Shown piece by piece: positions 1 through 64,000 of a stretch of DNA of 64,000 nt. A program made the translations under genes and the position numbers. Every line of letters starts with the position of its first letter. Positions within the stretch are counted from its first letter, which is position 1. A model generated the notes under the pieces. The model had not been told where the DNA came from. It saw only the letters and a program-made list of their open reading frames with translations, and made no database searches. The DNA is from an uncultured beta proteobacterium. GTDB lineage: Bacteria; Pseudomonadota; Gammaproteobacteria; Burkholderiales; SG8-39. The DNA lies in NCBI GenBank assembly GCA_963810475.1, contig CAWENY010000015.1:399-64398 (forward strand), read 5' to 3'.

Positions 1-545
1 GCGCCGACTCCCCGGCACGGCGCTCGGCGCAGACGGCGCTCTGGCACATCACGCAAAGCCTGGTGCGGCTGATCGCGCCGATCCTGTCCTTCACCGCGGA
101 AGAGCTGTGGCAGGAATTCGCGCGCAAAAGCGATGACAGCGTGTTCTTCCAGACCTGGCATGAGTTGCCCACGCCGCCGCAGGGTGCGCAACTGCTCGCC
201 AAGTGGGCGCGGCTGCGCGAGCTGCGCGCCCCGGTAAGGAAGGAAGTCGAGGCCTTGAGGGCGGATGGCAAGGTGGGTTCTTCTTTGCAAGCCGAGGTCG
301 AGGTGACGGCACCCGCCCCCGACTATGAGCTGCTCGCCAGTCTCGGCGGCGACCTCAAGTTCTTGATGATTACCTCGGCGGCGCGCGTGGCCCGCGGCGA
401 CCAGGTGACGGCGAAGGTCACGCCCAGCGCCCATCCCAAGTGCGAGCGCTGCTGGCACTACCTCGCGGACGTCAATGGCGAAGGGTTGTGCGGCCGCTGC
501 CAGAGCAATCTGCGCGGGCCGGGCGAGACGCGCAAGCATGTCTAG
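1..545 (+). CDS. ileS: isoleucine--tRNA ligase, C-terminal fragment (5' end outside window)
   Basis: Frame is open to the window edge. IleRS C-terminal tail with APILSFTAEELWQ and the zinc-knuckle pair CERCWHY...CGRCQSNL. Followed by lspA, as in the conserved ileS-lspA pair. Confidence 0.9.
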   Translation, partial: ADSPARRSAQTALWHITQSLVRLIAPILSFTAEELWQEFARKSDDSVFFQTWHELPTPPQGAQLLAKWARLRELRAPVRKEVEALRADGKVGSSLQAEVEVTAPAPDYELLASLGGDLKFLMITSAARVARGDQVTAKVTPSAHPKCERCWHYLADVNGEGLCGRCQSNLRGPGETRKHV

Positions 546-1026
546 GGCGTGGCGCTGGTTCGCGCTGTCGGCGGCCATCGTGGCCGCCGACCAGCTCACC
601 AAATGGCTGGTGCTGGGCTATTTCGAGAACCGCTATCCGCGTGTGGAGCTCACCGGGTTCTTCAACCTGGTGCTGGTATTCAACAAGGGGGCGGCATTCA
701 GCCTGTTCGCGCAGGCGGCGGGCTGGCAGACGCCGCTGCTCGCCGCCTTCGCGCTCGCCGCGGCGGTGATCGTCAGCGTGCTGATCCTGCGCAATCCCGG
801 CCGCGGCCTGCTGTGCCTGGGCCTCGCGCTGATTCTCGGCGGCGCGCTCGGCAACCTGATCGACCGCGTGCGCTTCGGCCACGTCGTCGACTTCCTGGAT
901 TTCCATGCGCTCGGCTGGCATTGGCCGGCGTTCAACGTCGCCGACTCGGCGATCAGCGTCGGCGCGGTGATCCTGATCCTCGAGGGATTCGTCCACCATG
1001 AAAAGCGAGCTGGCGCTCCTTCTTAA
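538..1026 (+). CDS. lspA: lipoprotein signal peptidase (signal peptidase II)
   Basis: ATG at 538 ([11 protein letters not shown]..) overlaps the ileS stop. Motifs [24 protein letters not shown] and [18 protein letters not shown]. Multi-TM pattern. Confidence 0.9.
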
Positions 1027-1540
1027 GGCGCTCGCGTTCGCCGCGCACAAGCACCGCGACCAGCGCCGCAAGGACCCTGAAGCATCGCCGTACATCAACC
1101 ACCCGATCGCGCTCGCCGACGTGCTGGTGAACGAAGGCGGCGTGACCGACGTGGAGGTGCTGTGCGCCGCGCTGTTGCACGACACGGTCGAGGACACGGC
1201 GACCACACCCGACGAGCTTGCCGAAGCGTTCGGCGCGCGCGTGGCGAGCATCGTCGCCGAGGTCACCGACGACAGCCGGCTGCCCAAGGCGGAGCGCAAG
1301 CGCCTGCAGATCGAGCACGCCGGCGCCCTATCGACGCAGGCGAAGCTCGTCAAGCTGGCCGACAAGATCTGCAACCTGCGCGATGTCGCGCAGCGGCCGC
1401 CGGCGAGCTGGGACCTCGCGCGCCGGCGCGAGTACTTCGACTGGGCCAAGCGCGTGGTCGACGGCCTGCGCGGCGTGACGAGTGAAGAGATGCGTCGGCT
1501 CGAAGCGGCGTTCGACGCGGCGTACCGCATGCGAAAATAG
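998..1540 (+). CDS. HD-domain protein, SpoT/Mesh1-like small (p)ppGpp hydrolase family
   Basis: 180-aa [31 protein letters not shown] matches the RelA/SpoT hydrolase HD motif. No synthetase domain. Confidence 0.75.
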
Positions 1541-1544
1541 CGCC

Positions 1545-2495
1545 ATGGACGTTCTGCTAGCGAATCCCCGCGGCTTCTGCGCCGGCGTCGAGCGCGCGAT
1601 CGAGATCGTGGAGCGCGCGCTCGAGCTGCACGGCGCGCCGATCTACGTGCGCCACGAGATCGTGCACAACAAGTACGTGGTCGACGATCTGCGCGCCAAG
1701 GGCGCGGTGTTCGTCGAGGAGCTGGACGAGGTGCCCACCGGCGCGACCGTGATCTTCAGTGCGCACGGCGTATCGCAGGAGGTGCGTGCCGACGCGGAGC
1801 GCCGCGGGCTGAAGGTGTTCGACGCCACCTGCCCGCTCGTCACCAAGGTGCACGTCGAGGTCGCAAAGATGCTGCGCGCGCACCATGAGGTGGTGATGAT
1901 CGGCCACCGCGGCCACCCGGAAGCCGAGGGCACGATGGGCCAGGCGACGCACGGCATGCACCTGGTGGAAACGGTCGAGGACGTCGCCGGGCTGCGCGTC
2001 GCCTCGCCGGAGCGCCTTGCGTACGTCACGCAGACCACGCTGTCGGTCGACGACGCGCGCGCCATTGTCGCCGCGCTGAAAGCGCGCTTTCCGACGATCC
2101 ACGGGCCGAAGAAGGACGACATCTGCTACGCGACGCAGAACCGCCAGGACGCGGTGAAGATCATGGCGCCCCAGTGCGAGGTGGTCATCGTGGTCGGCTC
2201 GCCGAACAGCTCGAACTCCAACCGGCTGCGCGAAGTCGCCCAGCACATGGGCGCCGAGGCGTACATGGTGGATCGCGCCGCGGACCTGAAGGCGGAATGG
2301 GTCGCGGGCAAGCGCCGCGTTGGCGTAACCGCGGGCGCCTCTGCGCCGCAGGTGCTGGTGGACGAGCTGATCGCGCGCCTCAAGGCGCTGGGCGCGGCCA
2401 GCGTGCACACGCTCCCGGGAATCACGGAAAGCGTGGTGTTCACCCTGCCGCGCGAGCTGGTGCGGGGCAACAAGCCGTCCAGCCGCGCGGGATGA
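1545..2495 (+). CDS. ispH: 4-hydroxy-3-methylbut-2-enyl diphosphate reductase
   Basis: ATG at 1545 ([23 protein letters not shown]). Motifs [16 protein letters not shown] and [13 protein letters not shown]. Conserved ileS-lspA-ispH neighbourhood. Confidence 0.95.
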
Positions 2496-3955
2496 ACGCA
2501 GGACGGCTGGAAGAGGCTCTCCAGTACATCAAATCGGGCGACTACGGCATCGCGCTTTCCACCTGCCGCGACGTCATCGAGCGCCACCCCGACGACGCCG
2601 ACGCGCTCCATCTCGCCGGCTACCTGCACCAGCTGAAAGGCGAGCACGAGGACGCTCTGCGCTATTTCGCGCAGGCCGGGCTGCTCGCCCCGGGTAACGC
2701 CGAAATCCACAACAACCACGCCGGATCATTGAAGGCCCTGGGGCGCTTCGCCGAGGCCGAGCGCTACTACCGCCGCGCGATCGAGGTCGAACCCGGGTTC
2801 GGTTTAGCGCACCACAACTTCGCCGATCTGCTGGTCAAGCTGGACCGTCCGGCGGAGGCCACCGCGCGCTGCCGCGCGGCGTTGCAGCTCGAGCCTGGCC
2901 TGGCCCAGACTTACATTACGCTCGGCATGGCACTCGAGCACCAGGGCCGCTACGAAGAAGCGATCGCCGCGCACCGCGAATCGGCGCGGGGCGGCCACCG
3001 CGCCGCGGGCGAGTTCGGCGAATCGGTGGTGCGCCTGCTTCGGGGCGAATGGCAGGCGGGCTGGGAAAAGTACGAGGCGAGGCTCGAGGTGCCCGCCGTA
3101 CAGGCTCTGCACGAGCGCTTCGACTATCCGCGCTGGCGCGGCAGCGCTCTCCAGCGTCGCACGCTGCTCGTCGGGCGCGAACAGGGCCTGGGCGATGAAA
3201 TCATGTTCGCCTCCTGCTTCAACGAGGTGCTCGATGTCGCCGGGCGTTGCTTCATCACCTGCCATCGGCGCCTGCAGCCGCTTTTCGCGCGCTCGTTCCC
3301 CAAGGCGAGCTTCCTGTCGGGCAGCGAGGCCGATTTGCGCGCACGCCTCGCGAGCGAGACCGTGGACTTTCAGATACCCGCCGGCAGCCTGCCCCTGGTG
3401 TTTCGCGCCGGGTCGGGCGAATTCCCGCGCCACACCGGTTATCTGCGCGCGGATCCTGCGCGCATCGAGCACTGGCGTTTGCGCCTTGCCGGTCTGTCGA
3501 GCGGGCGCTGGATCGGCCTGTCCTGGCGAGGCGGCTTGCCCGGCACCGGATACGCGCGGCGCTCGATCGAACTTGAAGCCCTGCGCCCGCTGCTACAGCT
3601 TCCCGACGCGCGCTTCGTCAGCCTGCAGTATGGCGATGTCGGGGCCGAGGTCGCATCGCTCGAACGCAACCATGGCATCCGGGTCGAGCATTGGCCCGAC
3701 CTCATCGAGAGCACCGACGACACCGCGGCGCTGATCTGCGCGCTCGAGATGACGGTGAGCGTGTGCACGGCGGTCGTGCACCTCGCCGGCGCGCTCGGCC
3801 GCCCGGCGTGCGTGATGGTGCCGTCGGTCCCGGAATGGCGCTATGGCGCGCGGGGCGAGGCCATGTCGTGGTATCCGTCCGTGCGCCTTTTCCGACAGGC
3901 GGCCGCGGGCGATTGGACGCCGGTGCTCGAGCGCGTGCGCGCCGCGCTTGCCTGA
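2492..3955 (+). CDS. TPR-repeat protein with C-terminal glycosyltransferase family 9-like domain
   Basis: ATG at 2492 forms an ATGA overlap with the ispH stop. N-terminal TPR array ([22 protein letters not shown]...). C-terminal [15 protein letters not shown] and [16 protein letters not shown] resemble heptosyltransferase-fold proteins. Confidence 0.8.
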
Positions 3956-3959
3956 GCAC

Positions 3960-6143
3960 GTGGAGCGCCTGCAGGGCTTGCTCGACGCGGGACTGGAAAG
4001 CTTGCGCGAGGGTCGCGTGGCCGACGCGCGCGCCGCCTTCGCCGCCGTGCTCGAGCTCTCGCCGCGTCACCCCGACGCGCATTACTTGCTGGCGCACACC
4101 GCTTTCCTTGCCGGCGAGATGCAGGAAGCCGAGCGCGCGATCGGCGTGGCGCTGCTCCATGATCCAAAGCGGCCGGATTTTCACCTGTTCCACGGCAACG
4201 TGTTGCAGCGCCAGGGCAACCTGCCTGCCGCCGAGCAGAAATATCGCGATGCCCTCGGACACGCACCCGGCTATGCCGAAGGCGAGCTCAATCTGGGCAA
4301 CGTCCTCGGCGATCAGGGACGCACGCAGGACGCGCTCGCGGCGTATGCGGCCGCGATCGAGCGCAAGCCAGGCTTGCTGGTCGCCTATCTCAATCGCGCC
4401 GCGCTTCTAAAGCGAGCCGGAGACATCGACGCGGCGAGGCGCGAATACGCGCGCATGGAAGAGCTGTTTCCGGCCGTGGCCGAGGTGCTTTACTGGCGCG
4501 CGCGCCTGGAGCACGACGCGGGCGACGCCGCTGAAGCGCGCCGGCGCTACGAAAAACTGCTCGCCGCGTATCCCGAGAATGCGCATGGCCATAACGGGCT
4601 CGGCGCCCTGCTGCTCGCGCAATCGAAAGTGGCCGCGGCTCTCGTGCATTTCGAGCGCTGCCTGGCGGCCGATCCCGAGCACCGCCAGGCATTGGCGAAC
4701 GCGGCGGCGATCCTTCGCCACCAGGGCAAGCTCGAGCGCGCCGGTGCTCTTCTGCGCCGGCTGCTCAAACTCGAGCCGAACAACCTCGAAACGCGGCTGC
4801 GCCTGGGCAGGATCCTGAGCGAGGCCGCACGCTACGGCGAAGCGCTGCGCGAGCTGCTGACGGTGCGCAAGCAGCGGCCCGAGTGGGAAGAAGCGCATCT
4901 CGCCATCGCCGATGTCTACCTGCAGATCGGAAGGCCCGAGAAGGCGCTGGCTGCGAACGCGCGTGCGCTCGTCCTCCAGCCGGGCAACTTCGGCGCCCGC
5001 CTCAACCAAGCGCTGCTGACCGGCGAATCCGGCGACCCGCAGGCGGCGCTCGCGCAACTCGAGATTCTCCTCCAGGAAGCACCCGCCCATTCGCGGGTCC
5101 TGGATGGAATGGGCCGGCAGCTGTGCGCGCTCAACCGCTACGAGGAAGGCATTGCCCGCTTCCGTCAGGCTCTCGAGCGCGCGCCCGAAGACCCGGGCGT
5201 GCATAACAACCTTTCCATCGCGCTGCTGGCGAGCGGGGATTTCGCCAACGGCTGGCGGCATCAGGGGAAGAAATGGGGCCTGCGCGAAAATGCCCGCCTG
5301 CGGCCGGATTTCGCCGCGCCGCTGTGGCGGGGGCAGTCGCTCGCCGGCAAGTCTCTCTACGTCTGGTCGGAGCAGGGACTCGGCGACCAGGTGATGTTCG
5401 CGAACATGTTTGCGGACCTGGTGGCGGCCGGCGGGCGCTGTACGTTCGAGGTCCACCCGAGACTCGAGCGCCTGTTCGCGCGCTCGTTTGCGGGGTCCGA
5501 GGTGGTGGGCAAGCGCCCGCGCAAGGCGTCGCCGCGCCAGCCCGACTACCACGTGCCGATGAGCGGGCTCGGGGAATTCCTGCGCAGCGATCTCACCTCG
5601 TTTCCTGCGCATTCGGGCTACCTGGCGGCGAACCCTTCGCGGCGTCTGCACTGGCGTACGCGCCTTACGGCGCTTGGCCCCGGCTTGCGGTTGGGAATCT
5701 CGTGGCGCGGCGGGACCGATCGCACCGACCGCCGGCTCCGATCGATCCCGCTAGAGCAGTGGCAGCCGATCCTGCGCTTACCCGGTGTGCAGTTCGTCAG
5801 CCTGCAGTATGGAGATTGCCGGCAGGAGTTGGAAGCCGCGCGCGCAAGCGGCACGCGCATCGCGCACTGGCAGGATGCGGTGGACGACCTCGATGAGTGT
5901 GCAGCGCTGCTGAGCGAGCTCGACCTTGTGGTCAGCGTCGCGACTACTGTAATTCACCTTGCCGGCGCGCTGGCGCGGCCGGTGTGGGTGCTGGTTCCGG
6001 CCCGCCCGGGCTGGCGCTACCTGCTGGAAGGCGAGCACTTACCGTGGTACCCGTCGGCGCACTTGTGGCGCCAGGCCAGACTCGCTGAATGGGAGCCGCT
6101 ACTCGGGCGTCTAGCGCAGGCTATTGGCCTTTTTCGTTCTTGA
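3960..6143 (+). CDS. TPR-repeat protein with C-terminal glycosyltransferase family 9-like domain (paralog of the upstream gene)
   Basis: ORF is open from 3843. The first plausible start after the upstream stop is GTG 3960 (VERLQGLLD..). Long TPR array, then GLGDQVMF, GISWRGG and SVATTVIHLAGALARP. The start codon is uncertain. Confidence 0.8.
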   Translation: MERLQGLLDAGLESLREGRVADARAAFAAVLELSPRHPDAHYLLAHTAFLAGEMQEAERAIGVALLHDPKRPDFHLFHGNVLQRQGNLPAAEQKYRDALGHAPGYAEGELNLGNVLGDQGRTQDALAAYAAAIERKPGLLVAYLNRAALLKRAGDIDAARREYARMEELFPAVAEVLYWRARLEHDAGDAAEARRRYEKLLAAYPENAHGHNGLGALLLAQSKVAAALVHFERCLAADPEHRQALANAAAILRHQGKLERAGALLRRLLKLEPNNLETRLRLGRILSEAARYGEALRELLTVRKQRPEWEEAHLAIADVYLQIGRPEKALAANARALVLQPGNFGARLNQALLTGESGDPQAALAQLEILLQEAPAHSRVLDGMGRQLCALNRYEEGIARFRQALERAPEDPGVHNNLSIALLASGDFANGWRHQGKKWGLRENARLRPDFAAPLWRGQSLAGKSLYVWSEQGLGDQVMFANMFADLVAAGGRCTFEVHPRLERLFARSFAGSEVVGKRPRKASPRQPDYHVPMSGLGEFLRSDLTSFPAHSGYLAANPSRRLHWRTRLTALGPGLRLGISWRGGTDRTDRRLRSIPLEQWQPILRLPGVQFVSLQYGDCRQELEAARASGTRIAHWQDAVDDLDECAALLSELDLVVSVATTVIHLAGALARPVWVLVPARPGWRYLLEGEHLPWYPSAHLWRQARLAEWEPLLGRLAQAIGLFRS

Positions 6144-7101
6144 GCCGGTCCTGAATACGGTCGACGTACTCGATCGCCTGCCCATGGCCCTGGCGTGCCG
6201 CGCGCACCAGCCAGCCGAAAGCTTCCTGTGGGTCGGGCTTTACGATCAGCCCGTCGATGTAGGCGAGTCCGAGGTCGAACTGCGCCGGCGCGTGGCCCTG
6301 GAGGGCGCTGCGTTGTAGCAGTACGAGCGACTGCTTGGGATTGCGTCCGGCGCCGAGCCAGCCAAAGCGGTAGACCACTGCCAGCAAGTACTCGGCCTCG
6401 GGCTGCTTCTGGTCGGCTGCCGCGCGCAGCCAGTGCAGCGCTTTCTGGTCGTCTCTCCCCACACCGCTGCCCTCGCGGTAGAGCAGGGCGGCGCGGTATT
6501 GGGCATCGCGGTCTTTTGCTTCGGCGGCGCGCACCAGAAGGCCGGCGGCCTCGTTCGGATTCTTTTCGTAGCCACGGCCCTCCAGGTAAAGCATGCCGAG
6601 CCGGTACAGCGCGTACGGTTCGCCCTGCGCGGCGGCCTTTTCGATCCAGGCTTTGCCCTCGTCCGTGTTGGTCGGAAAGCCGACCCCGTCGAGGTGGAAA
6701 GCGCCGACCTTCGCTTGTGAGCGCGCGTAGCCTTGCGCGGCCGCGGAGAGATACCACCTGCGCGCCTCCTCCGGGTCCTTGAGCGCGCCGCTGGAGCGCT
6801 CGTAAATCACGCCGAGGTTGTGCTGCGAGGGCACGTGGCCCTTGCGGGCCGCCCGCAGAAACCAGTCGACCGCCAGGTCGTCGCTTTGCGTGGCGCCCTG
6901 GCCGGAGACGTGCATCAATCCCATCAGGTACTCGGCGTAGGCATCGCCGCCGGCTGCGTGCCGCTGGATCTCCCCGCTCGCGACCGCCGAACCGCTCGCC
7001 GCCTGCTTGGCCAGCGCGCCGAGCTCCGCGTCGTCGAGAGCGAACGCGGCGCCGGAGACTAACGCCGCCAAGGCGGCAAAGAGCAACGCGCGCAATGTCA
7101 T
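6121..7101 (-). CDS. Sel1-like repeat (SLR/TPR-family) secreted protein
   Basis: Signal peptide MTLRALLFAALAALVSGAAFA. Repeated ~36-aa units of the type A..W(F/Y)..AA.QG...AQ..LG..Y. Its ATG shares an ATGA overlap with the upstream TonB_C gene stop. Confidence 0.85.
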   Translation of the reverse strand: MTLRALLFAALAALVSGAAFALDDAELGALAKQAASGSAVASGEIQRHAAGGDAYAEYLMGLMHVSGQGATQSDDLAVDWFLRAARKGHVPSQHNLGVIYERSSGALKDPEEARRWYLSAAAQGYARSQAKVGAFHLDGVGFPTNTDEGKAWIEKAAAQGEPYALYRLGMLYLEGRGYEKNPNEAAGLLVRAAEAKDRDAQYRAALLYREGSGVGRDDQKALHWLRAAADQKQPEAEYLLAVVYRFGWLGAGRNPKQSLVLLQRSALQGHAPAQFDLGLAYIDGLIVKPDPQEAFGWLVRAARQGHGQAIEYVDRIQDRLKNEKGQ

Positions 7102-7667
7102 CGCGAGGCATTCTCCGGGTGCGGGCTGCCGAACAGAACTTCAACCCGCATCACCGCCTTGACCGGCACGCCGCCCTTGATACCGGGAAGGAACCGAGCC
7201 GCGGCGAAGGCATCGCGCGCGGCAGCCTCGAAGGCGCCGGTGCGGTCGGCCGACTCCGCTGCCACGGTCTCTACGCTGCCCTCTTCATCGAGATAAAGCC
7301 GCAGCACCACGCGGCCGGTCGGCACGAGGGCCAGCGCCGGGAAGTTGGGCTCGACGTGCGAAAGAATCTGCGGCCGGCGATCGAGCTCATGGGCGTGGAA
7401 GTAACGCGGCGCACGGGGAACGCCCGCCGCCGGCGATGCAGGCGCCACGGGAGCCACCGAAGGCGCCTCGCCAGGCTCGGGCAGCAGCATTACGCGCAGC
7501 AAGCCCGCGCCCGGATGCGCCGCTGAAAAGCCGGCTGCCGGCTGCCATGCGTGCGGCAGCACAGCGAACCCCTGGAGCAGGGCCGCATGCGCAACCAGCG
7601 AAGCGGCCAGCGCCAGTCCGAGCCGCTGGATGCTCGCCGGCGCTATTCCTTGATCAGCTCGCGCCAC
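7098..7667 (-). CDS. TonB C-terminal-domain (energy transducer-like) protein
   Basis: C-terminal PNFPALALVPTGRVVLRLYLDEEGSVETVAAE..FEAAARDAFAAARFLPGIKGGVPVKAVMRVEVLF fits the TonB_C pattern. One N-terminal TM segment (LGLALAASLVAHAALL). Start placed at GTG 7667, which overlaps the pilY1 end by 25 nt. The ORF is open to 7883, so the start is uncertain. Confidence 0.6.
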   Translation of the reverse strand: MARADQGIAPASIQRLGLALAASLVAHAALLQGFAVLPHAWQPAAGFSAAHPGAGLLRVMLLPEPGEAPSVAPVAPASPAAGVPRAPRYFHAHELDRRPQILSHVEPNFPALALVPTGRVVLRLYLDEEGSVETVAAESADRTGAFEAAARDAFAAARFLPGIKGGVPVKAVMRVEVLFGSPHPENASR

Positions 7668-10600
7668 GAGACGCGCCGGCCGGCGAAGCTCGAGCTGGGC
7701 ACCGGCGTGTTCTGCGTCAGCTGCTGGTTGTCGGCCGTGGTCACGATGGTCACGACCTTGCCGCCGGGCAGCATGATGACGTTGATACCCACCGCGAGCG
7801 AGCTGGCGACCTTGATGCTGGCCATGCTGTCTGTGGCTCCCGGTACGAAGGAGCCGGTCGCGTAGTCGAGGAAGTTGAGCCACGAGAAACCGCCCGCCGT
7901 GCAGGTGTTGTTCGATGGAACGTTGGAGGCGACCACCAGCGTGCCGAGCTGCAGCTGCGGGTCTACGTTGACGCGCTCGCCGTCGTCCGGCAAGTCGAGC
8001 AGCCAGCCGAAATCGGTCGCCCAGTTCGGTACCGTCCCCGCTGCGACCGTGCGATCGGGGTCGTCGGCCGAAAAAGCGGCGAACTGCCGCACCTTGATCA
8101 ACGGGTTGGAGCGTACCGCGCTGATGATGGGGCCGGCGGTCACGCTCGGCACATCCTTCAGTGCGTAGATGGTCTGGTCCGACATGTCCGTCTTGTCGGT
8201 GTTCTCCAGGAACTTGCCGGTGCCGAACAGGATCAAGCGGTCGTTGGGCTGGTTCGGCACCGGGCCGAGCTCGGGCTTCACCGTGATCGGCTGCGCGACG
8301 CCGCCGGCATCAACGACCGTCGCCACCCGCACGGTGGAAAGGAAGCCTGGCTTTACGACTGGCACGCCGCCGCCGTCGACGCCGCCCTCGGGGTCGAGGT
8401 CGAAACGCCAAAGGTTGCCCGCCAGGTCGCCGCCGTACACCGCCAGGACCGTATTGTCGAGATTGGCGTTCGTTGCCCAGCCGTTGATTTTGGCGAGGCC
8501 CGAAGGCGACGCCGCACTGCCGACGGGGGTGGCGAGGCGATGCAGAATCCTGCCAGTGCTCGCCTCCAGAATGTAGAGGTAGCCCCTCCCGTCGCCACCG
8601 CTTACGGTGTTGTTGTAGCCCGAAGTGACGATCACCACCCATTTGCTCGGAGCAGTGGGCCCCGGTCCGGTCTTGATCTTGGTGATGAGCGGGTTGCCGT
8701 ACGACAGGCCGAGGTGGCAATCCGAGGTCTTGTCGCCGACCGCGATTTCGGTGTCGCTATAGCAGACGCCTCGGTTGGTGAATTCCCACAGTACCTTGAC
8801 TCCGCTCGGCATGGGGTCGGTCACGTCGAGCGCGTAATACCCGATACCGCCCGAATTGAGGCCAGCCACCAGGATCGTGCGCCAGTCGCTCGCAGTTGCC
8901 GTGCCGCTCGGCGGCAGGCCGCACGCCGAGCTGACACAGATGTCGCCCACTTGTGGCGAGCCGTCGGTCAAGTAGCGGTGGCTGTAGGGCTTGTTGGCAA
9001 GCCGCCAGACATTCGGCAGCACGATACCGGGAACATAGGCCCACCGCTCCACGCCGTTGCCGCTGTTGTTGCCCTGAAACGTGTCGTCGGTCGTGACAAA
9101 GGGGAAGCCGATGCCCGCGGTCTGAAAGTACGGGTTGTTATTGACGTCGGTTTCGAAGGCGTGCAGATAGCCGTCGTTCGCGGCGGCGTACACCGTGCCG
9201 CGTCGCGAGTTCGTGCTCGACTGGAACGCGGCGTAACCGGCATCGCCATACAAGAAGGGCGATTTCTTCACGTACGCCGGCTGGGCGTTGATGATATCGC
9301 CCAGGATGCTGTTCCGCAGCCGGAAGAGATCGCTGGCCGCGCCGCCGCCGCTGTCCTCGTACGTGCGCTCGCCGCGGAAGAAATTCAGCACCTTCTCGGC
9401 GCTCACCGCGGCGAGCTTCCCCGGGTCCGCCTCGATCAAGGGGTATTGCGCGAGCTGCGTCGGCCTGAAATAACCCTGCTCGTCGAGGGTGAGGCCGCTG
9501 CCGTCGGTGCAGGTCGAGCCGCCGGCGGCAGGCCAGCACAAGTGCTTCATCAGGTTGCCGGCCGAGTCGGACGGATCGTAGGTGAAGATATTGCGGGCGG
9601 CATGCGCCTGCAGGTTGAGCAGCGAAGACGCCGACCATAGCGTGACGTCGGAGACGATGCCGCTCGAGAGGTCGATGGTTTTCGCTTTCAGGTCGCCGAT
9701 CCAGTCCGCGGTCTGGTACTGCGCGGTGAAGGCGAAGTTGTCGCCGGCAACCGGCTGCAGGTTCGAGGTCGCCGCCGCCGCGCCCGCGCCGATGCGCGTT
9801 TGCAAACCCGAGAGCGTCTGGGTCAGCGCCGTGGAAAGCGTGTCCGGGTCGCGCGCGGAGAAGAAGGCGCCGCGTCCGTTCACCGCCGCGTGCCACAAGT
9901 CATCGAGCGCGCTGGGCGTATCGCCGCGCGGCGAGGGCCAGTTCTTCAACCCGGACTTGATGCTGGCGAAGTCGCCCGTAGTGGCGGTTTGGTAATCGCT
10001 GCGGTAGGTGAGCTCCCCGTCCAGGCCTAGTCCAAGCGTGAACGTCACCATGTGCTGCGCGGCGTTGGTGTCGTTGTTGGTCACCGGCACGTTATTGCTG
10101 GCGAACGCGCCGCTCGTGCGCAAGTCGGTCTTGTAGTAGTACATCGCCACGTCGGCGAGCGTCCCGGCCCCGCCGGTCACGGTCTCGCTCGCGGTCGTGC
10201 CCGACAGAAGGCCGCCGTCGAATGCGCCGGACGCGCGCGTGGAATAGCCGGAATCCAGGTTGTCCTGGTTACCCATTGCGGTTCCGGAGAGATCCTGCCC
10301 GCCTTCCTTGTTCCAGTAGCCGTCGGTCGAAAGGATGGCGAAGTTCGGCTGGCACGATGCCGTCATCGGATCGTCGGTCGCCGGAATGCCGCTGGTCAGG
10401 CCGGTGTTGAGCTGGCCGGCGAACATCCAGCCCACTCGCGATAGCGCCTCGCGCAGCGGTGTGAAATTGGCCGCGGACTGGCTGTAGAACTTCGAGTACC
10501 AGGCCCGCTTGTGCCCGGTCGCGCCGCCGGTGAAGTCCGAAACTTTCAGATACTTCGTCGAGCTTACCGGGTTGCCGGGGTTGATGGTGATGAAGCCGAC

Positions 10601-12652
10601 GCGGTAGGTATCGTCGATCGAGCCGAAGGCCCGGCCGGCGGCGGTCTTCATCATCTTCAGGCGCGAACGGTAGTAGGTGTACCAGTTCGCGAAGTTGGTC
10701 ATCTCCTCCGCATAGCTGCAGGTGGAGCTCAGGCAGTCGATTCGTCCGCCGGCTTTAGGATAGGTGTTGACCGCCGGCGTGATGTCGGTGCGGCTGAATC
10801 TGCCCACGCCGATGCGCACGGTGCGCGTGCCGCTGAAAGCATCGGCGCCGCCGGACATGGTGGTCACCGTGGTGGCGATCGTGGGGCCTTCGGCGCCTCC
10901 CGCAAACGTGTCGAAGGTGAAGCCCGGCTGCGGGTTTGCTGGCGTCCCCGGAGACCCGGTCCCCGAGGTACCGGACACGTTAGACAGCGAGCCGTTCGGT
11001 GAGGAGGCGGCTGATATTGGGGCCCGGATCTCGATCTTGTTCTGGCCGGTAATCCTCACGGCGGAATAACCGCCGCCCGCGGCGCAGGCCGTGATGCGCG
11101 CCGCCATGGCGTCGAGGACCGAACCGACTTCCAGCAGCTCGTTCCAGCCACCCGAGGCAACGATGTAGCCGTTCGGCGCGGTGGCATTGACCGAGTTGCC
11201 GAAGCTTTCCGTCGTTCCCAGCGCACAAAGGAGCTGGGTGCCGCCGACGGTGATCGAATTGATGGTGCGCATGGTGTTGGAGTTCACCGTGGCGAGCGTG
11301 ATCGTGCCCTTCGCCGCGGCGGAAGGTGCAGTACTCGTACTAATCACGATCGCCGCGCCGGTACCAGCGGATCCCGGCGTTTGCTGCGTGACGATGACGT
11401 TGCTGCCGAACGCCGTCGCGTTGAACGACGGATCGGGATTGATCGCCGCGGCGATTGCACTGGCGGCATTGCCGGTCGAGCTGCCGGAGGGAATGGAAAG
11501 CGGTCCAGTGAAGACGGTGGTGCCGCCGATCGTGATGCTGTTGATGGTGCCGCCGCCCGCGTTCACGGAGCCGACCGTGATCTGGCCTTCATTCGATACC
11601 GCCGCGAAGCTGCCGGCGTCACTCCTGGTGGTACCGAGATGCTTGGCGTGGACGAAGCTCCCGGTCTTCTTGCGCTGGCAGGTCTGCAGCGTTCCGGCAT
11701 CGGAGCACCAGCGCACTCCGGAGAAGGTGTGCGAAGCGGTCACCGCCGAGCCGGCGGCGCAATTGGTCAACTCGTTATCGGTGCAGAATTCCACCGCCTG
11801 CAATGTATGAGCGGTGGTGATGGCTGAGCCGCTCCTGCAGTCGGTGCCGGCGGGCAGGCAGTACTGCGCAGTCTGCATGCGGTAATAGTACGGAGCCGTA
11901 TTGACGTATTTCGGGGTGACGTTGTCGGTCCCGTTGCCGTACGGAAACTGGTAGTTCGGAAAAGTGTAGGCGCTGTTCTGCCGGCAATTGCCGCCGGTGG
12001 CAACATCGCCGGGGGCCGTGCACCACACCCGATCCGGATAACCCGTGGCCAGGTCGACTTCCGTGGCGGCTGCGAGGGCTGTTTCGTTGGGAGAGACCGT
12101 ATTGATAAAACCGTCACCGTTGGCATCGACCAGCTGGTGCCAGTTCTCGACGTTGTACGCATCCGTGACCACCTGCGTCCAGTTCGCCGTGTTCAGCGCG
12201 TTCATGCTCGGCAGTTGGACGCCGTTGTAATTGACCGCCGGGCGATAAAAGATCGCCGGGTTGTAGTAGATGGTGTTGAAGTCCGGGCTGTTATAGGGCG
12301 GATCGCCGGGCCGGCACGCGTTGATGGTGCCGGCGATATCGCCGGCGGCTTCGCCATCGCCGGTGTCGCCGTTGTCGAAGCAGGCCGCCGTGCCGGGGAT
12401 CAGGACGCCGAGGGTGGACGGTGCGGCCGGCGTCGGCGCCACCACGTACTCCGGCATGAATTCCCGGTACATGCTGCCGGAATCGTCGAGCAGGAACATC
12501 ACGTTCGGCTTGATCGACGTGGTGGCCGTGCCGAGGGGCTCGGTGGCCAGGGTCAGGGTCCCCGACTCGACCGCGGAACTGAAGCCGAGCGCGCCCGCGA
12601 CTGACAGCGCGAGGCCGGCGAGCTTCGGGGGGCGGCGGTAAGTGAGGTTCAT
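7643..12652 (-). CDS. pilY1: type IV pilus tip-associated adhesin/biogenesis factor PilY1 (1669 aa, unusually large)
   Basis: Signal peptide. vWA MIDAS MFLLDDSGSM, then NFANWYTYYRSR and FAILSTDGYWN. C-terminal beta-propeller signature VYGGDLAGNLWRFDL. Sits directly after pilX in a minor-pilin operon. Confidence 0.9.
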   Translation of the reverse strand: MNLTYRRPPKLAGLALSVAGALGFSSAVESGTLTLATEPLGTATTSIKPNVMFLLDDSGSMYREFMPEYVVAPTPAAPSTLGVLIPGTAACFDNGDTGDGEAAGDIAGTINACRPGDPPYNSPDFNTIYYNPAIFYRPAVNYNGVQLPSMNALNTANWTQVVTDAYNVENWHQLVDANGDGFINTVSPNETALAAATEVDLATGYPDRVWCTAPGDVATGGNCRQNSAYTFPNYQFPYGNGTDNVTPKYVNTAPYYYRMQTAQYCLPAGTDCRSGSAITTAHTLQAVEFCTDNELTNCAAGSAVTASHTFSGVRWCSDAGTLQTCQRKKTGSFVHAKHLGTTRSDAGSFAAVSNEGQITVGSVNAGGGTINSITIGGTTVFTGPLSIPSGSSTGNAASAIAAAINPDPSFNATAFGSNVIVTQQTPGSAGTGAAIVISTSTAPSAAAKGTITLATVNSNTMRTINSITVGGTQLLCALGTTESFGNSVNATAPNGYIVASGGWNELLEVGSVLDAMAARITACAAGGGYSAVRITGQNKIEIRAPISAASSPNGSLSNVSGTSGTGSPGTPANPQPGFTFDTFAGGAEGPTIATTVTTMSGGADAFSGTRTVRIGVGRFSRTDITPAVNTYPKAGGRIDCLSSTCSYAEEMTNFANWYTYYRSRLKMMKTAAGRAFGSIDDTYRVGFITINPGNPVSSTKYLKVSDFTGGATGHKRAWYSKFYSQSAANFTPLREALSRVGWMFAGQLNTGLTSGIPATDDPMTASCQPNFAILSTDGYWNKEGGQDLSGTAMGNQDNLDSGYSTRASGAFDGGLLSGTTASETVTGGAGTLADVAMYYYKTDLRTSGAFASNNVPVTNNDTNAAQHMVTFTLGLGLDGELTYRSDYQTATTGDFASIKSGLKNWPSPRGDTPSALDDLWHAAVNGRGAFFSARDPDTLSTALTQTLSGLQTRIGAGAAAATSNLQPVAGDNFAFTAQYQTADWIGDLKAKTIDLSSGIVSDVTLWSASSLLNLQAHAARNIFTYDPSDSAGNLMKHLCWPAAGGSTCTDGSGLTLDEQGYFRPTQLAQYPLIEADPGKLAAVSAEKVLNFFRGERTYEDSGGGAASDLFRLRNSILGDIINAQPAYVKKSPFLYGDAGYAAFQSSTNSRRGTVYAAANDGYLHAFETDVNNNPYFQTAGIGFPFVTTDDTFQGNNSGNGVERWAYVPGIVLPNVWRLANKPYSHRYLTDGSPQVGDICVSSACGLPPSGTATASDWRTILVAGLNSGGIGYYALDVTDPMPSGVKVLWEFTNRGVCYSDTEIAVGDKTSDCHLGLSYGNPLITKIKTGPGPTAPSKWVVIVTSGYNNTVSGGDGRGYLYILEASTGRILHRLATPVGSAASPSGLAKINGWATNANLDNTVLAVYGGDLAGNLWRFDLDPEGGVDGGGVPVVKPGFLSTVRVATVVDAGGVAQPITVKPELGPVPNQPNDRLILFGTGKFLENTDKTDMSDQTIYALKDVPSVTAGPIISAVRSNPLIKVRQFAAFSADDPDRTVAAGTVPNWATDFGWLLDLPDDGERVNVDPQLQLGTLVVASNVPSNNTCTAGGFSWLNFLDYATGSFVPGATDSMASIKVASSLAVGINVIMLPGGKVVTIVTTADNQQLTQNTPVPSSSFAGRRVSWRELIKE

Positions 12653-12680
12653 GGAGGACTCCGACGGTTCAAAATCGGGA

Positions 12681-13268
12681 TCAGTTCAAGATCGCTTGGA
12701 CGTAGCTCAACGTGTTGCGCGGGCCCCTGACACGCACGGTGACCCGGTAATAGATGGTGCTGATGCCCGGCAGCGCCTGCACGCCATAGCTCACGACGCC
12801 CTTGGTGCCGAGGCCCGACGACCCCGAGCCGCCGCCGGCCGAGGCCTGCATGCATTTGGCGGACGCATCGGACGGCGCGCCGGTGCCGCCGCACAGCCGG
12901 TGGATGACGTAGGCAATTGTGTACGCCGGGTCCGGAGCAGCGACCGTAGCTGCCTGGGCCCAGTTGTAGTTGTCGCTCGAAACCGGCGCCGTGCCGAGGA
13001 AATTGACGCCGAGCTGGTAATTCGCCCAGTAGTGCAGCGCGCCGCCGGGCTGATTATTGTTGAGCGAGGCCGCATTGGCCGATAGCCAGGCGCGCGCCGC
13101 TTCCACGCCAGTGTCCGCGTACATGGTGTTGGCCTGGCGAAACGCGAGGTTGCCCGCGATCAGCACGTTGGTGTCGACCGAGCGCATGAGCGCGATGCCG
13201 GCGAGGGTCATCGCCACCAGGATGATGAGCGAGACGAAAAGGACCACGCCCTGTTGCGCGCGCCTCAT
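12681..13268 (-). CDS. pilX: type IV pilus minor pilin/assembly protein PilX
   Basis: ATG at 13268 forms an ATGA overlap with the pilW stop. N-terminus MRRAQQGVVLFVSLIILVAMTLAGIALMRSVDTNVLIAGN is typical of the PilX N-terminal domain. Confidence 0.8.
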   Translation of the reverse strand: MRRAQQGVVLFVSLIILVAMTLAGIALMRSVDTNVLIAGNLAFRQANTMYADTGVEAARAWLSANAASLNNNQPGGALHYWANYQLGVNFLGTAPVSSDNYNWAQAATVAAPDPAYTIAYVIHRLCGGTGAPSDASAKCMQASAGGGSGSSGLGTKGVVSYGVQALPGISTIYYRVTVRVRGPRNTLSYVQAILN

Positions 13269-14404
13269 GCCGGTCTCCAGATCATGTTGCGCAACGGAAC
13301 AATGGTTTCGAACACGCGGTACTTGTAGCAACTGGGCAGAGCGCCGGCGACCATCAGCGTCGGAAAGTCCTGCAGCGCGCCCGCGTCTCCCCATTGCGGC
13401 CGGGTGGCGCTGACGGTGGCTTCGCAGGGGCCGCCGGCGACGCTCGGACGCTCCCAGTTGCCGCTGCGCGCCAGCACGGAGACACGCACCGCGAGTACCT
13501 GCTGCCATTGGGCGCCGTTCGTCGGCGTCACGGTGTTCCAGGTCTCGACTACGCCATTATCGTCGGTGTCCTTGCCGTATTCGGCTTGCAGGTCGACGAT
13601 GTCGTCGATGATCGGCACCGCGGTCGCGGCTAATGTCGGCCCGCCGCTGGTGACGACTTCCTGAAACTGCAGCTTGCTCTTGGTCACGGCCTCGATCGAG
13701 TACGTGCGCCAGATCGGGTTGCCCAGGTTGAAGAGATTCGAACCCGCGGGGAACGCAGGCAGCGGGCTGCCGCCGCCGGCCGGATTCCACAGCGAGGTAC
13801 CCGGGTTGTGCTGCAGGTGGGAGGCCGCATCCTGCACCTGCGTCACCTGCGTCATCATGCAGCTGCCGCCGTTGGTGACGAGGACGAGGTCGTTGATGGT
13901 GTAGCCGGCGGTGCCGTCGACCTTGAATTCCGCGGACGGTTGCGGCATCGTTTCCGTGAGCTTGCCCGGCAGCATGCGCTCCGGATCGTTGCCGTAAAGC
14001 AGCGTGATGGTGTCCGGCAGGTCGGGCGTTTCTCTAATCATTACCGGCACGAACTCGAGCGGCGGAAGTGCACCGCCTGCCGGCCCCGGCGGGCTGGAGT
14101 AGACGCCGTTGTAGAAGTACTGCACCGAGCTGCAGTTCGGGTTTGCCACCTTGTCGCAGGTGCAGCCGAGCGCCCCGGAGTGGTTGAGGCCGAAACCGGC
14201 CATGCGGATGTCGCGCTCCAGCGTATAGAGCGCAATGGCGCCATTGACCTGCGCAGTGCCCGAGCCGGTCGTCGAACGCTTGTACTGCTCGTTCGTCAAG
14301 TACAGGTGAGTGATGATGGTGATGCCGATCAGGCCGATCGCCATCCCGACCATCAGCTCGACCAAACTCATACCCGACTGGCGGGTGCGACCGAGCGGGC
14401 TCAT
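13265..14404 (-). CDS. pilW: type IV pilus assembly protein PilW (minor pilin)
   Basis: ATG at 14404 forms an ATGA overlap with the pilV stop. Prepilin-type N-terminus QSGMSLVELMVGMAIGLIGI. Size and operon position fit PilW. Confidence 0.85.
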   Translation of the reverse strand: MSPLGRTRQSGMSLVELMVGMAIGLIGITIITHLYLTNEQYKRSTTGSGTAQVNGAIALYTLERDIRMAGFGLNHSGALGCTCDKVANPNCSSVQYFYNGVYSSPPGPAGGALPPLEFVPVMIRETPDLPDTITLLYGNDPERMLPGKLTETMPQPSAEFKVDGTAGYTINDLVLVTNGGSCMMTQVTQVQDAASHLQHNPGTSLWNPAGGGSPLPAFPAGSNLFNLGNPIWRTYSIEAVTKSKLQFQEVVTSGGPTLAATAVPIIDDIVDLQAEYGKDTDDNGVVETWNTVTPTNGAQWQQVLAVRVSVLARSGNWERPSVAGGPCEATVSATRPQWGDAGALQDFPTLMVAGALPSCYKYRVFETIVPLRNMIWRPA

Positions 14405-14829
14405 GGTGTGGCGGCTCCTTTGATGCGGTTGACCATCTGCAGGCGCCGGGTCGTGGATTCGCCGGGCTGCTGCCAGAGAACGGTGACGGTGACTTCGCCG
14501 GTCACCGTGTCGACCTCGATCGTCGGGCGCGTCGCCCCTGCGATGTCGACGCCGGGGAGGGTCTTCAAAACTTTGGTCTCCCAATCGTCGCGCGGCGCGA
14601 AAGCGCCGGAGTCCTTGTCGAAGTCGCCGATGTTGGCGATATCGAGCCACATCCGCCCGATGACTTCCGTCGCGAGGAACGAGGCTTCGCTCCGGTAGCG
14701 CGCGTCGGCGGTGTTGCGGATGGCCGTGGCTTGCATGCCGATGAGGGCCAGGATGCCGATGGAGAAGATCAGGATCCCGAGCAGCGCCTCGATCAGCATC
14801 ACGCCCGCTTGCGATTTGGCTATGCGCAT
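14401..14829 (-). CDS. pilV: type IV pilus modification/minor pilin PilV
   Basis: Start MRIAKSQAGVMLIEALLGILIFSIGILALIGMQ, the PilV-type N-terminal methylation motif. About 143 aa. Confidence 0.85.
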   Translation of the reverse strand: MRIAKSQAGVMLIEALLGILIFSIGILALIGMQATAIRNTADARYRSEASFLATEVIGRMWLDIANIGDFDKDSGAFAPRDDWETKVLKTLPGVDIAGATRPTIEVDTVTGEVTVTVLWQQPGESTTRRLQMVNRIKGAATP

Positions 14830-14836
14830 GGAGTCC

Positions 14837-15460
14837 TCAGCACCGTCTGGGGTCCGTGACGTCCGCGGGGTCGACCGCCGGATCGCACATGCGAACCGTG
14901 CCCCCAGCGTTGATGGCAATGCGCAAGCAGCGCATCGGTTCGTTTCCGGCCAAGGTCTTGCAAGCGCCGTTACCCGGATTAGTGATGTTGATCTGAGTGA
15001 ATGCGGCGGGCGCTGTCGGTGGCTGGACCAGGCGGCCGAGGCCGTTGAACCATACGCTGCTGCCGCCGGTCGCCGTGACGACTGCGTTCGGCGAGCCTTC
15101 CGCACTGGAGCGCTTCTGGATGATCTGCGGCGCAACCGTCTCGGAGGCGTCCGTATTGCACAGCCCGCTCGCATCGCCGAGGCTGACCACCCAGTTCCTG
15201 CCGGTCGCCGACAGCGCGCAGGCCGAAGTGACCGTATCCACGAGCTGAAAGCGCACGGTGGTGTTGCGCTTGAGCGCCTCGGCACGGGCGAGTTGCAGCC
15301 CGGCCTGCATGCCCTCGGCCGCGGTGCGGATCTGCGTGTTTTGTATCCAGATGCCCATGTTCGGTAGCGCGATCATGATCAGCATGCCCAGCACCGCGAG
15401 CGTGATCATCAGCTCGATCAGGCTGAAGCCGTCCGCTGCGCGAGGCCGGAAATTCAGCAT
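14837..15460 (-). CDS. GspH/FimT-family minor (pseudo)pilin (FimT/FimU-like)
   Basis: Prepilin motif DGFSLIELMITLAVLGMLIMIALP. LQLARAEALKRNTTVRF is typical of the GspH/FimT domain. Lies upstream of pilV, as fimT/fimU does in Pseudomonas. Confidence 0.8.
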   Translation of the reverse strand: MLNFRPRAADGFSLIELMITLAVLGMLIMIALPNMGIWIQNTQIRTAAEGMQAGLQLARAEALKRNTTVRFQLVDTVTSACALSATGRNWVVSLGDASGLCNTDASETVAPQIIQKRSSAEGSPNAVVTATGGSSVWFNGLGRLVQPPTAPAAFTQINITNPGNGACKTLAGNEPMRCLRIAINAGGTVRMCDPAVDPADVTDPRRC

Positions 15461-15930
15461 TGCGACGGTTTTTTCAGCACCCAGCAGGTGGTGTTCGCGG
15501 CGTAGCCCTTGGTCGCCATGACCCCGCTCACCGTGGTCGTGCGCGCATTCGCGTGGTTCAGGGTGAACGCGATACCGTCGAGTCCCTGCCCGGCGATCCC
15601 GGAAGCCGTGAGCGTGTACTGCTGGTCGCCGGCGGCGTTGACCGCAGTAGAGGCGCAGGTAAAGGTGAAATAGCGCGCGTTCACGACCGTGGGGGTATTA
15701 CCGCCAGGGATACCGCAGGTGCCGCCGCCCGTAGTTGTGCTGTAGCGGCGGTTGTCCATGTAGTACTGCTCCATCTTCACCCGCAAGTCGCCGAGCATCC
15801 CGTGCGCCTCGGTGAACTTGCTGCGTGTGATGTAGTCGGTGTAGTTCGGCACCGCAATGGCGGCGAGAATGGCGATGATCGCCACGGTGATCATGAGTTC
15901 GATCAGCGTAAAACCCTGCTTGAAGCGCAT
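15454..15930 (-). CDS. pilE: type IV pilin-like minor pilin PilE
   Basis: MRFKQGFTLIELMITVAIIAILAAIAVPNYTDYITRSKF is a class III signal/N-methylation motif. C-terminal Cys pair. GGGAGGG Shine-Dalgarno sequence upstream. Confidence 0.85.
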   Translation of the reverse strand: MRFKQGFTLIELMITVAIIAILAAIAVPNYTDYITRSKFTEAHGMLGDLRVKMEQYYMDNRRYSTTTGGGTCGIPGGNTPTVVNARYFTFTCASTAVNAAGDQQYTLTASGIAGQGLDGIAFTLNHANARTTTVSGVMATKGYAANTTCWVLKKPSQC

Positions 15931-16084
15931 TGAACCCTCCCTGGTTCGATTTGCATGCTAAGGAGGCCGCGGGCACGCCGGCAAAACCCGGCGACCAGCG
16001 GTGGCAATCGCCGACCGGACGGTGCGGCGCGGCGCAACATAACGGAACAAGTTCACGCCCGCCGCCGCACTGCAGCATGCACGC

Positions 16085-16090
16085 TATAAT
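16085..16090 (+). promoter_or_regulatory. candidate -10 box (TATAAT) for the tRNA-Thr gene
   Basis: Perfect TATAAT 13 nt upstream of the mature tRNA 5' end. I could not find a convincing -35 element. Confidence 0.35.
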
Positions 16091-16103
16091 CGCCCGCTTC
16101 TAC

Positions 16104-16179
<76 letters not shown>

Positions 16180-16190
16180 ACAAGGTCCGA

Positions 16191-16574
16191 ATGGCCGCAA
16201 CCATCCTGGTCGTCGACGACGACGAAAGCATCCGCGACCTGCTGCGCCTGCATTTGAGCGCCGCCGGTTACGAGGTGAATGTCGCCGAGGACGCGATCGC
16301 CGCGGGTTACCTCGTGCTGCGCAGCCCGCCCGATCTGATCATCTCGGACATCAACATGCCGCACATGGACGGCTTCGAGTTCGTTGCCGCGCTGAAGGCC
16401 GACAAGACGCTGCCGCGCATTCCGGTAATCTTCCTGACTTCCTACGACGACGGCGACGACCGCGGCCGTGCGCTCGGCGCGGTGGGCTACATCACGAAAC
16501 CGGTGCGCGCCGACCGGCTGCTGGCGGTGGTGGCGCAGCACATCCCGGGCGGCGGGACACTTCCGATCGGCTAG
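16191..16574 (+). CDS. single-domain response regulator (CheY-like receiver)
   Basis: 127 aa. ILVVDDDESIRDLL, phospho-acceptor context LIISDINMPHMDGFEF, and conserved YITKP. Confidence 0.9.
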   Translation: MAATILVVDDDESIRDLLRLHLSAAGYEVNVAEDAIAAGYLVLRSPPDLIISDINMPHMDGFEFVAALKADKTLPRIPVIFLTSYDDGDDRGRALGAVGYITKPVRADRLLAVVAQHIPGGGTLPIG

Positions 16575-16580
16575 CCGGGG

Positions 16581-17246
16581 CTAGGGGCAGTCCTTCAGTT
16601 CGCTGCCTTCGACCTGGCGCGCGATTTCCTTCAGGCGCAGCTGCAGCGGTGCATCCACACCTTTCACCTGCAGCCAGACTTTCGGCACCACCGTCTCGCG
16701 CGCGCCGACGCGCGCGGTGCGCACCCCCTGGCCGCGGAGCGCTGCGAGCCGCGCCTGGGCCGCTTCCTCGGTTCGGAACACCCCGAGCGACAGCGCCCAG
16801 CGATACGGGCCTTCGTCCTGCACCACGAAGTAGTCCTCGACGCCGAGCTGCTTCAGCTCAGCCGCTTTCCTGAGCGCGCTCTGGCGATTGTCTTGCGGCG
16901 GGATGAACACCCACCAGCCGGCTTGCTCATCGCTGCGCCGCTGCGCCAGGCGGGCGCCGAGCGCGAGCGGCTCGAGCGCCTGCTCGGCGCGCGCCACGTC
17001 GGCGACGGTGAAGCTGCCCCATTCCAGGCAGGCGGCCGCGCTCGCCGGCGCGGAAGCCGGAGGCGACGGCGCAGGCTTGGGCGCGGCGGATACCGGCGGC
17101 AGGGCGGCCGGTGCCACGACCTTCAGCTTGTCGGGCGCGATCTGCCGCGACAATGGCGCCGGGGCGGCATTGTCCGGCACGCCGTAGCGCCACCACGCAT
17201 ACAGCACGAGGTTGGCGAGCAGCAGCGCCAGGAAAAGCGCCCTCAC
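16581..17246 (-). CDS. SPOR-domain (peptidoglycan-binding) protein
   Basis: GTG at 17246 forms a GTGA overlap with the coaX stop. One TM segment (LFLALLLANLVLYAWW), a Pro/Ala linker, then two SPOR-like beta-alpha-beta units (WWVFIPPQ..ALRKAAELKQLGV; WALSLGVFRTEEAAQARLAALRGQGV). Confidence 0.8.
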   Translation of the reverse strand: MRALFLALLLANLVLYAWWRYGVPDNAAPAPLSRQIAPDKLKVVAPAALPPVSAAPKPAPSPPASAPASAAACLEWGSFTVADVARAEQALEPLALGARLAQRRSDEQAGWWVFIPPQDNRQSALRKAAELKQLGVEDYFVVQDEGPYRWALSLGVFRTEEAAQARLAALRGQGVRTARVGARETVVPKVWLQVKGVDAPLQLRLKEIARQVEGSELKDCP

Positions 17247-17995
17247 TTGGCGAGCGCGCGCTCGCCGATCGCGATGCGCGCGAGCCCGTCGAGCACCAGG
17301 TTTTCCACGTAGCGCCGCGGCATGGAAAGCTGATCGACCAGGCTGCGTCCGGCGCCGCCGGCGACGATGCACAGCGGGTTGAGCTCGATGTCGCGCAGTA
17401 CGCGGTACATGCGCTCCACCGCGCCGGCCTGGGCATGGCGGCAGCCGGTCTCAATCGCGTCGGCAGTCTTGCGCGGCTGGTCCCGGTAGCTGCCCACATC
17501 GAGCGGCAGGCGGCCGGTGTGCTCGTGCAGCACGAAGCGCATCAGCTCCGCGCCGGGCAGGATGGCGCCGCCGAGAAAGCGCCCGTCACCCGACAGCATG
17601 TCCACGGTGGTCGCGGTGCCGGCGTTCACCACCAGCGCGGGCCCGGAAGGATGCAGCGCGCGCGCAGCGATCAACGCCGCCCAGCGGTCGGGTCCGAGCT
17701 GCTCGGGGCGCTCGTAAAGATTGCGCACGCCGCATTGCTCGGCGCCGGCGCGCAGCCACAGCGGCGCGACATCGAAGATACTGGTCCAGTTCACCAGCAG
17801 CTGGTGCGCGCCTTCGCCGGCGACGTTGGAGATGATGATGCGCTCCGGATCGTCGTGGGTGATCGAGAACGGATTGACGTGATCGCTGGTGGCGGCGAAC
17901 TCGATCAGCGAGACCGTGGCGACGCTCGACCAGGCATTGCCGTCATACCACCCCCACTTGACCCGAGAATTGCCGGCGTCGATCGCCAGGATCAT
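17243..17995 (-). CDS. coaX: type III pantothenate kinase
   Basis: ATG at 17995 (MILAIDAGNSRVKWGW) forms an ATGA overlap with the birA stop. VVNAGTATTVD motif. The birA-coaX pairing is conserved. Confidence 0.9.
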   Translation of the reverse strand: MILAIDAGNSRVKWGWYDGNAWSSVATVSLIEFAATSDHVNPFSITHDDPERIIISNVAGEGAHQLLVNWTSIFDVAPLWLRAGAEQCGVRNLYERPEQLGPDRWAALIAARALHPSGPALVVNAGTATTVDMLSGDGRFLGGAILPGAELMRFVLHEHTGRLPLDVGSYRDQPRKTADAIETGCRHAQAGAVERMYRVLRDIELNPLCIVAGGAGRSLVDQLSMPRRYVENLVLDGLARIAIGERALAK

Positions 17996-18774
17996 TGGGC
18001 CCTCGCCGAGACGACCCGGCCGCTGCGCACGGTGCGCACGCCTCTGCGCGTGACGAGCCGTAGCGCGCCGTCTTCCGCCAAGCCGCCGGCCACGCCGGTC
18101 ATCACGCGGCCGTCGGCCAGCCGCACGCGCAGCCGCTGCCCGGCATGCGCGTCCATCGCTTCCCATTCGGCGCGCAACGCGTCCAGCCCGCCGGCTTCGA
18201 ATGCATCGAGCGCGGCGAGCAGCGCGGTTGCCGTGCCTTGCAAAATCTCATTTCTCGAGACCGCGACAAAGTCGCCGACGAACGCCACTTCACGCCCCAG
18301 CTTGGCGGCGAGACCTCGCGTGCGCCGGCAGTTGATGCCCAGGCCGATCACCGCGTAGCTTCCGTCGCTGCGGCTGCTGCCGGGCGTGCGCGCTTCCACC
18401 AGGATCCCGCCAAGCTTGGCGCCGCCGACCACGAGGTCATTCGGCCATTTCAGCGCCGCTTCGCGCACGCCGATGACCCGCAGGGCGCGCGCTGCGGCGA
18501 CGCCGGCGACGAGCGAGAGCGCGGCGAGCTCGCGCGCGGGCCGGCGGATGCGCCGGCCGAGCGAGAAGGTGAGGCCGGCGCCGGGCGCGCTATGCCAGCG
18601 CCGGCCGCGCCGGCCGCGCCCCGCGGTCTGCTCCTCGGCGGCGAGCAGCGCCGGCTCGGCGCCCGGTTGCTTGAGCAGCACGTCATTGGTGGAGGTGCAG
18701 CGGTCCACGATGCGCACTTCTACGCCGGGCAGGATGATTGCGGCGCTATGAAGCGGGTCCGATGCGCGATCCAT
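17992..18774 (-). CDS. birA: biotin--[acetyl-CoA-carboxylase] ligase (no N-terminal HTH)
   Basis: Signature QTAGRGRRGRRWHSAPG and KWPNDLVVGGAKLGGILVE. 260 aa. Confidence 0.9.
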   Translation of the reverse strand: MDRASDPLHSAAIILPGVEVRIVDRCTSTNDVLLKQPGAEPALLAAEEQTAGRGRRGRRWHSAPGAGLTFSLGRRIRRPARELAALSLVAGVAAARALRVIGVREAALKWPNDLVVGGAKLGGILVEARTPGSSRSDGSYAVIGLGINCRRTRGLAAKLGREVAFVGDFVAVSRNEILQGTATALLAALDAFEAGGLDALRAEWEAMDAHAGQRLRVRLADGRVMTGVAGGLAEDGALRLVTRRGVRTVRSGRVVSARAQ

Positions 18775-18783
18775 TCCGCTAGT

Positions 18784-20388
18784 TTAGCCGCCAAACGCAT
18801 AGCCCCGGCCGGGCGCAGCGGCAAACAGGGCCCTGGTGTATTCGTGGCGCGGCGCGAGGAACATTTCGCGCGCCGGTCCGTATTCCACGATGCGGCCGTG
18901 CTGCATGACGGCGACGTGGTTGCATACCTGCGCGGCGACGCGCAGGTCGTGCGTGATGAACAGCATGGCGAGGTCGAGGCGTGTGCGGATCTCCTCGAGC
19001 AACGCGAGCACCTGCGCCTGGACCGAAACGTCGAGCGCTGAAACGGCCTCGTCGGCGACCAGCAGCTCTGGCTCCAGGGCGAGCGCACGTGCGATGCAGA
19101 TGCGCTGGCGCTGTCCGCCGGAAAACTGGTGCGGGTAACGATCGAGCACGTCCGGATCGAGCTTCACCAGCGCGAGCAGGCGGCGGGCGCGCTCGAGCGC
19201 CTCGGCGCGCGGCACGCCGTAATTCAGCGGCCCTTCGATCAGCGCCTGTCCCACGCTGCGGCGCGGATTGAGCGAGCGGTAGGGATCCTGGAACACGATC
19301 TGCACCCGGCGGCGCAGCGGCCGCAGCGCGCGCGGCGTCATGCGCGCGAGATCCGCGCCGCCGAGGCGGATTTCGCCCGCGCTCGGCTTGAGCAAGCGGA
19401 CGATGCAGCGTGCCACCGTCGATTTGCCGGAGCCGGATTCACCGACGATACCCAGCGTCTGGCCCTTGCGCAGCTCGAGGTTGACGTCGCTCGCCGCGCG
19501 GACTTCGCGCCGGCTGCCGAACCAGCCGCGCTCAGCGTAGGTCTTGGAGAGATTCGTCGTTGTCAACACGACCTTCGCGTCGCTGCGCGTTTCGCGCGAG
19601 TGCGGCTCGAGCGTGGGCACCGAGCGGATCAGCATGCGCGTGTACTGGTGCCGCGGCCGCTGCAGGACGTCGTGCTTCGCGCCCATTTCGACCAGCTCGC
19701 CCTCGCGCAGCACGGCGACGCGGTGCGCGATCTCGGCCACCACGCCGAAGTCGTGCGTGATGAACAACACGCCCATGCCGTGCTTCTTTTGCAGCTCGAG
19801 GATCAGGTTCAGGATCTGCGCCTGCGTGGTCACATCGAGCGCGGTGGTGGGCTCGTCGGCGATCAGCAGCACCGGCTCGAGCGCGAGCGCCATCGCGATC
19901 ATGATGCGCTGGCGCTGGCCGCCGGAGAGCTGGTGCGGATACGACGCGAGGATGCGCTCGGGCTCGGGCAGCGCCACCTCGCGCAGCAGATCCAGCACCT
20001 TTCGGCGGCGGGCGCCGGCGGCGTGCTGGCCATGGAAGCGAAGCACCTCCTCGATTTGCGCGCCGCAGCGCATCACGGGGTTCAGCGCCGTCATCGGTTC
20101 CTGGAAGATCATCGCCATGCGCGCCCCGCGCAGCTCGCGGATCCGTGCTTGGCGCGCTCCGTTCAACTCTTCCCCCTCGAGCTGGATGCTGCCGCGGCTA
20201 ACCGGCAACGTCTTCGGCAACAAGCCCATGATCGCCTGCGCGATCACGCTCTTGCCCGAGCCTGATTCGCCCACCAGGCAAAGGATTTCCTTGGGGTGTA
20301 CCTCAAACGACACATCGCTTACGGCCTCCGGACGGTCCCCTCCGGTGGGCAGCGCTACGCTGAGCTGTCGAACTTGGAGAACGCTCAT
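18784..20388 (-). CDS. ABC transporter ATP-binding protein, duplicated ATPase (DppD/DppF fusion type)
   Basis: Two Walker A motifs (GESGSGKS twice) and two ABC signatures (LSGGQRQR twice). 534 aa. Confidence 0.9.
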   Translation of the reverse strand: MSVLQVRQLSVALPTGGDRPEAVSDVSFEVHPKEILCLVGESGSGKSVIAQAIMGLLPKTLPVSRGSIQLEGEELNGARQARIRELRGARMAMIFQEPMTALNPVMRCGAQIEEVLRFHGQHAAGARRRKVLDLLREVALPEPERILASYPHQLSGGQRQRIMIAMALALEPVLLIADEPTTALDVTTQAQILNLILELQKKHGMGVLFITHDFGVVAEIAHRVAVLREGELVEMGAKHDVLQRPRHQYTRMLIRSVPTLEPHSRETRSDAKVVLTTTNLSKTYAERGWFGSRREVRAASDVNLELRKGQTLGIVGESGSGKSTVARCIVRLLKPSAGEIRLGGADLARMTPRALRPLRRRVQIVFQDPYRSLNPRRSVGQALIEGPLNYGVPRAEALERARRLLALVKLDPDVLDRYPHQFSGGQRQRICIARALALEPELLVADEAVSALDVSVQAQVLALLEEIRTRLDLAMLFITHDLRVAAQVCNHVAVMQHGRIVEYGPAREMFLAPRHEYTRALFAAAPGRGYAFGG

Positions 20389-21242
20389 ACGCGTTTCGCC
20401 ATCTTCGGATCCAGTGTGTCGCGCAACCCGTCGCCGAGGATATTGACCGCGAGCACCGTGGCGGCGAGGAACACGCCGGGAAAAAACACGTTGTGCGGAT
20501 AGGCGACGAACTGCACGCGGCCCTCGGCCATGATGTTTCCCCAGGTCGGGATGTCCGGCGGTAGGCCGACACCGAGGAAGGAGAGGATCGATTCCAGCAG
20601 GATGGCGAAGGCGCAGATGTAAGTGCCCTGCACCAGGAGCGGCGCGACGGTATTGGGAAGGATGTGGCCGAACATGATCTTGCCGGTGGGCGTGCCCAGC
20701 GCGACCGCGGCTTCGACGTACGGCTCCTCACGGATCGAGAGCACGAGCGAGCGCACCAGGCGCGTGACGCGCGGAATCTCCGGGATGGCGATCGCCACGA
20801 TCACGGTTGGCAGGCTCGCCCGCCACAGCGCCACGACGGCAATGGCGATGAGAATCGCCGGGATCGCCATCACGCCGTCCATCACACGCATCAGCGGGCC
20901 GTCGAGCCAGCGCAGGTACCCCGCGCCGAGCCCGCAAACCACGCCGAAAGCCAGCGCGACGAGTGCCGACGCGATGCCGACGAGCAATGACACGCGCGTG
21001 CCGTAGAGCACGCGGCTGTAGATGTCGCGCCCGAAGGAGTCCGAACCCATGAGGAAGGTGTGCTTGAGGACCTCGCCCTCGAGCGTCATGATTTCGCCGG
21101 CAGCGCCGGGCTTGAGGTCGCGGCTCGCCGCGTCGAACAGCGTGGGATCCACCGTGCCGAGCCAGGGCGCTGCCGTGGCCAGAACGATCAATACGAGGAG
21201 GGCAACGCCGCCGATACGTACCGACCAGTTCTGCAGAACCAT
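20385..21242 (-). CDS. ABC peptide/nickel-type transporter permease (DppC/OppC-like)
   Basis: Start MVLQNWSVRIGGVALLVL at 21242. BPD-transporter core with EAAVALGTP. Stop overlaps the ATPase start. Confidence 0.9.
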   Translation of the reverse strand: MVLQNWSVRIGGVALLVLIVLATAAPWLGTVDPTLFDAASRDLKPGAAGEIMTLEGEVLKHTFLMGSDSFGRDIYSRVLYGTRVSLLVGIASALVALAFGVVCGLGAGYLRWLDGPLMRVMDGVMAIPAILIAIAVVALWRASLPTVIVAIAIPEIPRVTRLVRSLVLSIREEPYVEAAVALGTPTGKIMFGHILPNTVAPLLVQGTYICAFAILLESILSFLGVGLPPDIPTWGNIMAEGRVQFVAYPHNVFFPGVFLAATVLAVNILGDGLRDTLDPKMAKRV

Positions 21243-22228
21243 CAGTAGCGGATCCGCGGGTCGAGGAACACGTACGACAGGTCGATCACCAGGTTGACCA
21301 GCACATAGATGAAGGAGAAAAACAGGATCACGCCCTGGATGGTGGGAAAGTCGCGCGCCAGCACCGCGTCCACCGTCAGCCGGCCGAGCCCCGGGATGGC
21401 GTACACCGACTCGGTGACCACCACGCCGCCGATCAGGATGGCGATGCCGATGCCGATCACGGTGGCGATCGGTACTGCGGCGTTGGCGAGCGCGTGGCGC
21501 ACGAGCACCCGGATCTCCGGCAAGCCCTTGGCGCGCGCGGTGCGGATGTAGTCCTCGCCCAAGGCCTCGAGGACGCTCGCTCGCGTGACCCTTGCGATCA
21601 ACGCGATGTAGATCACCGAGAGCGTGAGCGCAGGCAGGATCAGGTGGTGAAGGAACGGGAAAAAGCCGTCCGCCAGCCGCCGATAGCCTTGCACCGGAAA
21701 CCAGCCGAGCTGCAGCGACACGATCCAGATCAGGATGTACGCCAGTACGAAAACCGGGACCGAGAAGCCCAGCACCGAGAATCCCATCAGCGCGCGGTCG
21801 AACCATCCGCCGAAGCGCCAGGCCGCGAGCACGCCAAGCGGAATCGAGACCACCACCGCGAAAAGGATGGTGAGCGTCGCGAGCGCCATTGTCGGCTCGA
21901 GGCGCTGGCCGATGAGCTGCGTCACCTGCATCTTGTAGAAGTACGACTGGCCGAGCTCGCCGCGCGCCAGGTTGCCGAGCCAGATGGCGAACTGCACCGG
22001 CAGCGGGCGGTCGAGCCCGAGGCTGGCGCGGATCGCGGTGATCTGCTCGGTGCTCGCCGCGTCGCCGGCGAGGATCGCAGCCGGGTCTCCGGGGGTGAGC
22101 CGGAGCATCAGGAACACCAGCACCGCGACGATCAGGAGAACCGGGATCGTCGCCAGCAGCCGGCGGGCGATGAAGTTAATCAGTTCTTTTTGACGTTCCA
22201 GTAAACGTCGCCGGTGCCGATGACCCAT
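21242..22228 (-). CDS. ABC peptide/nickel-type transporter permease (DppB/OppB-like)
   Basis: INFIARRLLATIPVLLIVAVLVF..., YIRTARAKGL motif. The start is uncertain. The only in-frame ATG (22228) overlaps the binding-protein gene by 49 nt. The family-typical N-terminus begins near 22186, where only CTG/ATT codons occur. Confidence 0.85.
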   Translation of the reverse strand: MGHRHRRRLLERQKELINFIARRLLATIPVLLIVAVLVFLMLRLTPGDPAAILAGDAASTEQITAIRASLGLDRPLPVQFAIWLGNLARGELGQSYFYKMQVTQLIGQRLEPTMALATLTILFAVVVSIPLGVLAAWRFGGWFDRALMGFSVLGFSVPVFVLAYILIWIVSLQLGWFPVQGYRRLADGFFPFLHHLILPALTLSVIYIALIARVTRASVLEALGEDYIRTARAKGLPEIRVLVRHALANAAVPIATVIGIGIAILIGGVVVTESVYAIPGLGRLTVDAVLARDFPTIQGVILFFSFIYVLVNLVIDLSYVFLDPRIRY

Positions 22229-23745
22229 CCGGTGACGTTCTTGCGCGTGGCGAGCGGGTTGACGTACTCGCCGAGCGGGGCATGGGTGCCGATCTCGAAG
22301 GCGCGCACCTGGATCGCCTCGGCCAGCGCTTTCTTCTTGCCGTCGTCCGTCTCGCGCGCGAACTGGTCGCGCAGCTTTTCGATCTGCTCGTCACTCGGCC
22401 AGCCGAACCACGACTTCTCGCCCGCAGCGCCGATCGCCGCGTTGGTGAGCGGGCTCCAGACATCGGGCGCGAGCCACGCGGTGAGGAAGATGTTCCAGCC
22501 GCCCTGCGCCGGCGGCTCCTTCTTCGCGCGGCGGCTGACGACCGTATTCCAGTCCATCGCCTGCAGGTCCACTTTGAAGCCCGCCTGGCGCAGCAGCTGC
22601 GCCGCGACGTCGGGCAGCTTCTGGATCGCGGCGAGGTCGGTGGGCTTGAGGATCACCACCGGCGTGCCGTCATAGCCCGAAGCCTTCAGCATCTCCTGCG
22701 CCTTCTTCATGTTCGACTTGGACTGGATCTCGCTGCCCTTCGACGTGCCGTAGGGAGTGCCGCAGGTGTACATCGAGGCGCAGGTCTTGTAGTACTCCTT
22801 CACGCCAACCTGCGCGCGCAGGAAGGGTTCCTGCTGCATCGCGGCGATCGCCGCCTGGCGCACCTTGGCGTTGTTGAACGGCGGATGCAGGTGGTTGAAG
22901 CGTCCCATGTACTGGAAGCCGAGCGGGTCCTTGTTCACGAGCACCACGCCGTTGGCTTTCTTCAGCTGCTCATAGCTCTCGAATGCCGGGCGCTCGAGGA
23001 CGTCGACCTCGCCGTTGGCGAGCGCATTCACTTGTGCCTGTGCATCGCGCAGCGCGAGGTTCCATTCGACGCGGTCGACGTAGACCTGCTTGCCGCCCGC
23101 GGTGCCGGAGGCAGCTTCCTTGCGCGGGACATACTTCGTATTCTTGACGTAGACCGCCTTGTCGCCGGGCTTGAATTCGTCGCGCCTGAAGACGTACGGG
23201 CCGGAGCCGATGTGCTCCTCGATCTGCTTGTCGGCCGGCGTCTCCGCGATGCGCTTCGGCATGATGAAGGGCACGTTCGACGACGGCTTGCCGAGCGCCT
23301 CGAGCATGATGCCGCACGCTTCGCGCAGGAAGATGCGGAAGGTGTTCGGCGCCGGCGCGTCCATGCGCTCGACGAACGTCATCAGCTTCTGCCCCATGGC
23401 GTCGCGCTTGCCCCAGCGCTCGATCGAAGCGGTGACGTCCTCGCCGGTGACCGGCTTGCCGTCGTGGAACTCGAGCCCCGGGCGCAGCGTGAACGTCCAT
23501 AGGCGCTGGTCGGGACTTACCGTCCACTTATCCACCATCTGCGGCTGCACCTTGTTCTTTTCGTCGGTGCCGAAGAGAGTGTCGTAGATCATGTAGCCGT
23601 GGTTGCGCGCCATGAACTGCGTGGTCCAGATCGGGTCGAGGATCGAGAGATTCGAGTGCGGTACCACGCGCAGGACCTTGTCTTGCGCGTTGGCGCCGCA
23701 AACCATCAGTCCAAGCGTGAACGCGGCGAGAATTCTGCGGTGCAT
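22180..23745 (-). CDS. ABC transporter substrate-binding protein, family 5 (DppA/OppA-like)
   Basis: Signal peptide MHRRILAAFTLGLMVCGANA. 521 aa. Typical RVVPHSNLSILDPIWTT..NHGYMIYDTLFG. Strong AGGAGGA Shine-Dalgarno sequence. Confidence 0.9.
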   Translation of the reverse strand: MHRRILAAFTLGLMVCGANAQDKVLRVVPHSNLSILDPIWTTQFMARNHGYMIYDTLFGTDEKNKVQPQMVDKWTVSPDQRLWTFTLRPGLEFHDGKPVTGEDVTASIERWGKRDAMGQKLMTFVERMDAPAPNTFRIFLREACGIMLEALGKPSSNVPFIMPKRIAETPADKQIEEHIGSGPYVFRRDEFKPGDKAVYVKNTKYVPRKEAASGTAGGKQVYVDRVEWNLALRDAQAQVNALANGEVDVLERPAFESYEQLKKANGVVLVNKDPLGFQYMGRFNHLHPPFNNAKVRQAAIAAMQQEPFLRAQVGVKEYYKTCASMYTCGTPYGTSKGSEIQSKSNMKKAQEMLKASGYDGTPVVILKPTDLAAIQKLPDVAAQLLRQAGFKVDLQAMDWNTVVSRRAKKEPPAQGGWNIFLTAWLAPDVWSPLTNAAIGAAGEKSWFGWPSDEQIEKLRDQFARETDDGKKKALAEAIQVRAFEIGTHAPLGEYVNPLATRKNVTGWVIGTGDVYWNVKKN

Positions 23746-23779
23746 TGGTTATCCTCCTGAGGGACAATTCCAGCCTAAC

Positions 23780-23807
23780 ATGAGTCGAATCGAATGAGTC
23801 GAATCGC
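23780..23807 (+). repeat. 14-nt tandem duplication spanning the mlrC-like start codon
   Basis: ATGAGTCGAATCGA followed by ATGAGTCGAATCGC. The first copy opens a 5-codon ORF (MSRIE) whose TGA overlaps the second ATG. Confidence 0.85.
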
Positions 23808-25296
23808 CATCGGCGGCTTTCAGCACGAGACCAACACCTTCGCGCCCTCGAAGGCGGGCTACCCGGCGTTCGAGGCGGGCGGCGGCTGGCCCGGCGTGCA
23901 ATACGGCGAGCCCATCTTCCGTGCGGTGGAGGGCGCCAACATTCCCGCCGCGGGCGCGATCCAGGCATTGCGCGCGATGGGCCACGCGCTGGTCGGCACC
24001 GCGTGGGCGGCGGCCAGCCCGTCGGCGCACGTCACCGCGGACGCTTTCGAAAGGATCCTGGGGGGCCTGGTCCAGAACCTGGAAGCCGCGGGCAAGGTCG
24101 ACGGCGTCTACCTCGACCTGCACGGCGCCATGGTGTCCGAGGAACATGAGGACGGCGAAGGCGAGATCCTGCGCCGCGTCCGCGCGGCCGTCGGGCCGCG
24201 CGTGCCGATCGTGGCCAGCCTCGACCTGCACGCCAACGTGACGCGCACTATGGTGAACACGGTGGACGCGATGGTCGCGTACCGGACCTATCCGCACGTC
24301 GACATGGCGGACACCGGCGCCCGCGCCGCGCGCCTGCTCGAGCAAATGCTGAAGACCGGACAGCGGCTCGTCGGCGAGTTCCACACGCTCGATTACCTCA
24401 CCGGCATCTCGTCGCAATGCTCGTTCATCGAGCCCTGCAAGAGCATCTACACGGAATTGGGCAAGCTCGAGGAAGCGAGCGGTTGCATGCTCTCGTTCAC
24501 CCCCGGCTTCCCGATGGCGGATTTCGAGGAATGCGGCATGTCGGTGTTCGGCTATGGCCTTGAGGAAAAGCCCGCAAAGGCGGCCGTGCACAAGCTGCGC
24601 GATATCGTCGCCGACGCCGAGAAGGACTTCGCGCTCGAGCTGCACACGGCCGGCGAGGCGGTGCGCCGCGCGCGCGAGCGCGGCGTGCCCGGCAAGCCCG
24701 TGGTGCTTGCCGATACGCAGGACAATCCCGGCGCGGGCGGCAATGGCGACACGACCGGGCTTCTTCGTACCCTGATCGAGCAAAAGGCGCAGGACGCGGT
24801 GCTCGGCCTGCTCATCGATGCGCCTTCGGCGCAACGGGCGCATGACGCCGGGCAGGGCGCGACGGCCGTGTTCTCGCTGGGCGGCATCTCGAAAATTCCG
24901 GGAGATGCGCCGCTGAGCGGCGAGTTCACGGTCGAGCGTCTCGCCGATGGCCGTTTCACGTGCACCGGACCTATGTTCAAGGGGTTTCGCATGACGCTGG
25001 GCAACATGGCGCTGCTGCGCAGCCGCGCCGCGCCCGGTGTGCGCGTGGTGCTCGCTTCGCGCAAGGTGCAGGCCGCCGACCAGGAAATGTTCCGGCACCT
25101 GGGCGTCGAGCCGCGCACCCAGCGCATCATGGCGCTCAAGAGCTCGGTGCACTTCCGCGCCGATTTCGAGCCCATCGCCAAGGAGGTGCTCGTGGTCAAG
25201 TCTCCCGGTCCGGCCCTCGCCGACCCCGCCGAATTCCAATGGACCAAGCTGCGCAGGGGCGTGCGCCTGCGCCCGCTCGGCCCGGAGCGCGCATGA
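23794..25296 (+). CDS. M81-family metallopeptidase (MlrC/microcystinase C-like)
   Basis: N-terminus MSRIAIGGFQHETNTF and overall layout (DLHGAMV, LDLHAN, RTYPHVD) are typical of MlrC-family proteins. Divergent from a peptide ABC importer. Confidence 0.85.
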   Translation: MSRIAIGGFQHETNTFAPSKAGYPAFEAGGGWPGVQYGEPIFRAVEGANIPAAGAIQALRAMGHALVGTAWAAASPSAHVTADAFERILGGLVQNLEAAGKVDGVYLDLHGAMVSEEHEDGEGEILRRVRAAVGPRVPIVASLDLHANVTRTMVNTVDAMVAYRTYPHVDMADTGARAARLLEQMLKTGQRLVGEFHTLDYLTGISSQCSFIEPCKSIYTELGKLEEASGCMLSFTPGFPMADFEECGMSVFGYGLEEKPAKAAVHKLRDIVADAEKDFALELHTAGEAVRRARERGVPGKPVVLADTQDNPGAGGNGDTTGLLRTLIEQKAQDAVLGLLIDAPSAQRAHDAGQGATAVFSLGGISKIPGDAPLSGEFTVERLADGRFTCTGPMFKGFRMTLGNMALLRSRAAPGVRVVLASRKVQAADQEMFRHLGVEPRTQRIMALKSSVHFRADFEPIAKEVLVVKSPGPALADPAEFQWTKLRRGVRLRPLGPERA

Positions 25297-25553
25297 CCAA
25301 CGAAAAAATCAAGGTCAGGAACACCGACTCGGGACAGATCATCGAGGTGGTGGTATTCAGCAAGCGCGCCGATGCCATCGAGGTCGTGCTCGGCGAGGGC
25401 GTGCACAACGTGAAATGCACGCTCACGCCGACGCGCAATGGCTTCGCCTACGCCGGCAAAATCATGGGACGCGAAATCGTCTACGAGCGCAGCCGCGAGC
25501 AGGTGCAGGCGGACATCGACCGGGTCGACCCCCGCTTGAAGAAGTCGCGATGA
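25293..25553 (+). CDS. hypothetical small protein (86 aa)
   Basis: ATGA overlaps at both ends (with mlrC-like upstream and the next gene downstream). Balanced, non-junk composition (MTNEKIKVRNTDSGQIIEVVVFSKR...). No family recognised. Confidence 0.55.
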   Translation: MTNEKIKVRNTDSGQIIEVVVFSKRADAIEVVLGEGVHNVKCTLTPTRNGFAYAGKIMGREIVYERSREQVQADIDRVDPRLKKSR

Positions 25554-26246
25554 CGGGTAACATAAAGGGCGTCATGCCAATGCGTCTTCTGCTGGCCCTC
25601 GCCATCGCGTCAATCGGCAACCTCGCCGCGGCGCAGGAGCTTTATCGCTGGACCGACGAAAAAGGGCGCACGCAGATCACCGACATTGCGCCGCCACCGG
25701 GCGCGAAGGACGTGCGCAAGATCAAGCCCGCCGCCAACACCGCCGCGCCGTCCACGCCCGGCAAGCCTGGCGCCCAGCTGCCCTTCGTGCTCGCGCGGGC
25801 GGTGAAGGAATACCCGATCACGCTCTATACCTCGCCGAACTGCACCGAGCCGTGCAATGCCGCGCGCGACCTGCTCAACAAGCGCGGCGTGCCGTTCAGC
25901 GAGGTTCAGGTCTGGGAAGAGGAAAGCAACGCGGAGCTGAAGCGCGTGTCCGGCAACAACCAGGTGCCGACGCTCAAGGTCGGTAAGATACTACCGTGCA
26001 ACGGGGGCTCGAGCCGGTGCATAGGCGTCGAACCGAGTTCATACGGCGCGCTGCTGGACAGTGCCGGCTACCCGGCCGAGGGCGTGCTGCCCGCCGGGAC
26101 CCAGACCGCGCCCGGCAGTCCCGAAGGCTACGTGGCGCCCGACGCGCGCGACCTGCCGAAGGCAGAGCCGGTGAAGCCGGAGACCGCCGGCCGCGTCGGG
26201 CCCCTACGCACCGGGCGCCCGGCCGCAGCGCGCACAGCCGAAATAG
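25550..26246 (+). CDS. DUF4124 + glutaredoxin-like periplasmic protein (3' end reconstructed across a probable frameshift)
   Basis: Signal peptide. ELYRWTDEKGRTQITD (DUF4124-like). Thioredoxin-fold ITLYTSPNCTEPC...NQVPTLKVG. As read, the frame runs on to 26632. Removing one C from the C4 run at 26201-26204 gives ...GPYAPGARPQRAQPK and a TAG at 26244, immediately before the next ATG. Confidence 0.55.
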
Positions 26247-26579
26247 ATGCTCGCGATCGCCGCGCCACCGCGGTGATCCTGGTCGCGGCATTGCACCTGT
26301 GGTTCCTGGTGCTGGAAATGTTCCTGTGGGACAAGCCGCTCGGCCGACGCACGTTCGGGATGACGCCGGATAAAGCCGCGGCGACGAAGCCGCTCGCCAT
26401 GAACCAGGGGTTGTACAACGGCTTTCTCGCCGCCGGCTTGCTCTGGGGGCTCGCCGCCGGGGTTCAGGTCCAGGTTTTCTTCCTCGCTTGCGTCATCGTG
26501 GCCGGCGTGTTCGGCGCCGTGACCGCGAGCCGGAAGATTCCTCTGGGTGCAGGCGCTGCCCGGCGCTGGTCGCATCTAA
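26247..26579 (+). pseudogene. DUF1304-family membrane protein, two frameshifts as read (possible sequencing artefact)
   Basis: The core ILVAALHLWFLVLEMFLWDKP..AMNQGLYNGFLAAGLLW matches DUF1304. ATG 26247 (MLAIAA) is one frame off the core. The C-terminal KILWVQALPGAGRI-stop is restored only by dropping a C near 26540. Confidence 0.6.
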
Positions 26580-27980
26580 TCCTTGTGCTATTGCGGCCAG
26601 GCGGCGCTGCCGGGGGCGTAGCTCCTCGATGAGCCGCGAGAGCCGCAGCACGCCGGCGTCGTCGAAGCGCCTGCCGATGAGCTGAATGCCGATCGGCAGT
26701 CCTTCGGCGCTGTGAGTCCAGTTGATCGACGCTGCGGGCTGCTCCGACATGTTGTACGGCACGGTGAACGCGATGTGCGGCAGCGCGTCGCGCGGGTCGT
26801 TGCCCGGCGCGGGCAGGTCGGCTTCGTAGGCGAGGATCGGCGAGGTCGGTGAGAGCAGGAATTCATAAGGTTGCGAGGCGGCGACCGCGGCTTCGCGCAT
26901 CGCCATCACCAGGGTGTAGGCCTGCATCACGTCGCGGCCGGAGAAATGCGCTGCGCGCCAACTGCACCATTCGGCGACGAACGGCAGCACCCGCTCGCGC
27001 TTGCCGTCGCCCATGTTCATGATGTCGTGGTAAGAGCGGGCCTCGAAGAAGCGGCACATGCCGTCGAGCATCTCCTCGGTGAGGAATGAGCGGATCGATT
27101 CGACGTGGCAGCCGGCGGCGGCGAGCGCGGTCGCCGCGCTCTCAGCGGCCGAACGCACTTCCGGTTGCACGGAAAGGCCTACGCCCATGTCGGGTAGGAA
27201 GCCAATGCGTACGCCCTTGGGGTCGATCGGTTCGAGCTTCTGAAAATCAAAGTCATGCGCAGGCAGGCTCATGAAATCGCGCGCGTCGGGGCGCGCAATG
27301 ACGCTCATCAGAAGCGCGGCATCGGCGACGCTGCGCGTCATCGGCCCGGTCACGCGGCCGAGATAAGGCGGGTGGACCGGCACTCGCCCGAGCGAAGGCT
27401 TGAGCGCGAAGATGCCGCAATGGGTGGCCGGCAGCCGAACCGAGCCGCCGATGTCGGTGCCGAGGTGCAGCGGCGCGTAGCCCGCCGCCGCGGCCGCTCC
27501 GGCGCCGGAGCTCGAGCCCGATGGGTTGCGGTCCAGGCGCCAGGGATTGCGCGTGATGCCGTGCAGGCTGGAAAGCCCGGACGACAGCATGCCGAAGTCC
27601 GGCATCGTGGTCTTGCCGAGGATTACGCAACCGGCCTCGCGCACGCGCGCCGCGGGCGGGGCGTCGGCGGGCTGCGGCGGCACTTGCTCGTTGGCACGCG
27701 TGCCGATCGGTGCCGGATCGCCGCGGGTGTAGATGTTTTCCTTGATGGTGAGCGGCACACCGTCGAGCGGGGACAGCGGACGACCGCTGCGCCAGCGTGC
27801 CTCCGAGGCGCGCGCCTGCTCGAGCGCGCTTTCACGTTGCACGCGGTACATCGCGTTGATGCGCGGCTCCCACGCGTCGATGCGCTCGAGAAGCGCACGT
27901 GTGACCTGCAGCGGCGAGAGCTCGCCGCGCGAATAGGCCGCCGTCAGCTCGGCGGCGCTGCGCTCGTGAATGGCAGCCAT
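26493..27980 (-). CDS. amidase (amidase-signature family)
   Basis: Start MAAIHERSAAELTAAY at 27980. AS signature NPSGSSSGAGAAAAAGY..GTDIGGSVRLPA. The last ~30 codons look like read-through. Removing one G from the G5 run at 26612-26616 gives ...ELRPGSAAWPQ and a stop at 26588. Confidence 0.85.
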   Translation of the reverse strand: MAAIHERSAAELTAAYSRGELSPLQVTRALLERIDAWEPRINAMYRVQRESALEQARASEARWRSGRPLSPLDGVPLTIKENIYTRGDPAPIGTRANEQVPPQPADAPPAARVREAGCVILGKTTMPDFGMLSSGLSSLHGITRNPWRLDRNPSGSSSGAGAAAAAGYAPLHLGTDIGGSVRLPATHCGIFALKPSLGRVPVHPPYLGRVTGPMTRSVADAALLMSVIARPDARDFMSLPAHDFDFQKLEPIDPKGVRIGFLPDMGVGLSVQPEVRSAAESAATALAAAGCHVESIRSFLTEEMLDGMCRFFEARSYHDIMNMGDGKRERVLPFVAEWCSWRAAHFSGRDVMQAYTLVMAMREAAVAASQPYEFLLSPTSPILAYEADLPAPGNDPRDALPHIAFTVPYNMSEQPAASINWTHSAEGLPIGIQLIGRRFDDAGVLRLSRLIEELRPRQRRLAAIAQGLDATSAGQRLHPEESSGSRSRRRTRRPR

Positions 27981-28008
27981 CGCCAGCCGACTATATACTC
28001 GCCGCCGC

Positions 28009-29259
28009 ATGTTGCGTATCGCCCTGCTGGCTCTCACGCTGATTTGTTGCACCGCATCCGCGGCCGAGATCCGTGTCTGGCATTCCATGAGCGGCGTACG
28101 CGGCACCGAGTTCCAGCGCCTGGTGGCGCGTTTCAACGCGTCGCAGAAGCACTTTCGCGTCGTGGCCACCTACAAGGGCGCGTACGACGAGGCGGTGGTG
28201 GAAGCGTTCACCGCGCGGCGCACGCCCCGCGCACCGCATCTGGTGCAGGCTTCCGAGTTGGGCGCCGCGTTCCTTCTGGAGCAGAAGGACCTGGCGCGGC
28301 CGCTATGGCAGGTTGCGGCCGACTCCGGGGCAGCGCTGAACGTCGAGCCGGCGCTGGGCGGCGCCGAGGAGCTGCTCGACGCCGAGGGCCGCCTGCTCGC
28401 GCTGCCGATCGGGCGCTCGACTCCGGTGCTCTACTGGAACCGCGACGCCTTCCGCGTTGCGATGCTCGATCCCGCCAAGGCACCGGCCACCTGGTACGAG
28501 ATGGTCGCGACCCTGGCGGCGCTGGTGCAGTCGGGCAGCGACTGCGCGCTTACGCTTGCGTGGCCGGCGTCGGCGATGCTCGAGAACATGGCGGCCTGGC
28601 ACAACCAGGCGTTCGCCACCGACCGGCTGGTGTTCAACAACCGCCTGGCGGTGCGTTGGGTGTCGACGCTGGCGACGTGGCGGCAGTCGGGCTACTTCAC
28701 CCAAGCCACGCGCCGCGACGAAGCTGAAGGTCGATTCGCGAACGGCGAATGCGCCGTGCTGGTGGCGTCCTCGGGCAACTACGCCGATCTTCGCAACCGG
28801 GCGAAGTTCGACCTCGGCATTGCGCAGTTTCCCTATTACGACGACTTCGACAGCGCGCCGCTCCACACCCTAGGCTCCGGGACTGCGCTGTGGGTGATGG
28901 CGGGCCGGCCGAAGGCAGACTATGCAGGGGTGGCGCAGTTTCTGGCCTTCTTCGCGCGGCCCGAGGTGCAGGCCGAATGGCACCAAAAAACCGGCCTGAT
29001 CCCGCTGAACGCCGCCGCGTACGAACTCACGCGCAAGCGCGGCTTCTACGCCGCTAACCCGGGGCACGAGGTCGCCCTGCGCCAGCTGCTCAGCCGCGGC
29101 ACGCCCAACTGGAAGAGCCTGCGCCTGGTCCAGCATCCGCGCCTGCGCGGCATCATCGACGAGGAAATCGACCTCGCCTGGCAGGGCAAGAAGACCTCGC
29201 TGGACGCGCTCAACGCCGCGGTCGCGCGCGGCAACGCTTTCCTCGACCAGAAGCGATAG
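28009..29259 (+). CDS. extracellular solute-binding protein family 1 (UgpB-like), orphan
   Basis: Signal peptide MLRIALLALTLICCTASA (ATG 28009; ORF open from 27970). EIRVWHSMSG...FNASQKHFRVV is typical of UgpB-type binding proteins. No permease or ATPase genes adjacent. Confidence 0.8.
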   Translation: MLRIALLALTLICCTASAAEIRVWHSMSGVRGTEFQRLVARFNASQKHFRVVATYKGAYDEAVVEAFTARRTPRAPHLVQASELGAAFLLEQKDLARPLWQVAADSGAALNVEPALGGAEELLDAEGRLLALPIGRSTPVLYWNRDAFRVAMLDPAKAPATWYEMVATLAALVQSGSDCALTLAWPASAMLENMAAWHNQAFATDRLVFNNRLAVRWVSTLATWRQSGYFTQATRRDEAEGRFANGECAVLVASSGNYADLRNRAKFDLGIAQFPYYDDFDSAPLHTLGSGTALWVMAGRPKADYAGVAQFLAFFARPEVQAEWHQKTGLIPLNAAAYELTRKRGFYAANPGHEVALRQLLSRGTPNWKSLRLVQHPRLRGIIDEEIDLAWQGKKTSLDALNAAVARGNAFLDQKR

Positions 29260-29757
29260 CTACTTGTCCGCGAGCAGCCGCTCGATCGCCGAGACAAGGT
29301 TCGGATCGGCGGGATCCACGCGCGTATCGAAGCTCTGCACCTGCTTGCCGCTGCGGTCGATGAGGTACTTGTGGAAGTTCCAGCGCGGCGCCGCGCCGGT
29401 GGCCTTGGCGAGGTCGGCGTAGAGCGGGCTCTTCTTCAGGTCGATCTTCGCGAACATCGGAAAGTCGATCGCGTACTGGTTGACGCAGAACGCGGCGATC
29501 TCCTTGTTCGAGCCCGGCTCCTGGCCGCCGAAATCGTTCGCCGGGAAGCCGAGCACCACCAGGCCGCGCTCGCGGTATTTGCGGTAGAGCGTCTCCAGCC
29601 CTTCGTATTGCGGCGTGTAGCCGCACTCGCTCGCGGTGTTCACCACCAGCACCACCTTGCCGGCGTATTCGCAGAGCGACTGCGGTTTCTCGTGGATCGT
29701 GTCCATGTTGCGGTCGAGCAGGGCGGGGCAGGCGGCCATGGCGTTACCTGCAAACAA
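29260..29757 (-). CDS. glutathione peroxidase (BtuE/Gpx family)
   Basis: VLVVNTASECGYTPQY and LGFPANDFGGQEPG. A Sec signal peptide (MRLFLISLSLV..AGNAMA/ACP) starting at ATG 29785 is recovered if one T of the T3 run (plus-strand AAA at 29752-29754) is removed. Confidence 0.85.
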   Translation of the reverse strand: MFAGNAMAACPALLDRNMDTIHEKPQSLCEYAGKVVLVVNTASECGYTPQYEGLETLYRKYRERGLVVLGFPANDFGGQEPGSNKEIAAFCVNQYAIDFPMFAKIDLKKSPLYADLAKATGAAPRWNFHKYLIDRSGKQVQSFDTRVDPADPNLVSAIERLLADK

Positions 29758-29765
29758 GCGAAAGA

Positions 29766-31142
29766 CTAATAAGGAAGAGGCGCATCGGGCTTGAGCGGCT
29801 GCAATGCCGCGCGGAACTCGCGCTTGATGCGCTCGAGCGCGGCGGCGTTGTCGGCTTCGAAGCGCATCACGATATTGGGCGTGGTGTTGGAGGCACGGGC
29901 AAGCCCGAAGCCGTCAGCGTACTCGACGCGCACGCCGTCCACCGTGACCACGCGCTCGCGCGCCGGGAAAGGGCTTGCCCTTTTGCAGCTTCGCCACCAG
30001 CGCGTGCGGCTCGCCTTCCTCCAGCGCCCAGTGCAGCTCCGGGCGTCGACGGCGCATTCGGCAGGTTTTTCAGCGCGTGCGTTGGCATCTGTCTCTTTGG
30101 AGAGCACTTCCAGCAACCGCGCTCCGCCATATAGCGCATCGTCGAAGCCGTACCAGCGCTCCTTGAAGAAGGTGTGGCCCGACATCTCGCCCGCGAGCAG
30201 CGCGCCGGTCTCCTTCAGCTTGGCCTTGATCAGCGAATGCCCGGTCTTCCACAAGCAGCGGCTTGCCGCCGTGGCGCTCGATCCACGGCGCCAGCAGCCG
30301 GGTGCTCTTCACGTCGTAGATGATCTCCGCGCCGGGGTTGCGGCTGAGCACGTCCTTGGCAAGCAGCATGAGCTGCCGGTCGGCGAAGATGATTTCGCCG
30401 TCCTTGGTGACCACGCCGAGGCGGTCGCCGTCGCCGTCGAAGGCGAGGCCGAGCTCGGCCTTCCCGTTTTCAGCGTCTTGATCAGCTCGACCAGATTCTC
30501 GGGCTGAGCGGGGTCGGGGTGATGGTTGGGAAAGGTGCCGTCGACCTCGCAGAAAAGCTCGGTGACCTCGCAGCCCAGGCGCTGGAACAGGCGTGGCGCC
30601 AGCATGCCGGCGACGCCGTTGCCGCAGTCGATCGCGACATGGAATTTGCGCGCCAGCTTGACGTCGCCCGCGACCCGCTCGACGTAGGCGTCCAGCACAT
30701 CGGCCGTGGTTTTCTTCCCGGCGCCGGTGGCGAACTTGCGCTGCTCGATGCGTTTTCTCAAGTCCTGGATAGCGTCGCCGTACAGGGCGTCGCCGCCGAC
30801 CACCATCTTCAGGCCGTTGTATTGCGGCGGGTTGTGGCTGCCGCTGACGGCGACGCAGCTGCCGCAGCCCAGATGATGCGCGGCGAAGTAGGCGAGCGGG
30901 GTCGGGCCCATGCCGATGTCGATGGCGTTGGCGCCGGCGGACACCAGCCCTTCCATGAGGGCATCGGCCAACTCGGGTCCGGACAGCCGCCCGTCGCGGC
31001 ACACCGCGAAGGTGGCGGCGCCGCGCTCGCGGCCCACCGAGCCGAGCGCGCGGCCGATGTCGCGCACACCCTCGGCGGTCAGCGAGCGGCCGACGATGCC
31101 GCGGATGTCGTAGGCGCGGAAGATTTCTGCGGGGATGGTCAC
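29766..31142 (-). pseudogene. algC: phosphomannomutase/phosphoglucomutase (AlgC/ManB family) with at least 5 frameshifts as read
   Basis: The protein can be followed through three frames. It runs VTIPAEIFRAYDIRG..VAVSGSHNPPQYNG..FPNHHPDPAQPENLVELIK, shift, AENGKAELGLAFDGDGDRLGVV..ERHGGKPL, shift, WKTGHSLIKAKLKETGALLAGEMSGH..LLEVLSKETDAN, then three shifts across ALKNLPNAPSTP / ELHWALEEGEPHALVAKLQKGKPFP / RERVVTVDGVRVEY..RASNTTPNIVMRFEAD. GTG 31142 forms a GTGA overlap with the upstream stop. Confidence 0.85.
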
Positions 31143-32068
31143 GGGTCGAGGAATTCCAGGAGACGTTGCGGAAGCCAGGAACGGCCGGGGAATGGCCCGG
31201 AGAGGAATCCGGCATGGCCTCCGGTGCGCGGAAATTCTAGCACCACGCTCGGCGAGGCCTTGCGCGACGCGGCGAGCAAAGCATGCTCCGGCAGGAACGG
31301 GTCGTTGCGCGCATTGAGTAACAATGTCGGCACCCGGATGCGCTCGAGCCAAGGTCCGCTCGACGCCGCGCTCCAATAGTGGTCGACGTCGCGGAAGCCG
31401 TGCAGCGGCGCGGTCACCAGGTTGTCGAACTCGCGGAAGGTGCGCGCGGCGCGCACCGTTGCCGCATCGTAGAGGCCGGGGAACATCTGCAGCTTGGCAA
31501 GGGACTTCGGCCTCAGCGTGGCGAGGAAGTGCCTGGTGTATAGCAGGCGGTTGAGGCCGCGGTCCAGCGTCTTCCCGGCGGCGGCGAGATCGATCGGCGC
31601 CGAGATTGCCGCGGCGCGCCGCACGAGGGTGTGGGCGTCTTCGCCACGCTCGCCGAGCCATTTCAGCAGCGCGTTGCCGCCGAGCGAGATACCCGCCACG
31701 CACAGCGGCGCACCGAGCGTGCGCAACACCCAGTCGATTTCCGCCGTGTCGCCCGAGTGATAGGCGCGTGGCGTGCGGTTCGGTTCGCCGGAGCAGCCGC
31801 GAAAATGCGCGATGGCGACCCGCCAGCCGTGAGCGGCGAAATGCGCGGCGATGGCGCGCGCGTAGTGGCTGTCGGCCGACCCCTCGAGGCCATGGAACAG
31901 CACGAGGCGCCGCGCCGCCGCCGCGTCGCCGGCAAAGTCCACGTCGATGAAATCGCCGTCGGGCGTGTCCCAGCGCTCGCGCGCAAGGCGCAGGCGCGGC
32001 GGCGGGCGCAGCGCGGCGTAAATGGTCTGCAGATGGCCGCCGGGCAGCCACCACGGTGCGGCGTACAT
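31139..32068 (-). CDS. alpha/beta-fold hydrolase (YheT-like)
   Basis: WWLPGGHLQTIY, LVLFHGLEGS, HFRGCSGEPN, nucleophile elbow GISLGGN. 309 aa. Confidence 0.85.
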   Translation of the reverse strand: MYAAPWWLPGGHLQTIYAALRPPPRLRLARERWDTPDGDFIDVDFAGDAAAARRLVLFHGLEGSADSHYARAIAAHFAAHGWRVAIAHFRGCSGEPNRTPRAYHSGDTAEIDWVLRTLGAPLCVAGISLGGNALLKWLGERGEDAHTLVRRAAAISAPIDLAAAGKTLDRGLNRLLYTRHFLATLRPKSLAKLQMFPGLYDAATVRAARTFREFDNLVTAPLHGFRDVDHYWSAASSGPWLERIRVPTLLLNARNDPFLPEHALLAASRKASPSVVLEFPRTGGHAGFLSGPFPGRSWLPQRLLEFLDP

Positions 32069-32518
32069 CTAGTGGAAGATTTTAGGCGGAGCGTCGCGCG
32101 GCGCCGGCGGCGGCTGCGCGGGCGCCGGCGAGGCATGGTGCACGATCATGCGCCAGCCGGCTGCGGTGCGCAGGTAGACGTTGGTCGCGACGATCGGTGG
32201 CGGCTGGCGCTGTTCTCCGCCGGGGGGCTTGCCCTCGATGGTGAAGGTTTCGAACACGCTATGCACCGCCAGCATCATTCCGCTGATCGCCACCTGCTGC
32301 TCGATGCGCACCCGCGCATGCGGCCCGGCGGCGAACATCTTGGCCCAGCTCTCGCGCACTTCGTCCTGCCCGCTGAGGCGCGCGCCCGCAGGGTGCACGC
32401 ACACGATGTCCTCGTCCTCGGCCCACACCGCCATCATGCCCTCGAGGTCGCAGCGCTCGAGCGCTTCGTAGAAAGCATTTTCAGCGTCCTGCGCGGTGGG
32501 AAAGATCTTGGTGGTCAC
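32069..32518 (-). CDS. NTF2/SnoaL-like fold protein (DUF4440-like)
   Basis: GTG 32518 forms a GTGA overlap with the waaF stop. AENAFYEALERCDLEGMMAVWAEDEDIVCVHPAG..L.G..EVRESW pattern. The Pro-rich tail is uncertain. Confidence 0.7.
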   Translation of the reverse strand: MTTKIFPTAQDAENAFYEALERCDLEGMMAVWAEDEDIVCVHPAGARLSGQDEVRESWAKMFAAGPHARVRIEQQVAISGMMLAVHSVFETFTIEGKPPGGEQRQPPPIVATNVYLRTAAGWRMIVHHASPAPAQPPPAPRDAPPKIFH

Positions 32519-33444
32519 AAAACCTTCAACACGTGGTCGACGCTGATTTCCTTCATGCAACGAAAATGTCCGAGCGGACATTCCCGAGCGAAGCATGGGC
32601 TGCATTCCAGGCGCAGCCAGAGGACGCGCGCATTGGCGGAAGCCGGCGGCGTGTGCTCCGGGCTGGAGGAGCCGAAAAGCGCCACCTGCGGGCGGCCGAG
32701 GGCGGCAGCGACATGCATCAGGCCCGAATCGTTGCTGACGACCAGCGCCGCGCCGGCGATGAGCCGGATCGCCTCGTCGAGCGTGGTGCGGCCGACCAGG
32801 TCCTTGCCGCCGATGCCGGCCGCCGCTTCGCGATCGCTGGCGGAGCCGAGGACCACCGACGGCATCGGCATGCGCGCGGCGAGCTCTTTGAAGTACGGCC
32901 AGCGCTTGGCCGGGCCGTACTCGGCCCCCGGGCAAAGCACCGCGTAAGGGCCGGCGATGCCGAAGCGCTGTTGCGCCTCGGCGATTTCGTCCGTGGACAC
33001 AGCAAGGCGCGGTGGCGCCAGTGCGCCCTTCAGCGGCCCGGCAAGCCGCGCATAGTGCTGCGGCATCGGCGACTTCGAGTTGGGAAGGGTCGAGTTCAGC
33101 AAGCCGTAGCGCAGTTCGCCCACATAACCCGCGCGCTGCGGGATGCCGGCGAGGAACGGAACCAGCGCCGACTTCCAGCTGTTCGGCAGCACGATGGCGC
33201 GATCATAGCCGCGCGCGGCTATGGCGCGCGACAGGCGCCAGCGTTCGCCGAGCTGCAGCGCACCGTGGCGGTAGGGCATCGCGATGACGTGGTCGACCTC
33301 CGGCATGCGCCGCAGCACGGCCGCCACCCATTCCGGCGCCAGCACCTCGATCTTCGCGCCCGCATCCTTCAATCGCGACAGCAGGGGCTGCGCCATCAGC
33401 GCGTCCCCGATCCAGTTTGGCGCGACGACTAGGGTGCGCGACAA
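32515..33444 (-). CDS. waaF: ADP-heptose--LPS heptosyltransferase II
   Basis: TLVVAPNWIGDALMAQPLL, VLCPGAEYGPAKRWP, VSNDSGLMHVAAALGRP. The ilvE/Zn-finger/waaF order is conserved in Betaproteobacteria. Confidence 0.85.
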   Translation of the reverse strand: MSRTLVVAPNWIGDALMAQPLLSRLKDAGAKIEVLAPEWVAAVLRRMPEVDHVIAMPYRHGALQLGERWRLSRAIAARGYDRAIVLPNSWKSALVPFLAGIPQRAGYVGELRYGLLNSTLPNSKSPMPQHYARLAGPLKGALAPPRLAVSTDEIAEAQQRFGIAGPYAVLCPGAEYGPAKRWPYFKELAARMPMPSVVLGSASDREAAAGIGGKDLVGRTTLDEAIRLIAGAALVVSNDSGLMHVAAALGRPQVALFGSSSPEHTPPASANARVLWLRLECSPCFARECPLGHFRCMKEISVDHVLKVL

Positions 33445-33630
33445 CTAATGGCCTTTGACGGGTGCTCCCTTGTACACATAACGCGTCCCGCAGTAGGGAC
33501 AAAGGCATTCGCCTTCCTTTGCCACGTCCAGGAACACGCGCGGGTGCAGCGCCCACAGCGCCGTGCCCGGGGTCGGGCAGTGCAGCGGCAGGTCCTTCTC
33601 GGTCACTTCGATTTGACGGGGGTCAGCCAT
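33445..33630 (-). CDS. zinc-finger (CHCC-type) domain protein
   Basis: 61 aa. LHCPTPG...CLCPYCGTRY. Conserved small gene between ilvE and waaF. Confidence 0.8.
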   Translation of the reverse strand: MADPRQIEVTEKDLPLHCPTPGTALWALHPRVFLDVAKEGECLCPYCGTRYVYKGAPVKGH

Positions 33631-34559
33631 TGGCGGTGCTTTTTGTCCTTGCCGGTGACGACGTCAAAAAAGGCTTTCTGGATCGCCTTGGTCACCGGCC
33701 CGGCCTTGCCTTCGCCGATGATACGGCCGTCGAGCTCACGGATGGGCGTAACTTCGGCGGCGGTGCCGGTAAAGAAGGCTTCGTCGGCAATGTAGATGTC
33801 GTCCCGGGTGAGGCGCTTGGCGCGCACTTCATAGCCGAGGCCGGTGGCGAGCTCGATCACCGAAGTGCGCGTGATGCCGGTGAGGGCCGAGGTGAGCTCG
33901 GGTTCCCACAGCTTGCCGTCCTTGACGATGAAGATGTTCTCGCCCGCGCCTTCGGCCACGAACCCGTCGACGTCGAGCAGCAATCCTTCATCGTAGCCGT
34001 GCATCGTGGCTTCCAGCGTGGCGAGCACCGAGTTCGGGTAGGTGCCGGACATCTTGGCGCGCGCCATGGTGACGTTGATGTGGTGGCGCGCGTACGAAGA
34101 AGTCTTGACCCGGATGCCTTTGGCCAGCGCGTCGGGGCCGAGGTAGGCGCCCCAGGGCCAGGCCGCGATCGCGACGTGCACCTGGGCGCCGACCGGCGAG
34201 ACGCCCATCTTCTCCGAGCCGTAGAAGGCGATCGGGCGGATGTAGCAGGCCTCGTGGCCGTTGGCGCGCACCACCTCGAGCTGCGCCTCCATCAGGCGCT
34301 CGCGCGTGAACGGAATCTTCATCATGTAGATGTGCGCCGAGGAGAACAGGCGGTCGGTGTGCTCCTTCAGCCGGAAGATGGCGGTGCCGATCTCGGTCTT
34401 GTACGCGCGCACGCCTTCGAACACCGCCAGGCCGTAGTGCAGCGAATGGGTGAGGACGTGGGTGGTGGCCGAGCGCCACTCGACCAGCTTGCCGTCGTAC
34501 CAGATCTTGCCGTCGCGGTCCGCCATCGACAGCGGTGCCGCGGCTTTCGTTCTTGCCAT
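33603..34559 (-). CDS. ilvE: branched-chain amino acid aminotransferase
   Basis: SMADRDGKIWYDGKLV, HSLHYGLAVFEGVRAY, AEGAGENIFIVKDGKL, GITR. Start taken at ATG 34559 (GGAGA about 10 nt upstream). ATG 34526 is an alternative. Confidence 0.9.
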   Translation of the reverse strand: MARTKAAAPLSMADRDGKIWYDGKLVEWRSATTHVLTHSLHYGLAVFEGVRAYKTEIGTAIFRLKEHTDRLFSSAHIYMMKIPFTRERLMEAQLEVVRANGHEACYIRPIAFYGSEKMGVSPVGAQVHVAIAAWPWGAYLGPDALAKGIRVKTSSYARHHINVTMARAKMSGTYPNSVLATLEATMHGYDEGLLLDVDGFVAEGAGENIFIVKDGKLWEPELTSALTGITRTSVIELATGLGYEVRAKRLTRDDIYIADEAFFTGTAAEVTPIRELDGRIIGEGKAGPVTKAIQKAFFDVVTGKDKKHRQWLTPVKSK

Positions 34560-34615
34560 GTTGGACGCGTCTCCCTGGGGCGGCCATCTAATCACAAGGC
34601 CCAGAAATCCGCCAT

Positions 34616-34639
34616 ACTGTTAACGTGCAGGTTAACAGT
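34616..34639 (+). promoter_or_regulatory. 9-bp perfect inverted repeat (ACTGTTAAC-N6-GTTAACAGT) over the ArsR-family start codon; candidate operator
   Basis: The arms are exact reverse complements. The 6-nt spacer GTGCAG contains the GTG start at 34625. A CATACT -10-like hexamer lies at 34613-34618. Confidence 0.5.
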
Positions 34640-34957
34640 CAGACGCCGCATCCCCAGCGCGTGTTCTACGCGCTCGCCTCGTTGCCGCGCCGGCGCATCA
34701 TCGCGTTTCTGTCGCAGACCGCGCTGTCGACCGCCGACCTCGCCGAGCGCTTCGCCATGAGCCGGCCGGCGATCTCGCGCCATCTCTCGGTGCTCGAGCG
34801 CGCCGGCCTGATCGCCGGCGAGCGCCAGGGACAGCGCGTGCTCTATCGGCTCAAGCGTGACGCATTGCTCGGCGCCCTGGCGCGCTTCGCCTCTGAAGTC
34901 GACGGCCCGTTGCGGCACGCGCCGCAAGCTGGTAGGAATCCGCGGGATGCGATCTAG
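34625..34957 (+). CDS. ArsR/SmtB-family transcriptional regulator
   Basis: Winged HTH: RRRIIAFLSQTALSTADLAERFAMSRPAISRHLSVLERAGLIAGERQGQRVLYRL. GTG start with no Shine-Dalgarno sequence. Confidence 0.85.
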   Translation: MQVNSQTPHPQRVFYALASLPRRRIIAFLSQTALSTADLAERFAMSRPAISRHLSVLERAGLIAGERQGQRVLYRLKRDALLGALARFASEVDGPLRHAPQAGRNPRDAI

Positions 34958-35736
34958 CGCGCTTCCACTTCTGCTCGTATTGGTATTGGCCGCCGGCTGC
35001 GCCAGCGTTCCGGACGACTCGCTGGTCTGGTCCGAGCGCCTCGCGCGCACGCTGGAGCGCGAGAGCGGCGAGGTGGTGGAAGTGGCCGGATTTTCGCGCC
35101 TGCGTTCCGGCGACGCGCCGCAGCCCTGGGAGCCGTGGCTCATCGTGCCGGGCAACGCGCCGACGAAGTACCGGCTCGCCGAGGTCGACGGCGTGGTCGC
35201 GCTCGAGGCCGAGGGGACGGAAGGCGGCTCGGGCATGACGCGCAACATCCGCATCAACCCGCACACCCACCCGGTGATCGAATGGCGCTGGCGCGTGCCG
35301 GCGCCCGAGGCGGGAAGCCCGCCTGCTCAGCGTGACTTCGAAGGCGAGCCCGATGGCGCGCCTGTCGCTCGCCTTTCACGGCGATCCGGACAAGCTGGAC
35401 TTCGAGGACCGCGTCAAGCTGCGCATGGCCAAGGCGCTCACCGTCAACGGCTTGCCGTACGCCTCGCTGCTTTACGTCTGGATGGTGAACGTGCCGCTGG
35501 ACACCGTGCTGCATAGCCCGCACACCGATCGCGTGCGCCTAATCGTGGCCGAGAGCGGCGCGCAGCGCGCCGGCCAGTGGATCAGCGTGCGGCGCAACGT
35601 GGCCGAGGATTTTCGCCGCGCCTTCGGCGAGGAGCCGGGCGATATCGTCGCCGTGGGCCTGATGACCGATCACGGCGACGACGGCTCGCGCCGTCGCACC
35701 TTCTACGGCGACATCACCTTTCGGAGCGCTCCATGA
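34947..35736 (+). pseudogene. DUF3047-family lipoprotein, one frameshift as read
   Basis: Lipobox LVLVLAAGC. The N-terminal half (..TKYRLAEVDGVVALEAEG..HPVIEWRWRV) is in one frame. The C-terminal half (ARLSLAF..LLYVWMVN..WISVRRNVAEDFRRAFGEEPGDIVAVGLMTDHGDDG..FYGDITF) is in another. The junction lies near 35300-35335. Confidence 0.65.
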
Positions 35737-36161
35737 ACAACAATGGCTTGAGGTTCTCCTCGATCGCGCGCCGCATCGCATTGCTGGCCGGGCGGCCGTC
35801 GATCTTCGTCGCCGCGCTGGCGATCATCGTGCTATGGGGGCTGTCGGGACCGTTCTTCGGCTTCAGCGACACGTGGCAGCTCCTGGTCAACACCTCCACC
35901 ACCATCGTCACCTTCCTGATGGTGTTCATCATCCAGAACACCCAGAACCGCGATACCGCGGCGATCCAGCTCAAGCTCGACGAGCTGATCCGCGCCACGC
36001 AGGGCGCGCACAACGCGCTGCTCAACCTCGAGCAGATCGACGACGAGCAGTTCGAGCGCTACCGGCGCAGCTACGAGAAGCTGGCCGCGGCCGCGCGCAA
36101 GAAGCTGGCCGCGGGCGAACTCGACACCGATTCGCCGGAGATCAAGCAGCTCGGGCGGTAA
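35733..36161 (+). CDS. low-affinity iron permease family protein
   Basis: ATGA overlap with the upstream stop. TWQLLVNTSTTIVTFLMVFIIQNTQNRDTAAIQLKLDELIRA is the family hallmark. Confidence 0.75.
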   Translation: MNNNGLRFSSIARRIALLAGRPSIFVAALAIIVLWGLSGPFFGFSDTWQLLVNTSTTIVTFLMVFIIQNTQNRDTAAIQLKLDELIRATQGAHNALLNLEQIDDEQFERYRRSYEKLAAAARKKLAAGELDTDSPEIKQLGR

Positions 36162-38649
36162 ACACCGCCGCCCACAGCTCGCGCACGGCCGCCGCGTGGC
36201 TCTCGACCTGTGCCGCGGGCACGCGCGCGTACTGCGCGCCGTTCAGGCGCAGCGCGTGCTGCACGCGGCGGAACTCGCGATACGCGTCGCGGCAGCGCTC
36301 GGCGAGCGCGTCCGGGATCAGGCCGTGGCCGGCGGCCATCTTCAGCAGCGCGATGTTGCCGAGGTTGCCGGTCAATGACGCGAACCGGCTCGAGAACCCC
36401 AGCACCAGGTACTGCACGCTGAACTCGATGTCGATCATGCCGCCGCGGTCGTGCTTGACGTCGAACAGGCCGGACTTGTTCGGATGCGCGGCATGCAGCT
36501 TCTCGCGCATCTCGACGATGGACCGGGAAAGCTCGCCGACATCGCGCGCTTTTCGCAACACGTCCTGGCGAATGCGCTCGAAAGCGTCGCCGACGGCCGG
36601 CTCGCCGGCGCAGTAGCGCGCGCGCGTGAGTGCCTGGTGCTCCCACACCCACGCGTTTTCCTCCTGGTAGCGGCGGAAGGCTTCCACCGAGGACACCAGC
36701 AGGCCGGAGGCGCCGCTCGGGCGCAGTTGCAGGTCGGTTTCGAACAGCTGGCCGGCGGAGGTGCGGCTGCTGAGCCAGGTGTTCAGGCGCTGCGCCAGCC
36801 GCGCGTAGATTTCCGCCGCACGCTCGTCGACGTCGTCGTAGACGAAGATGATGTCGAGATCCGAGGCGTAGCCGAGCTCCTTGCCGCCGAGCTTGCCGTA
36901 GCCGATCACGGCGAACGCAGGCTGCTCGCGATGCCGCCCGCGCAGATCCTTCCATACCTGCTCGAGCGTGACCTCGAGGATGAGGTCGGCGAGCGCGGAA
37001 AGGTGGTCGGCCAGGCGCTCGACGGTGAGCAGGCCGGCGAGGTCCTGCGCCAGCAGGCGGAACACCGCCGCCTGGTGCGCCTCGCGCAGCAGGTTCATGC
37101 GCTGCTCGACATCCTCCGCGGCCGCGAGCTGTATCTGGAGGTGTTTTCGGAGGGAAGAAAAATCGGCGGGCGCGTACAGCAGCCGGTCGTCGAGCAGCTC
37201 GTCGAGCAGCAGCGGGTGGCGCGTGATGAACTCCGCCGCCCAGCTCGAGGCGCCGATGATGCGCGTCACGCGCTCCAGCGCCTCGGGATGCTCGGCGAGC
37301 AGCGCGAGGTAGGCGGCGCGGCTGGCGACCGCCTCGACCAGGTCCACGCCGCGCGCCAGCGTCGCGTCCGGGTCGGGCGTAGCGCGCGCCGCGCGCGCCA
37401 GCGCCGGCGCCAAACGCTCGAGCCGGCGCTTGGACTCGGGCGGCAGCCCGGCGTAGCGCTGGCTCGCGCGCAACGCCGTCAGGCGCGGATGGTCCGGCCA
37501 TGCCTCGGGCGCGGCTTCGCGCTCGGCGAACACCGCTTCGAAGTGGCGCGATACCGCGTCGCGATGCAATCGCAACTGGTGGTCGAAGTCCTCCCAGGAT
37601 CCGAAGGCGCTCATGGCGGCGATGCGCGAGCGGTCGTCCTCGTCTTCCGGCAGGTCATGGCGCTGCGCGTCGTCGAGGTATTGCAGGCGATGCTCGACGT
37701 TGCGCAGGAAGACGTAGGCCGCGCCCAGCTCGTGCACCGCCGGGGCTGGAAGAAGGTGCTTCTCCCCCAGGATTCTCAGGGCCTGCAACGTTGGCTTGAC
37801 GCGAAGCTCGGCATCGCGCCCGCCGCGGATCAGCTGCATCGCCTGCACGATGAACTCGATCTCGCGGATCCCGCCCGGCCCGAGCTTGACGTGCTCGGCG
37901 AGCTCGCGGCGGGCAACGTCGCGCCGGACTTCGGCGTGCAGCGCCCGCATTGCCGCCAGCGTGGCGTAGTCGAGGTACTTGCGGAAAACGAACGGCCGCA
38001 CGATGCCATCGAGCGCGGCGGCGGCCGGGGCCGGGCCGCTGAGGGGGCGCGCCTTCAGCCAGGCATAGCGCTCCCATTCGCGCCCCTGCGTGACCAGGTA
38101 GTTCTCCAGCGCATTGAAGTTGCACGCCAGCGGTCCGGAATCGCCATAAGGCCGCAGGCGCATGTCCACGCGGAACACGAAGCCATCCTCGGTCTGCTCC
38201 GACAGCAGCCGGATCAGGCGGCGTCCCGCTTGCTCATAGCGCTCTCCCAGCTCGTGCGAGCCGTCGTAGAGAAACACGAGATCGATGTCGGACGAGACGT
38301 TGAGCTCGCGCCCGCCGAGCTTGCCCATGCCGATGACGATCAGGTCGCTGCCGGCCACGGCCCTGGAAACTGCCACCTCCGCCAGGTCGCTCATGGTCGC
38401 GCAAACCTCGTCGAGGTCGGCGCGGCCCGACAGGTCCCGCGCCATCACGCGCAGCAGGACCCGGTTGCGCAGTTCACGCAGCGCGCGCTTGTCATCCCGC
38501 TTGTCATCCTCCCTGGCGCCGAGCGCGTTCTGCATTTCGGCGCGCGTGAACGGCGCCGGATCGGCGAGCTCGGCGGCGAGCGCCGGACGCGCGTCCAGCA
38601 CGCGCTGCGCGAAGCGCGACAACCCGAGTTTGCGAATGGTTTCCGACAT
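36142..38649 (-). CDS. glnE: bifunctional glutamine synthetase adenylyltransferase/adenylyl-removing enzyme
   Basis: Two nucleotidyltransferase cores: GMGKLGGRELNVSSDIDLVFLY and GYGKLGGKELGYASDLDIIFVY. 835 aa. Confidence 0.9.
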   Translation of the reverse strand: MSETIRKLGLSRFAQRVLDARPALAAELADPAPFTRAEMQNALGAREDDKRDDKRALRELRNRVLLRVMARDLSGRADLDEVCATMSDLAEVAVSRAVAGSDLIVIGMGKLGGRELNVSSDIDLVFLYDGSHELGERYEQAGRRLIRLLSEQTEDGFVFRVDMRLRPYGDSGPLACNFNALENYLVTQGREWERYAWLKARPLSGPAPAAAALDGIVRPFVFRKYLDYATLAAMRALHAEVRRDVARRELAEHVKLGPGGIREIEFIVQAMQLIRGGRDAELRVKPTLQALRILGEKHLLPAPAVHELGAAYVFLRNVEHRLQYLDDAQRHDLPEDEDDRSRIAAMSAFGSWEDFDHQLRLHRDAVSRHFEAVFAEREAAPEAWPDHPRLTALRASQRYAGLPPESKRRLERLAPALARAARATPDPDATLARGVDLVEAVASRAAYLALLAEHPEALERVTRIIGASSWAAEFITRHPLLLDELLDDRLLYAPADFSSLRKHLQIQLAAAEDVEQRMNLLREAHQAAVFRLLAQDLAGLLTVERLADHLSALADLILEVTLEQVWKDLRGRHREQPAFAVIGYGKLGGKELGYASDLDIIFVYDDVDERAAEIYARLAQRLNTWLSSRTSAGQLFETDLQLRPSGASGLLVSSVEAFRRYQEENAWVWEHQALTRARYCAGEPAVGDAFERIRQDVLRKARDVGELSRSIVEMREKLHAAHPNKSGLFDVKHDRGGMIDIEFSVQYLVLGFSSRFASLTGNLGNIALLKMAAGHGLIPDALAERCRDAYREFRRVQHALRLNGAQYARVPAAQVESHAAAVRELWAAVFTARAA

Positions 38650-38675
38650 TTAAAAGTTAGAATGGCCGCCTGGAC

Positions 38676-41600
38676 GTGAATTCCACCATGAAGAGGCTGC
38701 TGCGAGCGACCGAAATGCTCGCTTGGGGGGTGTTTTTTGCCTTCGCGGCGCTGGTGCTCGCGCTGCGCTTCTGGGTGCTCCCCGACATCGAGCGCTACCG
38801 CGAGCAAATCGTTTCCGCGATGTCGCGCGGCGTCGGCTTGCCGGTGCGCGTCGGTCGCATCGAGGCCGGCTGGCTCGGCCTGCGGCCGCAGATCACGCTC
38901 TCCGATGTGCGCATCCACGACGCGCAGGGCCGCGAAGTGCTGGCGCTGCCGTCGGTCCACAACGTCGTCGCCTGGCGCTCGTTGGCGCACGGCGAGCTGC
39001 GGCTGCATCAGCTGACCATCGAGGGGTTGCGTCTCAACGTGCGGCGCGACGCGGCGGGCGAGCTGTATGTCGCCGGCAGCAGGCTCGCGCGCGGCGGCGC
39101 CGGCGGCGGTCCCGGCTTCGGCGGATGGCTCCTCGGCCAGAGCGAGATCGTGGTGCGCAATGCCGAGATCGAATGGCAGGACGAGATGCGCGCGGCGCCG
39201 CCGCTCAGGCTTTCCGCGCTTGACCTGCGGCTGGTGAGCTCGGGCACGTCGCTCTCGCTCGGCATGACCGCGCGTCCGCCGGCCGAGCTCGGCACCAGCC
39301 TCGAGGTGCGCGCGCTGGTCGAGGCCGCCGGCGCGCAGATCTCCGGCTGGAAGGGCCGCGTATTCCTGCAAGTCGGCTATACCGACCTCGCGGCATGGCG
39401 CCCCTGGGTGGATTATCCGTTCAACGTCCGCCACGGCCAGGGCGCGCTGCGCGTGTGGTCGAGCGTCGAGCAGGGCGAGGTGAGGGCGGTCACCGCGGAC
39501 CTCGCGCTCTCCGACGTCTGGGTCGCGCTCGGCGACGAGCTCTCGCCGCTCGAGCTCGCGTCGCTGCAGGGTCGCGTGCATGGCCGCGCGCTGAGCGACG
39601 GCGTCGAGCTTTCCGGCAAGCGCCTGGCGCTGGTCATGGCCGGCGGCCCGGAGATCCCGCAAACGGATTTCCAGATCGTGTGGCGCCCGCAAGCCGGCGG
39701 CACGCTCGGCGCGAGTGCGCTCGACCTGGAAGCGATGGCCCACCTGGTCGAATCGCTGCCGCTGCCGCCGCAGCTCGGCGGCATGCTGGCCGATCTCGCG
39801 CCGCGCGGGCGGCTGGCGGACGCGCACCTCGAATGGACCGGTCCGTTCGACGCGCTCACCGGCTTCAACGCGCGCGCGCGCTTCAGCGAACTGGCCGTGC
39901 GGCCGCGCGACGACATTCCAGGATTCAGCGGGCTGTCCGGCCGCCTGGAGGCATCGAAGGACCACGGCACGGACCGCGGCAAGCTGCAGCTCGAGTCGCG
40001 GCAGGCGCAGCTCGAGCTGCCGCAGGTATTCGTGCAACCGCGCGTCGGATTCAGCTCGCTGAACGGCGAGCTCAGCTGGGAGCGCGACGCGGGCGGCGCG
40101 CTGACGGTGCGCGTGGCGTCGCTCACATTCGCCAATGCGGATTTCAGCGGCAACCTGTTCGGCAGCTACGCCGGGCGCGGCGAAGCGCCAGGCGCTCTGG
40201 ATCTGTCCGCGATCTTCAACCGCGCCGACGCTGCCCGGCTCGGGTCGTACCTGCCGCGGGTGCTGAGCGGCGAGGTGCGTGACTGGCTGGCCAAAGCGGT
40301 GGTTGCCGGCGCCGGCAGCGACGTTCGCGTGCGCCTGCGCGGCGATCTGCGGGATTTTCCGTTCGTGGACCCGGCGAGCGGAGATTTCCGGGTGACCGCG
40401 CGGGTGGAGAAGGGAGTACTGGACTATGTCCCGGGCTGGCCGCGCATCGAGGACATCGACGGCGAGCTCACCTTCGAGCGCGATCGCATGGAGGTCGTCG
40501 CCCGCAGCGGCTCGATTCTCGGCGCGCGGCTCTCCGGTGTGCGGGTCAGCCTGCCGAGCTTTCGCGGACCGGACCGGCGCGTGCTGGTGAACGGCCAGGC
40601 CGACGGTCCGACGGCTGAATTTCTCAAGTACCTCGGGTCCTCGCCGCTGCGGGAGACGGCGGGCAGCGTGGTCACCTCCATGCAAGCCACCGGGCGCGGC
40701 AAGCTTCGACTGAAGCTCGAGCTGCCGCTTGCCGACCTGGCGAAGACCAAGGTGGACGGCGAATACGACTTCGCCGCCAACGAGGTCAAGGTCATCGCCG
40801 AGCTGCCGCCCATCGAGCAGGCCGCGGGCCGAGTGGCGTTCACCGATTCGGGCATCACGCTCCACGGTGTGCGCGGCCGGCTGCTGGGCGGCGCGCTCAC
40901 CGCCACCGGCGGCACGCAGCCGCGCGGCGGGGTCGAGATCATGGTACGCGGCGACGCCACGGTGGACCAGGCACGCACCATCGCGCCGCTCGACCATCCG
41001 CTCGGCAAGCACGTCTCCGGCGGCTTTGCCTACACGGTCAGCGTGCAGGCGAAGGACGGGCTCGCCCGGGTCAGCCTCGAATCGCCGCTGCGCGGCGTCA
41101 CCAGCGCGCTGCCGGTGCCGCTCGCCAAAAGCGCGGTCGAAACGCTGCCGCTGCGCGTGGATATCGTTCCGGTCGCCGGCGGCGAACGCGACCGAATCGC
41201 GATCTCGCTCGGCAGCCTTGCGCGCGTCGAGCTAGCCCGCCGAAAGAGCAACAACAAGATGGAAGTGCAACGGACCGCGGTCTGGCTTTCGCCCGAACCT
41301 GACCAGCCCATCCGTCTGCCCGAGCGCTTGGGGACGCTGGTGTACGGCGCGCTGCCGGCATTCGACCTCGAGCGCTGGATGCCGCTGATGGCCGGCGGCG
41401 AAGGAACCGGCGAAGGCGCCGCGGGCGGCGCTGCGCCCGCGGTGGCGCTGGAAGTGAGGTTCGGCACGCTCGACGCGTTCGGGCGGCGGCTCTCCAATGT
41501 GGCGTTGCGCGCGAGCGCGCAGACGGCGGGCTGGTCGGCGAACGTAAAGGCCGATGAGCTCGCCGGCGACGTCTCGTACCGCGCCGCCGAGCGCGGCCGG

Positions 41601-42521
41601 CTGATCGCGCGCCTGGCGCGCTTCAGCATTCCCGCCGACACGCCGGCGGCGGGCGCCGCGGCCAAGCCCCGTCCCGCGCCCAAGCCGAGCGAGCTGCCGG
41701 CGATCGACCTGGTGGCCGAGGAGTTTACCTTCCGCGGCAAGCAGCTCGGCCGCGTGGAGCTGGTGGCACGGCCCGACGGCGAAAACTGGCGCATCGAGTC
41801 GGCGAGCATGGTGAATCCGGAGGCTTCGCTGACCGGCCGCGGGGTCTGGCGCGCGGCGCCCTCGAGCACCAGCGTGGAATTCGATCTGAAGGCCGGCGAC
41901 AGCGGCGGCTTTCTGGCGCGCGTCGGCTACCCCGACCTGGTGAAGGGCGCGCGCACCCAGCTGCGCGGATCGCTCGCCTGGCAGGGAGATCCGTCGACGC
42001 TCGACCTGCCCACGCTCGCCGGGGACATCGACATGCAGTCGGGCGAGGGCCAGTTCCTCGAGATCGAGCCGGGCGTCGGCAAGCTGATCTCGCTCATGAG
42101 CCTGCAGGCACTGCCGCGGCGCATTACCCTCGACTTCCGCGACGTGTTCTCCAAAGGGTTCCAGTTCGACCGCATCACTGCCGGCGCGCAAATCCAGGGC
42201 GGCGTGATGAAGCTGCGGGAGTTCCGCATGCGCGGCTCGGCGGCCGACGTCGAGATGAAGGGCGAGACCGACCTCGCGCGCGAAACGCAGAATCTCCAAG
42301 TGCGCGTGGTGCCGAGCCTTGCGCTCGGCGACACCGCGGCGCTCGGCCTGGGCTTCGTCAATCCGGTGGCCGGGGTCGCCGCCTTGCTCGCGCAGCGCAT
42401 CTTGAAGAACCCGCTGGGCCAGATTTTTTCCTTCGACTACGACGTGAGCGGCACCTGGAGCGATCCCAAGGTGGCGAAGATCGAATTGCCGCCGCAGCCG
42501 CAAATCACCACCGGACAATGA
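38676..42521 (+). CDS. YhdP-family (AsmA-like, TIGR02099-type) envelope protein
   Basis: N-terminal TM anchor, 1281 aa beta-rich protein. C-terminal FQFDRITAGAQIQGGVMKLREFRMRGSAADVEMKGETDL..VSGTWSDPKV is typical of YhdP. ATG 38688 is an alternative start. Confidence 0.85.
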   Translation: MNSTMKRLLRATEMLAWGVFFAFAALVLALRFWVLPDIERYREQIVSAMSRGVGLPVRVGRIEAGWLGLRPQITLSDVRIHDAQGREVLALPSVHNVVAWRSLAHGELRLHQLTIEGLRLNVRRDAAGELYVAGSRLARGGAGGGPGFGGWLLGQSEIVVRNAEIEWQDEMRAAPPLRLSALDLRLVSSGTSLSLGMTARPPAELGTSLEVRALVEAAGAQISGWKGRVFLQVGYTDLAAWRPWVDYPFNVRHGQGALRVWSSVEQGEVRAVTADLALSDVWVALGDELSPLELASLQGRVHGRALSDGVELSGKRLALVMAGGPEIPQTDFQIVWRPQAGGTLGASALDLEAMAHLVESLPLPPQLGGMLADLAPRGRLADAHLEWTGPFDALTGFNARARFSELAVRPRDDIPGFSGLSGRLEASKDHGTDRGKLQLESRQAQLELPQVFVQPRVGFSSLNGELSWERDAGGALTVRVASLTFANADFSGNLFGSYAGRGEAPGALDLSAIFNRADAARLGSYLPRVLSGEVRDWLAKAVVAGAGSDVRVRLRGDLRDFPFVDPASGDFRVTARVEKGVLDYVPGWPRIEDIDGELTFERDRMEVVARSGSILGARLSGVRVSLPSFRGPDRRVLVNGQADGPTAEFLKYLGSSPLRETAGSVVTSMQATGRGKLRLKLELPLADLAKTKVDGEYDFAANEVKVIAELPPIEQAAGRVAFTDSGITLHGVRGRLLGGALTATGGTQPRGGVEIMVRGDATVDQARTIAPLDHPLGKHVSGGFAYTVSVQAKDGLARVSLESPLRGVTSALPVPLAKSAVETLPLRVDIVPVAGGERDRIAISLGSLARVELARRKSNNKMEVQRTAVWLSPEPDQPIRLPERLGTLVYGALPAFDLERWMPLMAGGEGTGEGAAGGAAPAVALEVRFGTLDAFGRRLSNVALRASAQTAGWSANVKADELAGDVSYRAAERGRLIARLARFSIPADTPAAGAAAKPRPAPKPSELPAIDLVAEEFTFRGKQLGRVELVARPDGENWRIESASMVNPEASLTGRGVWRAAPSSTSVEFDLKAGDSGGFLARVGYPDLVKGARTQLRGSLAWQGDPSTLDLPTLAGDIDMQSGEGQFLEIEPGVGKLISLMSLQALPRRITLDFRDVFSKGFQFDRITAGAQIQGGVMKLREFRMRGSAADVEMKGETDLARETQNLQVRVVPSLALGDTAALGLGFVNPVAGVAALLAQRILKNPLGQIFSFDYDVSGTWSDPKVAKIELPPQPQITTGQ

Positions 42522-42563
42522 GACGCCCATGCGCTTTTGCTACGATGTGACTAGGAGACGCAA

Positions 42564-43994
42564 TTGATCCTGCAGACCGCCGAGCGCACCCTGCTCGCCC
42601 CCTTCGACCTCGAGCCGCGCAGCCTGGAGCGCGTGTTCGGCACGCTCGCCGCGCGCAAGGTCGACTACGCCGATCTTTATTTCCAGTACTCGCGCTACGA
42701 GGGCTGGAGCCTGGAAGAAGGCATCGTCAAATCCGGCAGCTTCAACATCGAACAGGGCGTGGGCGTGCGCGCGCTCTCGGGCGAGAAGACCGCCTTCGCC
42801 TACTCCGACGAGATCAGCCTGCAGGCGCTGCAGGATGCGGCCAAGGCGACGCGCGCGATCGCTTCTGCCGGACAAGCCAAACGTGTGAAGACCGGCGAGA
42901 AGCGCCTGCCCGTTCCGCTGTACCGCGACGTCGATCCGATCGCCTCGCTGCCGTCTGAATCGAAGGTCGAGCTGCTGCAGCGGCTCGAGCGCAAATGCCG
43001 TGCGCTCGACCCGCGCGTCACGCAGGTGATGGCGAGCCTGGGCGGCGAATACGAGGTCGTGCTGATCGCGCGCAGCGATGGCGCGATCGCCGCGGACGTG
43101 CGGCCGCTGGTGCGTCTGTCGGTACAGGTGATCGCCGAGCAAAACGTCCGGCGCGAAAGCGGCAGCGGCGGCGGCGGCGCGCGCACCGACTACTCCCACT
43201 TCACCGACGAGGTGCTCGACCAGTACGCGCGCCAGGCGGTTTCGCAGGCGCTGGTCAATCTCGACGCGCGGCCGGCGCCCGCCGGCACGATGACCGTGGT
43301 GCTCGGCCCGGGCTGGCCGGGCGTGCTGCTGCACGAGGCCATCGGCCACGGCCTCGAAGGCGACTTCAACCGCAAGGGCAGCTCCGCATTCTCCGGCCGC
43401 CTGGGGCAGCGCGTGGCTTCGCCCGGCGTCACGGTGGTCGATGACGGCACGCTGCCGGGGCGCCGCGGCTCGCTCAGCGTGGACGACGAAGGCACGCCGA
43501 CCCAGCGCACCGTACTGATCGAGGATGGTGTGCTGCGCGGCTACATGCAGGACAGCCTGAACGCGCGCCTGCTCGGCATGCCGCTCACCGGCAACGCGCG
43601 CCGCGAGTCCTTCGCCCACATCACCCTGCCGCGCATGACCAATACCTATATGTTGGCCGGCCCGCATGACCCGCAGGCCATCATCGCCAGCGTGCCGAAG
43701 GGCATCTACGCCAGCAATTTCGGCGGCGGCCAGGTGGACATCACCAGCGGCAAGTTCGTGTTCTCCGCCGCCGAGGCCTACCTGATCGAGAACGGCAAGG
43801 TCACCCATCCGGTGAAGGGCGCCACGCTGATCGGCAACGGCCCCGACGCACTGACGCGCGTGACGATGATCGGCAACGATCTCGCGCTCGACCCCGGCAT
43901 CGGCACCTGCGGCAAGGAAGGCCAGAGCGTGCCGGTCGGCGTCGGCCAGCCGACGCTCAAGATCGAGGGACTCACGGTTGGCGGAACGGCATAG
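42564..43994 (+). CDS. tldD: metalloprotease TldD
   Basis: TTG start 7 nt after [55 protein letters not shown]. Confidence 0.9.
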
Positions 43995-44829
43995 CAAGCA
44001 AGCTGCGGATCTAGCCGCGCTCATCCCCGACGGCGCGTTCATCGCGCTGCCGCCGGACTATTCGCTTCCCGCGATGGCGGTCGTGCGCGCGCTCATCGTG
44101 CAGAAAAAGAAGAACCTCAGGCTGCTCGGCGTTCCCGTGCTCGGCATGTGCGCCGACTTGCTCATCGGCGCCGGCTGCGTCGCGGAAGTGGAATCGAGCG
44201 CGGTCTCGCTCGGCGAAGCCGGCCTGGCGCCGCGCTTCACCGAGGCGGTGGAGAAGGGCGAGATCAAGGTGCGCGACGCCACCTGCCCGGCGGTTCACAC
44301 CGCGCTGCAGGCGAGCGAGAAAGGCGTGCCCTTCATGCCGCTGCGCGGGGTACTGGGCTCCGACCTTGTCAAGAGTCGTCCCGACTGGCTGGTGCAAGAA
44401 AATCCGATGAGGAAAATGGGCTCTGACCCCATTTTGCTGGTTCCTGCCATCACGCCCGACATCGCCCTGTTCCACGCGCGCTGGGCGGATGAAGCCGGCA
44501 ACGTGTGGGTCGGGCGGCGGCGCGAGCTGGCGACGATCGCGCACGCGGCGAAGCAGACATTCGTCACTTATGAAGAGCTCAAGCCCGGCGACATGCTCGA
44601 GGACGAGCTGCTCGCGCCCGGCGTGATCTCCGCGACCTACATCACCGCGACCGCGCCGGCGAAGCGCGGCGCGTGGCCGCTTGCCATCGCCGGCGTCTAC
44701 GACATCGACGACGCGCACCTGGTGAAATACGCGAAGGCCGCGCGCACGCGCGAAGGCTTCCAGCGCTACCTGGACGAGTTCGTTTGCACACCCGAGAAGA
44801 GCTCCTCGCCTGCGTCATCGCCCGCCTGA
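43978..44829 (+). CDS. CoA-transferase subunit A-like (glutaconate/3-oxoacid CoA-transferase family)
   Basis: [56 protein letters not shown] pattern. TTG start is tentative. Confidence 0.75.
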
Positions 44830-45455
44830 TCGGCGAGGCGAAGCACGTGGCGGTGGGCGCGGCGTCGCCGATCCCGGCGACCGCCTGTGAATTGTTGAAA
44901 GCGCGCGGACAGAATCTGCGCGTCTCCATGCTGCACAAGAGAAAAGGCAATCCGTTTACGGAGGGTTCGCGCGAGTTGTTCGACCTCGCCGGGCAGGGCC
45001 GCATCGATGTGTTCTTCCTCGGCGGCGCGCAGATCGACGGCGAGGGCAGCATCAACCTGGTGCGCGCCGACGGCAAGCGCTTTCCCGGATCGTTCGGCTC
45101 GGCGTTCATGTATCCGGTGGTGAAGAGCACCATCCTCTTCCGGGAAGAGCATTCCCGGCGCGTGCTGGTGCCGAAGGTCGAGTTCGTCTCCGCGCGCGGC
45201 ACGCCGCGCGCGCTCCTCACCGGCAAGGCGCTTTTCTCGTGGCACGGCGGCCGCTTTCGGCTGGAAAGCACGCACCAGACCGGCGACATCCGCGGCGAGA
45301 CCGGGTTCGATTACGACTCGCCAGCCGCGGTGCCGATCACCCCGGCGCCCTCGGCCGACGATCTGGCGCTGTTGCGCAGCAGCGTGGCGAAGCGCATCGC
45401 CGCCGACTATCCCGATTTCGCCAAACGCGTAGTGGGGAATAAACTAGCGCCATGA
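44784..45455 (+). CDS. CoA-transferase subunit B-like
   Basis: TTG 44784 ([31 protein letters not shown]..). VFFLGGAQIDGEGSINLV. The start is tentative and overlaps the 3' end of subunit A. Confidence 0.7.
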   Translation: MHTREELLACVIARLIGEAKHVAVGAASPIPATACELLKARGQNLRVSMLHKRKGNPFTEGSRELFDLAGQGRIDVFFLGGAQIDGEGSINLVRADGKRFPGSFGSAFMYPVVKSTILFREEHSRRVLVPKVEFVSARGTPRALLTGKALFSWHGGRFRLESTHQTGDIRGETGFDYDSPAAVPITPAPSADDLALLRSSVAKRIAADYPDFAKRVVGNKLAP

Positions 45456-46345
45456 ACGCACCCGAGAAGCTCAAGCAATACGACCGCGACGCCCAGGTCG
45501 TCGGCAACATCGTCCACCTCGAGCATTTCAACGTGGTGATCGACGACCAGCGGCTCGCGACCCTCTTCTACGTGGTCGGCCTCGGCGGCACGCGCGACCC
45601 GTACATCTTCCCCGGCCTCGAGAACATGTGGGTCAACTTCGGCCGTACGCAGGTGCACCTGCCGAGCCGCGGCTCGAAGCCCGAGGTGGTGCGCGGCACC
45701 GTGGGCTTCGTGGTGCCGAGCCTCGACGATCTCGTGAAGCGCCTCGAGCATGCCGGCAAGGAGATGAAGCGCGTCGCCCCGGATCTGCCGAATAAATTTT
45801 CCTTCAACAGACAGAAGGACACGGTGGAGGCCACCTGCCCGTGGGGCAACCGCGTGCGCTGCCACGCGCCGTCGCCGGAATTCGGCCGCACCGAGCTCGG
45901 CCTGGTCTACGTCGACTTCGACGTGCCGCCGGGCACCGCCGAAGGCATCGCGCGCTTTTACAACCAGGTCATCAAGGCGCCCGCGCGCTCGGGCAACGGC
46001 AGGGCGAGCGTGAGCGTCGGGCGCAACCAGGCGCTGCACTTCACCGAGACCTCGAAGCCGCTGGCGGAGTACGACAACCACCACATCCAGGTTTACGTCG
46101 CCGACTTCGGCACCCCCTACCACTGGCTGAAGGAACGCGGTCTCATCAACATGGAGACCGACGCCGAGGAATGGCGCTTCCAGTGGATCACCGATCCGAA
46201 GGACGGGAACAAGCTGTTCCAGATCGAGCACGAGGTGCGCAGCATGAAGCACCGCCTGTTCGCCCGGCCGCTGGTCAACCGCAACCACGCCATTACCAAT
46301 ATGACGTACCTGCCGAACGCCGACGCGTTCCGTGGCACGTATTGA
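45452..46345 (+). CDS. conserved hypothetical protein, possibly VOC (glyoxalase/dioxygenase)-fold
   Basis: ATGA overlap with subunit B. Two beta-alpha-beta-like halves with His-containing strands (IVHLEHFNVV; NHHIQVYVADF). The fold assignment is a guess. Confidence 0.55.
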   Translation: MNAPEKLKQYDRDAQVVGNIVHLEHFNVVIDDQRLATLFYVVGLGGTRDPYIFPGLENMWVNFGRTQVHLPSRGSKPEVVRGTVGFVVPSLDDLVKRLEHAGKEMKRVAPDLPNKFSFNRQKDTVEATCPWGNRVRCHAPSPEFGRTELGLVYVDFDVPPGTAEGIARFYNQVIKAPARSGNGRASVSVGRNQALHFTETSKPLAEYDNHHIQVYVADFGTPYHWLKERGLINMETDAEEWRFQWITDPKDGNKLFQIEHEVRSMKHRLFARPLVNRNHAITNMTYLPNADAFRGTY

Positions 46346-46351
46346 GCGGCG

Positions 46352-46900
46352 ATGAAGCGCCTGCTTGTCGGCGCCGCGCTCGTGCTGTGCGCGCAAGCGG
46401 CGGGCGCCGACGAGGTCTCGCTGCGGCTCGGCGGCAAGGAGCTTCCCCTCAGCCCGGCGCTGCGCGAACGGCTCGCCACGCTGGCGCAGGAAACCCTGCG
46501 GCACTGCGGTCCGAACACCGCCCAGCACCCGGGTAATTTCGGCCGCTCGGCGTTCGGCGCCGAGCAGCGCTGGCAGCGGCTGCTCGAGGGCTCGCGTCTG
46601 CGCGTGCGCTTCGCCGAGCCTTTCGTCACCGAGTCGCACCTGGGCGGCACGCGCGGCGTGTCGGAGGCCCTGATCGGCCTGGAGCACGAGGAGCTCTTCG
46701 TCGGCCCGGATTTCACGCGGCACGGCACGGCCATCGTCGAGCACCTGCAATGCGGCTACCTGCCGTCGCTCGAGCTCGCCTGCCTGGCCGAGCTCCAGCC
46801 ACACCTGCCCGCGCGCTACCGCGCGAACCTGCGCCAGGCTGGAGCGCGATGCGAGCGGCCGCATCGTCATGCCGCCGCCGGACATCGCGCCTTCGTGTAG
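46352..46900 (+). CDS. secreted hypothetical protein
   Basis: Signal peptide MKRLLVGAALVLCAQAAGA. 182 aa. No family recognised. Confidence 0.55.
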   Translation: MKRLLVGAALVLCAQAAGADEVSLRLGGKELPLSPALRERLATLAQETLRHCGPNTAQHPGNFGRSAFGAEQRWQRLLEGSRLRVRFAEPFVTESHLGGTRGVSEALIGLEHEELFVGPDFTRHGTAIVEHLQCGYLPSLELACLAELQPHLPARYRANLRQAGARCERPHRHAAAGHRAFV

Positions 46901-46904
46901 TTGA

Positions 46905-47190
46905 TTAGGCTTTTTCTTTGTAGAGGTTCGGCAGGTCGAGGCGTCGGCCCGGGTCGACCAGCACGGCAAAGAACGGCGCGCCGCGCTCGCGCCGGCCAGC
47001 CGCCAGCCGCTCGAGCGCCGCGACCAGGACCTGGAAGTCTTCCCGAGCCTAGGGTATCCAGCCCCTCGAGGATCAGCACCTGGGGGCCGGAGCCGGCTTC
47101 CAGTACCGCCGTCCGCGGGATCGTCCCGTCGGTCACACGGTAGACGCCCGATCGGCTTGCATCGCGATAGCGCTCGGCTAGGTGCCCCAT
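46905..47190 (-). pseudogene. small hypothetical protein (faint barstar-like resemblance), one frameshift as read
   Basis: MGHLAERYRDASRSGVYRVTDG..QVLILEGLDTLGS, then junk. Removing one G from the GGG run (plus-strand CCC 47042-47044) gives ..SEDFQVLVAALERLAAGRRERGAPFFAVLVDPGRRLDLPNLYKEKA and a stop at 46905. Confidence 0.4.
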
Positions 47191-47337
47191 TGGCGAGCGC
47201 AGTCTACTTCAGGGCGGCGCCCCCGCCGGGCACCGCGCCGCACCATGTTTCGTCGAGAAACGGGTTCTTGGCGAGCACCTTGCCTATAGAGAATCGCTCG
47301 GCGCATACTGAATTCGCTCACGAGCGGAGGAGGACCC

Positions 47338-48588
47338 ATGTCGAGCAATACCAGTCGCAGGAATTTCATTCGCAAGACCGCAGCACTCACCGGAGGTGCC
47401 TTCGCAGCCGCCGGTAGCGCGCGCGCCGCCCCGCTGCCGATCCCGCAGACCAACCAGGAGCCCGGCCGCATCATCGAGGAGACGGCATACGGCATGCCCT
47501 CGAAGTACGAGGCGCACGTCAAGCGCCGGCGCACCGATGTGTTCAAGAACCGGCAGAACCTGTCGGACTGGAGCATGACGCCGCTGCAGCACCAGCCCGG
47601 CATCATCACGCCGAACGGCCTGATCTACGAGCGCCATCATGCCGGTACGCCCGACATCGACCCGCGCACGCACAAGCTCGTGATCCACGGCCTGGTGAAG
47701 CAGCCGCTGGAATTCTCCATGGACGATCTGCACCGCTATCCCTCGGTGTCGCGCTTCTACTTCATGGAGTGCTCGGGCAACGGCCTGACCGATTGGCTCA
47801 AGCCGGCGTCGACCACGGTGCAGCAGACGCACGGCCTGCTCTCGGGCGCGCTGTGGACCGGCGTTCTCATGTCGACACTGCTCGAAGAGGCGGGCATCGA
47901 TCCGAAGGCCAAGTGGGCGCTGCTGGAAGGCGCCGATTCCTCGGCGCACACGCGCTCGGTGCCGATGGAGAAGATGCTCGACGACACGATGATCGTGTAC
48001 GCGATGAACGGCGAGGCGCTGCGCCCGGAGAACGGTTACCCGGTGCGCGCGTTCCTCCCCGGCTGGGAAGGCAACATCTGCGTGAAGTGGCTGCGGCGTA
48101 TCGAGCTGGGCGAGCAGCCCTGGCACTTCCGCAGCGAGACCGCGCGCTACACCGACCCGATGCCGGGCGGCAAGTGGCGCCAGTTCAGCATGGTGATGGA
48201 GACCAAGTCGGTGATCACCAATCCATCGGGCGGCATGAAGATGAAGGGCCCGGGCTTCTACGAGATCACCGGGCTCGCGTGGTCGGGCGCGGGCAAGATC
48301 CGCGCGGTCGACGTCTCGGTCGACGGCGGCAAGAACTGGCGCGAGGCGAAGCTCGAGGAGCCGGTCATGGACAAGTGCCTGACGCGCTTCAAGGCCGCGT
48401 GGAATTGGGACGGCTCGCCCGCCGTGCTGATGAGCCGCGCGGTGGACAGCAACGGCTACGTACAGCCGACGGTGCAGGATCTGCAGAAGAAACGCGCGAT
48501 CGTGGGCTTCGTGCAGCACCACAACGGGATCCAGCCATGGGCGGTATCGGCCAACGGGGAGGTGCGCAATGTCATCGGCCAAGCCTAA
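47338..48588 (+). CDS. soxC: sulfite dehydrogenase molybdopterin subunit (SoxC/SorA type)
   Basis: Tat signal SRRNFIRKTAAL. ITPNGLIYERHHAG, FMECSGNG. GGAGGAGG Shine-Dalgarno sequence upstream. Confidence 0.9.
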   Translation: MSSNTSRRNFIRKTAALTGGAFAAAGSARAAPLPIPQTNQEPGRIIEETAYGMPSKYEAHVKRRRTDVFKNRQNLSDWSMTPLQHQPGIITPNGLIYERHHAGTPDIDPRTHKLVIHGLVKQPLEFSMDDLHRYPSVSRFYFMECSGNGLTDWLKPASTTVQQTHGLLSGALWTGVLMSTLLEEAGIDPKAKWALLEGADSSAHTRSVPMEKMLDDTMIVYAMNGEALRPENGYPVRAFLPGWEGNICVKWLRRIELGEQPWHFRSETARYTDPMPGGKWRQFSMVMETKSVITNPSGGMKMKGPGFYEITGLAWSGAGKIRAVDVSVDGGKNWREAKLEEPVMDKCLTRFKAAWNWDGSPAVLMSRAVDSNGYVQPTVQDLQKKRAIVGFVQHHNGIQPWAVSANGEVRNVIGQA

Positions 48589-49219
48589 GTTTTTCGCGGT
48601 CATCGCCGCGTCCGCGCTGGTCGCCGCTTGCGCCGGCACCGGTGGTAGCAGCGCCCCAGCCAAGACCTCGAACGGCATCTGGATGGGCACTACGGCGCCG
48701 CATCCGGTGCAGCCGCTCGCGGACAAGCCGCGCTTCGGCAAGCCGATCAGCGAGGCCGACCTCGCGGCGTGGAACATCGACATCCGTACGCCCGACGGGC
48801 AGGGCCTGCCCGCGGGCAGCGGAACGGTTTCCCAGGGCCAGCAGGTCTATGCGGCGAAGTGCGCCGCGTGCCATGGCGCCGACGCCAAGGGCGGCGCGGT
48901 CTACGGCACGATGGTCGGCGGCATCGGCTCGATGAACAGCTCGCCGCGCGTGCTCACCCCGGGCAGCATGTACCCGTACGCCCCGATCCTTTTCGACTAC
49001 ATCCGCCGCTCGATGCCGATGGATCGGCCGCAGACCCTGACCAACAATGAGGTGTATGCGCTTTCGGCGTACCTGCTCAACCTGAACGGCCTGGTGCCGG
49101 CCGACGCGGTGATGGACGCGCAAAGCCTGCCGAAGGTGCAGATGCCGAACCGCGCCGCTTTCCTGATCGACGACCGGCCCGATGCGCAGGCGACGCGCTG
49201 CATGGCCAATTGCAAGTGA
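48569..49219 (+). CDS. soxD: c-type cytochrome partner of SoxC (SoxD/SorB-like, monohaem)
   Basis: Single CAACHG haem site. A lipobox-like LVAAC follows the signal sequence. Overlaps the soxC 3' end by 20 nt. Confidence 0.8.
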   Translation: MSSAKPKFFAVIAASALVAACAGTGGSSAPAKTSNGIWMGTTAPHPVQPLADKPRFGKPISEADLAAWNIDIRTPDGQGLPAGSGTVSQGQQVYAAKCAACHGADAKGGAVYGTMVGGIGSMNSSPRVLTPGSMYPYAPILFDYIRRSMPMDRPQTLTNNEVYALSAYLLNLNGLVPADAVMDAQSLPKVQMPNRAAFLIDDRPDAQATRCMANCK

Positions 49220-49236
49220 CACGATGGGCGGGACAC

Positions 49237-49263
49237 GGCCGGGTCACCCCGGCCGTTTTGTTT
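49237..49263 (+). terminator. rho-independent terminator after soxD
   Basis: GGCCGGG-TCAC-CCCGGCC hairpin followed by GTTTTGTTT. Confidence 0.65.
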
Positions 49264-49300
49264 CCGCGTAGCAGAGAATTTCGTTAGGAGGTATTACCGC

Positions 49301-50518
49301 ATGGCCAAATCAGCCGCCGACTGGAACGCACCGCCGAAGTTTCCCGCGACGCACTACGTCGATTCCCGCATCTACACCGATCAATCCATCTTCGACGAGG
49401 AGATGGAGAAGCTGTTCAAGCCGTCGTGGATCATCGCCTGCCACGAATCCGAGATCGCCAATGCGTTCGATTACCGGCTGTTCACGCATCCGAGCGGCGT
49501 GCCGCTGATCATCGTGCGCGGCGACGACATGAACGTGCGCAGCTTCTACAACATCTGTCCGCACCGGGGCAACACCATCCTGTACGACCCGGCGGGCAAC
49601 GCGAAGCGCATGACCTGCATCTTCCACCAGTGGTCGTTCGATGCGCGCGGCAACTGCATCGACATCTCGCGCGCCGAGCAGGGCTATCAGGACCGCTTCT
49701 GCAAGGAGGACGCGGGCCTGCGCGAGGTGAAATGCGAGATCGGCTTCGGCGGCTTCGTCTGGGTCAACCTCGACGACGCCAGCGGCACGCTGAAGGAGTT
49801 CGTCGGTCCGGCGATGGACATCCTGGCGCCGTACATGGTCGAGCCGATGGAGGTGTTCCACTTCAACCGCGCCGTGGTCGACACCAACTACAAGCTCTGG
49901 CACGACACCAACAGCGAGTTCTACCACGACTTCGTGCACTACTTTAATCGCATCACCGGCATGATGCAGCCCGGCTATTACGACCGCAAATACACCGCGT
50001 TCGCGAACGGTCATGCCACCGTCGGTTCGATGCAGATCCAGTACGACAAGTACGAAGGCTCGAAGGCGCGCGCGGTCGGCTGGCCCGGCCTGGCGCCGGG
50101 CGGCTGGTACATGGTGGACCTCTTCCCGGGGATGACTTACAACCTGCGCACCTCGGTGCTGCGCATCGACACCGCCATCCCGCTGGGGCCGAACAAGGTC
50201 GCGATCGAGTTCCGTGGCCTGGGCCTGAAGAGCGATACGCCGGAGCAGCGCGCGCAGCGCATCTTCGACCACAACACGATCTGGGGCCCGTTCGGTCGCA
50301 ACCTGCACGAGGACCTGCTCGCGGTGCACGGCCAGGGCCGCGCGATGCGCGAGCGCACCGGCAGCCGCTGGGTGATCCAGGGTCGCGAAGAGAACAGCAC
50401 GATCCACGACGAGGTCGGCATGCGCCACTTTTACGCAGAGTGGAGCCGGCGCATGGGACGCCCGGCGCACGACCCGTTGCGCGAGAACCGGCCCGCGCCG
50501 GCGCGCGCGGCGGCGTGA
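49301..50518 (+). CDS. Rieske non-haem iron oxygenase, alpha (catalytic) subunit
   Basis: Rieske CPHRG-x..-CIFHQW (CxH-x17-CxxH). Putative mononuclear-iron region YKLWHDTNSEFYHDFVH. AGGAGG Shine-Dalgarno sequence. Confidence 0.9.
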   Translation: MAKSAADWNAPPKFPATHYVDSRIYTDQSIFDEEMEKLFKPSWIIACHESEIANAFDYRLFTHPSGVPLIIVRGDDMNVRSFYNICPHRGNTILYDPAGNAKRMTCIFHQWSFDARGNCIDISRAEQGYQDRFCKEDAGLREVKCEIGFGGFVWVNLDDASGTLKEFVGPAMDILAPYMVEPMEVFHFNRAVVDTNYKLWHDTNSEFYHDFVHYFNRITGMMQPGYYDRKYTAFANGHATVGSMQIQYDKYEGSKARAVGWPGLAPGGWYMVDLFPGMTYNLRTSVLRIDTAIPLGPNKVAIEFRGLGLKSDTPEQRAQRIFDHNTIWGPFGRNLHEDLLAVHGQGRAMRERTGSRWVIQGREENSTIHDEVGMRHFYAEWSRRMGRPAHDPLRENRPAPARAAA

Positions 50519-50526
50519 GCGCGGCC

Positions 50527-50982
50527 ATGGAGCAGCGCCAGCAGATCGAGGAGCTGGTCTACCGCTCGTGCCTCGCGCTCGACGATCGCGACTTCAAGGG
50601 ATTCCTCGCGCTGTGCGATCCGGCATTCCGCTACAAGGTCAGTGCGTACAGCCCGGAGATCCGCAAGGAGATGGTCTGGCTCGACCACGACCGCGCCGGC
50701 ATGGAGACGCTCTTCACCCAGCTGCCGCGGCACAACAGCGACCACTCGCCGCTCACGCGCCACGCCACCGTGTACACCGTCAAGGTGAACGGCACGCAGG
50801 CCGAGGTGGTGTCGGCGCTGCAGGTGTTCCGCACCTCGCTCGACGGCGGCGCCACCGAGCTCTACGGCGTGGCGCGGCTAATCGACACGGTGAAGCTCGA
50901 CGGCGGCAGCCCGAAGCTCGCCAGCCGGGTGGTGCGCATGGAAACGCGCCAGCTCGGCTTCGGCACCCATATCCCGTTCTAG
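50527..50982 (+). CDS. ring-hydroxylating oxygenase beta subunit (NTF2-like)
   Basis: 151 aa. EELVYRSCLALDDRDFKGFLALC pattern of oxygenase small subunits. Lies directly after alpha. Confidence 0.85.
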   Translation: MEQRQQIEELVYRSCLALDDRDFKGFLALCDPAFRYKVSAYSPEIRKEMVWLDHDRAGMETLFTQLPRHNSDHSPLTRHATVYTVKVNGTQAEVVSALQVFRTSLDGGATELYGVARLIDTVKLDGGSPKLASRVVRMETRQLGFGTHIPF

Positions 50983-50996
50983 GGGCCGCCGAGCGC

Positions 50997-52022
50997 ATGC
51001 GCATCCAGGTCAACGCCCGCAACCGCGGCTTCGAGTTCGACGCCGGGCCGGGAGAGCGCGTGCTCTACGCGGGCCTGCGCGCGGGCATCGACCTGCCCTA
51101 CGAGTGCGCCACCGGAACCTGCGGCACGTGCAAGGCCAAGCTGGTCTCGGGCCGGGTGGCCGACCGCTGGCCCGGCGCGCCGGGCAAGAAGTATGTGAAG
51201 CCGCAGGCGGGCGAGTTCCTCATGTGCCAGTGCGCCGCCGAGGAAGCGTTGACCCTCGAAGTCTCCAAATTCGTCTACGCAGTGGAGCCCGGCGCGTGCG
51301 TGCCGCAGACCTGCGCCGGCACTGTGCGCGGCGTGCGCGCGCTTACGCACGACGTCATGGGCTTCGCGCTCGAGCTCGAGCGGCCGCGCGACTTCGATGC
51401 CGGCCAGTTCGCGCTGCTCGCCGCCGACGGCGTAGACGGTTATCGCGCCTACTCGATGTGCAACTACGAGCGCGGCGGCCGCACGCTGGACTTCGTGGTG
51501 AAGCGCAAGCCCGACGGCGGCTTCTCGGACTGGCTGTTCGGCGCCAGCCGCGAAGGCGCCCGCCTGCAAGCGTTCGGGCCGCTCGGCAAGGCGACCTTCG
51601 ATCCCGCGCTGGGCAAGAACCTGCTGTGCATCGCCGGCGGCTCGGGCATCGCCGGCATGATGTCGATCCTGGCCCGCGCCGATGCCGCCGACTATTTTTC
51701 CAGGCATCACGGCCATGTCTTCTTCGGCATCCGGACGATGAAGGATGCTTTCTTCTTCAACGAGCTGAGCAAAACCAAAGCGGCGGTAACGGTGGCGCTT
51801 TCGGATGAGGACGTCTCCGAAAAGGCGGCCCAAGCCTGGCCCTCGTTGAAATTCGAGAAAGGCCTGGTGCACGAGGTGGCAAAGCGCGCGATGGCGGGCA
51901 AGTACCAGAACGTGCGCGCGTACGTGGCCGGCCCGCCGCCGGCGGTGGATGCCGCGATCCGCGTGCTGCTGCTGGACGCGAAGCTCACCACCGACAACAT
52001 CCGCTACGACAAATTCAGCTGA
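50997..52022 (+). CDS. oxygenase reductase: plant-type [2Fe-2S] ferredoxin + FAD/NAD(P)-binding domains
   Basis: YECATGTCGTCKAKL..FLMCQC. FAD motif RAYSMCN. NAD motif LCIAGGSGIAG. Confidence 0.9.
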   Translation: MRIQVNARNRGFEFDAGPGERVLYAGLRAGIDLPYECATGTCGTCKAKLVSGRVADRWPGAPGKKYVKPQAGEFLMCQCAAEEALTLEVSKFVYAVEPGACVPQTCAGTVRGVRALTHDVMGFALELERPRDFDAGQFALLAADGVDGYRAYSMCNYERGGRTLDFVVKRKPDGGFSDWLFGASREGARLQAFGPLGKATFDPALGKNLLCIAGGSGIAGMMSILARADAADYFSRHHGHVFFGIRTMKDAFFFNELSKTKAAVTVALSDEDVSEKAAQAWPSLKFEKGLVHEVAKRAMAGKYQNVRAYVAGPPPAVDAAIRVLLLDAKLTTDNIRYDKFS

Positions 52023-52753
52023 TGGGCAAGCGCATGGTCTGCCGCGTCGCCGACGTTCCCGAGAATTCCCTCAAGGAGTGCGAAGCCGACGGCGGGCTGA
52101 AGCTGGTGGTGGCGAACGCCGGCGGCGAGTTCGTCGGCTTCCAGGCCATGTGCCCGCACCAGGACGTTCCGCTTTGCGAGGGCCTGTTCGACGGCCAGAC
52201 GCTCACCTGCCACATGCACCTGTGGCAATGGGACGTGCGTACCGGCGCGCCGCTCGGCATCGCCGAGGCGCCGCTGCAGCGCTATGCGCTCGCGCGCGAG
52301 GGCGACGCGATCTATCTCGGCGGCGAGTCGAGCGCGCTCGACGTCGGCGAGCTCTTCAATGGACTGAATTCGTCGATCCTCGAGAAGCTGTCGGCGCTCG
52401 CGCGGCGGGAAAGCCACCCGGCGGGCGCGGTGCTCTACAAGCCGGGCGATCCGGCCGACGACCTGTACGTGCTCGATTCCGGCCGCGTCGAGTTCCTGGT
52501 GGGGCGCGGCGACCGCGCCGCGCCGGGCGGTTTCATGCTGAAGAAGGGCGAGGTGTTCGGCTGGGCGGCGCTGCTCGAAGGCTATGCGGCGCGCATCGCG
52601 AGCGCCCGCTGCCTGGAGGATGCTGTGCTCCTCAGAATCAACGGCAAGGCCGCGCTGCGGGTCCTGGAAAGCGACCCGGCGTCGGGTTTTGCCGTAATGC
52701 GTCGGCTGGCCGCGCTCATCGCGCGTTATCTGGCCACATCGGGGGCGAAATGA
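52022..52753 (+). CDS. Rieske-type ferredoxin fused to a C-terminal cNMP-binding-like domain
   Basis: N-terminal ~105 aa with CPHQDVPLC..CHMHLWQW. The C-terminal ~135 aa have a CAP-effector-like beta-roll (VLYKPGDPADDLYVLDSGRVEFLV..GEVFGWAALL..RIASARCLEDAVLLRI). No stop or start codon at the junction. Confidence 0.85.
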   Translation: MGKRMVCRVADVPENSLKECEADGGLKLVVANAGGEFVGFQAMCPHQDVPLCEGLFDGQTLTCHMHLWQWDVRTGAPLGIAEAPLQRYALAREGDAIYLGGESSALDVGELFNGLNSSILEKLSALARRESHPAGAVLYKPGDPADDLYVLDSGRVEFLVGRGDRAAPGGFMLKKGEVFGWAALLEGYAARIASARCLEDAVLLRINGKAALRVLESDPASGFAVMRRLAALIARYLATSGAK

Positions 52754-53835
52754 AACGAATCTTGGTGCTGTTGGCAATGCTGGGGATGGGCAGTGCGGGG
52801 GCGCAGCCCGTCAAGCTCGTGGTCGGGTACCAGCCGTACGACACGATTTCCTACTCGGCGGTGGTGATCCGCGCCCTCGATCTGTGGAAGAAGCACCTCC
52901 CGCCGGGCAGCGAGGTCGAGTTCCAGAACGCGCTGCAGGGCTCGATCATCGTCAACAACATGCTCGCCAACAAGCAGCAGATCGGCTACCTCGGCGACAT
53001 GCCGGCGGTGGTCGCCACGACCAAAAGGAGCGTGGCGCCGGTCAACCTGGTAGCGAACACCGGCTTCTCGCCCGGGCAGCGCTGCAACGTAATCATGGTC
53101 CGTGCCGACGCGCCGAAGTTCAAGTCGCCCGAAGAGGCGGTCAAGTGGCTGGACGGCAAGCAGCTTGCCACGCCGCAGGGCAGCTGCGCGCACCGCTTCC
53201 TCGGCCTGGTGATCGAGCGCACCAAGATCAAGCCCGCGGCGATCCTCAACCAGTCGATCGAGGTGATCGCCACCAACCTGCGCCAAGGCAAGATCGACGG
53301 CGCGGTCCTGTGGGAGCCTTCGGTGTCGCGCATCGGGGACATCGTCGGCGAAGGCTCGGGGCGCATCGTCGCCACGGGCCACACCTTCGGCATCCCGGAC
53401 GCCGGCGCGATCGCGATGCGCGAAGACTTCATGAAGAGCCGGCCGGATCTAGTCGAAGCGTGGCTGAAGATCGAGCTCGAGGCGCAGCAGTACGTGCTCG
53501 ATCCGAAGAACTGGACCAAGGTCGCCGAGTTCGTGAAGAGCCAGACGGCCGGCATCAGCGTGCCGATGGCGTGGTTCTCGATCTACGGGCAGATCCCGGC
53601 TTCGGCCGGCGGCAGCCCGATCCGCGACGAAAAGCCGTTCGTGTTCGACCCCCGCGTCCAGAAGCTGCTCGCGGAGACCTACGTCTATCTGCACCAGGCG
53701 AAGGCGATTGACGTCGACAAGCCGGCGCCCGGCGCGCTCGACGATTCCATCGCGCGCAAGGTGGCGCAGGCCGCGAAGGTGGCGCTGCCGCTCGGCGTGA
53801 TCAAGGCGCAGGATGTTTCCCGGATGCCCAAGTAG
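52750..53835 (+). CDS. NitT/TauT-family (NMT1/SsuA-like) periplasmic substrate-binding protein 1
   Basis: Sec signal MKRILVLLAMLGMGSAGA. LVVGYQPY..IIVNNMLANKQQIGYLGDMPAVVATTK. ATGA overlap with the upstream gene. Confidence 0.85.
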   Translation: MKRILVLLAMLGMGSAGAQPVKLVVGYQPYDTISYSAVVIRALDLWKKHLPPGSEVEFQNALQGSIIVNNMLANKQQIGYLGDMPAVVATTKRSVAPVNLVANTGFSPGQRCNVIMVRADAPKFKSPEEAVKWLDGKQLATPQGSCAHRFLGLVIERTKIKPAAILNQSIEVIATNLRQGKIDGAVLWEPSVSRIGDIVGEGSGRIVATGHTFGIPDAGAIAMREDFMKSRPDLVEAWLKIELEAQQYVLDPKNWTKVAEFVKSQTAGISVPMAWFSIYGQIPASAGGSPIRDEKPFVFDPRVQKLLAETYVYLHQAKAIDVDKPAPGALDDSIARKVAQAAKVALPLGVIKAQDVSRMPK

Positions 53836-53861
53836 CACACAACTGAGAAGAGGAGGCAGTC

Positions 53862-54977
53862 ATGAACAGGCGGCATTTCATCGCAGCGGCAAGTCTGATC
53901 ACAGCGGCGGCGTCGCTGAGCGGCGTGGCACTCGCGCAGGACTACGGCAAGCCCGGCGGGCCGGTCAATCTGGTGGTCGGCTACCAGCCGTATTACACGC
54001 AGTCGTGGTCCGGCGTGGTGATGCGCGGCAAGAAGTTCTACGAGAAGTACCTGCCGAAGGGCTCGAACGTCGAGTTCCAGATCGGCCTGCAGGGCGCGAT
54101 CATCGTCAACAACATGCTCGCCGGGAAGCAGCACGTCGGCTACATGGGCGACATGCCCTCGATCGTGGCGACCACCAAGACCGAAGTGGCCGATGTGCGC
54201 CTGGTCGCCAACCTCGGCCTCGCCTACGACCAGTGCAACGCCTTCCTGGTGCGCAACGACGCGCCGCAGTTCAAGAGCGACCAGGAAGCGATCCGCTGGC
54301 TGGCCGGCAAGACCGTGGCGGTGCCCAAGGGAAGCTGCACCGACCGCTTCGCGCAGGCGACCTTCAAGCGCTTCAACATCCAGCCCAAGGAGTACCTGAA
54401 CCAGAACATCGAGGTGATCACGTCCAATTTCCGCGCCGGCAAGCTCGACGCCGCGGTGATGTGGCAGCCGACCACCTCGCGCCTGGTGGACGAGGGCCTG
54501 GCGCGCCTGATCGCGACCGGCAAGAGCGTGCAGGAGAACGACGGCGGCTTCCTTGCGATGCGCGCGGACCTGATCAAGGCGCGGCCCGACGTGGTCAAGG
54601 CCTGGCTGCAGGCCGAGCTCGACGCGCAGCTCTTCATCGCCGACCCGAAGAACGCGGCCGAGGTGATCAAGATGGCGAAGGAGCAGACCACCGGCTTCTC
54701 GGAGAAGGTGCTGTGGAACTCGCTCTACGGCCGCTATCCCGACAGCGCCGGCGGCGGCGAGATGCGCAACACCATGCACTACACCTTCACGCCCGAGACG
54801 CGCGAGCTTATCAACCGGGCCGCCACCTTCCTGCACTCGATCAAGAGCATCAACACCGAGAAGATCCGGCCCGAGGCAATCGAGTCGAAGTGGACCGAGG
54901 AGATCCTGAAGGAGCGCGGCCTCAAGGCGCCGATCGCCGAGGTGAAGGCGCTGCCGGCCTCGCAGGCGCCGAAGTAG
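53862..54977 (+). CDS. NitT/TauT-family periplasmic substrate-binding protein 2 (paralog, Tat-type signal)
   Basis: MNRRHFIAAASLITAAASL twin-arginine-like signal. LVVGYQPYYTQ..IIVNNMLAGKQHVGYMGDMPSIVATTK parallels protein 1. GAGGAGG Shine-Dalgarno sequence. Confidence 0.85.
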   Translation: MNRRHFIAAASLITAAASLSGVALAQDYGKPGGPVNLVVGYQPYYTQSWSGVVMRGKKFYEKYLPKGSNVEFQIGLQGAIIVNNMLAGKQHVGYMGDMPSIVATTKTEVADVRLVANLGLAYDQCNAFLVRNDAPQFKSDQEAIRWLAGKTVAVPKGSCTDRFAQATFKRFNIQPKEYLNQNIEVITSNFRAGKLDAAVMWQPTTSRLVDEGLARLIATGKSVQENDGGFLAMRADLIKARPDVVKAWLQAELDAQLFIADPKNAAEVIKMAKEQTTGFSEKVLWNSLYGRYPDSAGGGEMRNTMHYTFTPETRELINRAATFLHSIKSINTEKIRPEAIESKWTEEILKERGLKAPIAEVKALPASQAPK

Positions 54978-56321
54978 ATGGAGGCTGCCGCAACCGCCAA
55001 CGGGGCGGATGACGGGAAGATAGCGCTGCTGCGCGAGACCACGCCGTTCGGAGACGCCTCCGGGGCGTTCCTCGCGCGCATCGCGGCGATCGCGCGCCCG
55101 GCGCGCTACGGCGCCGGCAAGCGCATCTACAGTGCTGGCGATGCGGCGGAGGACATCTTCATCGTCGTCTCGGGCCGCGTCGACCATGTGTTCGCGCCCG
55201 AGGTGGGTGCGCACGACCCGCTCAAGCGCATGACGCGTGGCGGCGTGTTCGGCTGGGCCGGGCTGCTGCTGGGGCAGACGAAGCGCCTCGCCACGGTCAC
55301 CGCGGCCGAGCCGACGGAGGTGCTGCGCCTCGACACCGAGGCGCTGGTCGCGCTGCTCGAGTCCGAGCCGCTCGAGGGCGGGCGGGTGATGGAGCGCTTC
55401 GTCGGCATGATCCAGCGCGAGTTCGCGCTGCCGAAGATGCTGGCGCAGGTGCGGCGGCTTTCCGGGCCGCTCACCGAGGAGATGTCGAGGACCGCCCTGA
55501 CGATGTACCGCGCCTCGCTCTGGCTGAAGAGCCCGCGGCCCTACCTGATGCTGATCGGCTTCGCGCTGGTGCTGGGCTTCTGGTACCTCGCGGTCGAGGT
55601 CTGGAAGCTGCCGCGCTTCCGCGAGATGCCGGGGATCACCACGGTGGTGAAGGAATGGGTCTCGCCCAACCCGACCTACGGGCTGTCGCTTTATACGGAG
55701 GAGTATTACCAGCACATCCTGGTGTCGATCTGGCGAGTGACCAAGGCCTTCCTGCTCGCCACCGTGCTCGGCGTGGCCTTCGGCCTGCTGCTCGGCTGGT
55801 CGCGGGTGTTCAAGGAATACGTGTTCCCGGTGTTCGAGATGCTGCGACCGATCCCGATCCTCGCCTGGGTGCCGCTCGCCATCGTGATGTTCATCGCCAC
55901 CGAGTCGGCGGTGGTGTTCCTCGCCTTCCTCGCCTCGTTCTTCGCCACCGCGCTCAACACCATGCTCGGCGTCGAGTCGATCGACGAGTCCTACATCCGG
56001 GCGGCGCACTGCCTCGGCGCGGACCGCTGGCAGGTGTTCCGCCACGTGATCATCCCGGGCTCGCTGCCGTTCATCTTCACCGGCCTGCAGATCTCGATCG
56101 GCGTGTCGTGGTTCTCGCTGGTCGCGGCCGAGATGGTGTCCGGCCAGTACGGCCTGGGCTATGTCATCAACACCTCCTACGTGATGGTGCGCTACCCGAC
56201 GATCGTGATCGGCATGATCACGCTCGGCATCGTCGGCTACATCACCAGCGCCATGGTGCGCGTGGCCGGCGACTACATGATGGAGTGGCGCGTGCGGGAA
56301 CTCGCGCTCTCTGACCGATGA
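54978..56321 (+). CDS. ABC transporter permease (NitT/TauT family) with N-terminal cNMP-binding-like domain
   Basis: aa ~20-150: RIYSAGDAAEDIFIVVSGRVDHVF..GGVFGWAGLLLGQTKRLATVTA. aa ~170-447: BPD-transporter permease (FEMLRPIPILAWVPLAIVMF, AAHCLGADRWQVFRHVIIPGSLPFIFTGLQISIG). Confidence 0.85.
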   Translation: MEAAATANGADDGKIALLRETTPFGDASGAFLARIAAIARPARYGAGKRIYSAGDAAEDIFIVVSGRVDHVFAPEVGAHDPLKRMTRGGVFGWAGLLLGQTKRLATVTAAEPTEVLRLDTEALVALLESEPLEGGRVMERFVGMIQREFALPKMLAQVRRLSGPLTEEMSRTALTMYRASLWLKSPRPYLMLIGFALVLGFWYLAVEVWKLPRFREMPGITTVVKEWVSPNPTYGLSLYTEEYYQHILVSIWRVTKAFLLATVLGVAFGLLLGWSRVFKEYVFPVFEMLRPIPILAWVPLAIVMFIATESAVVFLAFLASFFATALNTMLGVESIDESYIRAAHCLGADRWQVFRHVIIPGSLPFIFTGLQISIGVSWFSLVAAEMVSGQYGLGYVINTSYVMVRYPTIVIGMITLGIVGYITSAMVRVAGDYMMEWRVRELALSDR

Positions 56322-57140
56322 GCCGAGGACAGATTTCGATTCAGGACGTGGTGAAGGTTTACGATCCCGAGGGGGCGGCGGTGATGGCGGTCGACCACTG
56401 CTCGCTCGACATCGAGGGCGGCGAGATCTGCATGATCGTCGGGCCTTCCGGCTGCGGCAAGACGACCTTGCTCAACGCGATCGCCGGCTTCCACGAGATC
56501 ACCTCGGGCCGCATCACCATGGACGGCGAGGTGCTCTGCTCGGCGGACAAGCCGAAGTCGGAGCCCGGCCCGGACCGCATCGTGGTGTTCCAGAACGGCG
56601 CGCTGTTTCCCGTGGAAATCGAACCTGGAGAACGTGATCTTCGGCCCGATGATGCAGGGCAAGCTCGATCGCAAGGCGGCGATCGAGAAGGGGCGCGCGA
56701 TGATGGCCGACGCCGGCCTGTCGGGCGTGGAGCACAACTATCCCGGCGAAGTGTCCTCGGGCATGCGCCGGCGCGTCGAGATCGTGCGCGCGCTGATGAA
56801 CGACCCGAAGGTCCTGCTGCTGGACGAGCCCTACCGCGCGCTCGACTCGCTCACCAAGAGCGTGATGCACGAGGCGCTGCTCGAGATCTACTACAAGAAC
56901 AAGGTCACCATCTTCTTCATCACGCACGACCTGGAGGAGGCCATCTTCCTCGGCCACCGCGTCGCCATCATGACCACGCGGCCGTGCAAGCCGAAGAAGG
57001 TGCTGAGCGTCGACATCCCGCATCCGCGCGACTACAGCGTGCTGACCTCGAAGCGCTTCCGCGAGCTGATCGAGGAGACCAACGACGCCGTGCACGAGGA
57101 GGCCCTGAAGGCTTTCCAGGCCGGAGAGAAAGAAGGATGA
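56318..57140 (+). pseudogene. ABC transporter ATP-binding protein (NitT/TauT family), one frameshift as read
   Basis: Walker A GPSGCGKTT and VVFQNGALFP in frame 1. After an extra G near 56612 the rest continues in frame 2: (W)KSNLENVIFGP..SSGMRRRVEIVRAL..LLLDEPYRALD..ITHDLEEA. Confidence 0.8.
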
Positions 57141-57200
57141 AGAAAGTTCCTGTCGAGCCCCGCCTTCTGGCGCGGCGCCGCCTCCATCGTCATTTTCCTG

Positions 57201-58001
57201 GTGCTGTGGGAAATTGGCGCGCGCTCCAAGGCCTGGATGGCGCCGGAGTTCTTCGCGCCGTTCAAGGAGCTGCTCGTGGCGATGGGGTTCAAGAAGGACT
57301 ATCTGCCGTGGATCGGCGCGGTGCCCGCGCCCTCGGGAGTGCTCAAGGCCTGGGTCGCGGTGCTCGCCGAGCCGGGCTACTGGCAGAGCTGGTACATGAG
57401 CATGTTCCGCGTGCTGGGCGGGTTCGTCGCCGCGATGATCATCGGCATCCCGTTCGGCCTGATGCTGGCGGTGAGCCGCGTCGCGTACGGCATCGGCTTC
57501 CCGGCCTTCGAGGTGCTGCGGCCGATCCCGCCGCTGGCATGGGTGCCGGCCTCGATCATCTTCTGGCCGACGCAGGAGCTCGCCATCATCTTCATCACCT
57601 TCCTCGGCGCGTTCTACACCATCGTCATCAACGTGCTCGGCGGCGCGCGCTCGATCGACGGGCGCTACTTCCTTGCCGCGCAGTCGATGGGCTCCTCGAA
57701 TTGGGACATCTTCCGGCGCGTGATCCTGCCCGGCACGCTGCCGTCCATCGTGGTGGGCTCGGCGGTCGGCATGGGCATCACCTGGGAAGTGGTGGTCGCG
57801 GCGGAGATGATCTCCGGCGGCGGCAGCCAGCAGGCCGGCGTCGGCGGCGGGCTGGGCTTCTTCATCTGGAACTCCTACGTCGGCGGCTCCTATGAGCAGA
57901 TCGTCGTCGGCATGATCTCGATCGGCATTGCCGGCTTTGCCTCCAGCGAGCTGCTGCGCTGGGGCGGCCGCTACGCGACCCCATGGCTGAAATTACGCTA
58001 A
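57201..58001 (+). CDS. ABC transporter permease (NitT/TauT family); true start probably ATG 57137 across a frameshift
   Basis: FEVLRPIPPLAWVPASIIFWP, AAQSMGSSNWDIFRRVILPGTLPSIVVGSAVG. ATG 57137 (MKKVPVEP, ATGA overlap with the ATPase stop) joins the permease frame (AFWRGAASIVIFLVLWEIG) if one C of the C4 run at 57158-57161 is removed. Confidence 0.8.
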   Translation: MLWEIGARSKAWMAPEFFAPFKELLVAMGFKKDYLPWIGAVPAPSGVLKAWVAVLAEPGYWQSWYMSMFRVLGGFVAAMIIGIPFGLMLAVSRVAYGIGFPAFEVLRPIPPLAWVPASIIFWPTQELAIIFITFLGAFYTIVINVLGGARSIDGRYFLAAQSMGSSNWDIFRRVILPGTLPSIVVGSAVGMGITWEVVVAAEMISGGGSQQAGVGGGLGFFIWNSYVGGSYEQIVVGMISIGIAGFASSELLRWGGRYATPWLKLR

Positions 58002-58852
58002 GACCAAAAATCATTCCTGGCGAGATCTCCGTCCAGGGCGTGAGCAAGTCGTACGGCGCAACCCAGTTCCGCAAGGAAGTGGTGCACGACTGCTCGTTCA
58101 CGATCGAGCGCTCGAAGCTCACCGTCATGGTCGGCCCCTCGGGCTGCGGCAAGAGCACCCTGATTCGGCTGCTCGCCGGCTTCGAGCAACCCACCACCGG
58201 CAAGATCCTCCTCGACGGTGCGCCGGTCGCGGAGCCGAGCCGGGACCGGCTGGTGGTATTCCAGGAAACCGCGCTGTTTCCCTGGATGACCACGTGGGAC
58301 AACATCCTTTACGGCCCGCGCGCGCGCGGCGAACTCACGCGCGAAAGCTTCGCCTTCGGCGAATTCCTCCTCAACAAGGTCGGCCTGCAGGAATTCCGCG
58401 ACAAGTACCCGGGCCAGCTTTCCGGCGGCATGCAGCGCCGCGCCGAGCTTGCCCGCGCCATGATCAACAACCCCAAGGTCATGATCCTCGACGAGCCGTT
58501 CCGCGGCCTCGACGCCATGACCAAGGAGCTGATGTGGGAGTACTACTCCAGGCTGTATGAAGAGAACCGGCGCACCAATTTCTTCGTCACCACGGACATC
58601 GACGAGGCGGTGTTCCTCGCCGACCGGATCCTCGTTATGTCCAACATCCCGACCCAGGTGCGCGCCACCATCGAGGTCGACCTGCCGCGGCCGCGCAAGC
58701 TGCTCGACATCTTCGAGAACGACCGCGCCAACGACATCAAGAAGCAGGCGCTCTCCATCCTGCACGCCGAGGCGATGCGCTCGTTCTCGCGCGGCTCCAA
58801 GGCCGCCGCCGACTTCGTCGACGCCTACCTCAAGCGCTCCAGCGGCGCCTGA
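57983..58852 (+). CDS. ABC transporter ATP-binding protein (NitT/TauT family), second copy
   Basis: GPSGCGKST, VVFQETALFPWMTTWDNILYG, LSGGMQRRAELARAM, ILDEPFRGLD. Confidence 0.9.
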   Translation: MAEITLRPKIIPGEISVQGVSKSYGATQFRKEVVHDCSFTIERSKLTVMVGPSGCGKSTLIRLLAGFEQPTTGKILLDGAPVAEPSRDRLVVFQETALFPWMTTWDNILYGPRARGELTRESFAFGEFLLNKVGLQEFRDKYPGQLSGGMQRRAELARAMINNPKVMILDEPFRGLDAMTKELMWEYYSRLYEENRRTNFFVTTDIDEAVFLADRILVMSNIPTQVRATIEVDLPRPRKLLDIFENDRANDIKKQALSILHAEAMRSFSRGSKAAADFVDAYLKRSSGA

Positions 58853-58884
58853 TCGAGCTTCTTCTCAGCAAGCCGGTCGTCGTC

Positions 58885-59043
58885 GTGCTCGCGGTCCTCG
58901 GCGCCGCGCTGTGCTCGCTGGCCTCCTACCTCAAGGTCCGGGGGCGGATCAGCGAGAAAACCGACCGGCGGATGAACTACGCCGGCTACGGCGTGATGGC
59001 CGCGAGCATGCTGCTGTTCGTGCTCGCCGGCCTCTGGCGCTGA
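58885..59043 (+). CDS. possible small two-TM membrane protein (52 aa)
   Basis: GTG-initiated ORF (M)LAVLGAALCSLASYLKVRGRISEKTDRRMNYAGYGVMAASMLLFVLAGLWR, two hydrophobic helices with a basic loop. No homology recognised, so it could be chance. Confidence 0.25.
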   Translation: MLAVLGAALCSLASYLKVRGRISEKTDRRMNYAGYGVMAASMLLFVLAGLWR

Positions 59044-59044
59044 C

Positions 59045-59932
59045 CTAAAGGGGATTGTCGCGCGGACGGCGGCGTTTAGGGTCGTAGAACGGCAGCGCGG
59101 CGACGCGGGCGACGCGGCCGTCGCCGAGCCGTACCACGCTGCCGGTGTCGAGCGTAGGAGGGCTGACGAAACCCAGCGCCAGCGACTTGCCGAAAGTGGG
59201 CGAGAAGCATTCGCTCGTGACCTTGGCGGGCGGCAGGTCGGAGCGGCCGGGCCCGTCCAGGATGTCGAGGCCGACCAGCCGCCGTTCAGCATCAAACGTC
59301 ATGTTTGGAGCAAAGCGTTCCAAGCCCAGCTCGCGAGGGTTGGCGCGGCCGTCGACCTCGCGGTCGAAGAGCACGTAGCCGGCTTCGATGCGCAGGCTGT
59401 CGGCCGCCGCCCAGCTGCAGGCGCGCAGTCCTTCGTTGCGCCCGGCCTCGAGCAGCTTGTGACGCAGCGTTGCCGCTTCCGACGCGGGCACCAGCAATTC
59501 GTAGCCGAGCTCCCCGCTGAAGCCCAGACGCGCGACGATCAGGCCGTCCTTTTCCAGGAAGCGGAAATAGCGCAGGTTGGTGACGGCGTCGGGGCCGAGC
59601 AGGCGCGCCAGGATCCACCCGCTCGCCGGTCCCTGTAGCGCGAGGATGGCGAAGGCGCCGGAAACATCGTGGCCGCCGAAGCCGGCACGACGGCCGGTGA
59701 ACAGCCAGAAGCGCTCGGCGTCGAGGCGCCAGACGGTCGCATCGATGAGCACCGCGCCGTCATCGTTGATCAGCAGCGTGTAGGCGATCTGGCCGGGGAC
59801 GAGGTGCTCGAGGTTGCGCGTCTGCAGGCGCTGGAGCTCGGACTTCTCGTAGAACTCGTAAAGGCCCATGAAGGAAAAGTCGAACAGGCCGGCGGAACGC
59901 CGGGTGGCAAGATGCTCCTCGACGGCGCTCAT
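59045..59932 (-). CDS. aminomethyltransferase-family (GcvT-like, folate-binding) protein
   Basis: ATG 59932 forms an ATGA overlap with the tauE-like stop. AGLFDFSFMGLYEF, ILALQGP, GFSGELGYELLV, ADSLRIEAGYVLF. Confidence 0.8.
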   Translation of the reverse strand: MSAVEEHLATRRSAGLFDFSFMGLYEFYEKSELQRLQTRNLEHLVPGQIAYTLLINDDGAVLIDATVWRLDAERFWLFTGRRAGFGGHDVSGAFAILALQGPASGWILARLLGPDAVTNLRYFRFLEKDGLIVARLGFSGELGYELLVPASEAATLRHKLLEAGRNEGLRACSWAAADSLRIEAGYVLFDREVDGRANPRELGLERFAPNMTFDAERRLVGLDILDGPGRSDLPPAKVTSECFSPTFGKSLALGFVSPPTLDTGSVVRLGDGRVARVAALPFYDPKRRRPRDNPL

Positions 59933-60654
59933 AGGGTACGAAGGAGCAGCAGGCCGCCGGTCGCGACGCAGAGAAGGCCGGCGAGCCGCCGCAGGACGAG
60001 CGCACTCGCGACGTGGGCCAGGCGCACGCCCGCGACCACGCCCAGCAGCTCGAACAGCGTGATCACGGCCGCCGTATTCCAGTCGATGAACCCATGGCGA
60101 TAGTTCTCGACCGACCCCGAGGTGGCAGCGACGATCTGCAGCACCTGGCTGGTGGCGACCGCGGTGAGCGGGGCATAGCGCAGGATCACCATCAGCGGCA
60201 CCGAGAACAGCGGCCCGCCGGCGCCCGAGAATCCAGAGCCGAAGCCCGAGGCCGCGCCGACGCCGGCAAGGAGCCATGTCTCGCCGGACGCGCGCCCCTC
60301 GCGCGGCTTTACCGGGAAAAGGACGTAGATGCCGGCGCTAACGATGATGAGGGCGATGAAGATGGCAAGCGGCCGGGCGTCAATCACCGCCGCCACCGCC
60401 GCGCCGAAGAAGCCGAAGACAAGGGCGGCGGCGCACACGGGGATGGAGATGCGCCAGTCGATGCTGCCGCGGCGCTGGTAGAGGAACGTGCCGAGGATGC
60501 CGGTGAAGAGGAAGCTGAAAAGCGACGTGGCGGCAGCCTGATGGATGCTCAGGCCTCCGAACAGCGCCAGGAACGAAACCATCAGCACGCCGCCGACGCC
60601 CACCGTGCCGATGAGCAGTCCGACGAGCGACGCCACCGCCGCCACAGCCACCAA
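59929..60654 (-). CDS. TauE/SafE-family sulfite exporter-like membrane protein
   Basis: 241 aa, about 7-8 TM. GLLIGTVGVGGVLMV..AAATSLF and GAASGFGSGFSGAGGPLFSVPLM repeats are typical of DUF81/TauE. Confidence 0.9.
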   Translation of the reverse strand: MVAVAAVASLVGLLIGTVGVGGVLMVSFLALFGGLSIHQAAATSLFSFLFTGILGTFLYQRRGSIDWRISIPVCAAALVFGFFGAAVAAVIDARPLAIFIALIIVSAGIYVLFPVKPREGRASGETWLLAGVGAASGFGSGFSGAGGPLFSVPLMVILRYAPLTAVATSQVLQIVAATSGSVENYRHGFIDWNTAAVITLFELLGVVAGVRLAHVASALVLRRLAGLLCVATGGLLLLRTL

Positions 60655-60671
60655 CGAAGTGAGGTCCGCGC

Positions 60672-61127
60672 TCAGCCGGCGGCGAAGGCGACGAGCTCGC
60701 TGGTGAGGAGGACAGCGAGCTTCTTCATCAGCCCATAGCCGATGGAGGCATCGTTCTCCATCAGCCGCATCAGCGCTGCGCCGTCGATCGCAACCACGTC
60801 GCAGGCCGTAAGGCAGTACGCCGTTGCGATGCGCCGGGCGTGGCCTTCGACCAGCGGTGCCCAGCCGAAAACATCGCCGCGGCGGATGATGTCGCCCGCC
60901 GCGGTGTCGCGCTTGCTCAGGCCCAGCGTGAACCGCACCATGCCGTCGGCGAGCACGTAGAAGTCGTCGACCGTGTCGCCCACGGTGTAGATGCGCGTGT
61001 CCTGCGTAAACGAGCGCGCGCGGCCGAGCGCTGCGACGCGCCCAAGCTGCGCCTCGCTCAGGCCGGAAAAGAAGCGGGCCTGGGCGAGGACGCCGGCGGC
61101 GTCAACCAGCTTTTCTCTGTTTTCCAA
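60672..61127 (-). CDS. stand-alone cNMP-binding-like domain protein (no HTH)
   Basis: 151 aa. FFSGLSEAQLGRVAAL..RIYTVGDTVDDFYVLADGMVRFTL..GDVFGWAPLVEGHARRIATAYCLT. Confidence 0.8.
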   Translation of the reverse strand: MENREKLVDAAGVLAQARFFSGLSEAQLGRVAALGRARSFTQDTRIYTVGDTVDDFYVLADGMVRFTLGLSKRDTAAGDIIRRGDVFGWAPLVEGHARRIATAYCLTACDVVAIDGAALMRLMENDASIGYGLMKKLAVLLTSELVAFAAG

Positions 61128-61992
61128 CGAGCTGCTTGAACTTGGCGAGCTCGTCTTCCTTCATGAAGACCGTGTGCTCGGGACCGGGGTAGGCGCGCTT
61201 GCGCACGTCGTCGCGGTAGTCGCTCAGGCCCTTCTCGAGAATCGGCACCAGGTCGACGTAGATCTTCGAGTGGCGCGGCGTGTGCGCCTCGTAGAGGTGG
61301 AAGAGGTCGGAGCCGATGATGTGCACGCCATGCGCGCGGTTGCCGGCGCCGAGCGAGATCACCGGCACCGGCAGGGTCTGAGCCAGGTACTCGCACACTT
61401 CGGAGGTCGTCACCTCGCACATGATCGAGAAGCAGCCGGCATCGACCATCGCCCACGCGTCGTCCACCAGCTCCTTGGCGCGGTCCGCGGTCTTGCCCTG
61501 CGCGAAGAAGCCGCCGAGCTGCGGCATGCGCATCGGCGTGATGCCGATGTGGCCCTGCACCGGGATGCCGGCCTTGACGATGGCCTCGATGTACTTGGCG
61601 TGATGCTGGTTGCCCTCGCACTTCATCACCTCGGCGCCGCCCTGCGACACGTATTTCGCCGCGTTGTCGACCGCCTGCTGGGCGGACAGGTGGAAGCTCA
61701 TGTACGGCATGTCGACCATGCGCAGGCCGTACTTCGAGCCGCGCTTCACCGCCTGCGCCATGAACATCACTTCCTCGAACGACACCGAGGTGGTGCTCTC
61801 GTGGCCGAACAGCACCATGCCGCCGGTGTCGGACACGCACAGGATGTCGATGCCGACGCGGTCGGCGATGATCGCGGTCTCGTAGTCGTACACGGCGAGC
61901 TGCACGATCGGCTCGCCTTTCTTCATCTTCTCCACCAATGACGGGATGGTGACTTTCTTGCGCGCGGGCTGCGCGGGCTTGGCGTCGGCCAT
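61102..61992 (-). CDS. panB: 3-methyl-2-oxobutanoate hydroxymethyltransferase family protein (PanB-like)
   Basis: VYDYETAIIADRVGIDILCVSDTGGMVLFGH, MKCEGN, VQGHIGITPM, FSIMCEV. It could be a pathway-specific paralog rather than the pantothenate enzyme. Confidence 0.8.
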   Translation of the reverse strand: MADAKPAQPARKKVTIPSLVEKMKKGEPIVQLAVYDYETAIIADRVGIDILCVSDTGGMVLFGHESTTSVSFEEVMFMAQAVKRGSKYGLRMVDMPYMSFHLSAQQAVDNAAKYVSQGGAEVMKCEGNQHHAKYIEAIVKAGIPVQGHIGITPMRMPQLGGFFAQGKTADRAKELVDDAWAMVDAGCFSIMCEVTTSEVCEYLAQTLPVPVISLGAGNRAHGVHIIGSDLFHLYEAHTPRHSKIYVDLVPILEKGLSDYRDDVRKRAYPGPEHTVFMKEDELAKFKQLVGKQRKAG

Positions 61993-62074
61993 GTTGCGAT
62001 TCCTCCTCTAGGAAACTACTTGGATAGCAAGAGCGCGCACGGAATGCAAGCCGGGTGTTTCCCCAGGAAACGCC

Positions 62075-62623
62075 TCAGGTCACGTTTCGGCGGCTGCGTT
62101 TCAATCCCCACTGCCGGCGTCGCATCCACAACGCTTTTCGTCCGATCCCGAGCATGCGCGCGAGCTCGATTTCGCTGTAGGAATCCTGGAAGCGCTCGAC
62201 CACCTCGCGGATGTACTCCTCGATGGCCAGCGGGCGCGCGCCGCCGGGCAGCGCCTGGCGCCGCCGGTTCAGGGCGCGCGCCACGGCGCGCAAAAACTCG
62301 TCGTTATTGAACGGCTTGATCACGTAGTCGACCGCGCCCGCGCGCAGCGCGGCGATGGCGCTTTCCATCGACGAGTAGCTGGTGATCATCACGATCGGCA
62401 GCCCCGGGTGGCGGCCGCGCAGCACCGCGATCACGTCGAGCCCGGTGCCATCGGGCAGCTTGAGATCGGTAACCACCACGTCCGGCGCACGGGTGTCGAC
62501 GCGCGTCAGCGCTTCCTTCAGCGTCGCGGCGCTTTCGACCGCGTAACCTTCGCGCTCGAGCAGCAGGCTGATCACCTCCGACACGCCCGGGTCGTCGTCG
62601 ACCAGCAGCACGCGCTGATTCAT
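62075..62623 (-). CDS. response regulator, receiver + Fis-type HTH (RegA/ActR-like architecture, no AAA+ domain)
   Basis: VLLVDDDPGV, VVVTDLKLPDGTG, YVIKPF. C-terminal IELARMLGIGRKALWMRRRQWGL. ATGA overlap with the kinase stop. Confidence 0.85.
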   Translation of the reverse strand: MNQRVLLVDDDPGVSEVISLLLEREGYAVESAATLKEALTRVDTRAPDVVVTDLKLPDGTGLDVIAVLRGRHPGLPIVMITSYSSMESAIAALRAGAVDYVIKPFNNDEFLRAVARALNRRRQALPGGARPLAIEEYIREVVERFQDSYSEIELARMLGIGRKALWMRRRQWGLKRSRRNVT

Positions 62624-63339
62624 GTGGGCAGCACGATCTCGAAGCGCGCGCCGCCGCGCGGATCGTTCGCCGCGCGGATGCTGCCGCCGAGCTCCTGCAC
62701 GATCTCGTAGCTGATGGCGAGGCCGAGGCCCGTGCCTTCGCCGGGCGGCTTGGTGGTGAAGAAGGGGTCGAACACGCGCGGCAGATTGGCGTTGAGGATG
62801 CCGGGCCCGCTGTCGCGGATCGACAGCGTGACCTCGCCGTTCGCGGCGCGCGCCCGTGCCTCGATGCGGCCTACGCCTTCCATCGCCTGCGCCGCGTTGA
62901 GGAAGATGTTGAACACCACCTGCTCGAGCTCGCCGGAGCGCGCGAGCACCGCGACGCCGGGCGCCCCGCGGTAGTCGACCTGAACATCGTGGCCGCTGGA
63001 GCTGTGGCGCAAGAGCGCCGTCGCCGCCTCCACTGCGTCGTCGATGGCGAGCGGCGCCGGCGGCTCGCCGCCGACGCGCGAGTAGTCGCCCAGTTTCTTG
63101 GTGATGGCGAGCACGCGCGCGACATTGCTCGAGATCGAAGCCAGGCCTTTCTCCAGCGTCTCCGGCGTGACGCCGCGCTTCGACTGCAGGATCTGCAGCA
63201 TGGAGGACACCGCCGCCAGCGGGTTCGACACCTCGTGGCAAACGGACGCGAGCATGAAGCCGAGCGAGGCGAGCCGCTGGGTCTGGACGTCCGGTGACTC
63301 GGGCTGGCCTTTTACATGGGCTCGCGAATCTTCACGCAT
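62620..63339 (-). CDS. histidine kinase core only (HisKA + HATPase_c, no sensor or TM region)
   Basis: H-box SLGFMLASVCHEVSNPL. N-box FNIFLNAAQAM. G1 DSGPGI. G2 GEGTGLGLAIS. 239 aa in total. Confidence 0.85.
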   Translation of the reverse strand: MREDSRAHVKGQPESPDVQTQRLASLGFMLASVCHEVSNPLAAVSSMLQILQSKRGVTPETLEKGLASISSNVARVLAITKKLGDYSRVGGEPPAPLAIDDAVEAATALLRHSSSGHDVQVDYRGAPGVAVLARSGELEQVVFNIFLNAAQAMEGVGRIEARARAANGEVTLSIRDSGPGILNANLPRVFDPFFTTKPPGEGTGLGLAISYEIVQELGGSIRAANDPRGGARFEIVLPT

Positions 63340-63366
63340 GGATCATAAGTATGCACACTATAGGCC

Positions 63367-64000
63367 ATGAAACGCACACCTCTATACGACCAGCATGTCC
63401 GCGATGCGTCCGCGGTGATCAACCTCAAGGGATTCGCGCGCGCCATGCAGTATCGCGGCCACGCGGTGGAGCACAGGGCGACACGCGAGCAGGTCACGCT
63501 GTGCGACGTGTCGCACATGGGCGAGCTCGAGTTCAAGGGCCCGGACGCATTGGCACTGGTGCAGAAGCTGATCACCAACGACGCGGCACGCCTGGCCGTC
63601 AATCAAGCCCTCTATTCGACGATGTGCGACGAGCGCGGCATCCTCCTCGACGACCTGGTCTGCTATCGGCTGGCGGCCGATCGCTTCGTTTGGGTCGTGA
63701 ATGTCACCAAGACCGACGACGACTACCAGTGGGTGCTCAAGCACGCGCGCGGAATGGACGTGCAGGTGACGAAATTTCAAGCGACACTGCACTGCTCGCG
63801 CTGCAGGGACCGCAATCGAGGGAAACCCTGCAGCGCATCGCGCAGGCGGACCTGTCCAGCCTCAGGTACTACTGGCTGACCCAGACCGCGGTCCACACAA
63901 GGCATGCCGAAGTCCCTTGCATCATCAGCCGTACGGGATATACCGGCGAGCTCGGCTACGAAATCATGGTGGCGCGCGATCTCGCGCCGTGGGTTTGGGA
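63367..64000 (+). pseudogene. aminomethyltransferase-family (GcvT-like) protein, one frameshift as read; 3' end outside window
   Basis: MKRTPLYDQH..VTLCDVSHMGELEFKGPDA in frame 1 to ..GMDVQV. The continuation DEISSDTALLALQGPQSRETL..ISRTGYTGELGYEIMV is in another frame, with 1 nt missing near 63766-63768. Confidence 0.8.

What the first reader, a model, noticed from the sequence alone, without database searches (positions are those of the whole stretch)
47338..64000. Candidate oxygenolytic organosulfonate / C1-releasing catabolic island of unknown substrate
Seen, plus strand:
- soxC-soxD, followed by a terminator.
- Rieske oxygenase alpha, beta, FNR-type reductase and Rieske ferredoxin.
- Two NMT1/SsuA-like binding proteins, two permeases and two ATPases of NitT/TauT type.
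Seen, minus strand: a TauE/SafE-family protein, a GcvT-family protein, a PanB-family enzyme and a kinase/regulator pair. A second GcvT-family gene lies on the plus strand at the window edge.
Established:
- NitT/TauT importers carry sulfonates, taurine or nitrate.
- TauE/SafE proteins export sulfite or sulfoacetate in sulfonate degraders.
- SoxCD/SorAB oxidise sulfite.
- Multicomponent Rieske oxygenases desulfonate methanesulfonate and arylsulfonates. The methanesulfonate system is MsmABCD with an adjacent MsmEFGH importer whose order, as I recall, is binding protein-permease-ATPase-permease.
- GcvT and PanB families use tetrahydrofolate C1 units.
Inference: the locus imports a small sulfonated and/or methylated compound and cleaves it oxygenolytically. 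It would trap the C1 product on folate and dispose of sulfite by oxidation or export.
It is not a simple MsmA ortholog. The Rieske spacing here is the ordinary CxH-x17-CxxH, whereas MsmA was reported (from memory) to have an unusually long spacer.
Basis: partly seen in the sequence, partly recalled or inferred. Interest (0 to 1): 0.7.

Follow-up and report, generated by a model that had tools for sequence, protein, structure and literature searches.

The report
Short-spacer methanesulfonate breakdown gene island
This chromosomal gene cluster of a soil or freshwater betaproteobacterium most likely imports methanesulfonate, splits it into formaldehyde and sulfite with a four-part iron-sulfur oxygenase, and disposes of both products; it is an untested variant of a known system, not a new kind of pathway.

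Summary

- **Oxygenase.** Alpha, beta, FNR-type reductase and Rieske ferredoxin each match methanesulfonate monooxygenase MsmABCD at 39-54% identity.
- **Importer.** It has the MsmEFGH order plus a second ATPase, as in Filomicrobium Y.
- **Accessory genes.** TauE, GcvT-like, PanB-like and SoxCD also flank the msm operons of Filomicrobium Y, a proven methanesulfonate degrader (PMC4433239).
- **Alpha subunit.** It belongs to the short-spacer (CXH-X17-CXXH) MsmA-like clade, sister to the X26 clade. This clade was noted in 2015 in Methyloversatilis and Methylibium but never tested.
- **Conservation.** The core is syntenic in 80 species-level genomes. Of these, 46 carry SoxCD or SoeABC sulfite dehydrogenase and 29 carry a folate-C1 gene nearby.

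Best reading: a methanesulfonate catabolic island, confidence about 0.6.

I found no prior mention of the three non-canonical cNMP-binding-like domains, on the ferredoxin, on a permease and free-standing.

Three frameshifts are probably sequence errors. The response regulator lacks its AAA+ domain.

Verdict: known kind, new variant, moderate interest.

The parts
47338..48588 (+). SoxC-type molybdenum sulfite dehydrogenase catalytic subunit with a twin-arginine leader (SRRNFI)
   Evidence: Pfam Oxidored_molyb + Mo-co_dimer. NCBIfam TIGR04555 equivalog, 611.7 bits against cut-off 420. Found next to the oxygenase in 37 of 80 related loci.
48569..49219 (+). SoxD-like monohaem cytochrome c (one CAACH motif, lipoprotein-like leader), the electron acceptor of SoxC
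   Evidence: Pfam Cytochrom_C / Cytochrome_CBB3. Co-occurs with SoxC in 39 loci.
49235..49266 (+). Intrinsic-terminator-like hairpin (9 bp stem, 8 G-C pairs) plus T-run after soxD
   Evidence: sequence read.
49301..50518 (+). MsmA-like hydroxylase alpha subunit, short-spacer type (CPH-x17-CIFH)
   Evidence: Pfam Rieske + Ring_hydroxyl_A. 53-54% identical to X26 MsmA-like proteins of M. nodulans pMNOD01 and Burkholderia RPE67. Sister clade to X26 in the tree. The 120 best database hits and all 80 loci are X17.
50527..50982 (+). MsmB-like hydroxylase beta subunit (NTF2/SnoaL fold)
   Evidence: Pfam Ring_hydroxyl_B / SnoaL_4. 39-48% identical to MsmB-like proteins. Present in 79 of 80 loci.
50997..52022 (+). 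MsmD-like reductase (plant-type 2Fe-2S, FAD and NAD domains)
   Evidence: Pfam Fer2, FAD_binding_6, NAD_binding_1. 48-50% identical to the reductases of the X26 clusters.
52022..52753 (+). MsmC-like Rieske ferredoxin (residues 1-100) fused to a C-terminal cNMP-binding-like domain (residues ~110-243)
   Evidence: Pfam Rieske + cNMP_binding. Rieske part 39-47% identical to MsmC-like proteins of 105-122 aa that have no fusion. The fusion is present in 62 of 71 loci that cover the ferredoxin gene.
52750..53835 (+). Periplasmic binding protein 1 (SsuA/TauA family, Sec leader); an extra copy found in only about 5 related loci
   Evidence: Pfam NMT1_2. NCBIfam SsuA_fam/TauA below cut-off. Distribution.
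53862..54977 (+). Periplasmic binding protein 2, MsmE-like (SsuA/TauA family, twin-arginine-like leader)
   Evidence: Pfam NMT1_2. NCBIfam. Closest solved structure is the taurine-binding protein, 5.6e-10. Present in 66 loci. Published msmE trees include the Methyloversatilis FAM5 contig that is L073 here (PMC5068391).
54978..56321 (+). MsmF-like ABC permease with an N-terminal cNMP-binding-like domain (residues ~40-130)
   Evidence: Pfam cNMP_binding + BPD_transp_1. NCBIfam SaoP/NtrB/TauC-type permease. Fused in 44 of 57 loci that cover the gene.
56318..57140 (+). MsmG-like ABC ATPase 1; a one-base insertion near 56606 splits the reading frame
   Evidence: relatives lack the extra base. NCBIfam taurine/nitrate/SaoA type.
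57137..58001 (+). MsmH-like ABC permease 2; a one-base insertion right after ATGAAGAAA (~57143)
57983..58852 (+). Second NitT/TauT-type ABC ATPase, in the same position as the ATPase downstream of msmH in Filomicrobium Y
   Evidence: Pfam ABC_tran. NCBIfam. PMC4433239 Table 1.
59045..59932 (-). Short GcvT-like folate-binding protein (295 aa); its start overlaps the tauE stop by 4 bases
   Evidence: Pfam GCV_T + GCV_T_C. NCBIfam GcvT models all below cut-off; also matches the C-terminal part of the TMAO demethylase model. Present in 18-20 related loci.
59929..60654 (-). TauE/SafE-family anion exporter, the presumed sulfite exporter
   Evidence: Pfam TauE, 124 bits. Present in 24 related loci. 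Also beside msm genes in M. nodulans and Filomicrobium Y.
60672..61127 (-). Free-standing cNMP-binding-like protein (151 aa)
   Evidence: Pfam cNMP_binding, 50.7 bits. Shares the VFGWA...R[IL]A[ST] motif with the two fused domains.
61102..61992 (-). PanB paralogue (ketopantoate hydroxymethyltransferase family, methylene-tetrahydrofolate dependent)
   Evidence: Pfam Pantoate_transf, 268 bits. TIGR00222 212.5 against 207.55; NF001452 243 against 272. Catalytic D/D/K/E/H/E conserved against E. coli 1m3u. Only 1e-38 to the Burkholderia PanB structures. 79-96% identical copies in 11 related loci.
62075..62623 (-). Response regulator reduced to a receiver domain plus a C-terminal helix-turn-helix; the sigma-54 AAA+ domain of its orthologues is missing
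   Evidence: Pfam Response_reg. Two-piece match to NtrC-type orthologues in L014, L038, L041, L071, L073 and L078.
62620..63339 (-). Histidine kinase core (HisKA + HATPase_c) without the N-terminal region of about 125 or more residues seen in orthologues
   Evidence: Pfam.
63367..64000 (+). Second GcvT-family gene, cut by the window end, with a one-base deletion near 63770. It may be the housekeeping gcvT and not part of the system.
   Evidence: Pfam GCV_T, 200 bits. NCBIfam PRK00389, 209 bits over the 211 residues present.

Best explanation
The locus is a methanesulfonate (MSA) catabolic island built around a short-spacer relative of MSA monooxygenase.

Proposed steps:
1. One or two periplasmic SsuA-type proteins bind MSA. 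A heterodimeric NitT/TauT-type ABC importer with two permeases and two ATPases brings it in.
2. NADH electrons pass from the FNR-type reductase to the Rieske ferredoxin and then to the alpha/beta hydroxylase. The hydroxylase hydroxylates the methyl carbon. The product, hydroxymethanesulfonate, falls apart into formaldehyde and sulfite.
3. TauE exports sulfite. The periplasmic SoxCD-type dehydrogenase oxidises it to sulfate and passes electrons to cytochrome c.
4. The GcvT-like protein captures the C1 unit on tetrahydrofolate. The C1 unit is then used by the PanB paralogue or oxidised further. Relatives carry formate-tetrahydrofolate ligase at this place.
5. A two-component system controls expression. 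It is sigma-54 type in relatives.
6. The three cNMP-binding-like domains probably adjust import and electron supply after translation.

Shown: gene identities, homology to MsmABCD, synteny and associations. Inferred: the substrate, the direction of each step, and every regulatory role.
For: 1. Component-by-component homology to X26 msmABCD of M. nodulans pMNOD01: A 54%, B 39%, C 47% (Rieske part), D 50%.
2. In an NJ tree the window clade and the X26 clade form one group with 100% bootstrap. Outgroups are X17, so the long spacer is a derived insertion.
3. Of 116 alignment columns at least 90% conserved within both clades (118 and 114 sequences), 110 hold the same residue. These include the block around the iron ligands. 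Four of the six differences flank the insertion.
4. The importer order is binding protein, permease, ATPase, permease, ATPase. This equals msmE-F-G-H plus the following ATPase in Filomicrobium Y.
5. Filomicrobium Y, which grows on MSA, has TauE, GcvT, PanB, SoxC and SoxD beside its msm operons. That is the window's accessory set.
6. In the 80 related genomes, 46 loci have SoxCD or SoeABC. SoeA identity is confirmed by source names. TauE is in 24 loci and Fhs, GcvT-like or PanB-like in 29. Fhs lies directly upstream of alpha in 12. Two unrelated sulfite dehydrogenases and three folate-C1 enzymes recruited to the same core point to a substrate that yields both sulfite and a C1 unit.
7. JGI's pipeline names these proteins MSA monooxygenase large subunit.
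Against: 1. The only published sequence signature of MsmA, CXH-X26-CXXH, is absent. Every organism proven to grow on MSA has the long spacer. The 2015 authors regarded the X17 annotation as unproven.
2. No X17 enzyme has been assayed. In Methyloversatilis FAM5 the predicted MSA genes were silent on methanol and methylamine. This is neutral.
3. That paper lists both a long-spacer MsmA from Ralstonia PBA and short-spacer polypeptides from 'Ralstonia sp.'. If these are one strain, the two forms co-occur, which would hint at different substrates. Not verified.
4. Gene presence does not guarantee growth. Variovorax WS11, with X26 msmABCD, did not grow on MSA.
5. Seven of 40 loci of at least 15 kb show no sulfite or C1 gene within reach.
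6. In this window two importer genes are frameshifted and the regulator pair is truncated.
Confidence: 0.6

Rival explanations
1. The machinery works in the same way but on a different small sulfonate. Candidates are ethane- or propanesulfonate, isethionate, sulfoacetate or N-methyltaurine. The X17 clade would then be a paralogue of MSA monooxygenase with shifted specificity.
For: - The MsmA signature is absent and no X17 enzyme has been tested.
- Identity to the X26 proteins is only about 50%.
- Some X26 clusters (L081, Burkholderia RPE67) carry aldehyde dehydrogenases. This shows that the family is used in different contexts.
- The window has two divergent binding proteins.
Against: - C2 and longer sulfonates give acetaldehyde or larger aldehydes. 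No aldehyde dehydrogenase was recognised among the genes I identified in the X17 loci.
- What is linked instead is C1-specific: Fhs, GcvT-like and PanB-like.
- The accessory set equals that of an MSA grower.
- Residues conserved in both clades are nearly all identical.
Confidence: 0.2
2. The oxygenase is a demethylase or hydroxylase of a non-sulfonated methyl compound, such as a betaine, carnitine or a methylated sulfur compound. The sulfite genes would be neighbours for another reason.
For: - GcvT-family and folate genes often accompany N- or S-demethylases.
- The GbcA model gives a partial match of 103 bits.
- Carnitine oxygenase matches the Rieske part.
Against: - The GbcA score is far below its cut-off of 670. 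The PDB matches cover mainly the Rieske domain.
- The nearest clade by far is MsmA-like.
- The binding proteins and permeases are of the sulfonate/taurine/nitrate type.
- Sulfite dehydrogenases of two unrelated kinds recur next to the core in 46 of 80 loci.
Confidence: 0.04
3. Whatever the ancestral function, this copy is decaying and no longer works. Two importer genes and one GcvT gene are frameshifted, the regulator has lost its AAA+ domain, and the kinase has lost its N-terminal part.
For: frameshifts absent from relatives; two-piece match of the regulator, truncated kinase.
Against: - A phosphomannomutase/phosphoglucomutase-type gene elsewhere in the window (~29.8-31.1 kb) is also broken by two frameshifts. 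Indels therefore look like a property of the sequence, not of the island.
- Two of the three indel sites adjoin short same-base runs (TTTCCC, AAA).
- All other island genes are intact with strong third-position GC bias.
- The regulator deletion is in frame.
Confidence: 0.15

Closest known systems
Filomicrobium sp. strain Y msm region (GenBank KM879220; Henriques & De Marco 2015, PMC4433239)
   Same: It has the same modules: msmABCD-type four-component oxygenase; msmE-F-G-H plus a further NitT/TauT ATPase; TauE/SafE; GcvT; PanB (3-methyl-2-oxobutanoate hydroxymethyltransferase); SoxC and SoxD.
   Different: - Filomicrobium MsmA has the X26 spacer; the window has X17.
- Gene order there is A-B-C-D with the importer divergent. 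Here it is A-B-D-C with the importer co-directional downstream.
- By gene size, Filomicrobium MsmC (~125 aa) and MsmF (~295 aa) have no cNMP-like domain.
- It has a LysR regulator there and a two-component pair here.
- I could not align sequences because KM879220 is not in the searchable collections.
MsmABCD / MsmEFGH of Methylosulfonomonas methylovora M2, the characterised MSA monooxygenase and its transporter
   Same: Four components (alpha, beta, ferredoxin, reductase). The importer has the order binding protein, permease, ATPase, permease.
   Different: The defining X26 Rieske spacer is absent. The operons are divergent in M2. The X26 reference used was M. nodulans pMNOD01.
Short-spacer (n = 17) 'MsmA' of Methyloversatilis universalis FAM5, Methylibium petroleiphilum PM1, Thiobacillus spp. 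and others, noted in PMC4433239
   Same: This is the clade the window belongs to. The FAM5 contig NZ_AFHG01000044 is locus L073, with alpha 73% identical and the same core including both cNMP-like fusions.
   Different: FAM5 has SoeABC and a SulP permease instead of SoxCD, and a full NtrC-type regulator. Function is untested in any member.
Methylobacterium nodulans ORS 2060 plasmid pMNOD01 cluster (msmABCD-like, TauE, SorAB-like)
   Same: Oxygenase followed by a TauE exporter and a molybdenum sulfite dehydrogenase with cytochrome c. Identities to the window: A 54%, B 39%, C 47%, D 50%, TauE 30%, Mo subunit 30%.
   Different: X26 spacer. MFS transporter instead of an ABC importer. No GcvT or PanB genes within 10 kb. 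No cNMP-like domains.

Membership tests
Methanesulfonate monooxygenase (MsmABCD) | Four components: hydroxylase alpha and beta, Rieske-type ferredoxin, and 2Fe-2S/FAD/NAD reductase | tested here: met
   Pfam domains. Each component is 39-54% identical to the X26 clusters.
Methanesulfonate monooxygenase (MsmABCD) | MsmA Rieske motif CXH-X26-CXXH, proposed as the signature specific to MsmA (PMC4433239) | tested here: not met
   The window has CPH-x17-CIFH. All 120 best hits and all 80 loci are X17. Literature statement.
Methanesulfonate monooxygenase (MsmABCD) | Alpha subunit groups with MsmA rather than with other Rieske oxygenases | tested here: met
   The joint X17 + X26 clade has 100% bootstrap. 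X17 is the sister group, not nested. 110 of 116 columns conserved in both clades are identical. Caveat: NJ tree, and the X26 clade is identified by motif and operon, not by a characterised sequence.
Methanesulfonate monooxygenase (MsmABCD) | Adjacent MsmEFGH-type NitT/TauT ABC importer | tested here: met
   Binding protein(s), permease, ATPase, permease, ATPase at 52750-58852. The order matches Filomicrobium Y.
Methanesulfonate monooxygenase (MsmABCD) | MSA-dependent NADH oxidation with release of sulfite and formaldehyde; growth on MSA | not testable with these tools
   I found no experimental data for any X17 member in the held literature.
SoxC-type sulfite dehydrogenase (SoxCD/SorAB kind) | Full-length match above the curated cut-off, a periplasmic targeting signal, and a partner cytochrome c | tested here: met
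   TIGR04555, 611.7 against 420. SRRNFI leader. Adjacent monohaem cytochrome. No other sox genes were recognised in the window.
Canonical cyclic-nucleotide-binding (CAP/PKA-type) domain | Domain fold match above the Pfam gathering score | tested here: met
   PF00027 scores 50.7-56.7 bits against 27.5 for all three copies.
Canonical cyclic-nucleotide-binding (CAP/PKA-type) domain | Phosphate-binding cassette with F-G-E (Glu to the ribose 2'-OH) and R-[ST/A]-A (Arg to the phosphate). Residue roles are from my own knowledge of CRP and PKA. | tested here: not met
   Glu is replaced by Trp (VFGWA) in all three window copies and in the consensus of 131 domains from related loci. The Arg is kept (R-[IL]-A-[ST]). 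The ligand therefore cannot be assumed to be cAMP or cGMP.
PanB (3-methyl-2-oxobutanoate hydroxymethyltransferase) | Equivalog-level score and conserved catalytic residues | tested here: inconclusive
   TIGR00222 is just above its cut-off (212.5 against 207.55). NF001452 is below (243 against 272). The residues aligned to E. coli D45, D84, K112, E114, H136 and E181 are conserved (residue roles from memory). Similarity to the Burkholderia PanB structures is weak, 1e-38, which suggests a paralogue. The substrate is unknown.
Glycine-cleavage T protein (GcvT) | Score above the equivalog cut-off | tested here: not met
   For the 295-aa minus-strand protein: PRK00389 133 against 300; TIGR00528 106 against 236. 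It is a member of the folate-binding GCV_T superfamily only.
NtrC-type sigma-54 response regulator | Receiver, AAA+ sigma-54 interaction domain and Fis-type helix-turn-helix | tested here: not met
   The window protein has the receiver and the C-terminal helix-turn-helix only. Orthologues align in two pieces, with about 250 residues missing in the window.

The most novel reading that the evidence does not exclude
The three cNMP-binding-like domains carry Trp in place of the ribose-binding Glu. They sit on the Rieske ferredoxin, on the first importer permease and in a free-standing protein beside TauE. They may form a shared sensor for a pathway metabolite such as methanesulfonate, sulfite or hydroxymethanesulfonate, rather than for a cyclic nucleotide. 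If so, one ligand would gate uptake and electron delivery to the oxygenase at the protein level. I know of no such control for a Rieske oxygenase electron carrier or for a NitT/TauT importer.

A second reading is also not excluded. The conserved PanB paralogue and short GcvT-like protein may together move the hydroxymethyl group of hydroxymethanesulfonate or formaldehyde via tetrahydrofolate onto a 2-oxoacid.
Probability: 0.2. Interest if true: 0.65.

Novelty: new variant of a known kind. Interest (0 to 1): 0.4.

Why it matters
Methanesulfonate is a major product of atmospheric dimethylsulfide oxidation and reaches soils and waters with rain. Surveys for its degraders use msmA and treat the 26-residue Rieske spacer as the mark of a true enzyme (PMC4433239, PMC5068391).

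If the short-spacer clade is active on methanesulfonate, that criterion excludes a large group of soil, groundwater and freshwater Betaproteobacteria. At least 80 species-level genomes are involved, including Methyloversatilis and Polynucleobacter-like lineages.

The comparative evidence here turns a question left open in 2015 into a directly testable one. Cultured strains that carry the same cluster are named.

The cNMP-like domain fusions add a possible new layer of control over oxygenase electron supply and import.

Tried and rejected
- **Betaine, carnitine or stachydrine-type demethylase.** Rejected. GbcA scores 103 bits against a cut-off of 670. PDB matches (CntA, Stc2-like) are weak and mostly confined to the Rieske domain.
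- **Equivalog for alpha or beta.** NCBIfam has none. No solved structure is close.
- **Finding the characterised MsmA by name.** A second homologue search seeded with the X26 representative P0121 did not list it among the 120 best. X26 references were taken from annotated plasmids and the signature from the literature.
- **Pseudogenised island.** Largely rejected. A phosphomannomutase/phosphoglucomutase-type gene elsewhere in the window has two frameshifts too.
- **Horizontally acquired genomic island.** No support. GC content is flat across the window. Flanks are housekeeping genes. I recognised no mobility genes. The upstream flank is collinear with L001.
- **Promoters.** The sigma-70 scan found none. 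The sigma-54 consensus search gave fewer hits than chance. No promoter is claimed.
- **Literature tools.** They failed eleven times (one search was my malformed query) before working. De Marco 1999, Jamshad 2006 and the FAM5 genome note are not held.
- **Structure prediction.** Not run. Model coordinates cannot be inspected for the pocket, and only window sequences could be used for the cNMP-like domains.

Full report
**Observation.**

Third-position GC profiles and ORF maps give a clean gene map for 47.3-64 kb.

- SoxC passes the TIGR04555 sulfite dehydrogenase equivalog (612 bits against a cut-off of 420) and has a twin-arginine leader.
- The next gene is a monohaem cytochrome c.
- A strong hairpin with a T-run follows at 49235-49256.
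- Then come a Rieske alpha subunit (CPH-x17-CIFH), a beta subunit, a Fer2/FAD/NAD reductase and a Rieske ferredoxin.
- After these come two SsuA/NMT1-type binding proteins, a permease, an ATPase, a second permease and a second ATPase.
- On the minus strand lie a short GcvT-like protein, TauE, a PanB-family protein, a response regulator and a histidine kinase.
- A further GcvT gene starts at 63367.

They lie on the C-terminus of the ferredoxin, on the N-terminus of the first permease, and in a free-standing 151-aa protein between tauE and the panB-like gene.

**Sequence quality.**

ATPase 1, permease 2 and the edge GcvT each carry a one-base indel that all aligned relatives lack. A phosphomannomutase/phosphoglucomutase-type gene at about 29.8-31.1 kb is also broken twice. 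I therefore treat the frameshifts as indel errors of the sequence rather than decay of the island.

Two other defects are not of that kind:
- The regulator aligns to its NtrC-type orthologues in two pieces. The sigma-54 AAA+ domain of about 250 residues is absent.
- The kinase lacks the N-terminal 125 or more residues of its orthologues.

**What the oxygenase is.**

No NCBIfam equivalog and no close solved structure exist for the alpha subunit.

- The 120 best database relatives (69-99% identity) all have the X17 spacer. Several are named methanesulfonate monooxygenase large subunit by JGI's pipeline.
- A search of one representative per 50% cluster shows the nearest other full-length cluster, P0121 at 49% identity, has the X26 spacer.
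- Its operon reads GntR, alpha, beta, 113-aa Rieske ferredoxin, then reductase in one of the two contexts seen.
- Annotated plasmids give further X26 examples. M. nodulans pMNOD01 has a 414-aa alpha followed by beta, ferredoxin, reductase, TauE and a molybdenum enzyme with cytochrome c. Burkholderia RPE67 p3 is the other.
- The window's four components are 54, 39, 47 and 50% identical to those of M. nodulans.
- In a bootstrapped NJ tree, X17 and X26 sequences form one clade (100%) within X17 outgroups. The window clade is the sister group of the X26 sequences.
- Of 116 columns at least 90% conserved within both clades, 110 carry the same residue. Four of the six differences flank the insertion.

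**What the literature says.**

Henriques and De Marco (PMC4433239) state the following:
- CXH-X26-CXXH is conserved in every MsmA from organisms proven to grow on methanesulfonate.
- Short-spacer (n = 17) proteins annotated as MsmA exist in Methylibium PM1, Methyloversatilis FAM5, Ralstonia, Rhodocyclaceae RZ94 and Thiobacillus.
- There were no hard data on their function.

The FAM5 contig they cite is my locus L073. I found nothing later that tests them. In FAM5 the predicted methanesulfonate genes were silent on methanol and methylamine.

The same paper lists the genes beside msmABCD and msmEFGH in Filomicrobium Y, which grows on methanesulfonate. They are TauE/SafE, GcvT, 3-methyl-2-oxobutanoate hydroxymethyltransferase, SoxC, SoxD, and a NitT/TauT ATPase just after msmH. 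That is the window's accessory set and its importer order.

**Comparative genomics.**

A scan of species-representative genomes returned 236 relatives. The best 80 are 71-95% identical and all X17. They are almost all Burkholderiales or other Betaproteobacteria from soil, groundwater and fresh water. Cultured Methyloversatilis strains and a Polynucleobacter-like genome are among them.

| Feature | Loci (of 80) |
|---|---|
| Core from alpha to ATPase 2 | 50-79, depending on the gene |
| SoxC | 37 |
| SoeABC, the unrelated cytoplasmic sulfite:quinone dehydrogenase | about 13 |
| SoxCD or SoeABC | 46 |
| TauE | 24 |
| Formate-tetrahydrofolate ligase directly upstream of alpha | 12 |
| GcvT-like | 18-20 |
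| PanB paralogue (79-96% identical) | 11 |
| Any folate-C1 gene | 29 |

The SoeA identity is backed by source names. Of the 40 loci of at least 15 kb, 33 have a sulfite or a C1 gene. No aldehyde dehydrogenase was recognised among the genes I identified in the X17 loci. Two X26 clusters do carry one. The recurring partners fit a substrate that yields sulfite and a one-carbon unit. The simplest such substrate is methanesulfonate.

**Mechanism.**

The domain identities and associations above are shown. The rest is inferred from established knowledge of MSA monooxygenase (PMC4433239 introduction), of TauE/SafE exporters, of SoxCD/SorAB sulfite dehydrogenases and of folate-binding GcvT-family proteins.

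The inferred sequence is import by the ABC system, then hydroxylation of the methyl carbon with NADH electrons relayed by the reductase and the ferredoxin. The product breaks down to formaldehyde and sulfite. Sulfite is exported and oxidised in the periplasm. The C1 unit is captured on tetrahydrofolate.

The PanB paralogue keeps the catalytic residues of E. coli PanB but is only distantly similar to Burkholderia PanB. Its acceptor substrate is unknown.

**The cNMP-like domains.**

All three window copies, and 131 copies collected from the related loci, share VFGWA...R[IL]A[ST]. CRP and PKA have FGE...R[S/A]A at this place. The phosphate-binding Arg is kept. The Glu that contacts the ribose is replaced by Trp.

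| Ferredoxin | Permease | Loci (of 57 covering both genes) |
|---|---|---|
| fused | fused | 41 |
| fused | plain | 8 |
| plain | plain | 5 |
| plain | fused | 3 |

Four of the five loci with both genes plain are the Polynucleobacter-type loci. The X26 MsmC proteins have no such domain. By gene size, neither do Filomicrobium MsmC and MsmF. I know of no description of these fusions. Their ligand and effect are unknown.

**Other structure.**

The window is 92% identical in DNA to locus L001 from 39.3 to 52.6 kb. It is only about 80% identical across the importer. L001 and its nearest kin have an unfused permease. The oxygenase and importer halves have therefore been recombined. The rest of the window is ordinary chromosome, with flat GC content.

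**Verdict.**

The locus is best read as a methanesulfonate catabolic island of the short-spacer type, with confidence about 0.6. The architecture is already known from Filomicrobium Y, and the short-spacer clade was noted in 2015. The finding is therefore a variant of a known kind. What it adds is comparative evidence that the untested clade sits in the same functional context, plus the unexplained cNMP-like fusions.

Noticed in passing
window 29766-31100, minus strand: A phosphomannomutase/phosphoglucomutase-type gene is split over three reading-frame segments by two frameshifts. This shows that single-base indels occur outside the island too.
   Followed up: partly
window 62075-63339, minus strand: The response regulator keeps the receiver and the helix-turn-helix but lacks the sigma-54 AAA+ domain present in orthologues (L014, L038, L041, L073). 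The kinase lacks their N-terminal region. The missing kinase part abuts the divergent GcvT gene.
   Followed up: partly
window 39291-52620 versus 52750-58852; locus L001: The oxygenase half and its upstream flank are 92% identical in DNA to L001. The importer half is about 80% identical and of a different type (cNMP-fused permease, extra binding protein). This suggests module exchange by recombination.
   Followed up: partly
L073 2996-7737 (Methyloversatilis FAM5); L063 2735-7223; about 13 loci in all: Where SoxCD is absent, a SoeABC-type cytoplasmic sulfite:quinone dehydrogenase lies next to the oxygenase cluster. Four loci have both.
   Followed up: yes
L063 8274-9944 and 11 other loci: Formate-tetrahydrofolate ligase lies immediately upstream of the alpha subunit gene, including in the Polynucleobacter-type genomes.
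   Followed up: yes
L081 (metagenome contig) and L085 (Burkholderia sp. RPE67 plasmid p3): Long-spacer (X26) MsmA-like clusters here carry aldehyde or lactaldehyde dehydrogenase, an epimerase/dehydratase-family protein in L081 or PrpE in L085, and a TctC or MFS transporter. They lack C1-folate genes and an ABC importer. They may act on longer-chain sulfonates.
   Followed up: no
window 45452-46345 and 46352-46900, plus strand: Two ORFs just upstream of soxC (297 aa, and 182 aa with a signal-peptide-like start) have no Pfam hit; the 297-aa one also has no NCBIfam hit. They are collinear in L001, L003 and L004. Any link to the island is unknown.
   Followed up: no
window 7643-15930, minus strand: A type IV pilus minor-pilin cluster with a 1668-aa PilY1-like protein lies in a stretch of slightly lower GC (0.64-0.66) and raised GC skew.
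   Followed up: no
window 52750-54977: The two binding proteins differ in their leaders: Sec-type for the first, twin-arginine-like for the second. The first has close counterparts in only about 5 of 80 related loci.
   Followed up: partly

Follow-up and report, generated by a model that had tools for sequence, protein, structure and literature searches.

The window analyzed here, a stretch of 64 kb, raises the question of what three domains of the cNMP-binding (CNB) type do in one gene cluster, where one is fused to a Rieske ferredoxin, one to an ABC permease, and one stands alone. The original prediction, made from the sequence, had proposed a locus-specific module that senses a ligand and acts post-translationally.

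Domain Identity and Fold

All three domains were confirmed where they had been predicted, with scores above the gathering score of PF00027 (cNMP_binding, 27.5 bits) in Pfam hmmscan. The domain occupies residues 130-218 of the ferredoxin (53.9 bits), which has a PF00355 Rieske domain at residues 5-80; residues 43-129 of the permease (56.7 bits), which has PF00528 BPD_transp_1 at residues 265-425; and residues 38-126 of the free-standing protein (50.7 bits), where it is the sole domain. The three are paralogs, with pairwise BLASTP identities of 39% (E 2e-33), 30% (E 7e-15), and 36% (E 2e-19). The cassettes quoted in the prediction, GEVFGWAALLEGYAARIA at nucleotide 52547, GGVFGWAGLLLGQTKRLA at 55239, and GDVFGWAPLVEGHARRIA at 60878 on the minus strand, are present in the sequence with the common pattern FGW…R(I/L)A, and alignment to E. 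coli CRP places their Trp at Glu72, their Arg at Arg82, and their Ile/Leu at Ser83. A six-frame scan of the window found no fourth copy. Since PKA regulatory subunits have Ala at the position after the cassette Arg, the only clear departure from the canonical cassette is the replacement of Glu by Trp, which qualifies the emphasis of the original prediction. Pfam detected no DNA-binding domain or helix-turn-helix in any of the three proteins, as had been claimed, and the C-helix of the free protein closes the chain at residue 151.

Structure modeling identifies the fold as genuinely of the CAP/CNB type. The AlphaFold2 model of the free protein (pLDDT 86.7) contains every CNB element, with helices at residues 10-16 and 25-32, the beta-roll, a short helix at 88-91, and helices at 116-125 and 127-150. 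Foldseek matched it to M. tuberculosis CRP, GlxR, and 3mdp with TM 0.73-0.79, and the matches to CRP, GlxR, 3mdp, CNG channels, and the EAG1 CNBHD (4f8a) had E values near 1e-10 and a TM that reached 0.79; AKT1 was also among the structural neighbors. The best matches in a profile search against the PDB were PKG, PKA, and CRP, which are true cNMP binders. A cupin fold was ruled out by the model and by the matches to CRP, GlxR, and 3mdp.

The Surrounding Gene Cluster

As judged from sequence, the alpha, beta, and reductase genes (Table 1) appear to form an msm-like three-component oxygenase, and the locus resembles a methanesulfonate monooxygenase (msm) cluster. The same genes occur in a comparison locus, L001, including the pair of SorA-like protein and cytochrome c, and in dozens of species-level genomes. 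Alignment with the intact genes of L001 showed that the frame breaks in ATPase 1 and permease 2 are two single-G insertions in the window. Both substrate-binding proteins had matches, below cut-off, to the SsuA_fam and taurine-binding models of NCBIfam, and the PanB-like protein, which is 68-99% identical across loci, scored 212.5 bits with TIGR00222 (cut-off 207.55).

Table 1. Genes of the window around the three CNB copies
Feature	Position	Strand	Basis and details
SorA-like molybdopterin sulfite dehydrogenase	47338-48588	+	Pfam Oxidored_molyb and Mo-co_dimer
Cytochrome c partner of sulfite dehydrogenase	48569-49219	+	ORF
Rieske oxygenase alpha subunit	49301-50518	+	CPH-X17-CIFH; Pfam Rieske and Ring_hydroxyl_A
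Oxygenase beta subunit	50527-50982	+	Pfam SnoaL_4/Ring_hydroxyl_B
Fer2/FAD/NAD reductase	50997-52022	+	NCBIfam BenC/MmoC-type models, below cut-off
Rieske ferredoxin–CNB fusion	52022-52753	+	Rieske residues 1-109 (CPH-X16-CHMH), ~10-residue linker, CNB nt 52349-52753, cassette GEVFGWAALLEGYAARIAS nt 52547
Two SsuA/TauA-family periplasmic substrate-binding proteins	52750-53835, 53862-54977	+	Pfam NMT1_2/NMT1
NitT/TauT-type ABC permease, N-terminal CNB	54978-56321	+	CNB nt 54978-55430, cassette GGVFGWAGLLLGQTKRLAT nt 55239
ABC ATPase 1	56318-57140	+	Frame broken at ~56612
Permease 2	57137-58001	+	Frame broken at ~57142-57146
ABC ATPase 2	57983-58852	+	Pfam ABC_tran
GcvT-like folate-binding aminomethyltransferase	59045-59932	-	NCBIfam GcvT/TMAO-demethylase/DmdA-type, below cut-off
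TauE/SafE sulfite exporter	59929-60654	-	Pfam TauE; downstream of free CNB gene
Free-standing Trp-variant CNB protein, 151 aa	60672-61127	-	Cassette GDVFGWAPLVEGHARRIAT, C-terminal ...FAAG; Pfam cNMP_binding only
PanB-like ketopantoate hydroxymethyltransferase	61102-61992	-	Pfam Pantoate_transf, 268 bits; directly upstream of free CNB gene
Response regulator, 182 aa	62075-62623	-	Pfam REC, short C-terminal tail
Histidine kinase, 239 aa	62620-63339	-	Pfam HisKA and HATPase_c only

The Rieske half of the ferredoxin is closest to T4moC (1vm9, E 3e-15), and the same two-domain protein was found in at least 120 homologues of 241-244 aa (one of 239 aa) among the matches listed. Its AlphaFold2 model has two well-folded domains joined by a flexible linker (pLDDT 61; pTM 0.57), with no defined interface between them and nothing to suggest that the cluster is shielded by the sensor domain. 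In the permease, hydropathy places the first transmembrane helix at residues 190-208 and the EAA loop at about residue 333; the CNB N-terminus is predicted to be cytoplasmic and shares its side of the membrane with the EAA loop provided that residues 290-333 hold two helices. The best NCBIfam models for this protein were SaoP/NtrB/TauC/SsuC permeases, all below cut-off, and the same fusion occurs in L001, L085, L086, and L087. The free CNB gene begins within the PanB-like gene, with an overlap of 26 nt, and is followed by TauE 17 nt downstream; its product has 822 homologues, the best 120 of which are 81-96% identical.

The alpha subunit has a short X17 Rieske spacer, whereas proven MsmA has X26, and the substrate of the X17 short-spacer oxygenase has never been demonstrated (PMC4433239). 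Filomicrobium, a proven MSA degrader, has TauE, GcvT, PanB, SoxCD, msmEFGH, and msmABCD, and thus shares accessory genes with the window, but its MsmC of 126 aa and MsmF of 296 aa indicate that the CNB domains are add-ons (PMC4433239).

Distribution and Conservation

All three copies occur together in at least 20 fetched loci. The arrangement is not an obligatory set, however, as the permease is unfused beside the ferredoxin fusion in L002, the nearest relative, in L006, L008, and others, while L018 and L070 have the permease fusion and an unfused ferredoxin. The domain therefore behaves as a modular add-on, and any control exerted by the fusions is not essential. Around the free copy there is a conserved array, kinase–regulator–(PanB)–cNMP–TauE–(GcvT), which the original prediction had not mentioned: of 62 loci with 3.6 kb or more of upstream DNA, 61 have the kinase followed by the regulator upstream of the CNB gene and on its strand, and the order of TauE and GcvT-like genes downstream is conserved in L002-L081, although these loci were retrieved by the free protein's own motif and are thus biased towards clusters that have it. 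A second type of free protein (FGWAALFKDDPH) lies between the genes for 5-formyl-THF cyclo-ligase and FTHFS, adjoining the same oxygenase, ferredoxin fusion, and permease fusion, with two additional FolD genes in L086. In Glaciimonas (L079), the free protein accompanies SorAB and a luciferase-type monooxygenase with no folate genes, a contrast from a single locus that makes sulfite handling the commonest denominator.

Conservation was surveyed in 81 free, 30 ferredoxin-fused, and 20 permease-fused copies, the two fused groups being picked without motif selection. The fold glycines, F87-G88-W89-A90, L92, R99, A101, Y47, M134, and F20 are conserved in all three groups, and the family-specific residues among them (W89, Y47, M134, and F20) are for the most part hydrophobic or aromatic. 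Conservation is highest in the cassette. G-W is kept in 29 of 30 ferredoxin copies and 19 of 20 permease copies (27 and 16 by pattern, the remainder by direct reading), and the cassette Arg in 100% of free, 100% of ferredoxin, and 90% of permease copies, His replacing it in 2 of 20 of the last; flanking Gly residues are retained too, as is the Ala that follows position Arg+1. The AlphaFold2 models keep a C-terminal helix of 20-25 residues in each copy, and the tails are conserved as ...FAAG in free and ...SGA(K/R) in ferredoxin copies. The Trp variant is not randomly distributed. It forms a distinct, coherent subfamily, whose members are Rieske-ferredoxin fusions, ABC-permease fusions, and free proteins, and it is nearly restricted to msm-like sulfonate/C1 clusters of uncultured Burkholderiales and relatives; many soil bacteria share the design. 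To this extent the proposal of a locus-specific module stands, with the qualification that one of the two fusions is missing in close relatives. No paper describing these domains or their three-way arrangement was found in the literature, in line with the original prediction, which was aware of none.

Possible Function of the CNB Domains

The likeliest role of these copies is that of pathway-dedicated CAP/CNB sensors of one pathway metabolite other than a cyclic nucleotide, tuning the pathway after translation, a tentative reading to which we give somewhat less than an even chance. The ligand class, the allostery, and the direction of control are our proposal. The pathway would import a small, probably C1, sulfonate, which the Rieske oxygenase would split into sulfite and formaldehyde; sulfite would be exported and oxidized and the C1 unit passed to folate. 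The signaling architecture is retained (N-terminal helices, beta-roll, phosphate-binding-cassette helix with its Arg, hinge and lid helices), and an invariant Trp replaces the Glu that contacts the ribose. All copies may bind the same metabolite rather than cAMP or cGMP, and that one metabolite would then probably control the pathway directly. Judging by the neighboring genes and by the Arg that is kept, our best guess, in preference to a nucleotide or to the alternative of a C1-folate species, is a small oxyanion, for example sulfite or the sulfonate, which the Arg and the N-terminus of the helix would hold and the Trp would cap. With one copy tethered to the electron feed of the oxygenase, one on the cytoplasmic N-terminus of the importer, and one co-encoded with the two-component system and the PanB-like, TauE, and GcvT-like proteins, the hinge and lid helices could relay binding to the electron supply, to substrate uptake, and to a third partner. 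If true, toxic sulfite and formaldehyde would be kept from outrunning their removal. The absence of a helix-turn-helix and the two-component system next door fit the predicted post-translational rather than a transcriptional role. Against a sensor stand the dispensable fusions, the His substitutions in permease copies, and the modeled ferredoxin fusion with no defined interdomain interface.

The retained cassette Arg, Gly, and Ala residues, together with the profile matches to true cNMP binders, could also mean that, even with the Trp in place, the ligand is cAMP, cGMP, or another nucleotide, which would put sulfonate import and oxidation under a global control such as carbon status. Epac, which lacks the cassette Glu, still binds cAMP, so that loss of the Glu is by itself compatible with such binding, and PKA has Ala at the position after the Arg. 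We nevertheless consider this improbable, as a bulky indole would occupy the binding place of the ribose 2'-OH, the Trp is invariant in a family confined to one pathway type, and no nucleotide cyclase was found among the Pfam-annotated neighbors in L001 and L082-L087. Alternatively, the Trp with Y47, M134, and F20 could fill the pocket like the intrinsic ligand of CNB-homology domains in KCNH channels, leaving a constitutive structural or docking unit. The hydrophobic character of these residues and the EAG1 and AKT1 neighbors agree with this, as does 3mdp, the closest free-standing structure, in which the canonical contacts are likewise absent; but the near-universal Arg is hard to explain for a purely hydrophobic plug, and repeated recruitment to different partners in one pathway suggests a shared input, which makes such self-liganding a rather poor prospect.

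The conserved C-terminal helices and tails raise the further idea that the paralogs pair through long C-helices as in a CAP dimer and need no small ligand. Because only one of the importer's two different permeases carries a CNB domain, that domain is unpaired, and the free copy or the flexibly tethered ferredoxin copy could dock on it, bringing ferredoxin and oxygenase to the membrane as a metabolon, close to where the substrate enters. Clusters that have either fusion without the other, and conservation that peaks in the ligand cassette and not on the helix surface, leave this assembly role with little probability. An unlikely, though slightly better placed, suggestion concerns the free copy only and is compatible with the preferred pathway sensor: it could serve the adjacent kinase and regulator as a metabolite sensor, in the manner of PII with NtrB–NtrC, and the same signal would so also set transcription of the cluster. 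The near-constant upstream pair points this way, as do the window-lineage kinase, with only 26 residues before its H-box, and L079, where the CNB gene directly follows a sigma-54 regulator. Most other lineages, however, have a kinase ORF of about 340-355 aa, with a weak PAS match in L060, so that this protein may do its own sensing; adjacency may mean co-regulation only, TauE is an equally constant neighbor and the PanB-like gene a common one, and within the sequence covered no such pair adjoins the second free-protein type, for which the closest kinase and regulators in L082 are 6-10 kb upstream.

The Trp-variant domain is also fused to a 4HB_MCP module (P0297), and a related FGF-type domain forms the N-terminal head of an ABC_tran/MTHFR protein of 912-933 aa. 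Both fusions are examples of sensor-like use elsewhere and were counted in favor of a sensor.

Identity and Fold of the Three Domains

The original prediction placed three paralogous domains of the cNMP-binding type in one catabolic locus, and Pfam detected PF00027 (cNMP_binding) above its gathering score at exactly these three places. The scores were 53.9 bits in the Rieske ferredoxin, 56.7 bits in the ABC permease and 50.7 bits in the free protein, against a gathering cut-off of 27.5 bits. In pairwise BLASTP, the three cyclic nucleotide–binding-type (CNB) domains are 30–39% identical (E 7e-15 to 2e-33). Chance similarity is ruled out by E values of this order (1e-15 to 1e-33) together with the common signature. 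A six-frame motif scan of the whole 64 kb found no fourth motif copy, and every NCBIfam model scored below its cut-off for all three CNB proteins.

When the domains were aligned with E. coli CRP, the Trp of the FGW motif fell on Glu72, the conserved Arg on Arg82, and the following Ile/Leu on Ser83, which bears out the predicted replacement of Glu by Trp in every copy. Functional cyclic nucleotide receptors of the PKA, CRP and HCN type carry a cassette Gly-Glu that contacts the ribose 2′-OH and a cassette Arg that binds the cyclic phosphate. The Gly-Glu is not found in the window copies; the Arg (R99 equivalent) is present in all three.

The AlphaFold2 model of the free protein (pLDDT 86.7, pTM 0.82; built on 24 sequences) has two N-terminal helices, a beta-roll, a short cassette helix and two C-terminal helices. 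CNB domains are built as a beta-roll of eight strands that encloses the cassette helix, with the hinge and lid helices after it, and the model predicts this layout. Foldseek searches of the PDB returned M. tuberculosis CRP, GlxR, 3mdp, the CNG and TAX-4 channels, DNR, PKG and the EAG1 CNB-homology domain, with E values of about 1e-10 to 1e-8 and TM scores up to 0.79 (0.73–0.79 to CRP, GlxR and 3mdp), and PDB sequence searches matched PKG, PKA, 3mdp and CRP. A cupin or other non-CAP fold is therefore excluded by Pfam, AlphaFold2 and Foldseek alike, and the CAP-type fold proposed from the sequence was upheld by structure prediction. Pfam found no helix-turn-helix family in any of the three proteins, in agreement with the predicted lack of a DNA-binding domain. 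A CRP-type transcription factor is thereby ruled out, and the free protein stops after the C-helix, at residue 151.

Gene Layout of the Locus

The genes between 47338 and 63339 are tightly packed in one plus-strand and one minus-strand set.

Genes of the locus carrying the three CNB domains
Gene product	Position	Strand	Remarks
SorA-like sulfite dehydrogenase	47338-48588	+	
Cytochrome c of SorA-like sulfite dehydrogenase	48569-49219	+	
Rieske oxygenase alpha	49301-50518	+	CPH, 17 residues, CIFH
Rieske oxygenase beta	50527-50982	+	
Oxygenase reductase	50997-52022	+	
Rieske ferredoxin with C-terminal extension (CNB)	52022-52753	+	Pfam Rieske and cNMP_binding
SsuA/TauA-type binding proteins, two	52750-53835 and 53862-54977	+	
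Permease with N-terminal extension (CNB)	54978-56321	+	Pfam cNMP_binding and BPD_transp_1
First ABC ATPase	56318-57140	+	Frame broken at about 56612
Second permease	57137-58001	+	Frame broken at about 57142-57146
Second ABC ATPase	to 58852	+	
GcvT-like	59932-59045	-	
TauE	60654-59929	-	
Free CNB protein, 151 aa	61127-60672	-	Pfam cNMP_binding alone
PanB-like	61992-61102	-	
Response regulator	62623-62075	-	
Histidine kinase	63339-62620	-	
Second GcvT-like gene, upstream of kinase	63367-64000		Frame change at about 63773

Three genes of the locus are interrupted. One extra G relative to the intact 273-aa gene of the related locus L001 splits the first ABC ATPase gene between two frames, and this break may be either a real pseudogene or an assembly indel. 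In the second permease gene, the ATG overlaps the ATPase stop as in L001, but an extra G after the third codon breaks the frame; the longest in-frame ORF, from a GTG at 57201, would be ~21 N-terminal residues short. The second GcvT-like gene has a 1-nt deletion relative to the intact orthologue in L002, the nearest relative of the window. Three uncompensated single-base indels within 8 kb suggest assembly errors in the window. The three CNB genes are untouched by them.

Ferredoxin and Permease Fusions

The N-terminal 109 residues of the ferredoxin fusion match T4moC (1vm9, E 3e-15), and the protein scores 51.9 bits with PF00355. This half has the features of a T4moC-like Rieske ferredoxin, a soluble domain of ~110 aa with CxH…CxxH, and its cluster ligands C44-P-H46 and C63-H-M-H66 are invariant (21/21 sequences). 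In the AlphaFold2 model of the fusion, the two halves are well folded, the pTM is 0.57, and linker residues 101–110 have a pLDDT of 61. This pTM and the weak linker suggest a flexible tether; the model lends no support to the CNB domain packing rigidly against the Rieske domain and gives no sign of the sensor domain covering the cluster. At their C-terminus the ferredoxin fusions conserve S-G-A-(K/R), which could be a docking or redox-related feature.

The permease fusion scores 86 bits with PF00528 (BPD_transp_1), above the cut-off. Its best NCBIfam models are SaoP (155 bits), NtrB (139), TauC (133) and SsuC (104), each below its own cut-off. The CNB domain lies ~35 residues before the first transmembrane helix. 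Hydropathy would place the N-terminus and the EAA loop on the same side of the membrane if the stretch 290–333 forms two helices.

Conservation of the Pocket

Conservation was assessed in 81 free, 30 ferredoxin-fused and 20 permease-fused copies. Common to all three groups are the fold glycines G50, G62 and G84, the segment F87-G88-W89-A90, and L92, R99, A101, F20, Y47 and M134. Trp occupies the Glu position in 81/81 free, 29/30 ferredoxin-fused and 20/20 permease-fused copies. For the free copies this invariance is built in, as the retrieval pattern contained FGW; the fused copies, none of which was chosen by that pattern, keep G-W in 29 of 30 (ferredoxin) and 19 of 20 (permease) cases. The cassette Arg is conserved in 100% of the free, 100% of the ferredoxin-fused and 90% of the permease-fused copies, with His in its place in two of the 20 permease copies. 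Thus, the pocket region is the most strongly constrained part of the domain.

Distribution of the Trp Variant

A profile of the three domains was searched against 1.84 billion representative proteins, and the matches were filtered by length and motif because multi-repeat eukaryote-like proteins dominated the top. Aside from the multi-repeat proteins, the best single-domain matches among the representative proteins were overwhelmingly Trp variants (FGW, with a few IGW or LGW). Among them are fusions to Rieske (~243 aa) or permease (~448 aa) domains and two types of free protein, one of ~150 aa with FAAG at its end and a second of 163–214 aa; one further match is fused to a 4HB_MCP module. Metagenomes contain many homologues of both the free protein and the ferredoxin fusion, with 80–96% identity among the matches listed, and the named ones belong to Burkholderiales and Betaproteobacteria MAGs.

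A peptide-pattern scan of 185,579 genomes, one per species, with a pattern from an 11-sequence alignment yielded 228 relatives, of which the best 80 were taken with 10-kb flanks and searched with the window proteins by tblastn. In 16 of these best 80 loci, and also in L001, all three copies are found within 10 kb. Another 11 of the best 80, including L002, combine the ferredoxin fusion and a free copy with an unfused permease, and two loci (L018 and L070) have the permease fusion and a free copy with an unfused ferredoxin of ~100 aa. The three-way arrangement first noticed in the window is therefore recurrent, but an obligatory three-way set is ruled out by the two-copy relatives.

The free protein and the Rieske half of L002 are 97% and 98% identical to those of the window, and its importer has one binding protein and an unfused permease. 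Between window positions 52750–58852 and L002 positions 13492–18053, the transporter genes share 67–76% DNA identity compared to 88–90% for both flanks, which suggests that close relatives have swapped the importer as one cassette.

The Glaciimonas immobilis locus (L079) places the free protein near a sigma-54 two-component system, a luciferase-type monooxygenase, an MFS transporter and SorAB, and folate genes are absent from its neighborhood. A beta-subunit-like gene (11269–11730), 54% identical to the window beta, follows the free CNB gene; an alpha subunit was not detected within the 10-kb flanks. The genome search proposed with the original prediction thus showed that the Trp variant tracks organosulfonate, sulfite and C1 clusters and is neither common nor randomly placed.

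The Free Copy and Its Neighbors

Upstream neighbors were counted in the 62 loci whose upstream sequence reaches at least 3.6 kb. A kinase followed by a response regulator lies upstream of the free gene on the same strand in 61/62, with a PanB-like gene between regulator and free gene in 52 of the 61. Downstream, TauE is found in nearly all loci and a GcvT-like gene in most. In the window, the genes of this array overlap or lie 17–82 nt apart. By Pfam, the window kinase (239 aa) consists of HisKA and HATPase_c alone, with no sensor domain, and only a receiver domain is seen in the regulator (182 aa); the sigma-54 AAA+ module has been lost from the regulator in the window lineage. In other lineages the kinase has about 350 aa and the regulator, of the NtrC type, about 480 aa; these values are a rough guide because ORF lengths are overestimated in high-GC loci. 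The free-protein group carries a C-L-T-x-C cysteine pair at residues 105–109 (each Cys 94% conserved) and a conserved C-terminus, F-A-A-G, at residues 148–151, which could be docking or redox-related features.

Pathway Identity

The window has oxygenase alpha and beta subunits, a Rieske ferredoxin and a Fer2/FAD reductase beside a sulfonate-type ABC importer, as methanesulfonate monooxygenase (msm) clusters do. The order of the oxygenase and importer genes is kept in L001 and L085–L087. The likeness of the alpha subunit to ring-hydroxylating and carnitine/betaine-type oxygenases is limited to its N-terminal half. In NCBIfam, models of the sulfonate, taurine and nitrate families recognize the binding proteins and permease with scores under the cut-offs, and the GcvT-like protein resembles domains that capture C1 units with folate (GcvT, the TMAO demethylase C-terminus and DmdA).

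The msm locus of Filomicrobium strain Y, a methanesulfonate degrader, contains TauE, GcvT, a PanB-type enzyme, a SoxCD-type sulfite dehydrogenase, msmEFGH and msmABCD; its MsmC has 126 aa and its MsmF 296 aa, and a CNB gene is absent from the list (PMC4433239). Proven MsmA, the alpha subunit, carries the motif CXH-X26-CXXH, and the "MsmA" label given to X17-spacer proteins of Methylibium, Methyloversatilis and other Betaproteobacteria is unverified (PMC4433239). The genes of a short-spacer homologue in M. universalis FAM5 were silent on methanol and methylamine (PMC5023235). A true MsmA identity of the window alpha is rejected, since the defining X26 spacer is absent (CPH-17-CIFH; PMC4433239), and the window cluster thereby lacks the one sequence hallmark of Msm membership. 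The conserved C1-folate and sulfite genes around the alpha gene argue that the X17 alpha acts on a C1 sulfonate. On present evidence, the cluster would work like an msm system, releasing sulfite and a C1 unit from a small sulfonate.

The PanB-like protein, whose gene is also part of the Filomicrobium msm locus, is 68–99% identical across L001–L077 (74% or more where the gene is complete), far above its neighbors, the free CNB protein (43–97%) and the GcvT-like protein (31–86%).

Comparison with Known Systems

Effector domains of the CRP/FNR family have been recruited for non-nucleotide ligands, including heme in CooA, chlorophenol in CprK and 2-oxoglutarate in NtcA. The window domains share their fold and Pfam family and likewise have a cassette that diverged from the cNMP consensus, and CRP-family proteins are the top structural neighbors of the window free protein. 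Unlike these sensors, the window copies have no helix-turn-helix, their outputs being a Rieske ferredoxin, an ABC permease or none, and the Trp-for-Glu cassette with a retained Arg sets them apart as a subfamily. The single-domain CNB protein 3mdp (Gmet_1532 of Geobacter metallireducens, from structural genomics), of ~140 aa and without an output domain, is the best full-length match of the window free protein in both structure and sequence; its cassette, FGVSSL…, has no Arg, whereas the window cassette keeps it.

As in MlotiK1, HCN/CNG, KCNH/EAG and plant AKT1, a cytoplasmic CNB-type domain is predicted here on a membrane transport protein, and CNG, TAX-4, EAG1 and AKT1 are among the Foldseek matches of the free protein. 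However, the channel domains are C-terminal and act on the pore through a C-linker, while that of the window permease is N-terminal and belongs to a type I ABC importer. Several ABC importers carry feedback domains through which the transported solute inhibits them, such as the MetN C2 domain, ModC, the C-terminal domain of NrtC (a member of the NitT/TauT transporter family) and the OpuA CBS domains. Similarly, a cytoplasmic module on the window importer would let an internal metabolite throttle uptake. Those domains have other folds and sit on the ATPase subunit, in contrast to a CNB fold on the membrane subunit.

Known T4moC-type ferredoxins are, to our knowledge, single-domain proteins of about 110 aa. 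The window Rieske half shares CxH…CxxH with T4moC, and the window protein adds a 134-residue C-terminal CNB domain. Compared to MsmABCD/MsmEFGH of Methylosulfonomonas, Marinosulfonomonas and Filomicrobium, the window has the same four-component Rieske oxygenase and sulfonate-type ABC importer, and it shares TauE, GcvT-like, PanB-like and a sulfite dehydrogenase pair with the Filomicrobium locus (PMC4433239). It differs from the proven msm system in its X17 rather than X26 alpha, in the CNB domains on its MsmC (ferredoxin) and MsmF (permease) counterparts, and in its free CNB gene (PMC4433239).

Possible Mechanism and Alternatives

The regulatory design is real and conserved; what it does we infer. 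The domains possess a complete CNB switch with a strongly constrained cassette, in which Arg is retained and Trp is invariant. They are attached to the ferredoxin by what is modeled as a flexible tether and to the permease at its N-terminus, and they are strictly associated with one pathway type. These domains may bind a pathway metabolite, with the hinge and lid helix transmitting the signal to the electron supply, the importer and a third partner. The favored ligand is a small oxyanion, either sulfite or the sulfonate itself, because the pocket keeps its phosphate-binding half but has lost the original ribose contact to a replacement, and because no feature recurs in the gene contexts more often than sulfite handling. 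A C1-folate species is an alternative, in line with the frequent location of free copies among folate genes.

Several rival explanations are conceivable. Epac binds cAMP without the cassette Glu, a precedent for genuine nucleotide binding by the Trp variants, although the Trp standing in place of the receptor Glu speaks against it. The domains could instead be self-filled and ligand-less, like the CNB-homology domains of KCNH channels, where CNB-type domains can work without nucleotide; the EAG1 domain is one among many structural neighbors of the free protein in Foldseek. The copies might also hetero-pair and serve as a tether, or the free copy could be a PII-like co-sensor for the adjacent kinase. 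A more novel reading is a PII-like circuit, in which dedicated CNB receptors bind sulfite, a short sulfonate or a C1-folate and gate the ferredoxin electron supply, the importer and a third partner simultaneously. We regard this as an unlikely but conceivable outcome, with the kinase–regulator pair, TauE or the PanB-like enzyme as candidate third partners of the free copy.

Novelty and Implications

Few allosteric switches are understood as well as CNB domains, and bacterial ones are known mainly from transcription factors and a few channels. Both the CNB fold and the idea of CNB sensors for non-nucleotide ligands are well established; what is new is the Trp subfamily, together with the partners it is fused to and its restriction to one pathway. 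Full-text literature searches found no paper joining a Rieske ferredoxin with a cyclic nucleotide–binding domain, or a CNB domain with methanesulfonate oxidation, which agrees with the original view of the arrangement as undescribed. Here, a conserved CNB subfamily is wired straight to the redox carrier and the importer of one catabolic pathway.

If the domains sense a metabolite, they would constitute a new post-translational safety control in a pathway that releases toxic sulfite and formaldehyde, and a candidate natural sensor of sulfite, sulfonate or C1-folate status. As close relatives have fused and unfused versions, they would also exemplify a sensory module spreading within one pathway. 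If the PII-like circuit holds true, ligand gating would be seen for the first time in a Rieske ferredoxin, and a type I ABC importer would for the first time have an allosteric domain on its membrane subunit. These might also be the first CNB domains to recognize an inorganic or organic sulfur oxyanion. The finding also marks an abundant, uncharacterized msm-like cluster in uncultured soil and groundwater Burkholderiales, with a sulfonate as putative substrate, that bears on methanesulfonate and organosulfur cycling.

Further Related Architectures

The gene for the second free type lies between those for 5-formyl-THF cyclo-ligase and formate-THF ligase, followed directly downstream by the same oxygenase, ferredoxin fusion, binding proteins and a permease. 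The nearby permease is a clear CNB fusion in L085, gives a faint match in L084, and is a broken, unannotated gene in L082; L086 has the CNB trio and two FolD genes. A protein of 912–933 aa in two loci (L083, 7203–10004; L060, 14474–17212) joins an N-terminal related CNB domain to MTHFR and the MTHFR C-terminal Cys-rich domain and sits among FDH, FTHFS and msm-like genes. The L083 protein has the cassette FGF…R and an ABC-ATPase domain between CNB and MTHFR. We know of no description of this CNB–MTHFR architecture.

Many free, Rieske-less CNB proteins (P0017–P0119) are named "toluene monooxygenase system ferredoxin subunit" by JGI, presumably a propagated misannotation carried over from the fusion protein. 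In the 436-aa protein P0297, a transmembrane segment and a 4HB_MCP module come after the Trp-variant CNB domain (FGWASLIEGLGHRIS), and the protein is a putative chemoreceptor-like fusion within the Trp-variant subfamily.

Follow-up and report, generated by a model that had tools for sequence, protein, structure and literature searches.

Gene cluster and identity of the oxygenase

A gene cluster encoding a four-component Rieske oxygenase, a sulfonate-type ABC importer and several proteins for the handling of sulfite and C1 units lies in a 64,000-nucleotide stretch of DNA (hereafter the window) from an uncultured beta proteobacterium of the Burkholderiales. The features of the cluster are listed in Table 1. 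The genes of the oxygenase alpha subunit, beta subunit, reductase and ferredoxin follow one another in this order at nearly all of 74 loci. The ferredoxin gene encodes a Rieske domain fused to a domain of the cyclic-nucleotide-binding (CNB) type. The binding proteins and permeases of the importer are similar to SsuA, TauA and TauC.

Table 1. Features of the window (positions count from its first letter; aa, amino acid residues)
Feature	Position	Strand	Basis or remark
SorA/SoxC-type molybdopterin sulfite dehydrogenase	47338-48588	+	synteny
Cytochrome c	48569-49219	+	adjoins sulfite dehydrogenase; synteny
Rieske oxygenase alpha subunit, MsmA-like, short-spacer (CPH-X17-CIFH)	49301-50518	+	Pfam Rieske and Ring_hydroxyl_A
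Oxygenase beta subunit, MsmB-like	50521-50982	+	Pfam Ring_hydroxyl_B/SnoaL_4; synteny
Reductase, plant-type Fer2 + FAD + NAD (MsmD/BenC/MmoC-like)	50985-52022	+	
Rieske ferredoxin-CNB fusion, 243 aa	52022-52753	+	single ORF; orthologues known
Rieske [2Fe-2S] ferredoxin domain, aa 1-100	52022-52321	+	PF00355; T4moC match; fold
Predicted cluster-ligand codons	C44 52151-52153; H46 52157-52159; C63 52208-52210; H66 52217-52219	+	
Interdomain linker, aa 101-112 (..GGESSALDVGEL)	52322-52357	+	pLDDT; alignment; dN/dS
CNB beta-roll plus C-helix, aa 113-243	52358-52750	+	PF00027; fold; pocket alignment
Pocket motif G176-E-V-F-G-W181-A...R191-I-A-S	W181 52562-52564; R191 52592-52594	+	
Periplasmic binding protein 1, SsuA/TauA family, MsmE-like	52750-53835	+	
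Periplasmic binding protein 2, SsuA/TauA family, MsmE-like	53862-54977	+	
ABC permease with N-terminal CNB (aa ~25-150), P group	54978-56321	+	Pfam; hydropathy
ABC ATPase, MsmG-like	56318-57140	+	split by erroneous 1-nt insertion at 56606-56612
Second importer permease (57201-58001) and second ATPase (57983-58852)	57201-58852	+	
GcvT-like folate-binding protein	~59045-59935	-	operon in >20 loci
TauE/SafE sulfite exporter	59929-60654	-	operon in >20 loci
Free CNB protein, 151 aa, S group	60672-61127	-	FGW...RIA pocket
PanB-like hydroxymethyltransferase (C1 transfer)	61102-61992	-	

The four components of an MsmABCD system (alpha and beta subunits, ferredoxin and reductase) are present, and an msmEFGH-type importer and genes for sulfite and C1 handling are linked to them. 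The cluster resembles the Msm systems of Methylosulfonomonas, Marinosulfonomonas and Filomicrobium in its four-component oxygenase with an adjacent sulfonate-type importer and in its neighbouring genes for a sulfite exporter, a SoxCD/SorAB-like dehydrogenase, a GcvT-like protein and a PanB-like protein. The msmABCD/EFGH genes of Filomicrobium are flanked by the same accessory gene set (PMC4433239). The gene order differs, being A-B-D-C in the window and A-B-C-D in the known Msm clusters. The CNB domains on the ferredoxin and permease and the free CNB gene are further differences, as they are unlisted for the Filomicrobium cluster. The fusion gene is the MsmC equivalent in this conserved msmABCD/EFGH-like cluster.

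The alpha subunit carries the automatic, KO-based JGI name 'methanesulfonate monooxygenase large subunit'. All proven oxidisers of methanesulfonate (MSA) possess an MsmA with a 26-residue Rieske spacer, CXH-X26-CXXH (PMC4433239), whereas the spacer is 17 residues long in the window and in all 63 intact orthologues. The alpha subunit was rejected as a bona fide MsmA on account of this X17 spacer. It belongs instead to the MSA-monooxygenase-like proteins of the unproven short-spacer class, which is without experimental support (PMC4433239); a literature search on carriers of the short spacer returned no functional data.

Rieske half of the fusion protein

The Rieske motif of the fusion protein is C44-P-H46-X16-C63-H-M-H66, and the cluster ligands are unchanged in alignments of 41 and of 138 orthologues. 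In both sequence and fold this half is nearest to T4moC, TodB, BphF and CarAc. The nearest PDB sequence is T4moC (1vm9, E = 2.4e-14), and Foldseek superimposed the modelled domain on T4moC (1vm9) and TodB (3dqy) with a TMt of 0.85 and an rmsd of 1.6-2.0 Å. The AlphaFold2 (AF2) model of residues 11-100 has a pLDDT mostly above 90. The first-pass annotation of the N-terminal half as a Rieske ferredoxin is confirmed, and these matches assign it to the T4moC/TodB type. Its proposed role as electron shuttle of the adjacent oxygenase is likely, because synteny with the alpha and beta subunits and the Fer2-FAD-NAD reductase is near-universal.

The fusion shares the CXH...CXXH ligands, the Rieske fold and the adjoining oxygenase and reductase genes with T4moC, TodB, BphF, CarAc and MsmC. 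These known ferredoxins are bare, single-domain proteins of 105-125 residues, in agreement with the earlier statement that oxygenase ferredoxins normally lack additional domains, whereas the fusion has 243 residues and a C-terminal CNB domain. T4moC and TodB contain 106-112 residues, and MsmC is a 16 kDa protein of about 125 residues (PMC4433239). Among the loci, a bare ferredoxin (113 residues) was found only in L073. No PDB chain spanning both halves was retrieved by Foldseek (TMq ≤0.50), and no description of a Rieske-CNB fusion was found in the literature search.

Reading frame, conservation and expression of the fusion

The reading frame is open throughout, and its first in-frame stop is codon 244, in accordance with the single uninterrupted 243-codon ORF originally described. 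The ATG overlaps the stop codon of the reductase gene (TGATG) and the stop codon overlaps the start of the binding protein gene (ATGA), which suggests translational coupling. Pfam matches were obtained for Rieske (PF00355) at residues 5-80 (E = 7e-14, 51.9 bits, cutoff 20.3) and for cNMP_binding (PF00027) at residues 130-218 (E = 1.8e-14, 53.9 bits, cutoff 27.5). The domain boundaries first assigned, 1-105 and 110-243, need slight adjustment. The ferredoxin is complete, but its fold ends at about residue 100 in the structure model; the second part is a confidently folded beta-roll plus C-helix that starts at about residue 110-113.

A fusion of this kind could be an artefact, in which an overlooked stop codon or a frameshift makes two separate genes look like one; alternatively, its CNB half could be a decaying, functionless remnant. 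At least one assembly indel does occur in the window, in the ATPase gene, and the L073 ferredoxin is a natural variant without the CNB domain. Several independent results contradict this explanation. The junction contains no stop and no ATG, GTG or TTG, exactly as first noted: none occurs in frame from codon 72 to V137, which sits within the beta-roll, and a separate CNB gene would have no start codon. The unbroken ORF is present in 74 GTDB species genomes, which were obtained with many assemblers and technologies, at 43-92% identity. Its cultured carriers include Pelomicrobium sp. G1 (L046) and a Usitatibacter isolate. Both domains occur together in more than 120 clusters of 90% identity (241-244 residues), and a further 119 clusters surround one divergent fusion member, giving more than 240 protein clusters in total. 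In the search of representatives, the full architecture corresponded to just one 50%-identity cluster (P0121). The more distant candidates P0167, P0231, P0244 and P0185 were rejected as tandem Rieske repeats.

Logan DNA contigs from independent soil and rhizosphere studies span the fusion with 0 gaps and no inserted or omitted letters; those crossing the junction are X6 (52169-52734), X2 (52280-52575) and X1 (52287-52450). The junction is also spanned without an indel by the metatranscriptome contigs X26 (52241-52372), X28 (52241-52392) and X30 (52198-52346). The same contig method served as its own positive control, since all independent contigs are one base shorter than the assembly at 56606-56612. 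The earlier concern that the assembly is prone to indels thus holds for the nearby ATPase gene but not for the fusion gene.

The dN/dS values are 0.185 for the Rieske half, 0.215 for the CNB half and 0.34, the highest of the three, for the linker. Purifying selection acts on the two halves with similar strength. Residues Y139, R162, E177, W181 and R191 are invariant or almost so among orthologues of 50-92% identity. The near-invariance of these residues, the low dN/dS and a pLDDT above 90 over most of the CNB half indicate that this domain is functional and not vestigial. The fusion is confirmed as a genuine, conserved and expressed gene of soil bacteria, and its interpretation as an artefact or remnant is effectively refuted.

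Linker and structure model

The AF2 model was built on a mixed alignment of 138 sequences; a model from a shallow alignment (80-92% identity) was discarded (pLDDT 65, pTM 0.43). The pLDDT falls to about 50 at residues 101-110 and the overall pTM is 0.58. The CNB domain is therefore predicted to be tethered flexibly, by about 12 residues, and not rigidly to the ferredoxin. The length of the linker differs by one residue in the alignment of locus-derived orthologues. The AF2 model contains no confident interdomain interface, so that the structure offers no clue to the way in which the CNB domain would act on the Rieske docking face.

Predicted ligand pocket of the CNB domain

The CNB half has the beta-roll plus C-helix fold of CRP, GlxR and 3mdp (Foldseek TMt of 0.83 for 3mdp; probability of 1.00 for GlxR and CRP). 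The fusion differs from CRP/FNR regulators in having no DNA-binding domain. The protein 3mdp (Gmet_1532), the nearest CNB in sequence and fold, has neither the Trp nor the Arg of the FGW...R pocket and therefore belongs to a different subfamily; it was rejected as a guide to the ligand. Other sequence or fold matches include the Bd1971 cNMP-EAL phosphodiesterase, the mycobacterial Pat acetyltransferase and the family 2B encapsulin shell. These proteins resemble the fusion in carrying a CNB domain on a non-transcriptional effector for small-molecule control, but they do not function in electron transfer. The characterized CNB enzymes have canonical cAMP pockets (e.g., FGEMAL...RSAS in Bd1971), from which the fusion differs.

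Three groups of CNB domains are encoded in the cluster, on the ferredoxin (F), on the permease (P) and as the free protein (S). Identity between the groups is just 30-37%, but the motif G-x-V-F-G-W-A...R-[IL]-A-[TS] is common to all of them and aligns column for column with G71-E72...R82-S83 of CRP. The CRP numbering is to be taken as a lead only. In CRP, E72 binds the ribose 2'-OH and R82 is the phosphate-binding Arg.

One possible ligand is a canonical second messenger. The CNB domain would then bind cAMP, cGMP or another nucleotide messenger, and the electron supply of the oxygenase and the importer would follow the global carbon or energy status of the cell and not a metabolite of the pathway. 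The Pfam score above threshold, the closeness of the fold to the cAMP-binding GlxR, CRP and Clr, a phosphate-binding cassette equal in length to that of CRP, and the retention of R191 (at least 90% conserved; R82 in CRP) and the invariant A193 are consistent with such a ligand. The ribose-binding side of the pocket argues the opposite. The Gly-Glu of the canonical motif is replaced by G180-W181, with an invariant Trp at the position of E72, and the Ser/Thr after the Arg by Ile or Leu (I192 in the fusion) in all three groups. The positions of S62 and V49 of CRP are occupied by invariant Phe, and alignment with Bd1971 gave the same Glu-to-Trp and Ser-to-Ile columns. Among 150 representatives, the only bearers of the FGW motif are the ferredoxin fusion, the permease fusions and short CNB proteins that stand alone, whereas long multi-CNB proteins retain GE...R[ST]A; this canonical form occurs in other homologues of the same search, but never in the FGW subfamily. 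As aligned, the pocket departs from a canonical cyclic-nucleotide site: an invariant Trp stands in for the ribose-binding Glu, and the phosphate-binding Arg is kept. A second messenger is quite unlikely to be the ligand. Since one invariant pocket variant is found in all three groups, they probably bind a common, non-canonical ligand.

CNB paralogues and distribution of the modules

The permease of the P group matches cNMP_binding (E = 2.4e-15) and BPD_transp_1 in Pfam, and its CNB domain precedes the first transmembrane segment (residues 188-209 by hydropathy). This CNB-permease occurs in 49 loci. The gene of the S group lies in an operon with the order PanB-like, CNB, TauE, GcvT-like that is kept in more than 20 loci. 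With CNB domains borne by both the ferredoxin and the ABC permease and a free copy beside TauE, any control exerted by these paralogues is probably pathway-wide and not specific to the ferredoxin. The CNB-permease may be compared in its mode of action with the trans-inhibited importers MetNI (C2 domain) and ModBC, in that a cytoplasmic ligand-binding domain could throttle uptake in response to the metabolite level inside the cell. The regulatory domain of MetNI and ModBC is located on the ATPase and does not have the CNB fold, whereas the putative regulatory domain of the P permease is an N-terminal CNB on one of two permeases. The literature searches for CNB with a sulfonate ABC permease and for MSA with CNB found nothing relevant.

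The occurrence of three CNB paralogues in one cluster might instead reflect a ligand-independent scaffold. According to this explanation, the CNB domain would dimerize or dock through its C-helix, as CRP does in its dimers, and would thereby assemble a membrane-proximal metabolon for import and oxidation or simply raise the local concentration of ferredoxin. The ferredoxin could be joined in this way to a second copy of itself, to the CNB of the permease or to the free CNB protein. The C-helix motif VM-RL---I is common to the three groups, a flexible tether suits recruitment, and the importer has two different permeases of which one bears a CNB, leaving that CNB without a symmetric partner. 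The distribution of the fusions does not fit an obligate heteromeric pair, however. The ferredoxin fusion accompanies a CNB-less permease in L001, L014, L015, L019 and L020, and L073 combines its bare ferredoxin with a CNB-permease; an obligate heterodimer of the ferredoxin and permease CNB domains was down-weighted on the basis of this independent variation. In addition, the most conserved residues are those of the pocket (G176-E-x-F-G-W and R191-I-A) and not of the helix surface alone. A ligand-independent scaffold is therefore considered unlikely.

The existence of both types of cluster suggests that the CNB modules act autonomously. Since the L073 system apparently persists with a ferredoxin that lacks the CNB domain, the effect of this domain would be modulatory at most.

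Proposed mechanism of ligand-gated electron supply

The best explanation of these observations, to which we give an even chance, is a C1-sulfonate oxygenase with a ligand-gated ferredoxin, in which one class of CNB ligand is shared across the pathway. The oxygenase would split an organosulfonate, of the C1 type or otherwise small, into sulfite and formaldehyde. Electrons would pass from NADH via FAD and the plant-type [2Fe-2S] cluster of the reductase to the Rieske cluster of the fusion, and from there to the Rieske cluster and Fe of the alpha subunit. The CNB domain would bind a small cytoplasmic ligand, and the C-helix and tether would transmit the ligand state and alter the efficiency of the ferredoxin as a shuttle from the reductase to the oxygenase. 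This could occur by fold-back onto, or release of, the Rieske docking face or by a change in oligomeric state. Electron supply would thereby be matched to the level of a metabolite, and gating would limit uncoupled turnover of NADH and O2 and the formation of excess toxic sulfite and formaldehyde. Import, through trans-regulation of the permease, and electron supply would probably respond to the same ligand class, and sulfite export might do so as well.

Allosteric control of the electron flow by the CNB domain is plausible, and the copies of this domain on the importer and beside the sulfite exporter suggest that a small molecule may directly control flux through the pathway. The C-terminus of Rieske ferredoxins is generally distal to the cluster, so that simple steric occlusion by the CNB domain is less obvious. 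A two-component histidine kinase/response regulator pair adjoins the cluster and could supply all of the required regulation transcriptionally.

A small anion of the pathway, either the sulfonate substrate or sulfite, is somewhat more likely to be the ligand than cAMP or cGMP. The retained Arg fits the phosphate of a cyclic nucleotide equally well. A more specific version of ligand gating, which is possible but doubtful, is that the FGW...R CNB senses no cyclic nucleotide but is a receptor for a small sulfur oxyanion (the substrate sulfonate or sulfite) in a purely post-translational, pathway-wide allosteric circuit. In that case no ligand-gated ferredoxin of a Rieske oxygenase system would have been described before the fusion, and the throttling of electron supply would keep pace with uptake and with the export of product.

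Implications

Control of Rieske oxygenases is thought to operate mainly through gene expression and substrate-gated activation of O2 at the oxygenase, and the ferredoxins are regarded as passive carriers of electrons. A conserved and selected sensor domain on the ferredoxin would place a control point on electron supply, which is relevant to the avoidance of uncoupling and reactive oxygen species in Rieske oxygenases and to the engineering of biocatalytic Rieske systems. The presence of one pocket on the ferredoxin, the ABC permease and the TauE-adjacent protein offers a testable case in which a single module would coordinate import, oxidation and export. The findings also bear on the interpretation of organosulfonate (MSA-type) turnover by abundant uncultured soil Burkholderiales, in which the cluster is widely distributed and transcribed. 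They single out the short-spacer MsmA-like oxygenases as a coherent, uncharacterized family with regulatory equipment of its own.

Structure of the ferredoxin fusion gene

The oxygenase ferredoxin of the cluster, equivalent to MsmC, is encoded as a fusion with a cNMP-binding-type (CNB) domain and is designated here Fdx-CNB. The first-pass annotation had described one unbroken frame with an N-terminal Rieske ferredoxin, a C-terminal cNMP-binding-like beta-roll plus C-helix, and a junction devoid of start codons; frame reading, Pfam, the ligand motif and structure comparison bore out this description. The Rieske [2Fe-2S] domain (aa 5-80, E = 7e-14) and the cNMP_binding domain (aa 130-218, E = 1.8e-14) score far over the curated Pfam cut-offs, and the Rieske ligands are C44-P-H46-X16-C63-H-M-H66. 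No in-frame ATG, GTG or TTG occurs between codon 72 and V137, which already lies within the beta-roll; the junction therefore offers no start for a second gene. Start and stop codons overlap those of the flanking genes: TGATG joins the reductase stop to the start of Fdx-CNB, and ATGA joins the stop of Fdx-CNB to the start of the binding-protein gene that follows, an arrangement typical of a translationally coupled operon.

Features of the Fdx-CNB gene cluster in the window
Feature	Position	Strand	Description
Glyoxalase/VOC-superfamily protein (297 aa) and 182-aa protein	45452-46900	+	182-aa protein with hydrophobic N-terminus, zero Pfam matches
Rieske ferredoxin-CNB gene	52022..52753	+	single open frame, 243 codons, both domains by Pfam
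ABC permease with N-terminal CNB	54978..56321	+	CNB E = 2.4e-15, before first transmembrane segment
msmG-like ABC ATPase	56318-57140	+	two frames, split by one-base insertion at 56606-56612
Free CNB protein, 151 aa	60672..61127	-	operon PanB-like, CNB, TauE, GcvT-like
Histidine kinase and response regulator	62075-63339	-	kinase small, soluble, 239 aa (HisKA and HATPase)
ORF resembling GcvT-family aminomethyltransferase at its beginning	63367-63879	+	last ~40 residues look out-of-frame

An AF2 run on a shallow alignment failed and was set aside. The model built on 138 sequences (50-92% identity) has a mean pLDDT of 86.4, with both domains, including the C-terminal half, mostly above 90, the linker (aa 101-110) near 50 and a pTM of only 0.58. 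The protein is therefore predicted to consist of two well-folded domains on a flexible tether, without a confident mutual orientation. By Foldseek, the N-terminal half resembles T4moC, TodB and CarAc (TMt 0.82-0.85, rmsd 1.6-2.1 A), and the C-terminal half resembles Gmet_1532, a standalone CNB protein (3mdp, TMt 0.83), as well as the sensor domains of GlxR, CRP, Clr and DNR; sequence searches concur for both halves. No PDB chain spanning both halves was found by Foldseek (TMq <=0.50).

Fdx-CNB contains, and works like, a ferredoxin of the T4moC/TodB/MsmC kind but is not a single-domain protein. Canonical MsmC is bare (16 kDa, ~125 aa; PMC4433239), as the first-pass annotation had held for oxygenase ferredoxins in general. 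Public records name the protein only generically, as 'cyclic nucleotide-binding domain-containing protein', 'Rieske 2Fe-2S domain-containing protein' or 'toluene monooxygenase system ferredoxin subunit'. A literature search turned up neither a Rieske ferredoxin-CNB fusion nor a sulfonate importer bearing a CNB domain.

Occurrence and conservation of the fusion

Four lines of evidence establish that the fusion is real. Among 5.8 billion proteins searched, over 120 clusters of 241-244 aa combine both domains (80-92% identity); they come from assemblies of JGI, ENA, Logan and NCBI. The most divergent intact orthologue, used as query, gave 119 further two-domain proteins. The same ORF occurs in 74 genomes (43-92% identity; one genome scanned per GTDB species), from both long-read and short-read assemblies. 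These belong mostly to uncultured Burkholderiales-type lineages (Usitatibacteraceae, Casimicrobiaceae); other carriers are Thioalkalivibrio, Caldimonas and Methylibium MAGs and the isolate Pelomicrobium sp. G1. Across 41 aligned orthologues (50-92% identity) the junction is continuous, with length differences of at most one residue. Independent soil and rhizosphere metagenome contigs span it with zero indels, and contigs from three metatranscriptome studies span it as well.

The adjacent ABC ATPase gene served as positive control for the contig test. Its inserted base is absent from every independent contig and from three orthologous loci, so the split is an assembly error in the window and a pseudogene is rejected. 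The earlier description of the assembly as indel-prone thus holds for the ATPase gene but not for the Fdx-CNB gene, which is free of indels. The apparent frame break in the GcvT-like ORF may be a further assembly indel.

Median dN/dS is 0.185 for aa 1-100 and 0.215 for aa 113-243 (136 orthologue pairs), and 0.34 for the linker (131 pairs); purifying selection on the Rieske and CNB halves is of similar strength. The identity of the gene and the reality of the fusion are practically certain, and a fusion artefact or a vestigial CNB domain is scarcely credible.

Three CNB modules with one pocket variant

Two further CNB domains are encoded in the cluster. The permease belongs to the NitT/TauT family (TauC/SsuC/SaoP-like), carries the same FGW...R pocket as Fdx-CNB and keeps this architecture in 49 loci. 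It may represent a trans-regulated importer of a kind not found described. The free CNB gene shares 26 nt with the PanB-like gene and is separated from TauE by 18 nt, and its operon is kept in more than 20 loci.

Across loci, 68 ferredoxin, 49 permease and 22 free CNB domains were gathered. Identity is 56-67% within groups and only 30-37% between them, which indicates old paralogues rather than recent copies; the ferredoxin group is slightly nearer the free group. The motif G-x-V-F-G-W-A...R-[IL]-A-[TS] is invariant in all three and matches the phosphate-binding cassette of CRP column for column (numbering from what we take to be the CRP reference sequence). Trp is invariant in the column of the ribose-binding Glu (E72), the Arg that binds phosphate (R82) and the next Ala are kept, Ser83 is replaced by Ile or Leu, and Phe is invariant at the positions of the contacts S62 and V49. 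The same substitutions appear when HMMER aligns the domain with the cAMP-type domain of Bd1971 (FGEMAL...RSAS). Among 150 representative homologues, FGW...R occurs only in short standalone CNB proteins, one permease fusion and the Fdx-CNB family; long multi-CNB proteins retain GE...R[ST]A. Because the variant is conserved, with Arg kept and Glu replaced by Trp, the pocket is predicted to be anion-competent but not canonical for cyclic nucleotides. Canonical cNMP control, which the PF00027 domain would suggest, is improbable, since the Gly-Glu and Arg-Ser/Thr signature is missing. A ligand-independent scaffold or dimerisation role of the CNB domain is rather doubtful.

Natural variants separate the two fusions. 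Locus L073 (9539-10430) encodes a bare 113-aa Rieske ferredoxin ending in ...YLGDEATAPGIGEALS, with the stop exactly at the usual CNB junction; its permease still carries a CNB domain, and the reductase gene is absent between beta subunit and ferredoxin. In contrast, L001 (the closest relative, 92% identity), L014, L015, L019 and L020 keep Fdx-CNB and have a permease of ~291 aa without CNB. The two fusions are therefore independent modules, which argues against an obligate ferredoxin-permease CNB pair and in favour of each CNB acting on its own carrier protein. The five loci (L001 10729-13907) seem to have exchanged their importer module, whereas their oxygenase module is still 92-98% identical to that of the window. 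Directly 3' of Fdx-CNB they have an additional gene for a polytopic membrane protein of 338 aa, and their binding protein is divergent (53% identity).

Gene cluster and oxygenase class

The neighbourhood, conserved over the 74 loci, often opens with a sulfite dehydrogenase of SorA type and a cytochrome c, followed by Rieske oxygenase alpha and beta subunits, a Fer2-FAD-NAD reductase, Fdx-CNB, one or two SsuA/TauA-type binding proteins, permease, ATPase, second permease and second ATPase. The operon encoding PanB-like protein, free CNB, TauE sulfite exporter and GcvT-like protein lies downstream on the other strand. The histidine kinase/response regulator pair beyond it is kept in many loci and likely provides transcriptional control of the cluster. 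The glyoxalase/VOC gene and the gene of the 182-aa protein lie 5' of the sulfite dehydrogenase and are kept in L001, L005, L014, L015, L019 and L020.

JGI KO-based annotation names the alpha subunit 'methanesulfonate monooxygenase large subunit'. In Filomicrobium, TauE, GcvT, PanB-like and SoxCD-like genes adjoin msmABCD/msmEFGH (PMC4433239), and the window cluster has the same accessory genes. From its gene content, a small sulfonate would be imported and its C-S bond cleaved oxygenolytically to give sulfite and a C1 unit; the sulfite would then be oxidised or exported and the C1 unit captured by folate-linked enzymes. However, all organisms proven to oxidise methanesulfonate (MSA) have a spacer of 26 residues in the MsmA Rieske motif, and 17-residue 'MsmA' annotations (Methylibium, Methyloversatilis, Thiobacillus) are regarded as unproven (PMC4433239). 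The spacer is 17 residues in the window alpha subunit and in 63/63 intact orthologues. The system resembles MSA monooxygenase but fails this signature; it is therefore named MSA-monooxygenase-like, short-spacer class, and MSA monooxygenase proper is rejected.

A second alpha/beta pair, ~57-58% identical to that of the window, lies a few kb 3' of the transporter in L054 (11537-13228), L058 (17351-19057, - strand) and L066 (17769-19455). No ferredoxin or reductase gene was detected beside it in the stretch examined, and it might share the Fdx-CNB shuttle.

Proposed role of the fusion

Electrons would most likely pass from NADH through the FAD and plant-type [2Fe-2S] cluster of the reductase to the Rieske cluster of Fdx-CNB, and then to the Rieske cluster and mononuclear Fe of the alpha subunit. 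Ligand-dependent gating by the CNB domain is put at roughly an even chance. With its retained Arg and many aromatic residues, the pocket would suit a small anion of the pathway, either the sulfonate substrate or sulfite, somewhat better than cAMP or cGMP. Binding of such a putative ligand would reposition the C-helix and tether and alter productive shuttling of the Rieske domain. Electron supply would thereby be tuned to metabolite level, with less uncoupled turnover and less overproduction of sulfite and formaldehyde, and the sister CNB domains would bring this signal to bear on uptake and possibly on the export of sulfite.
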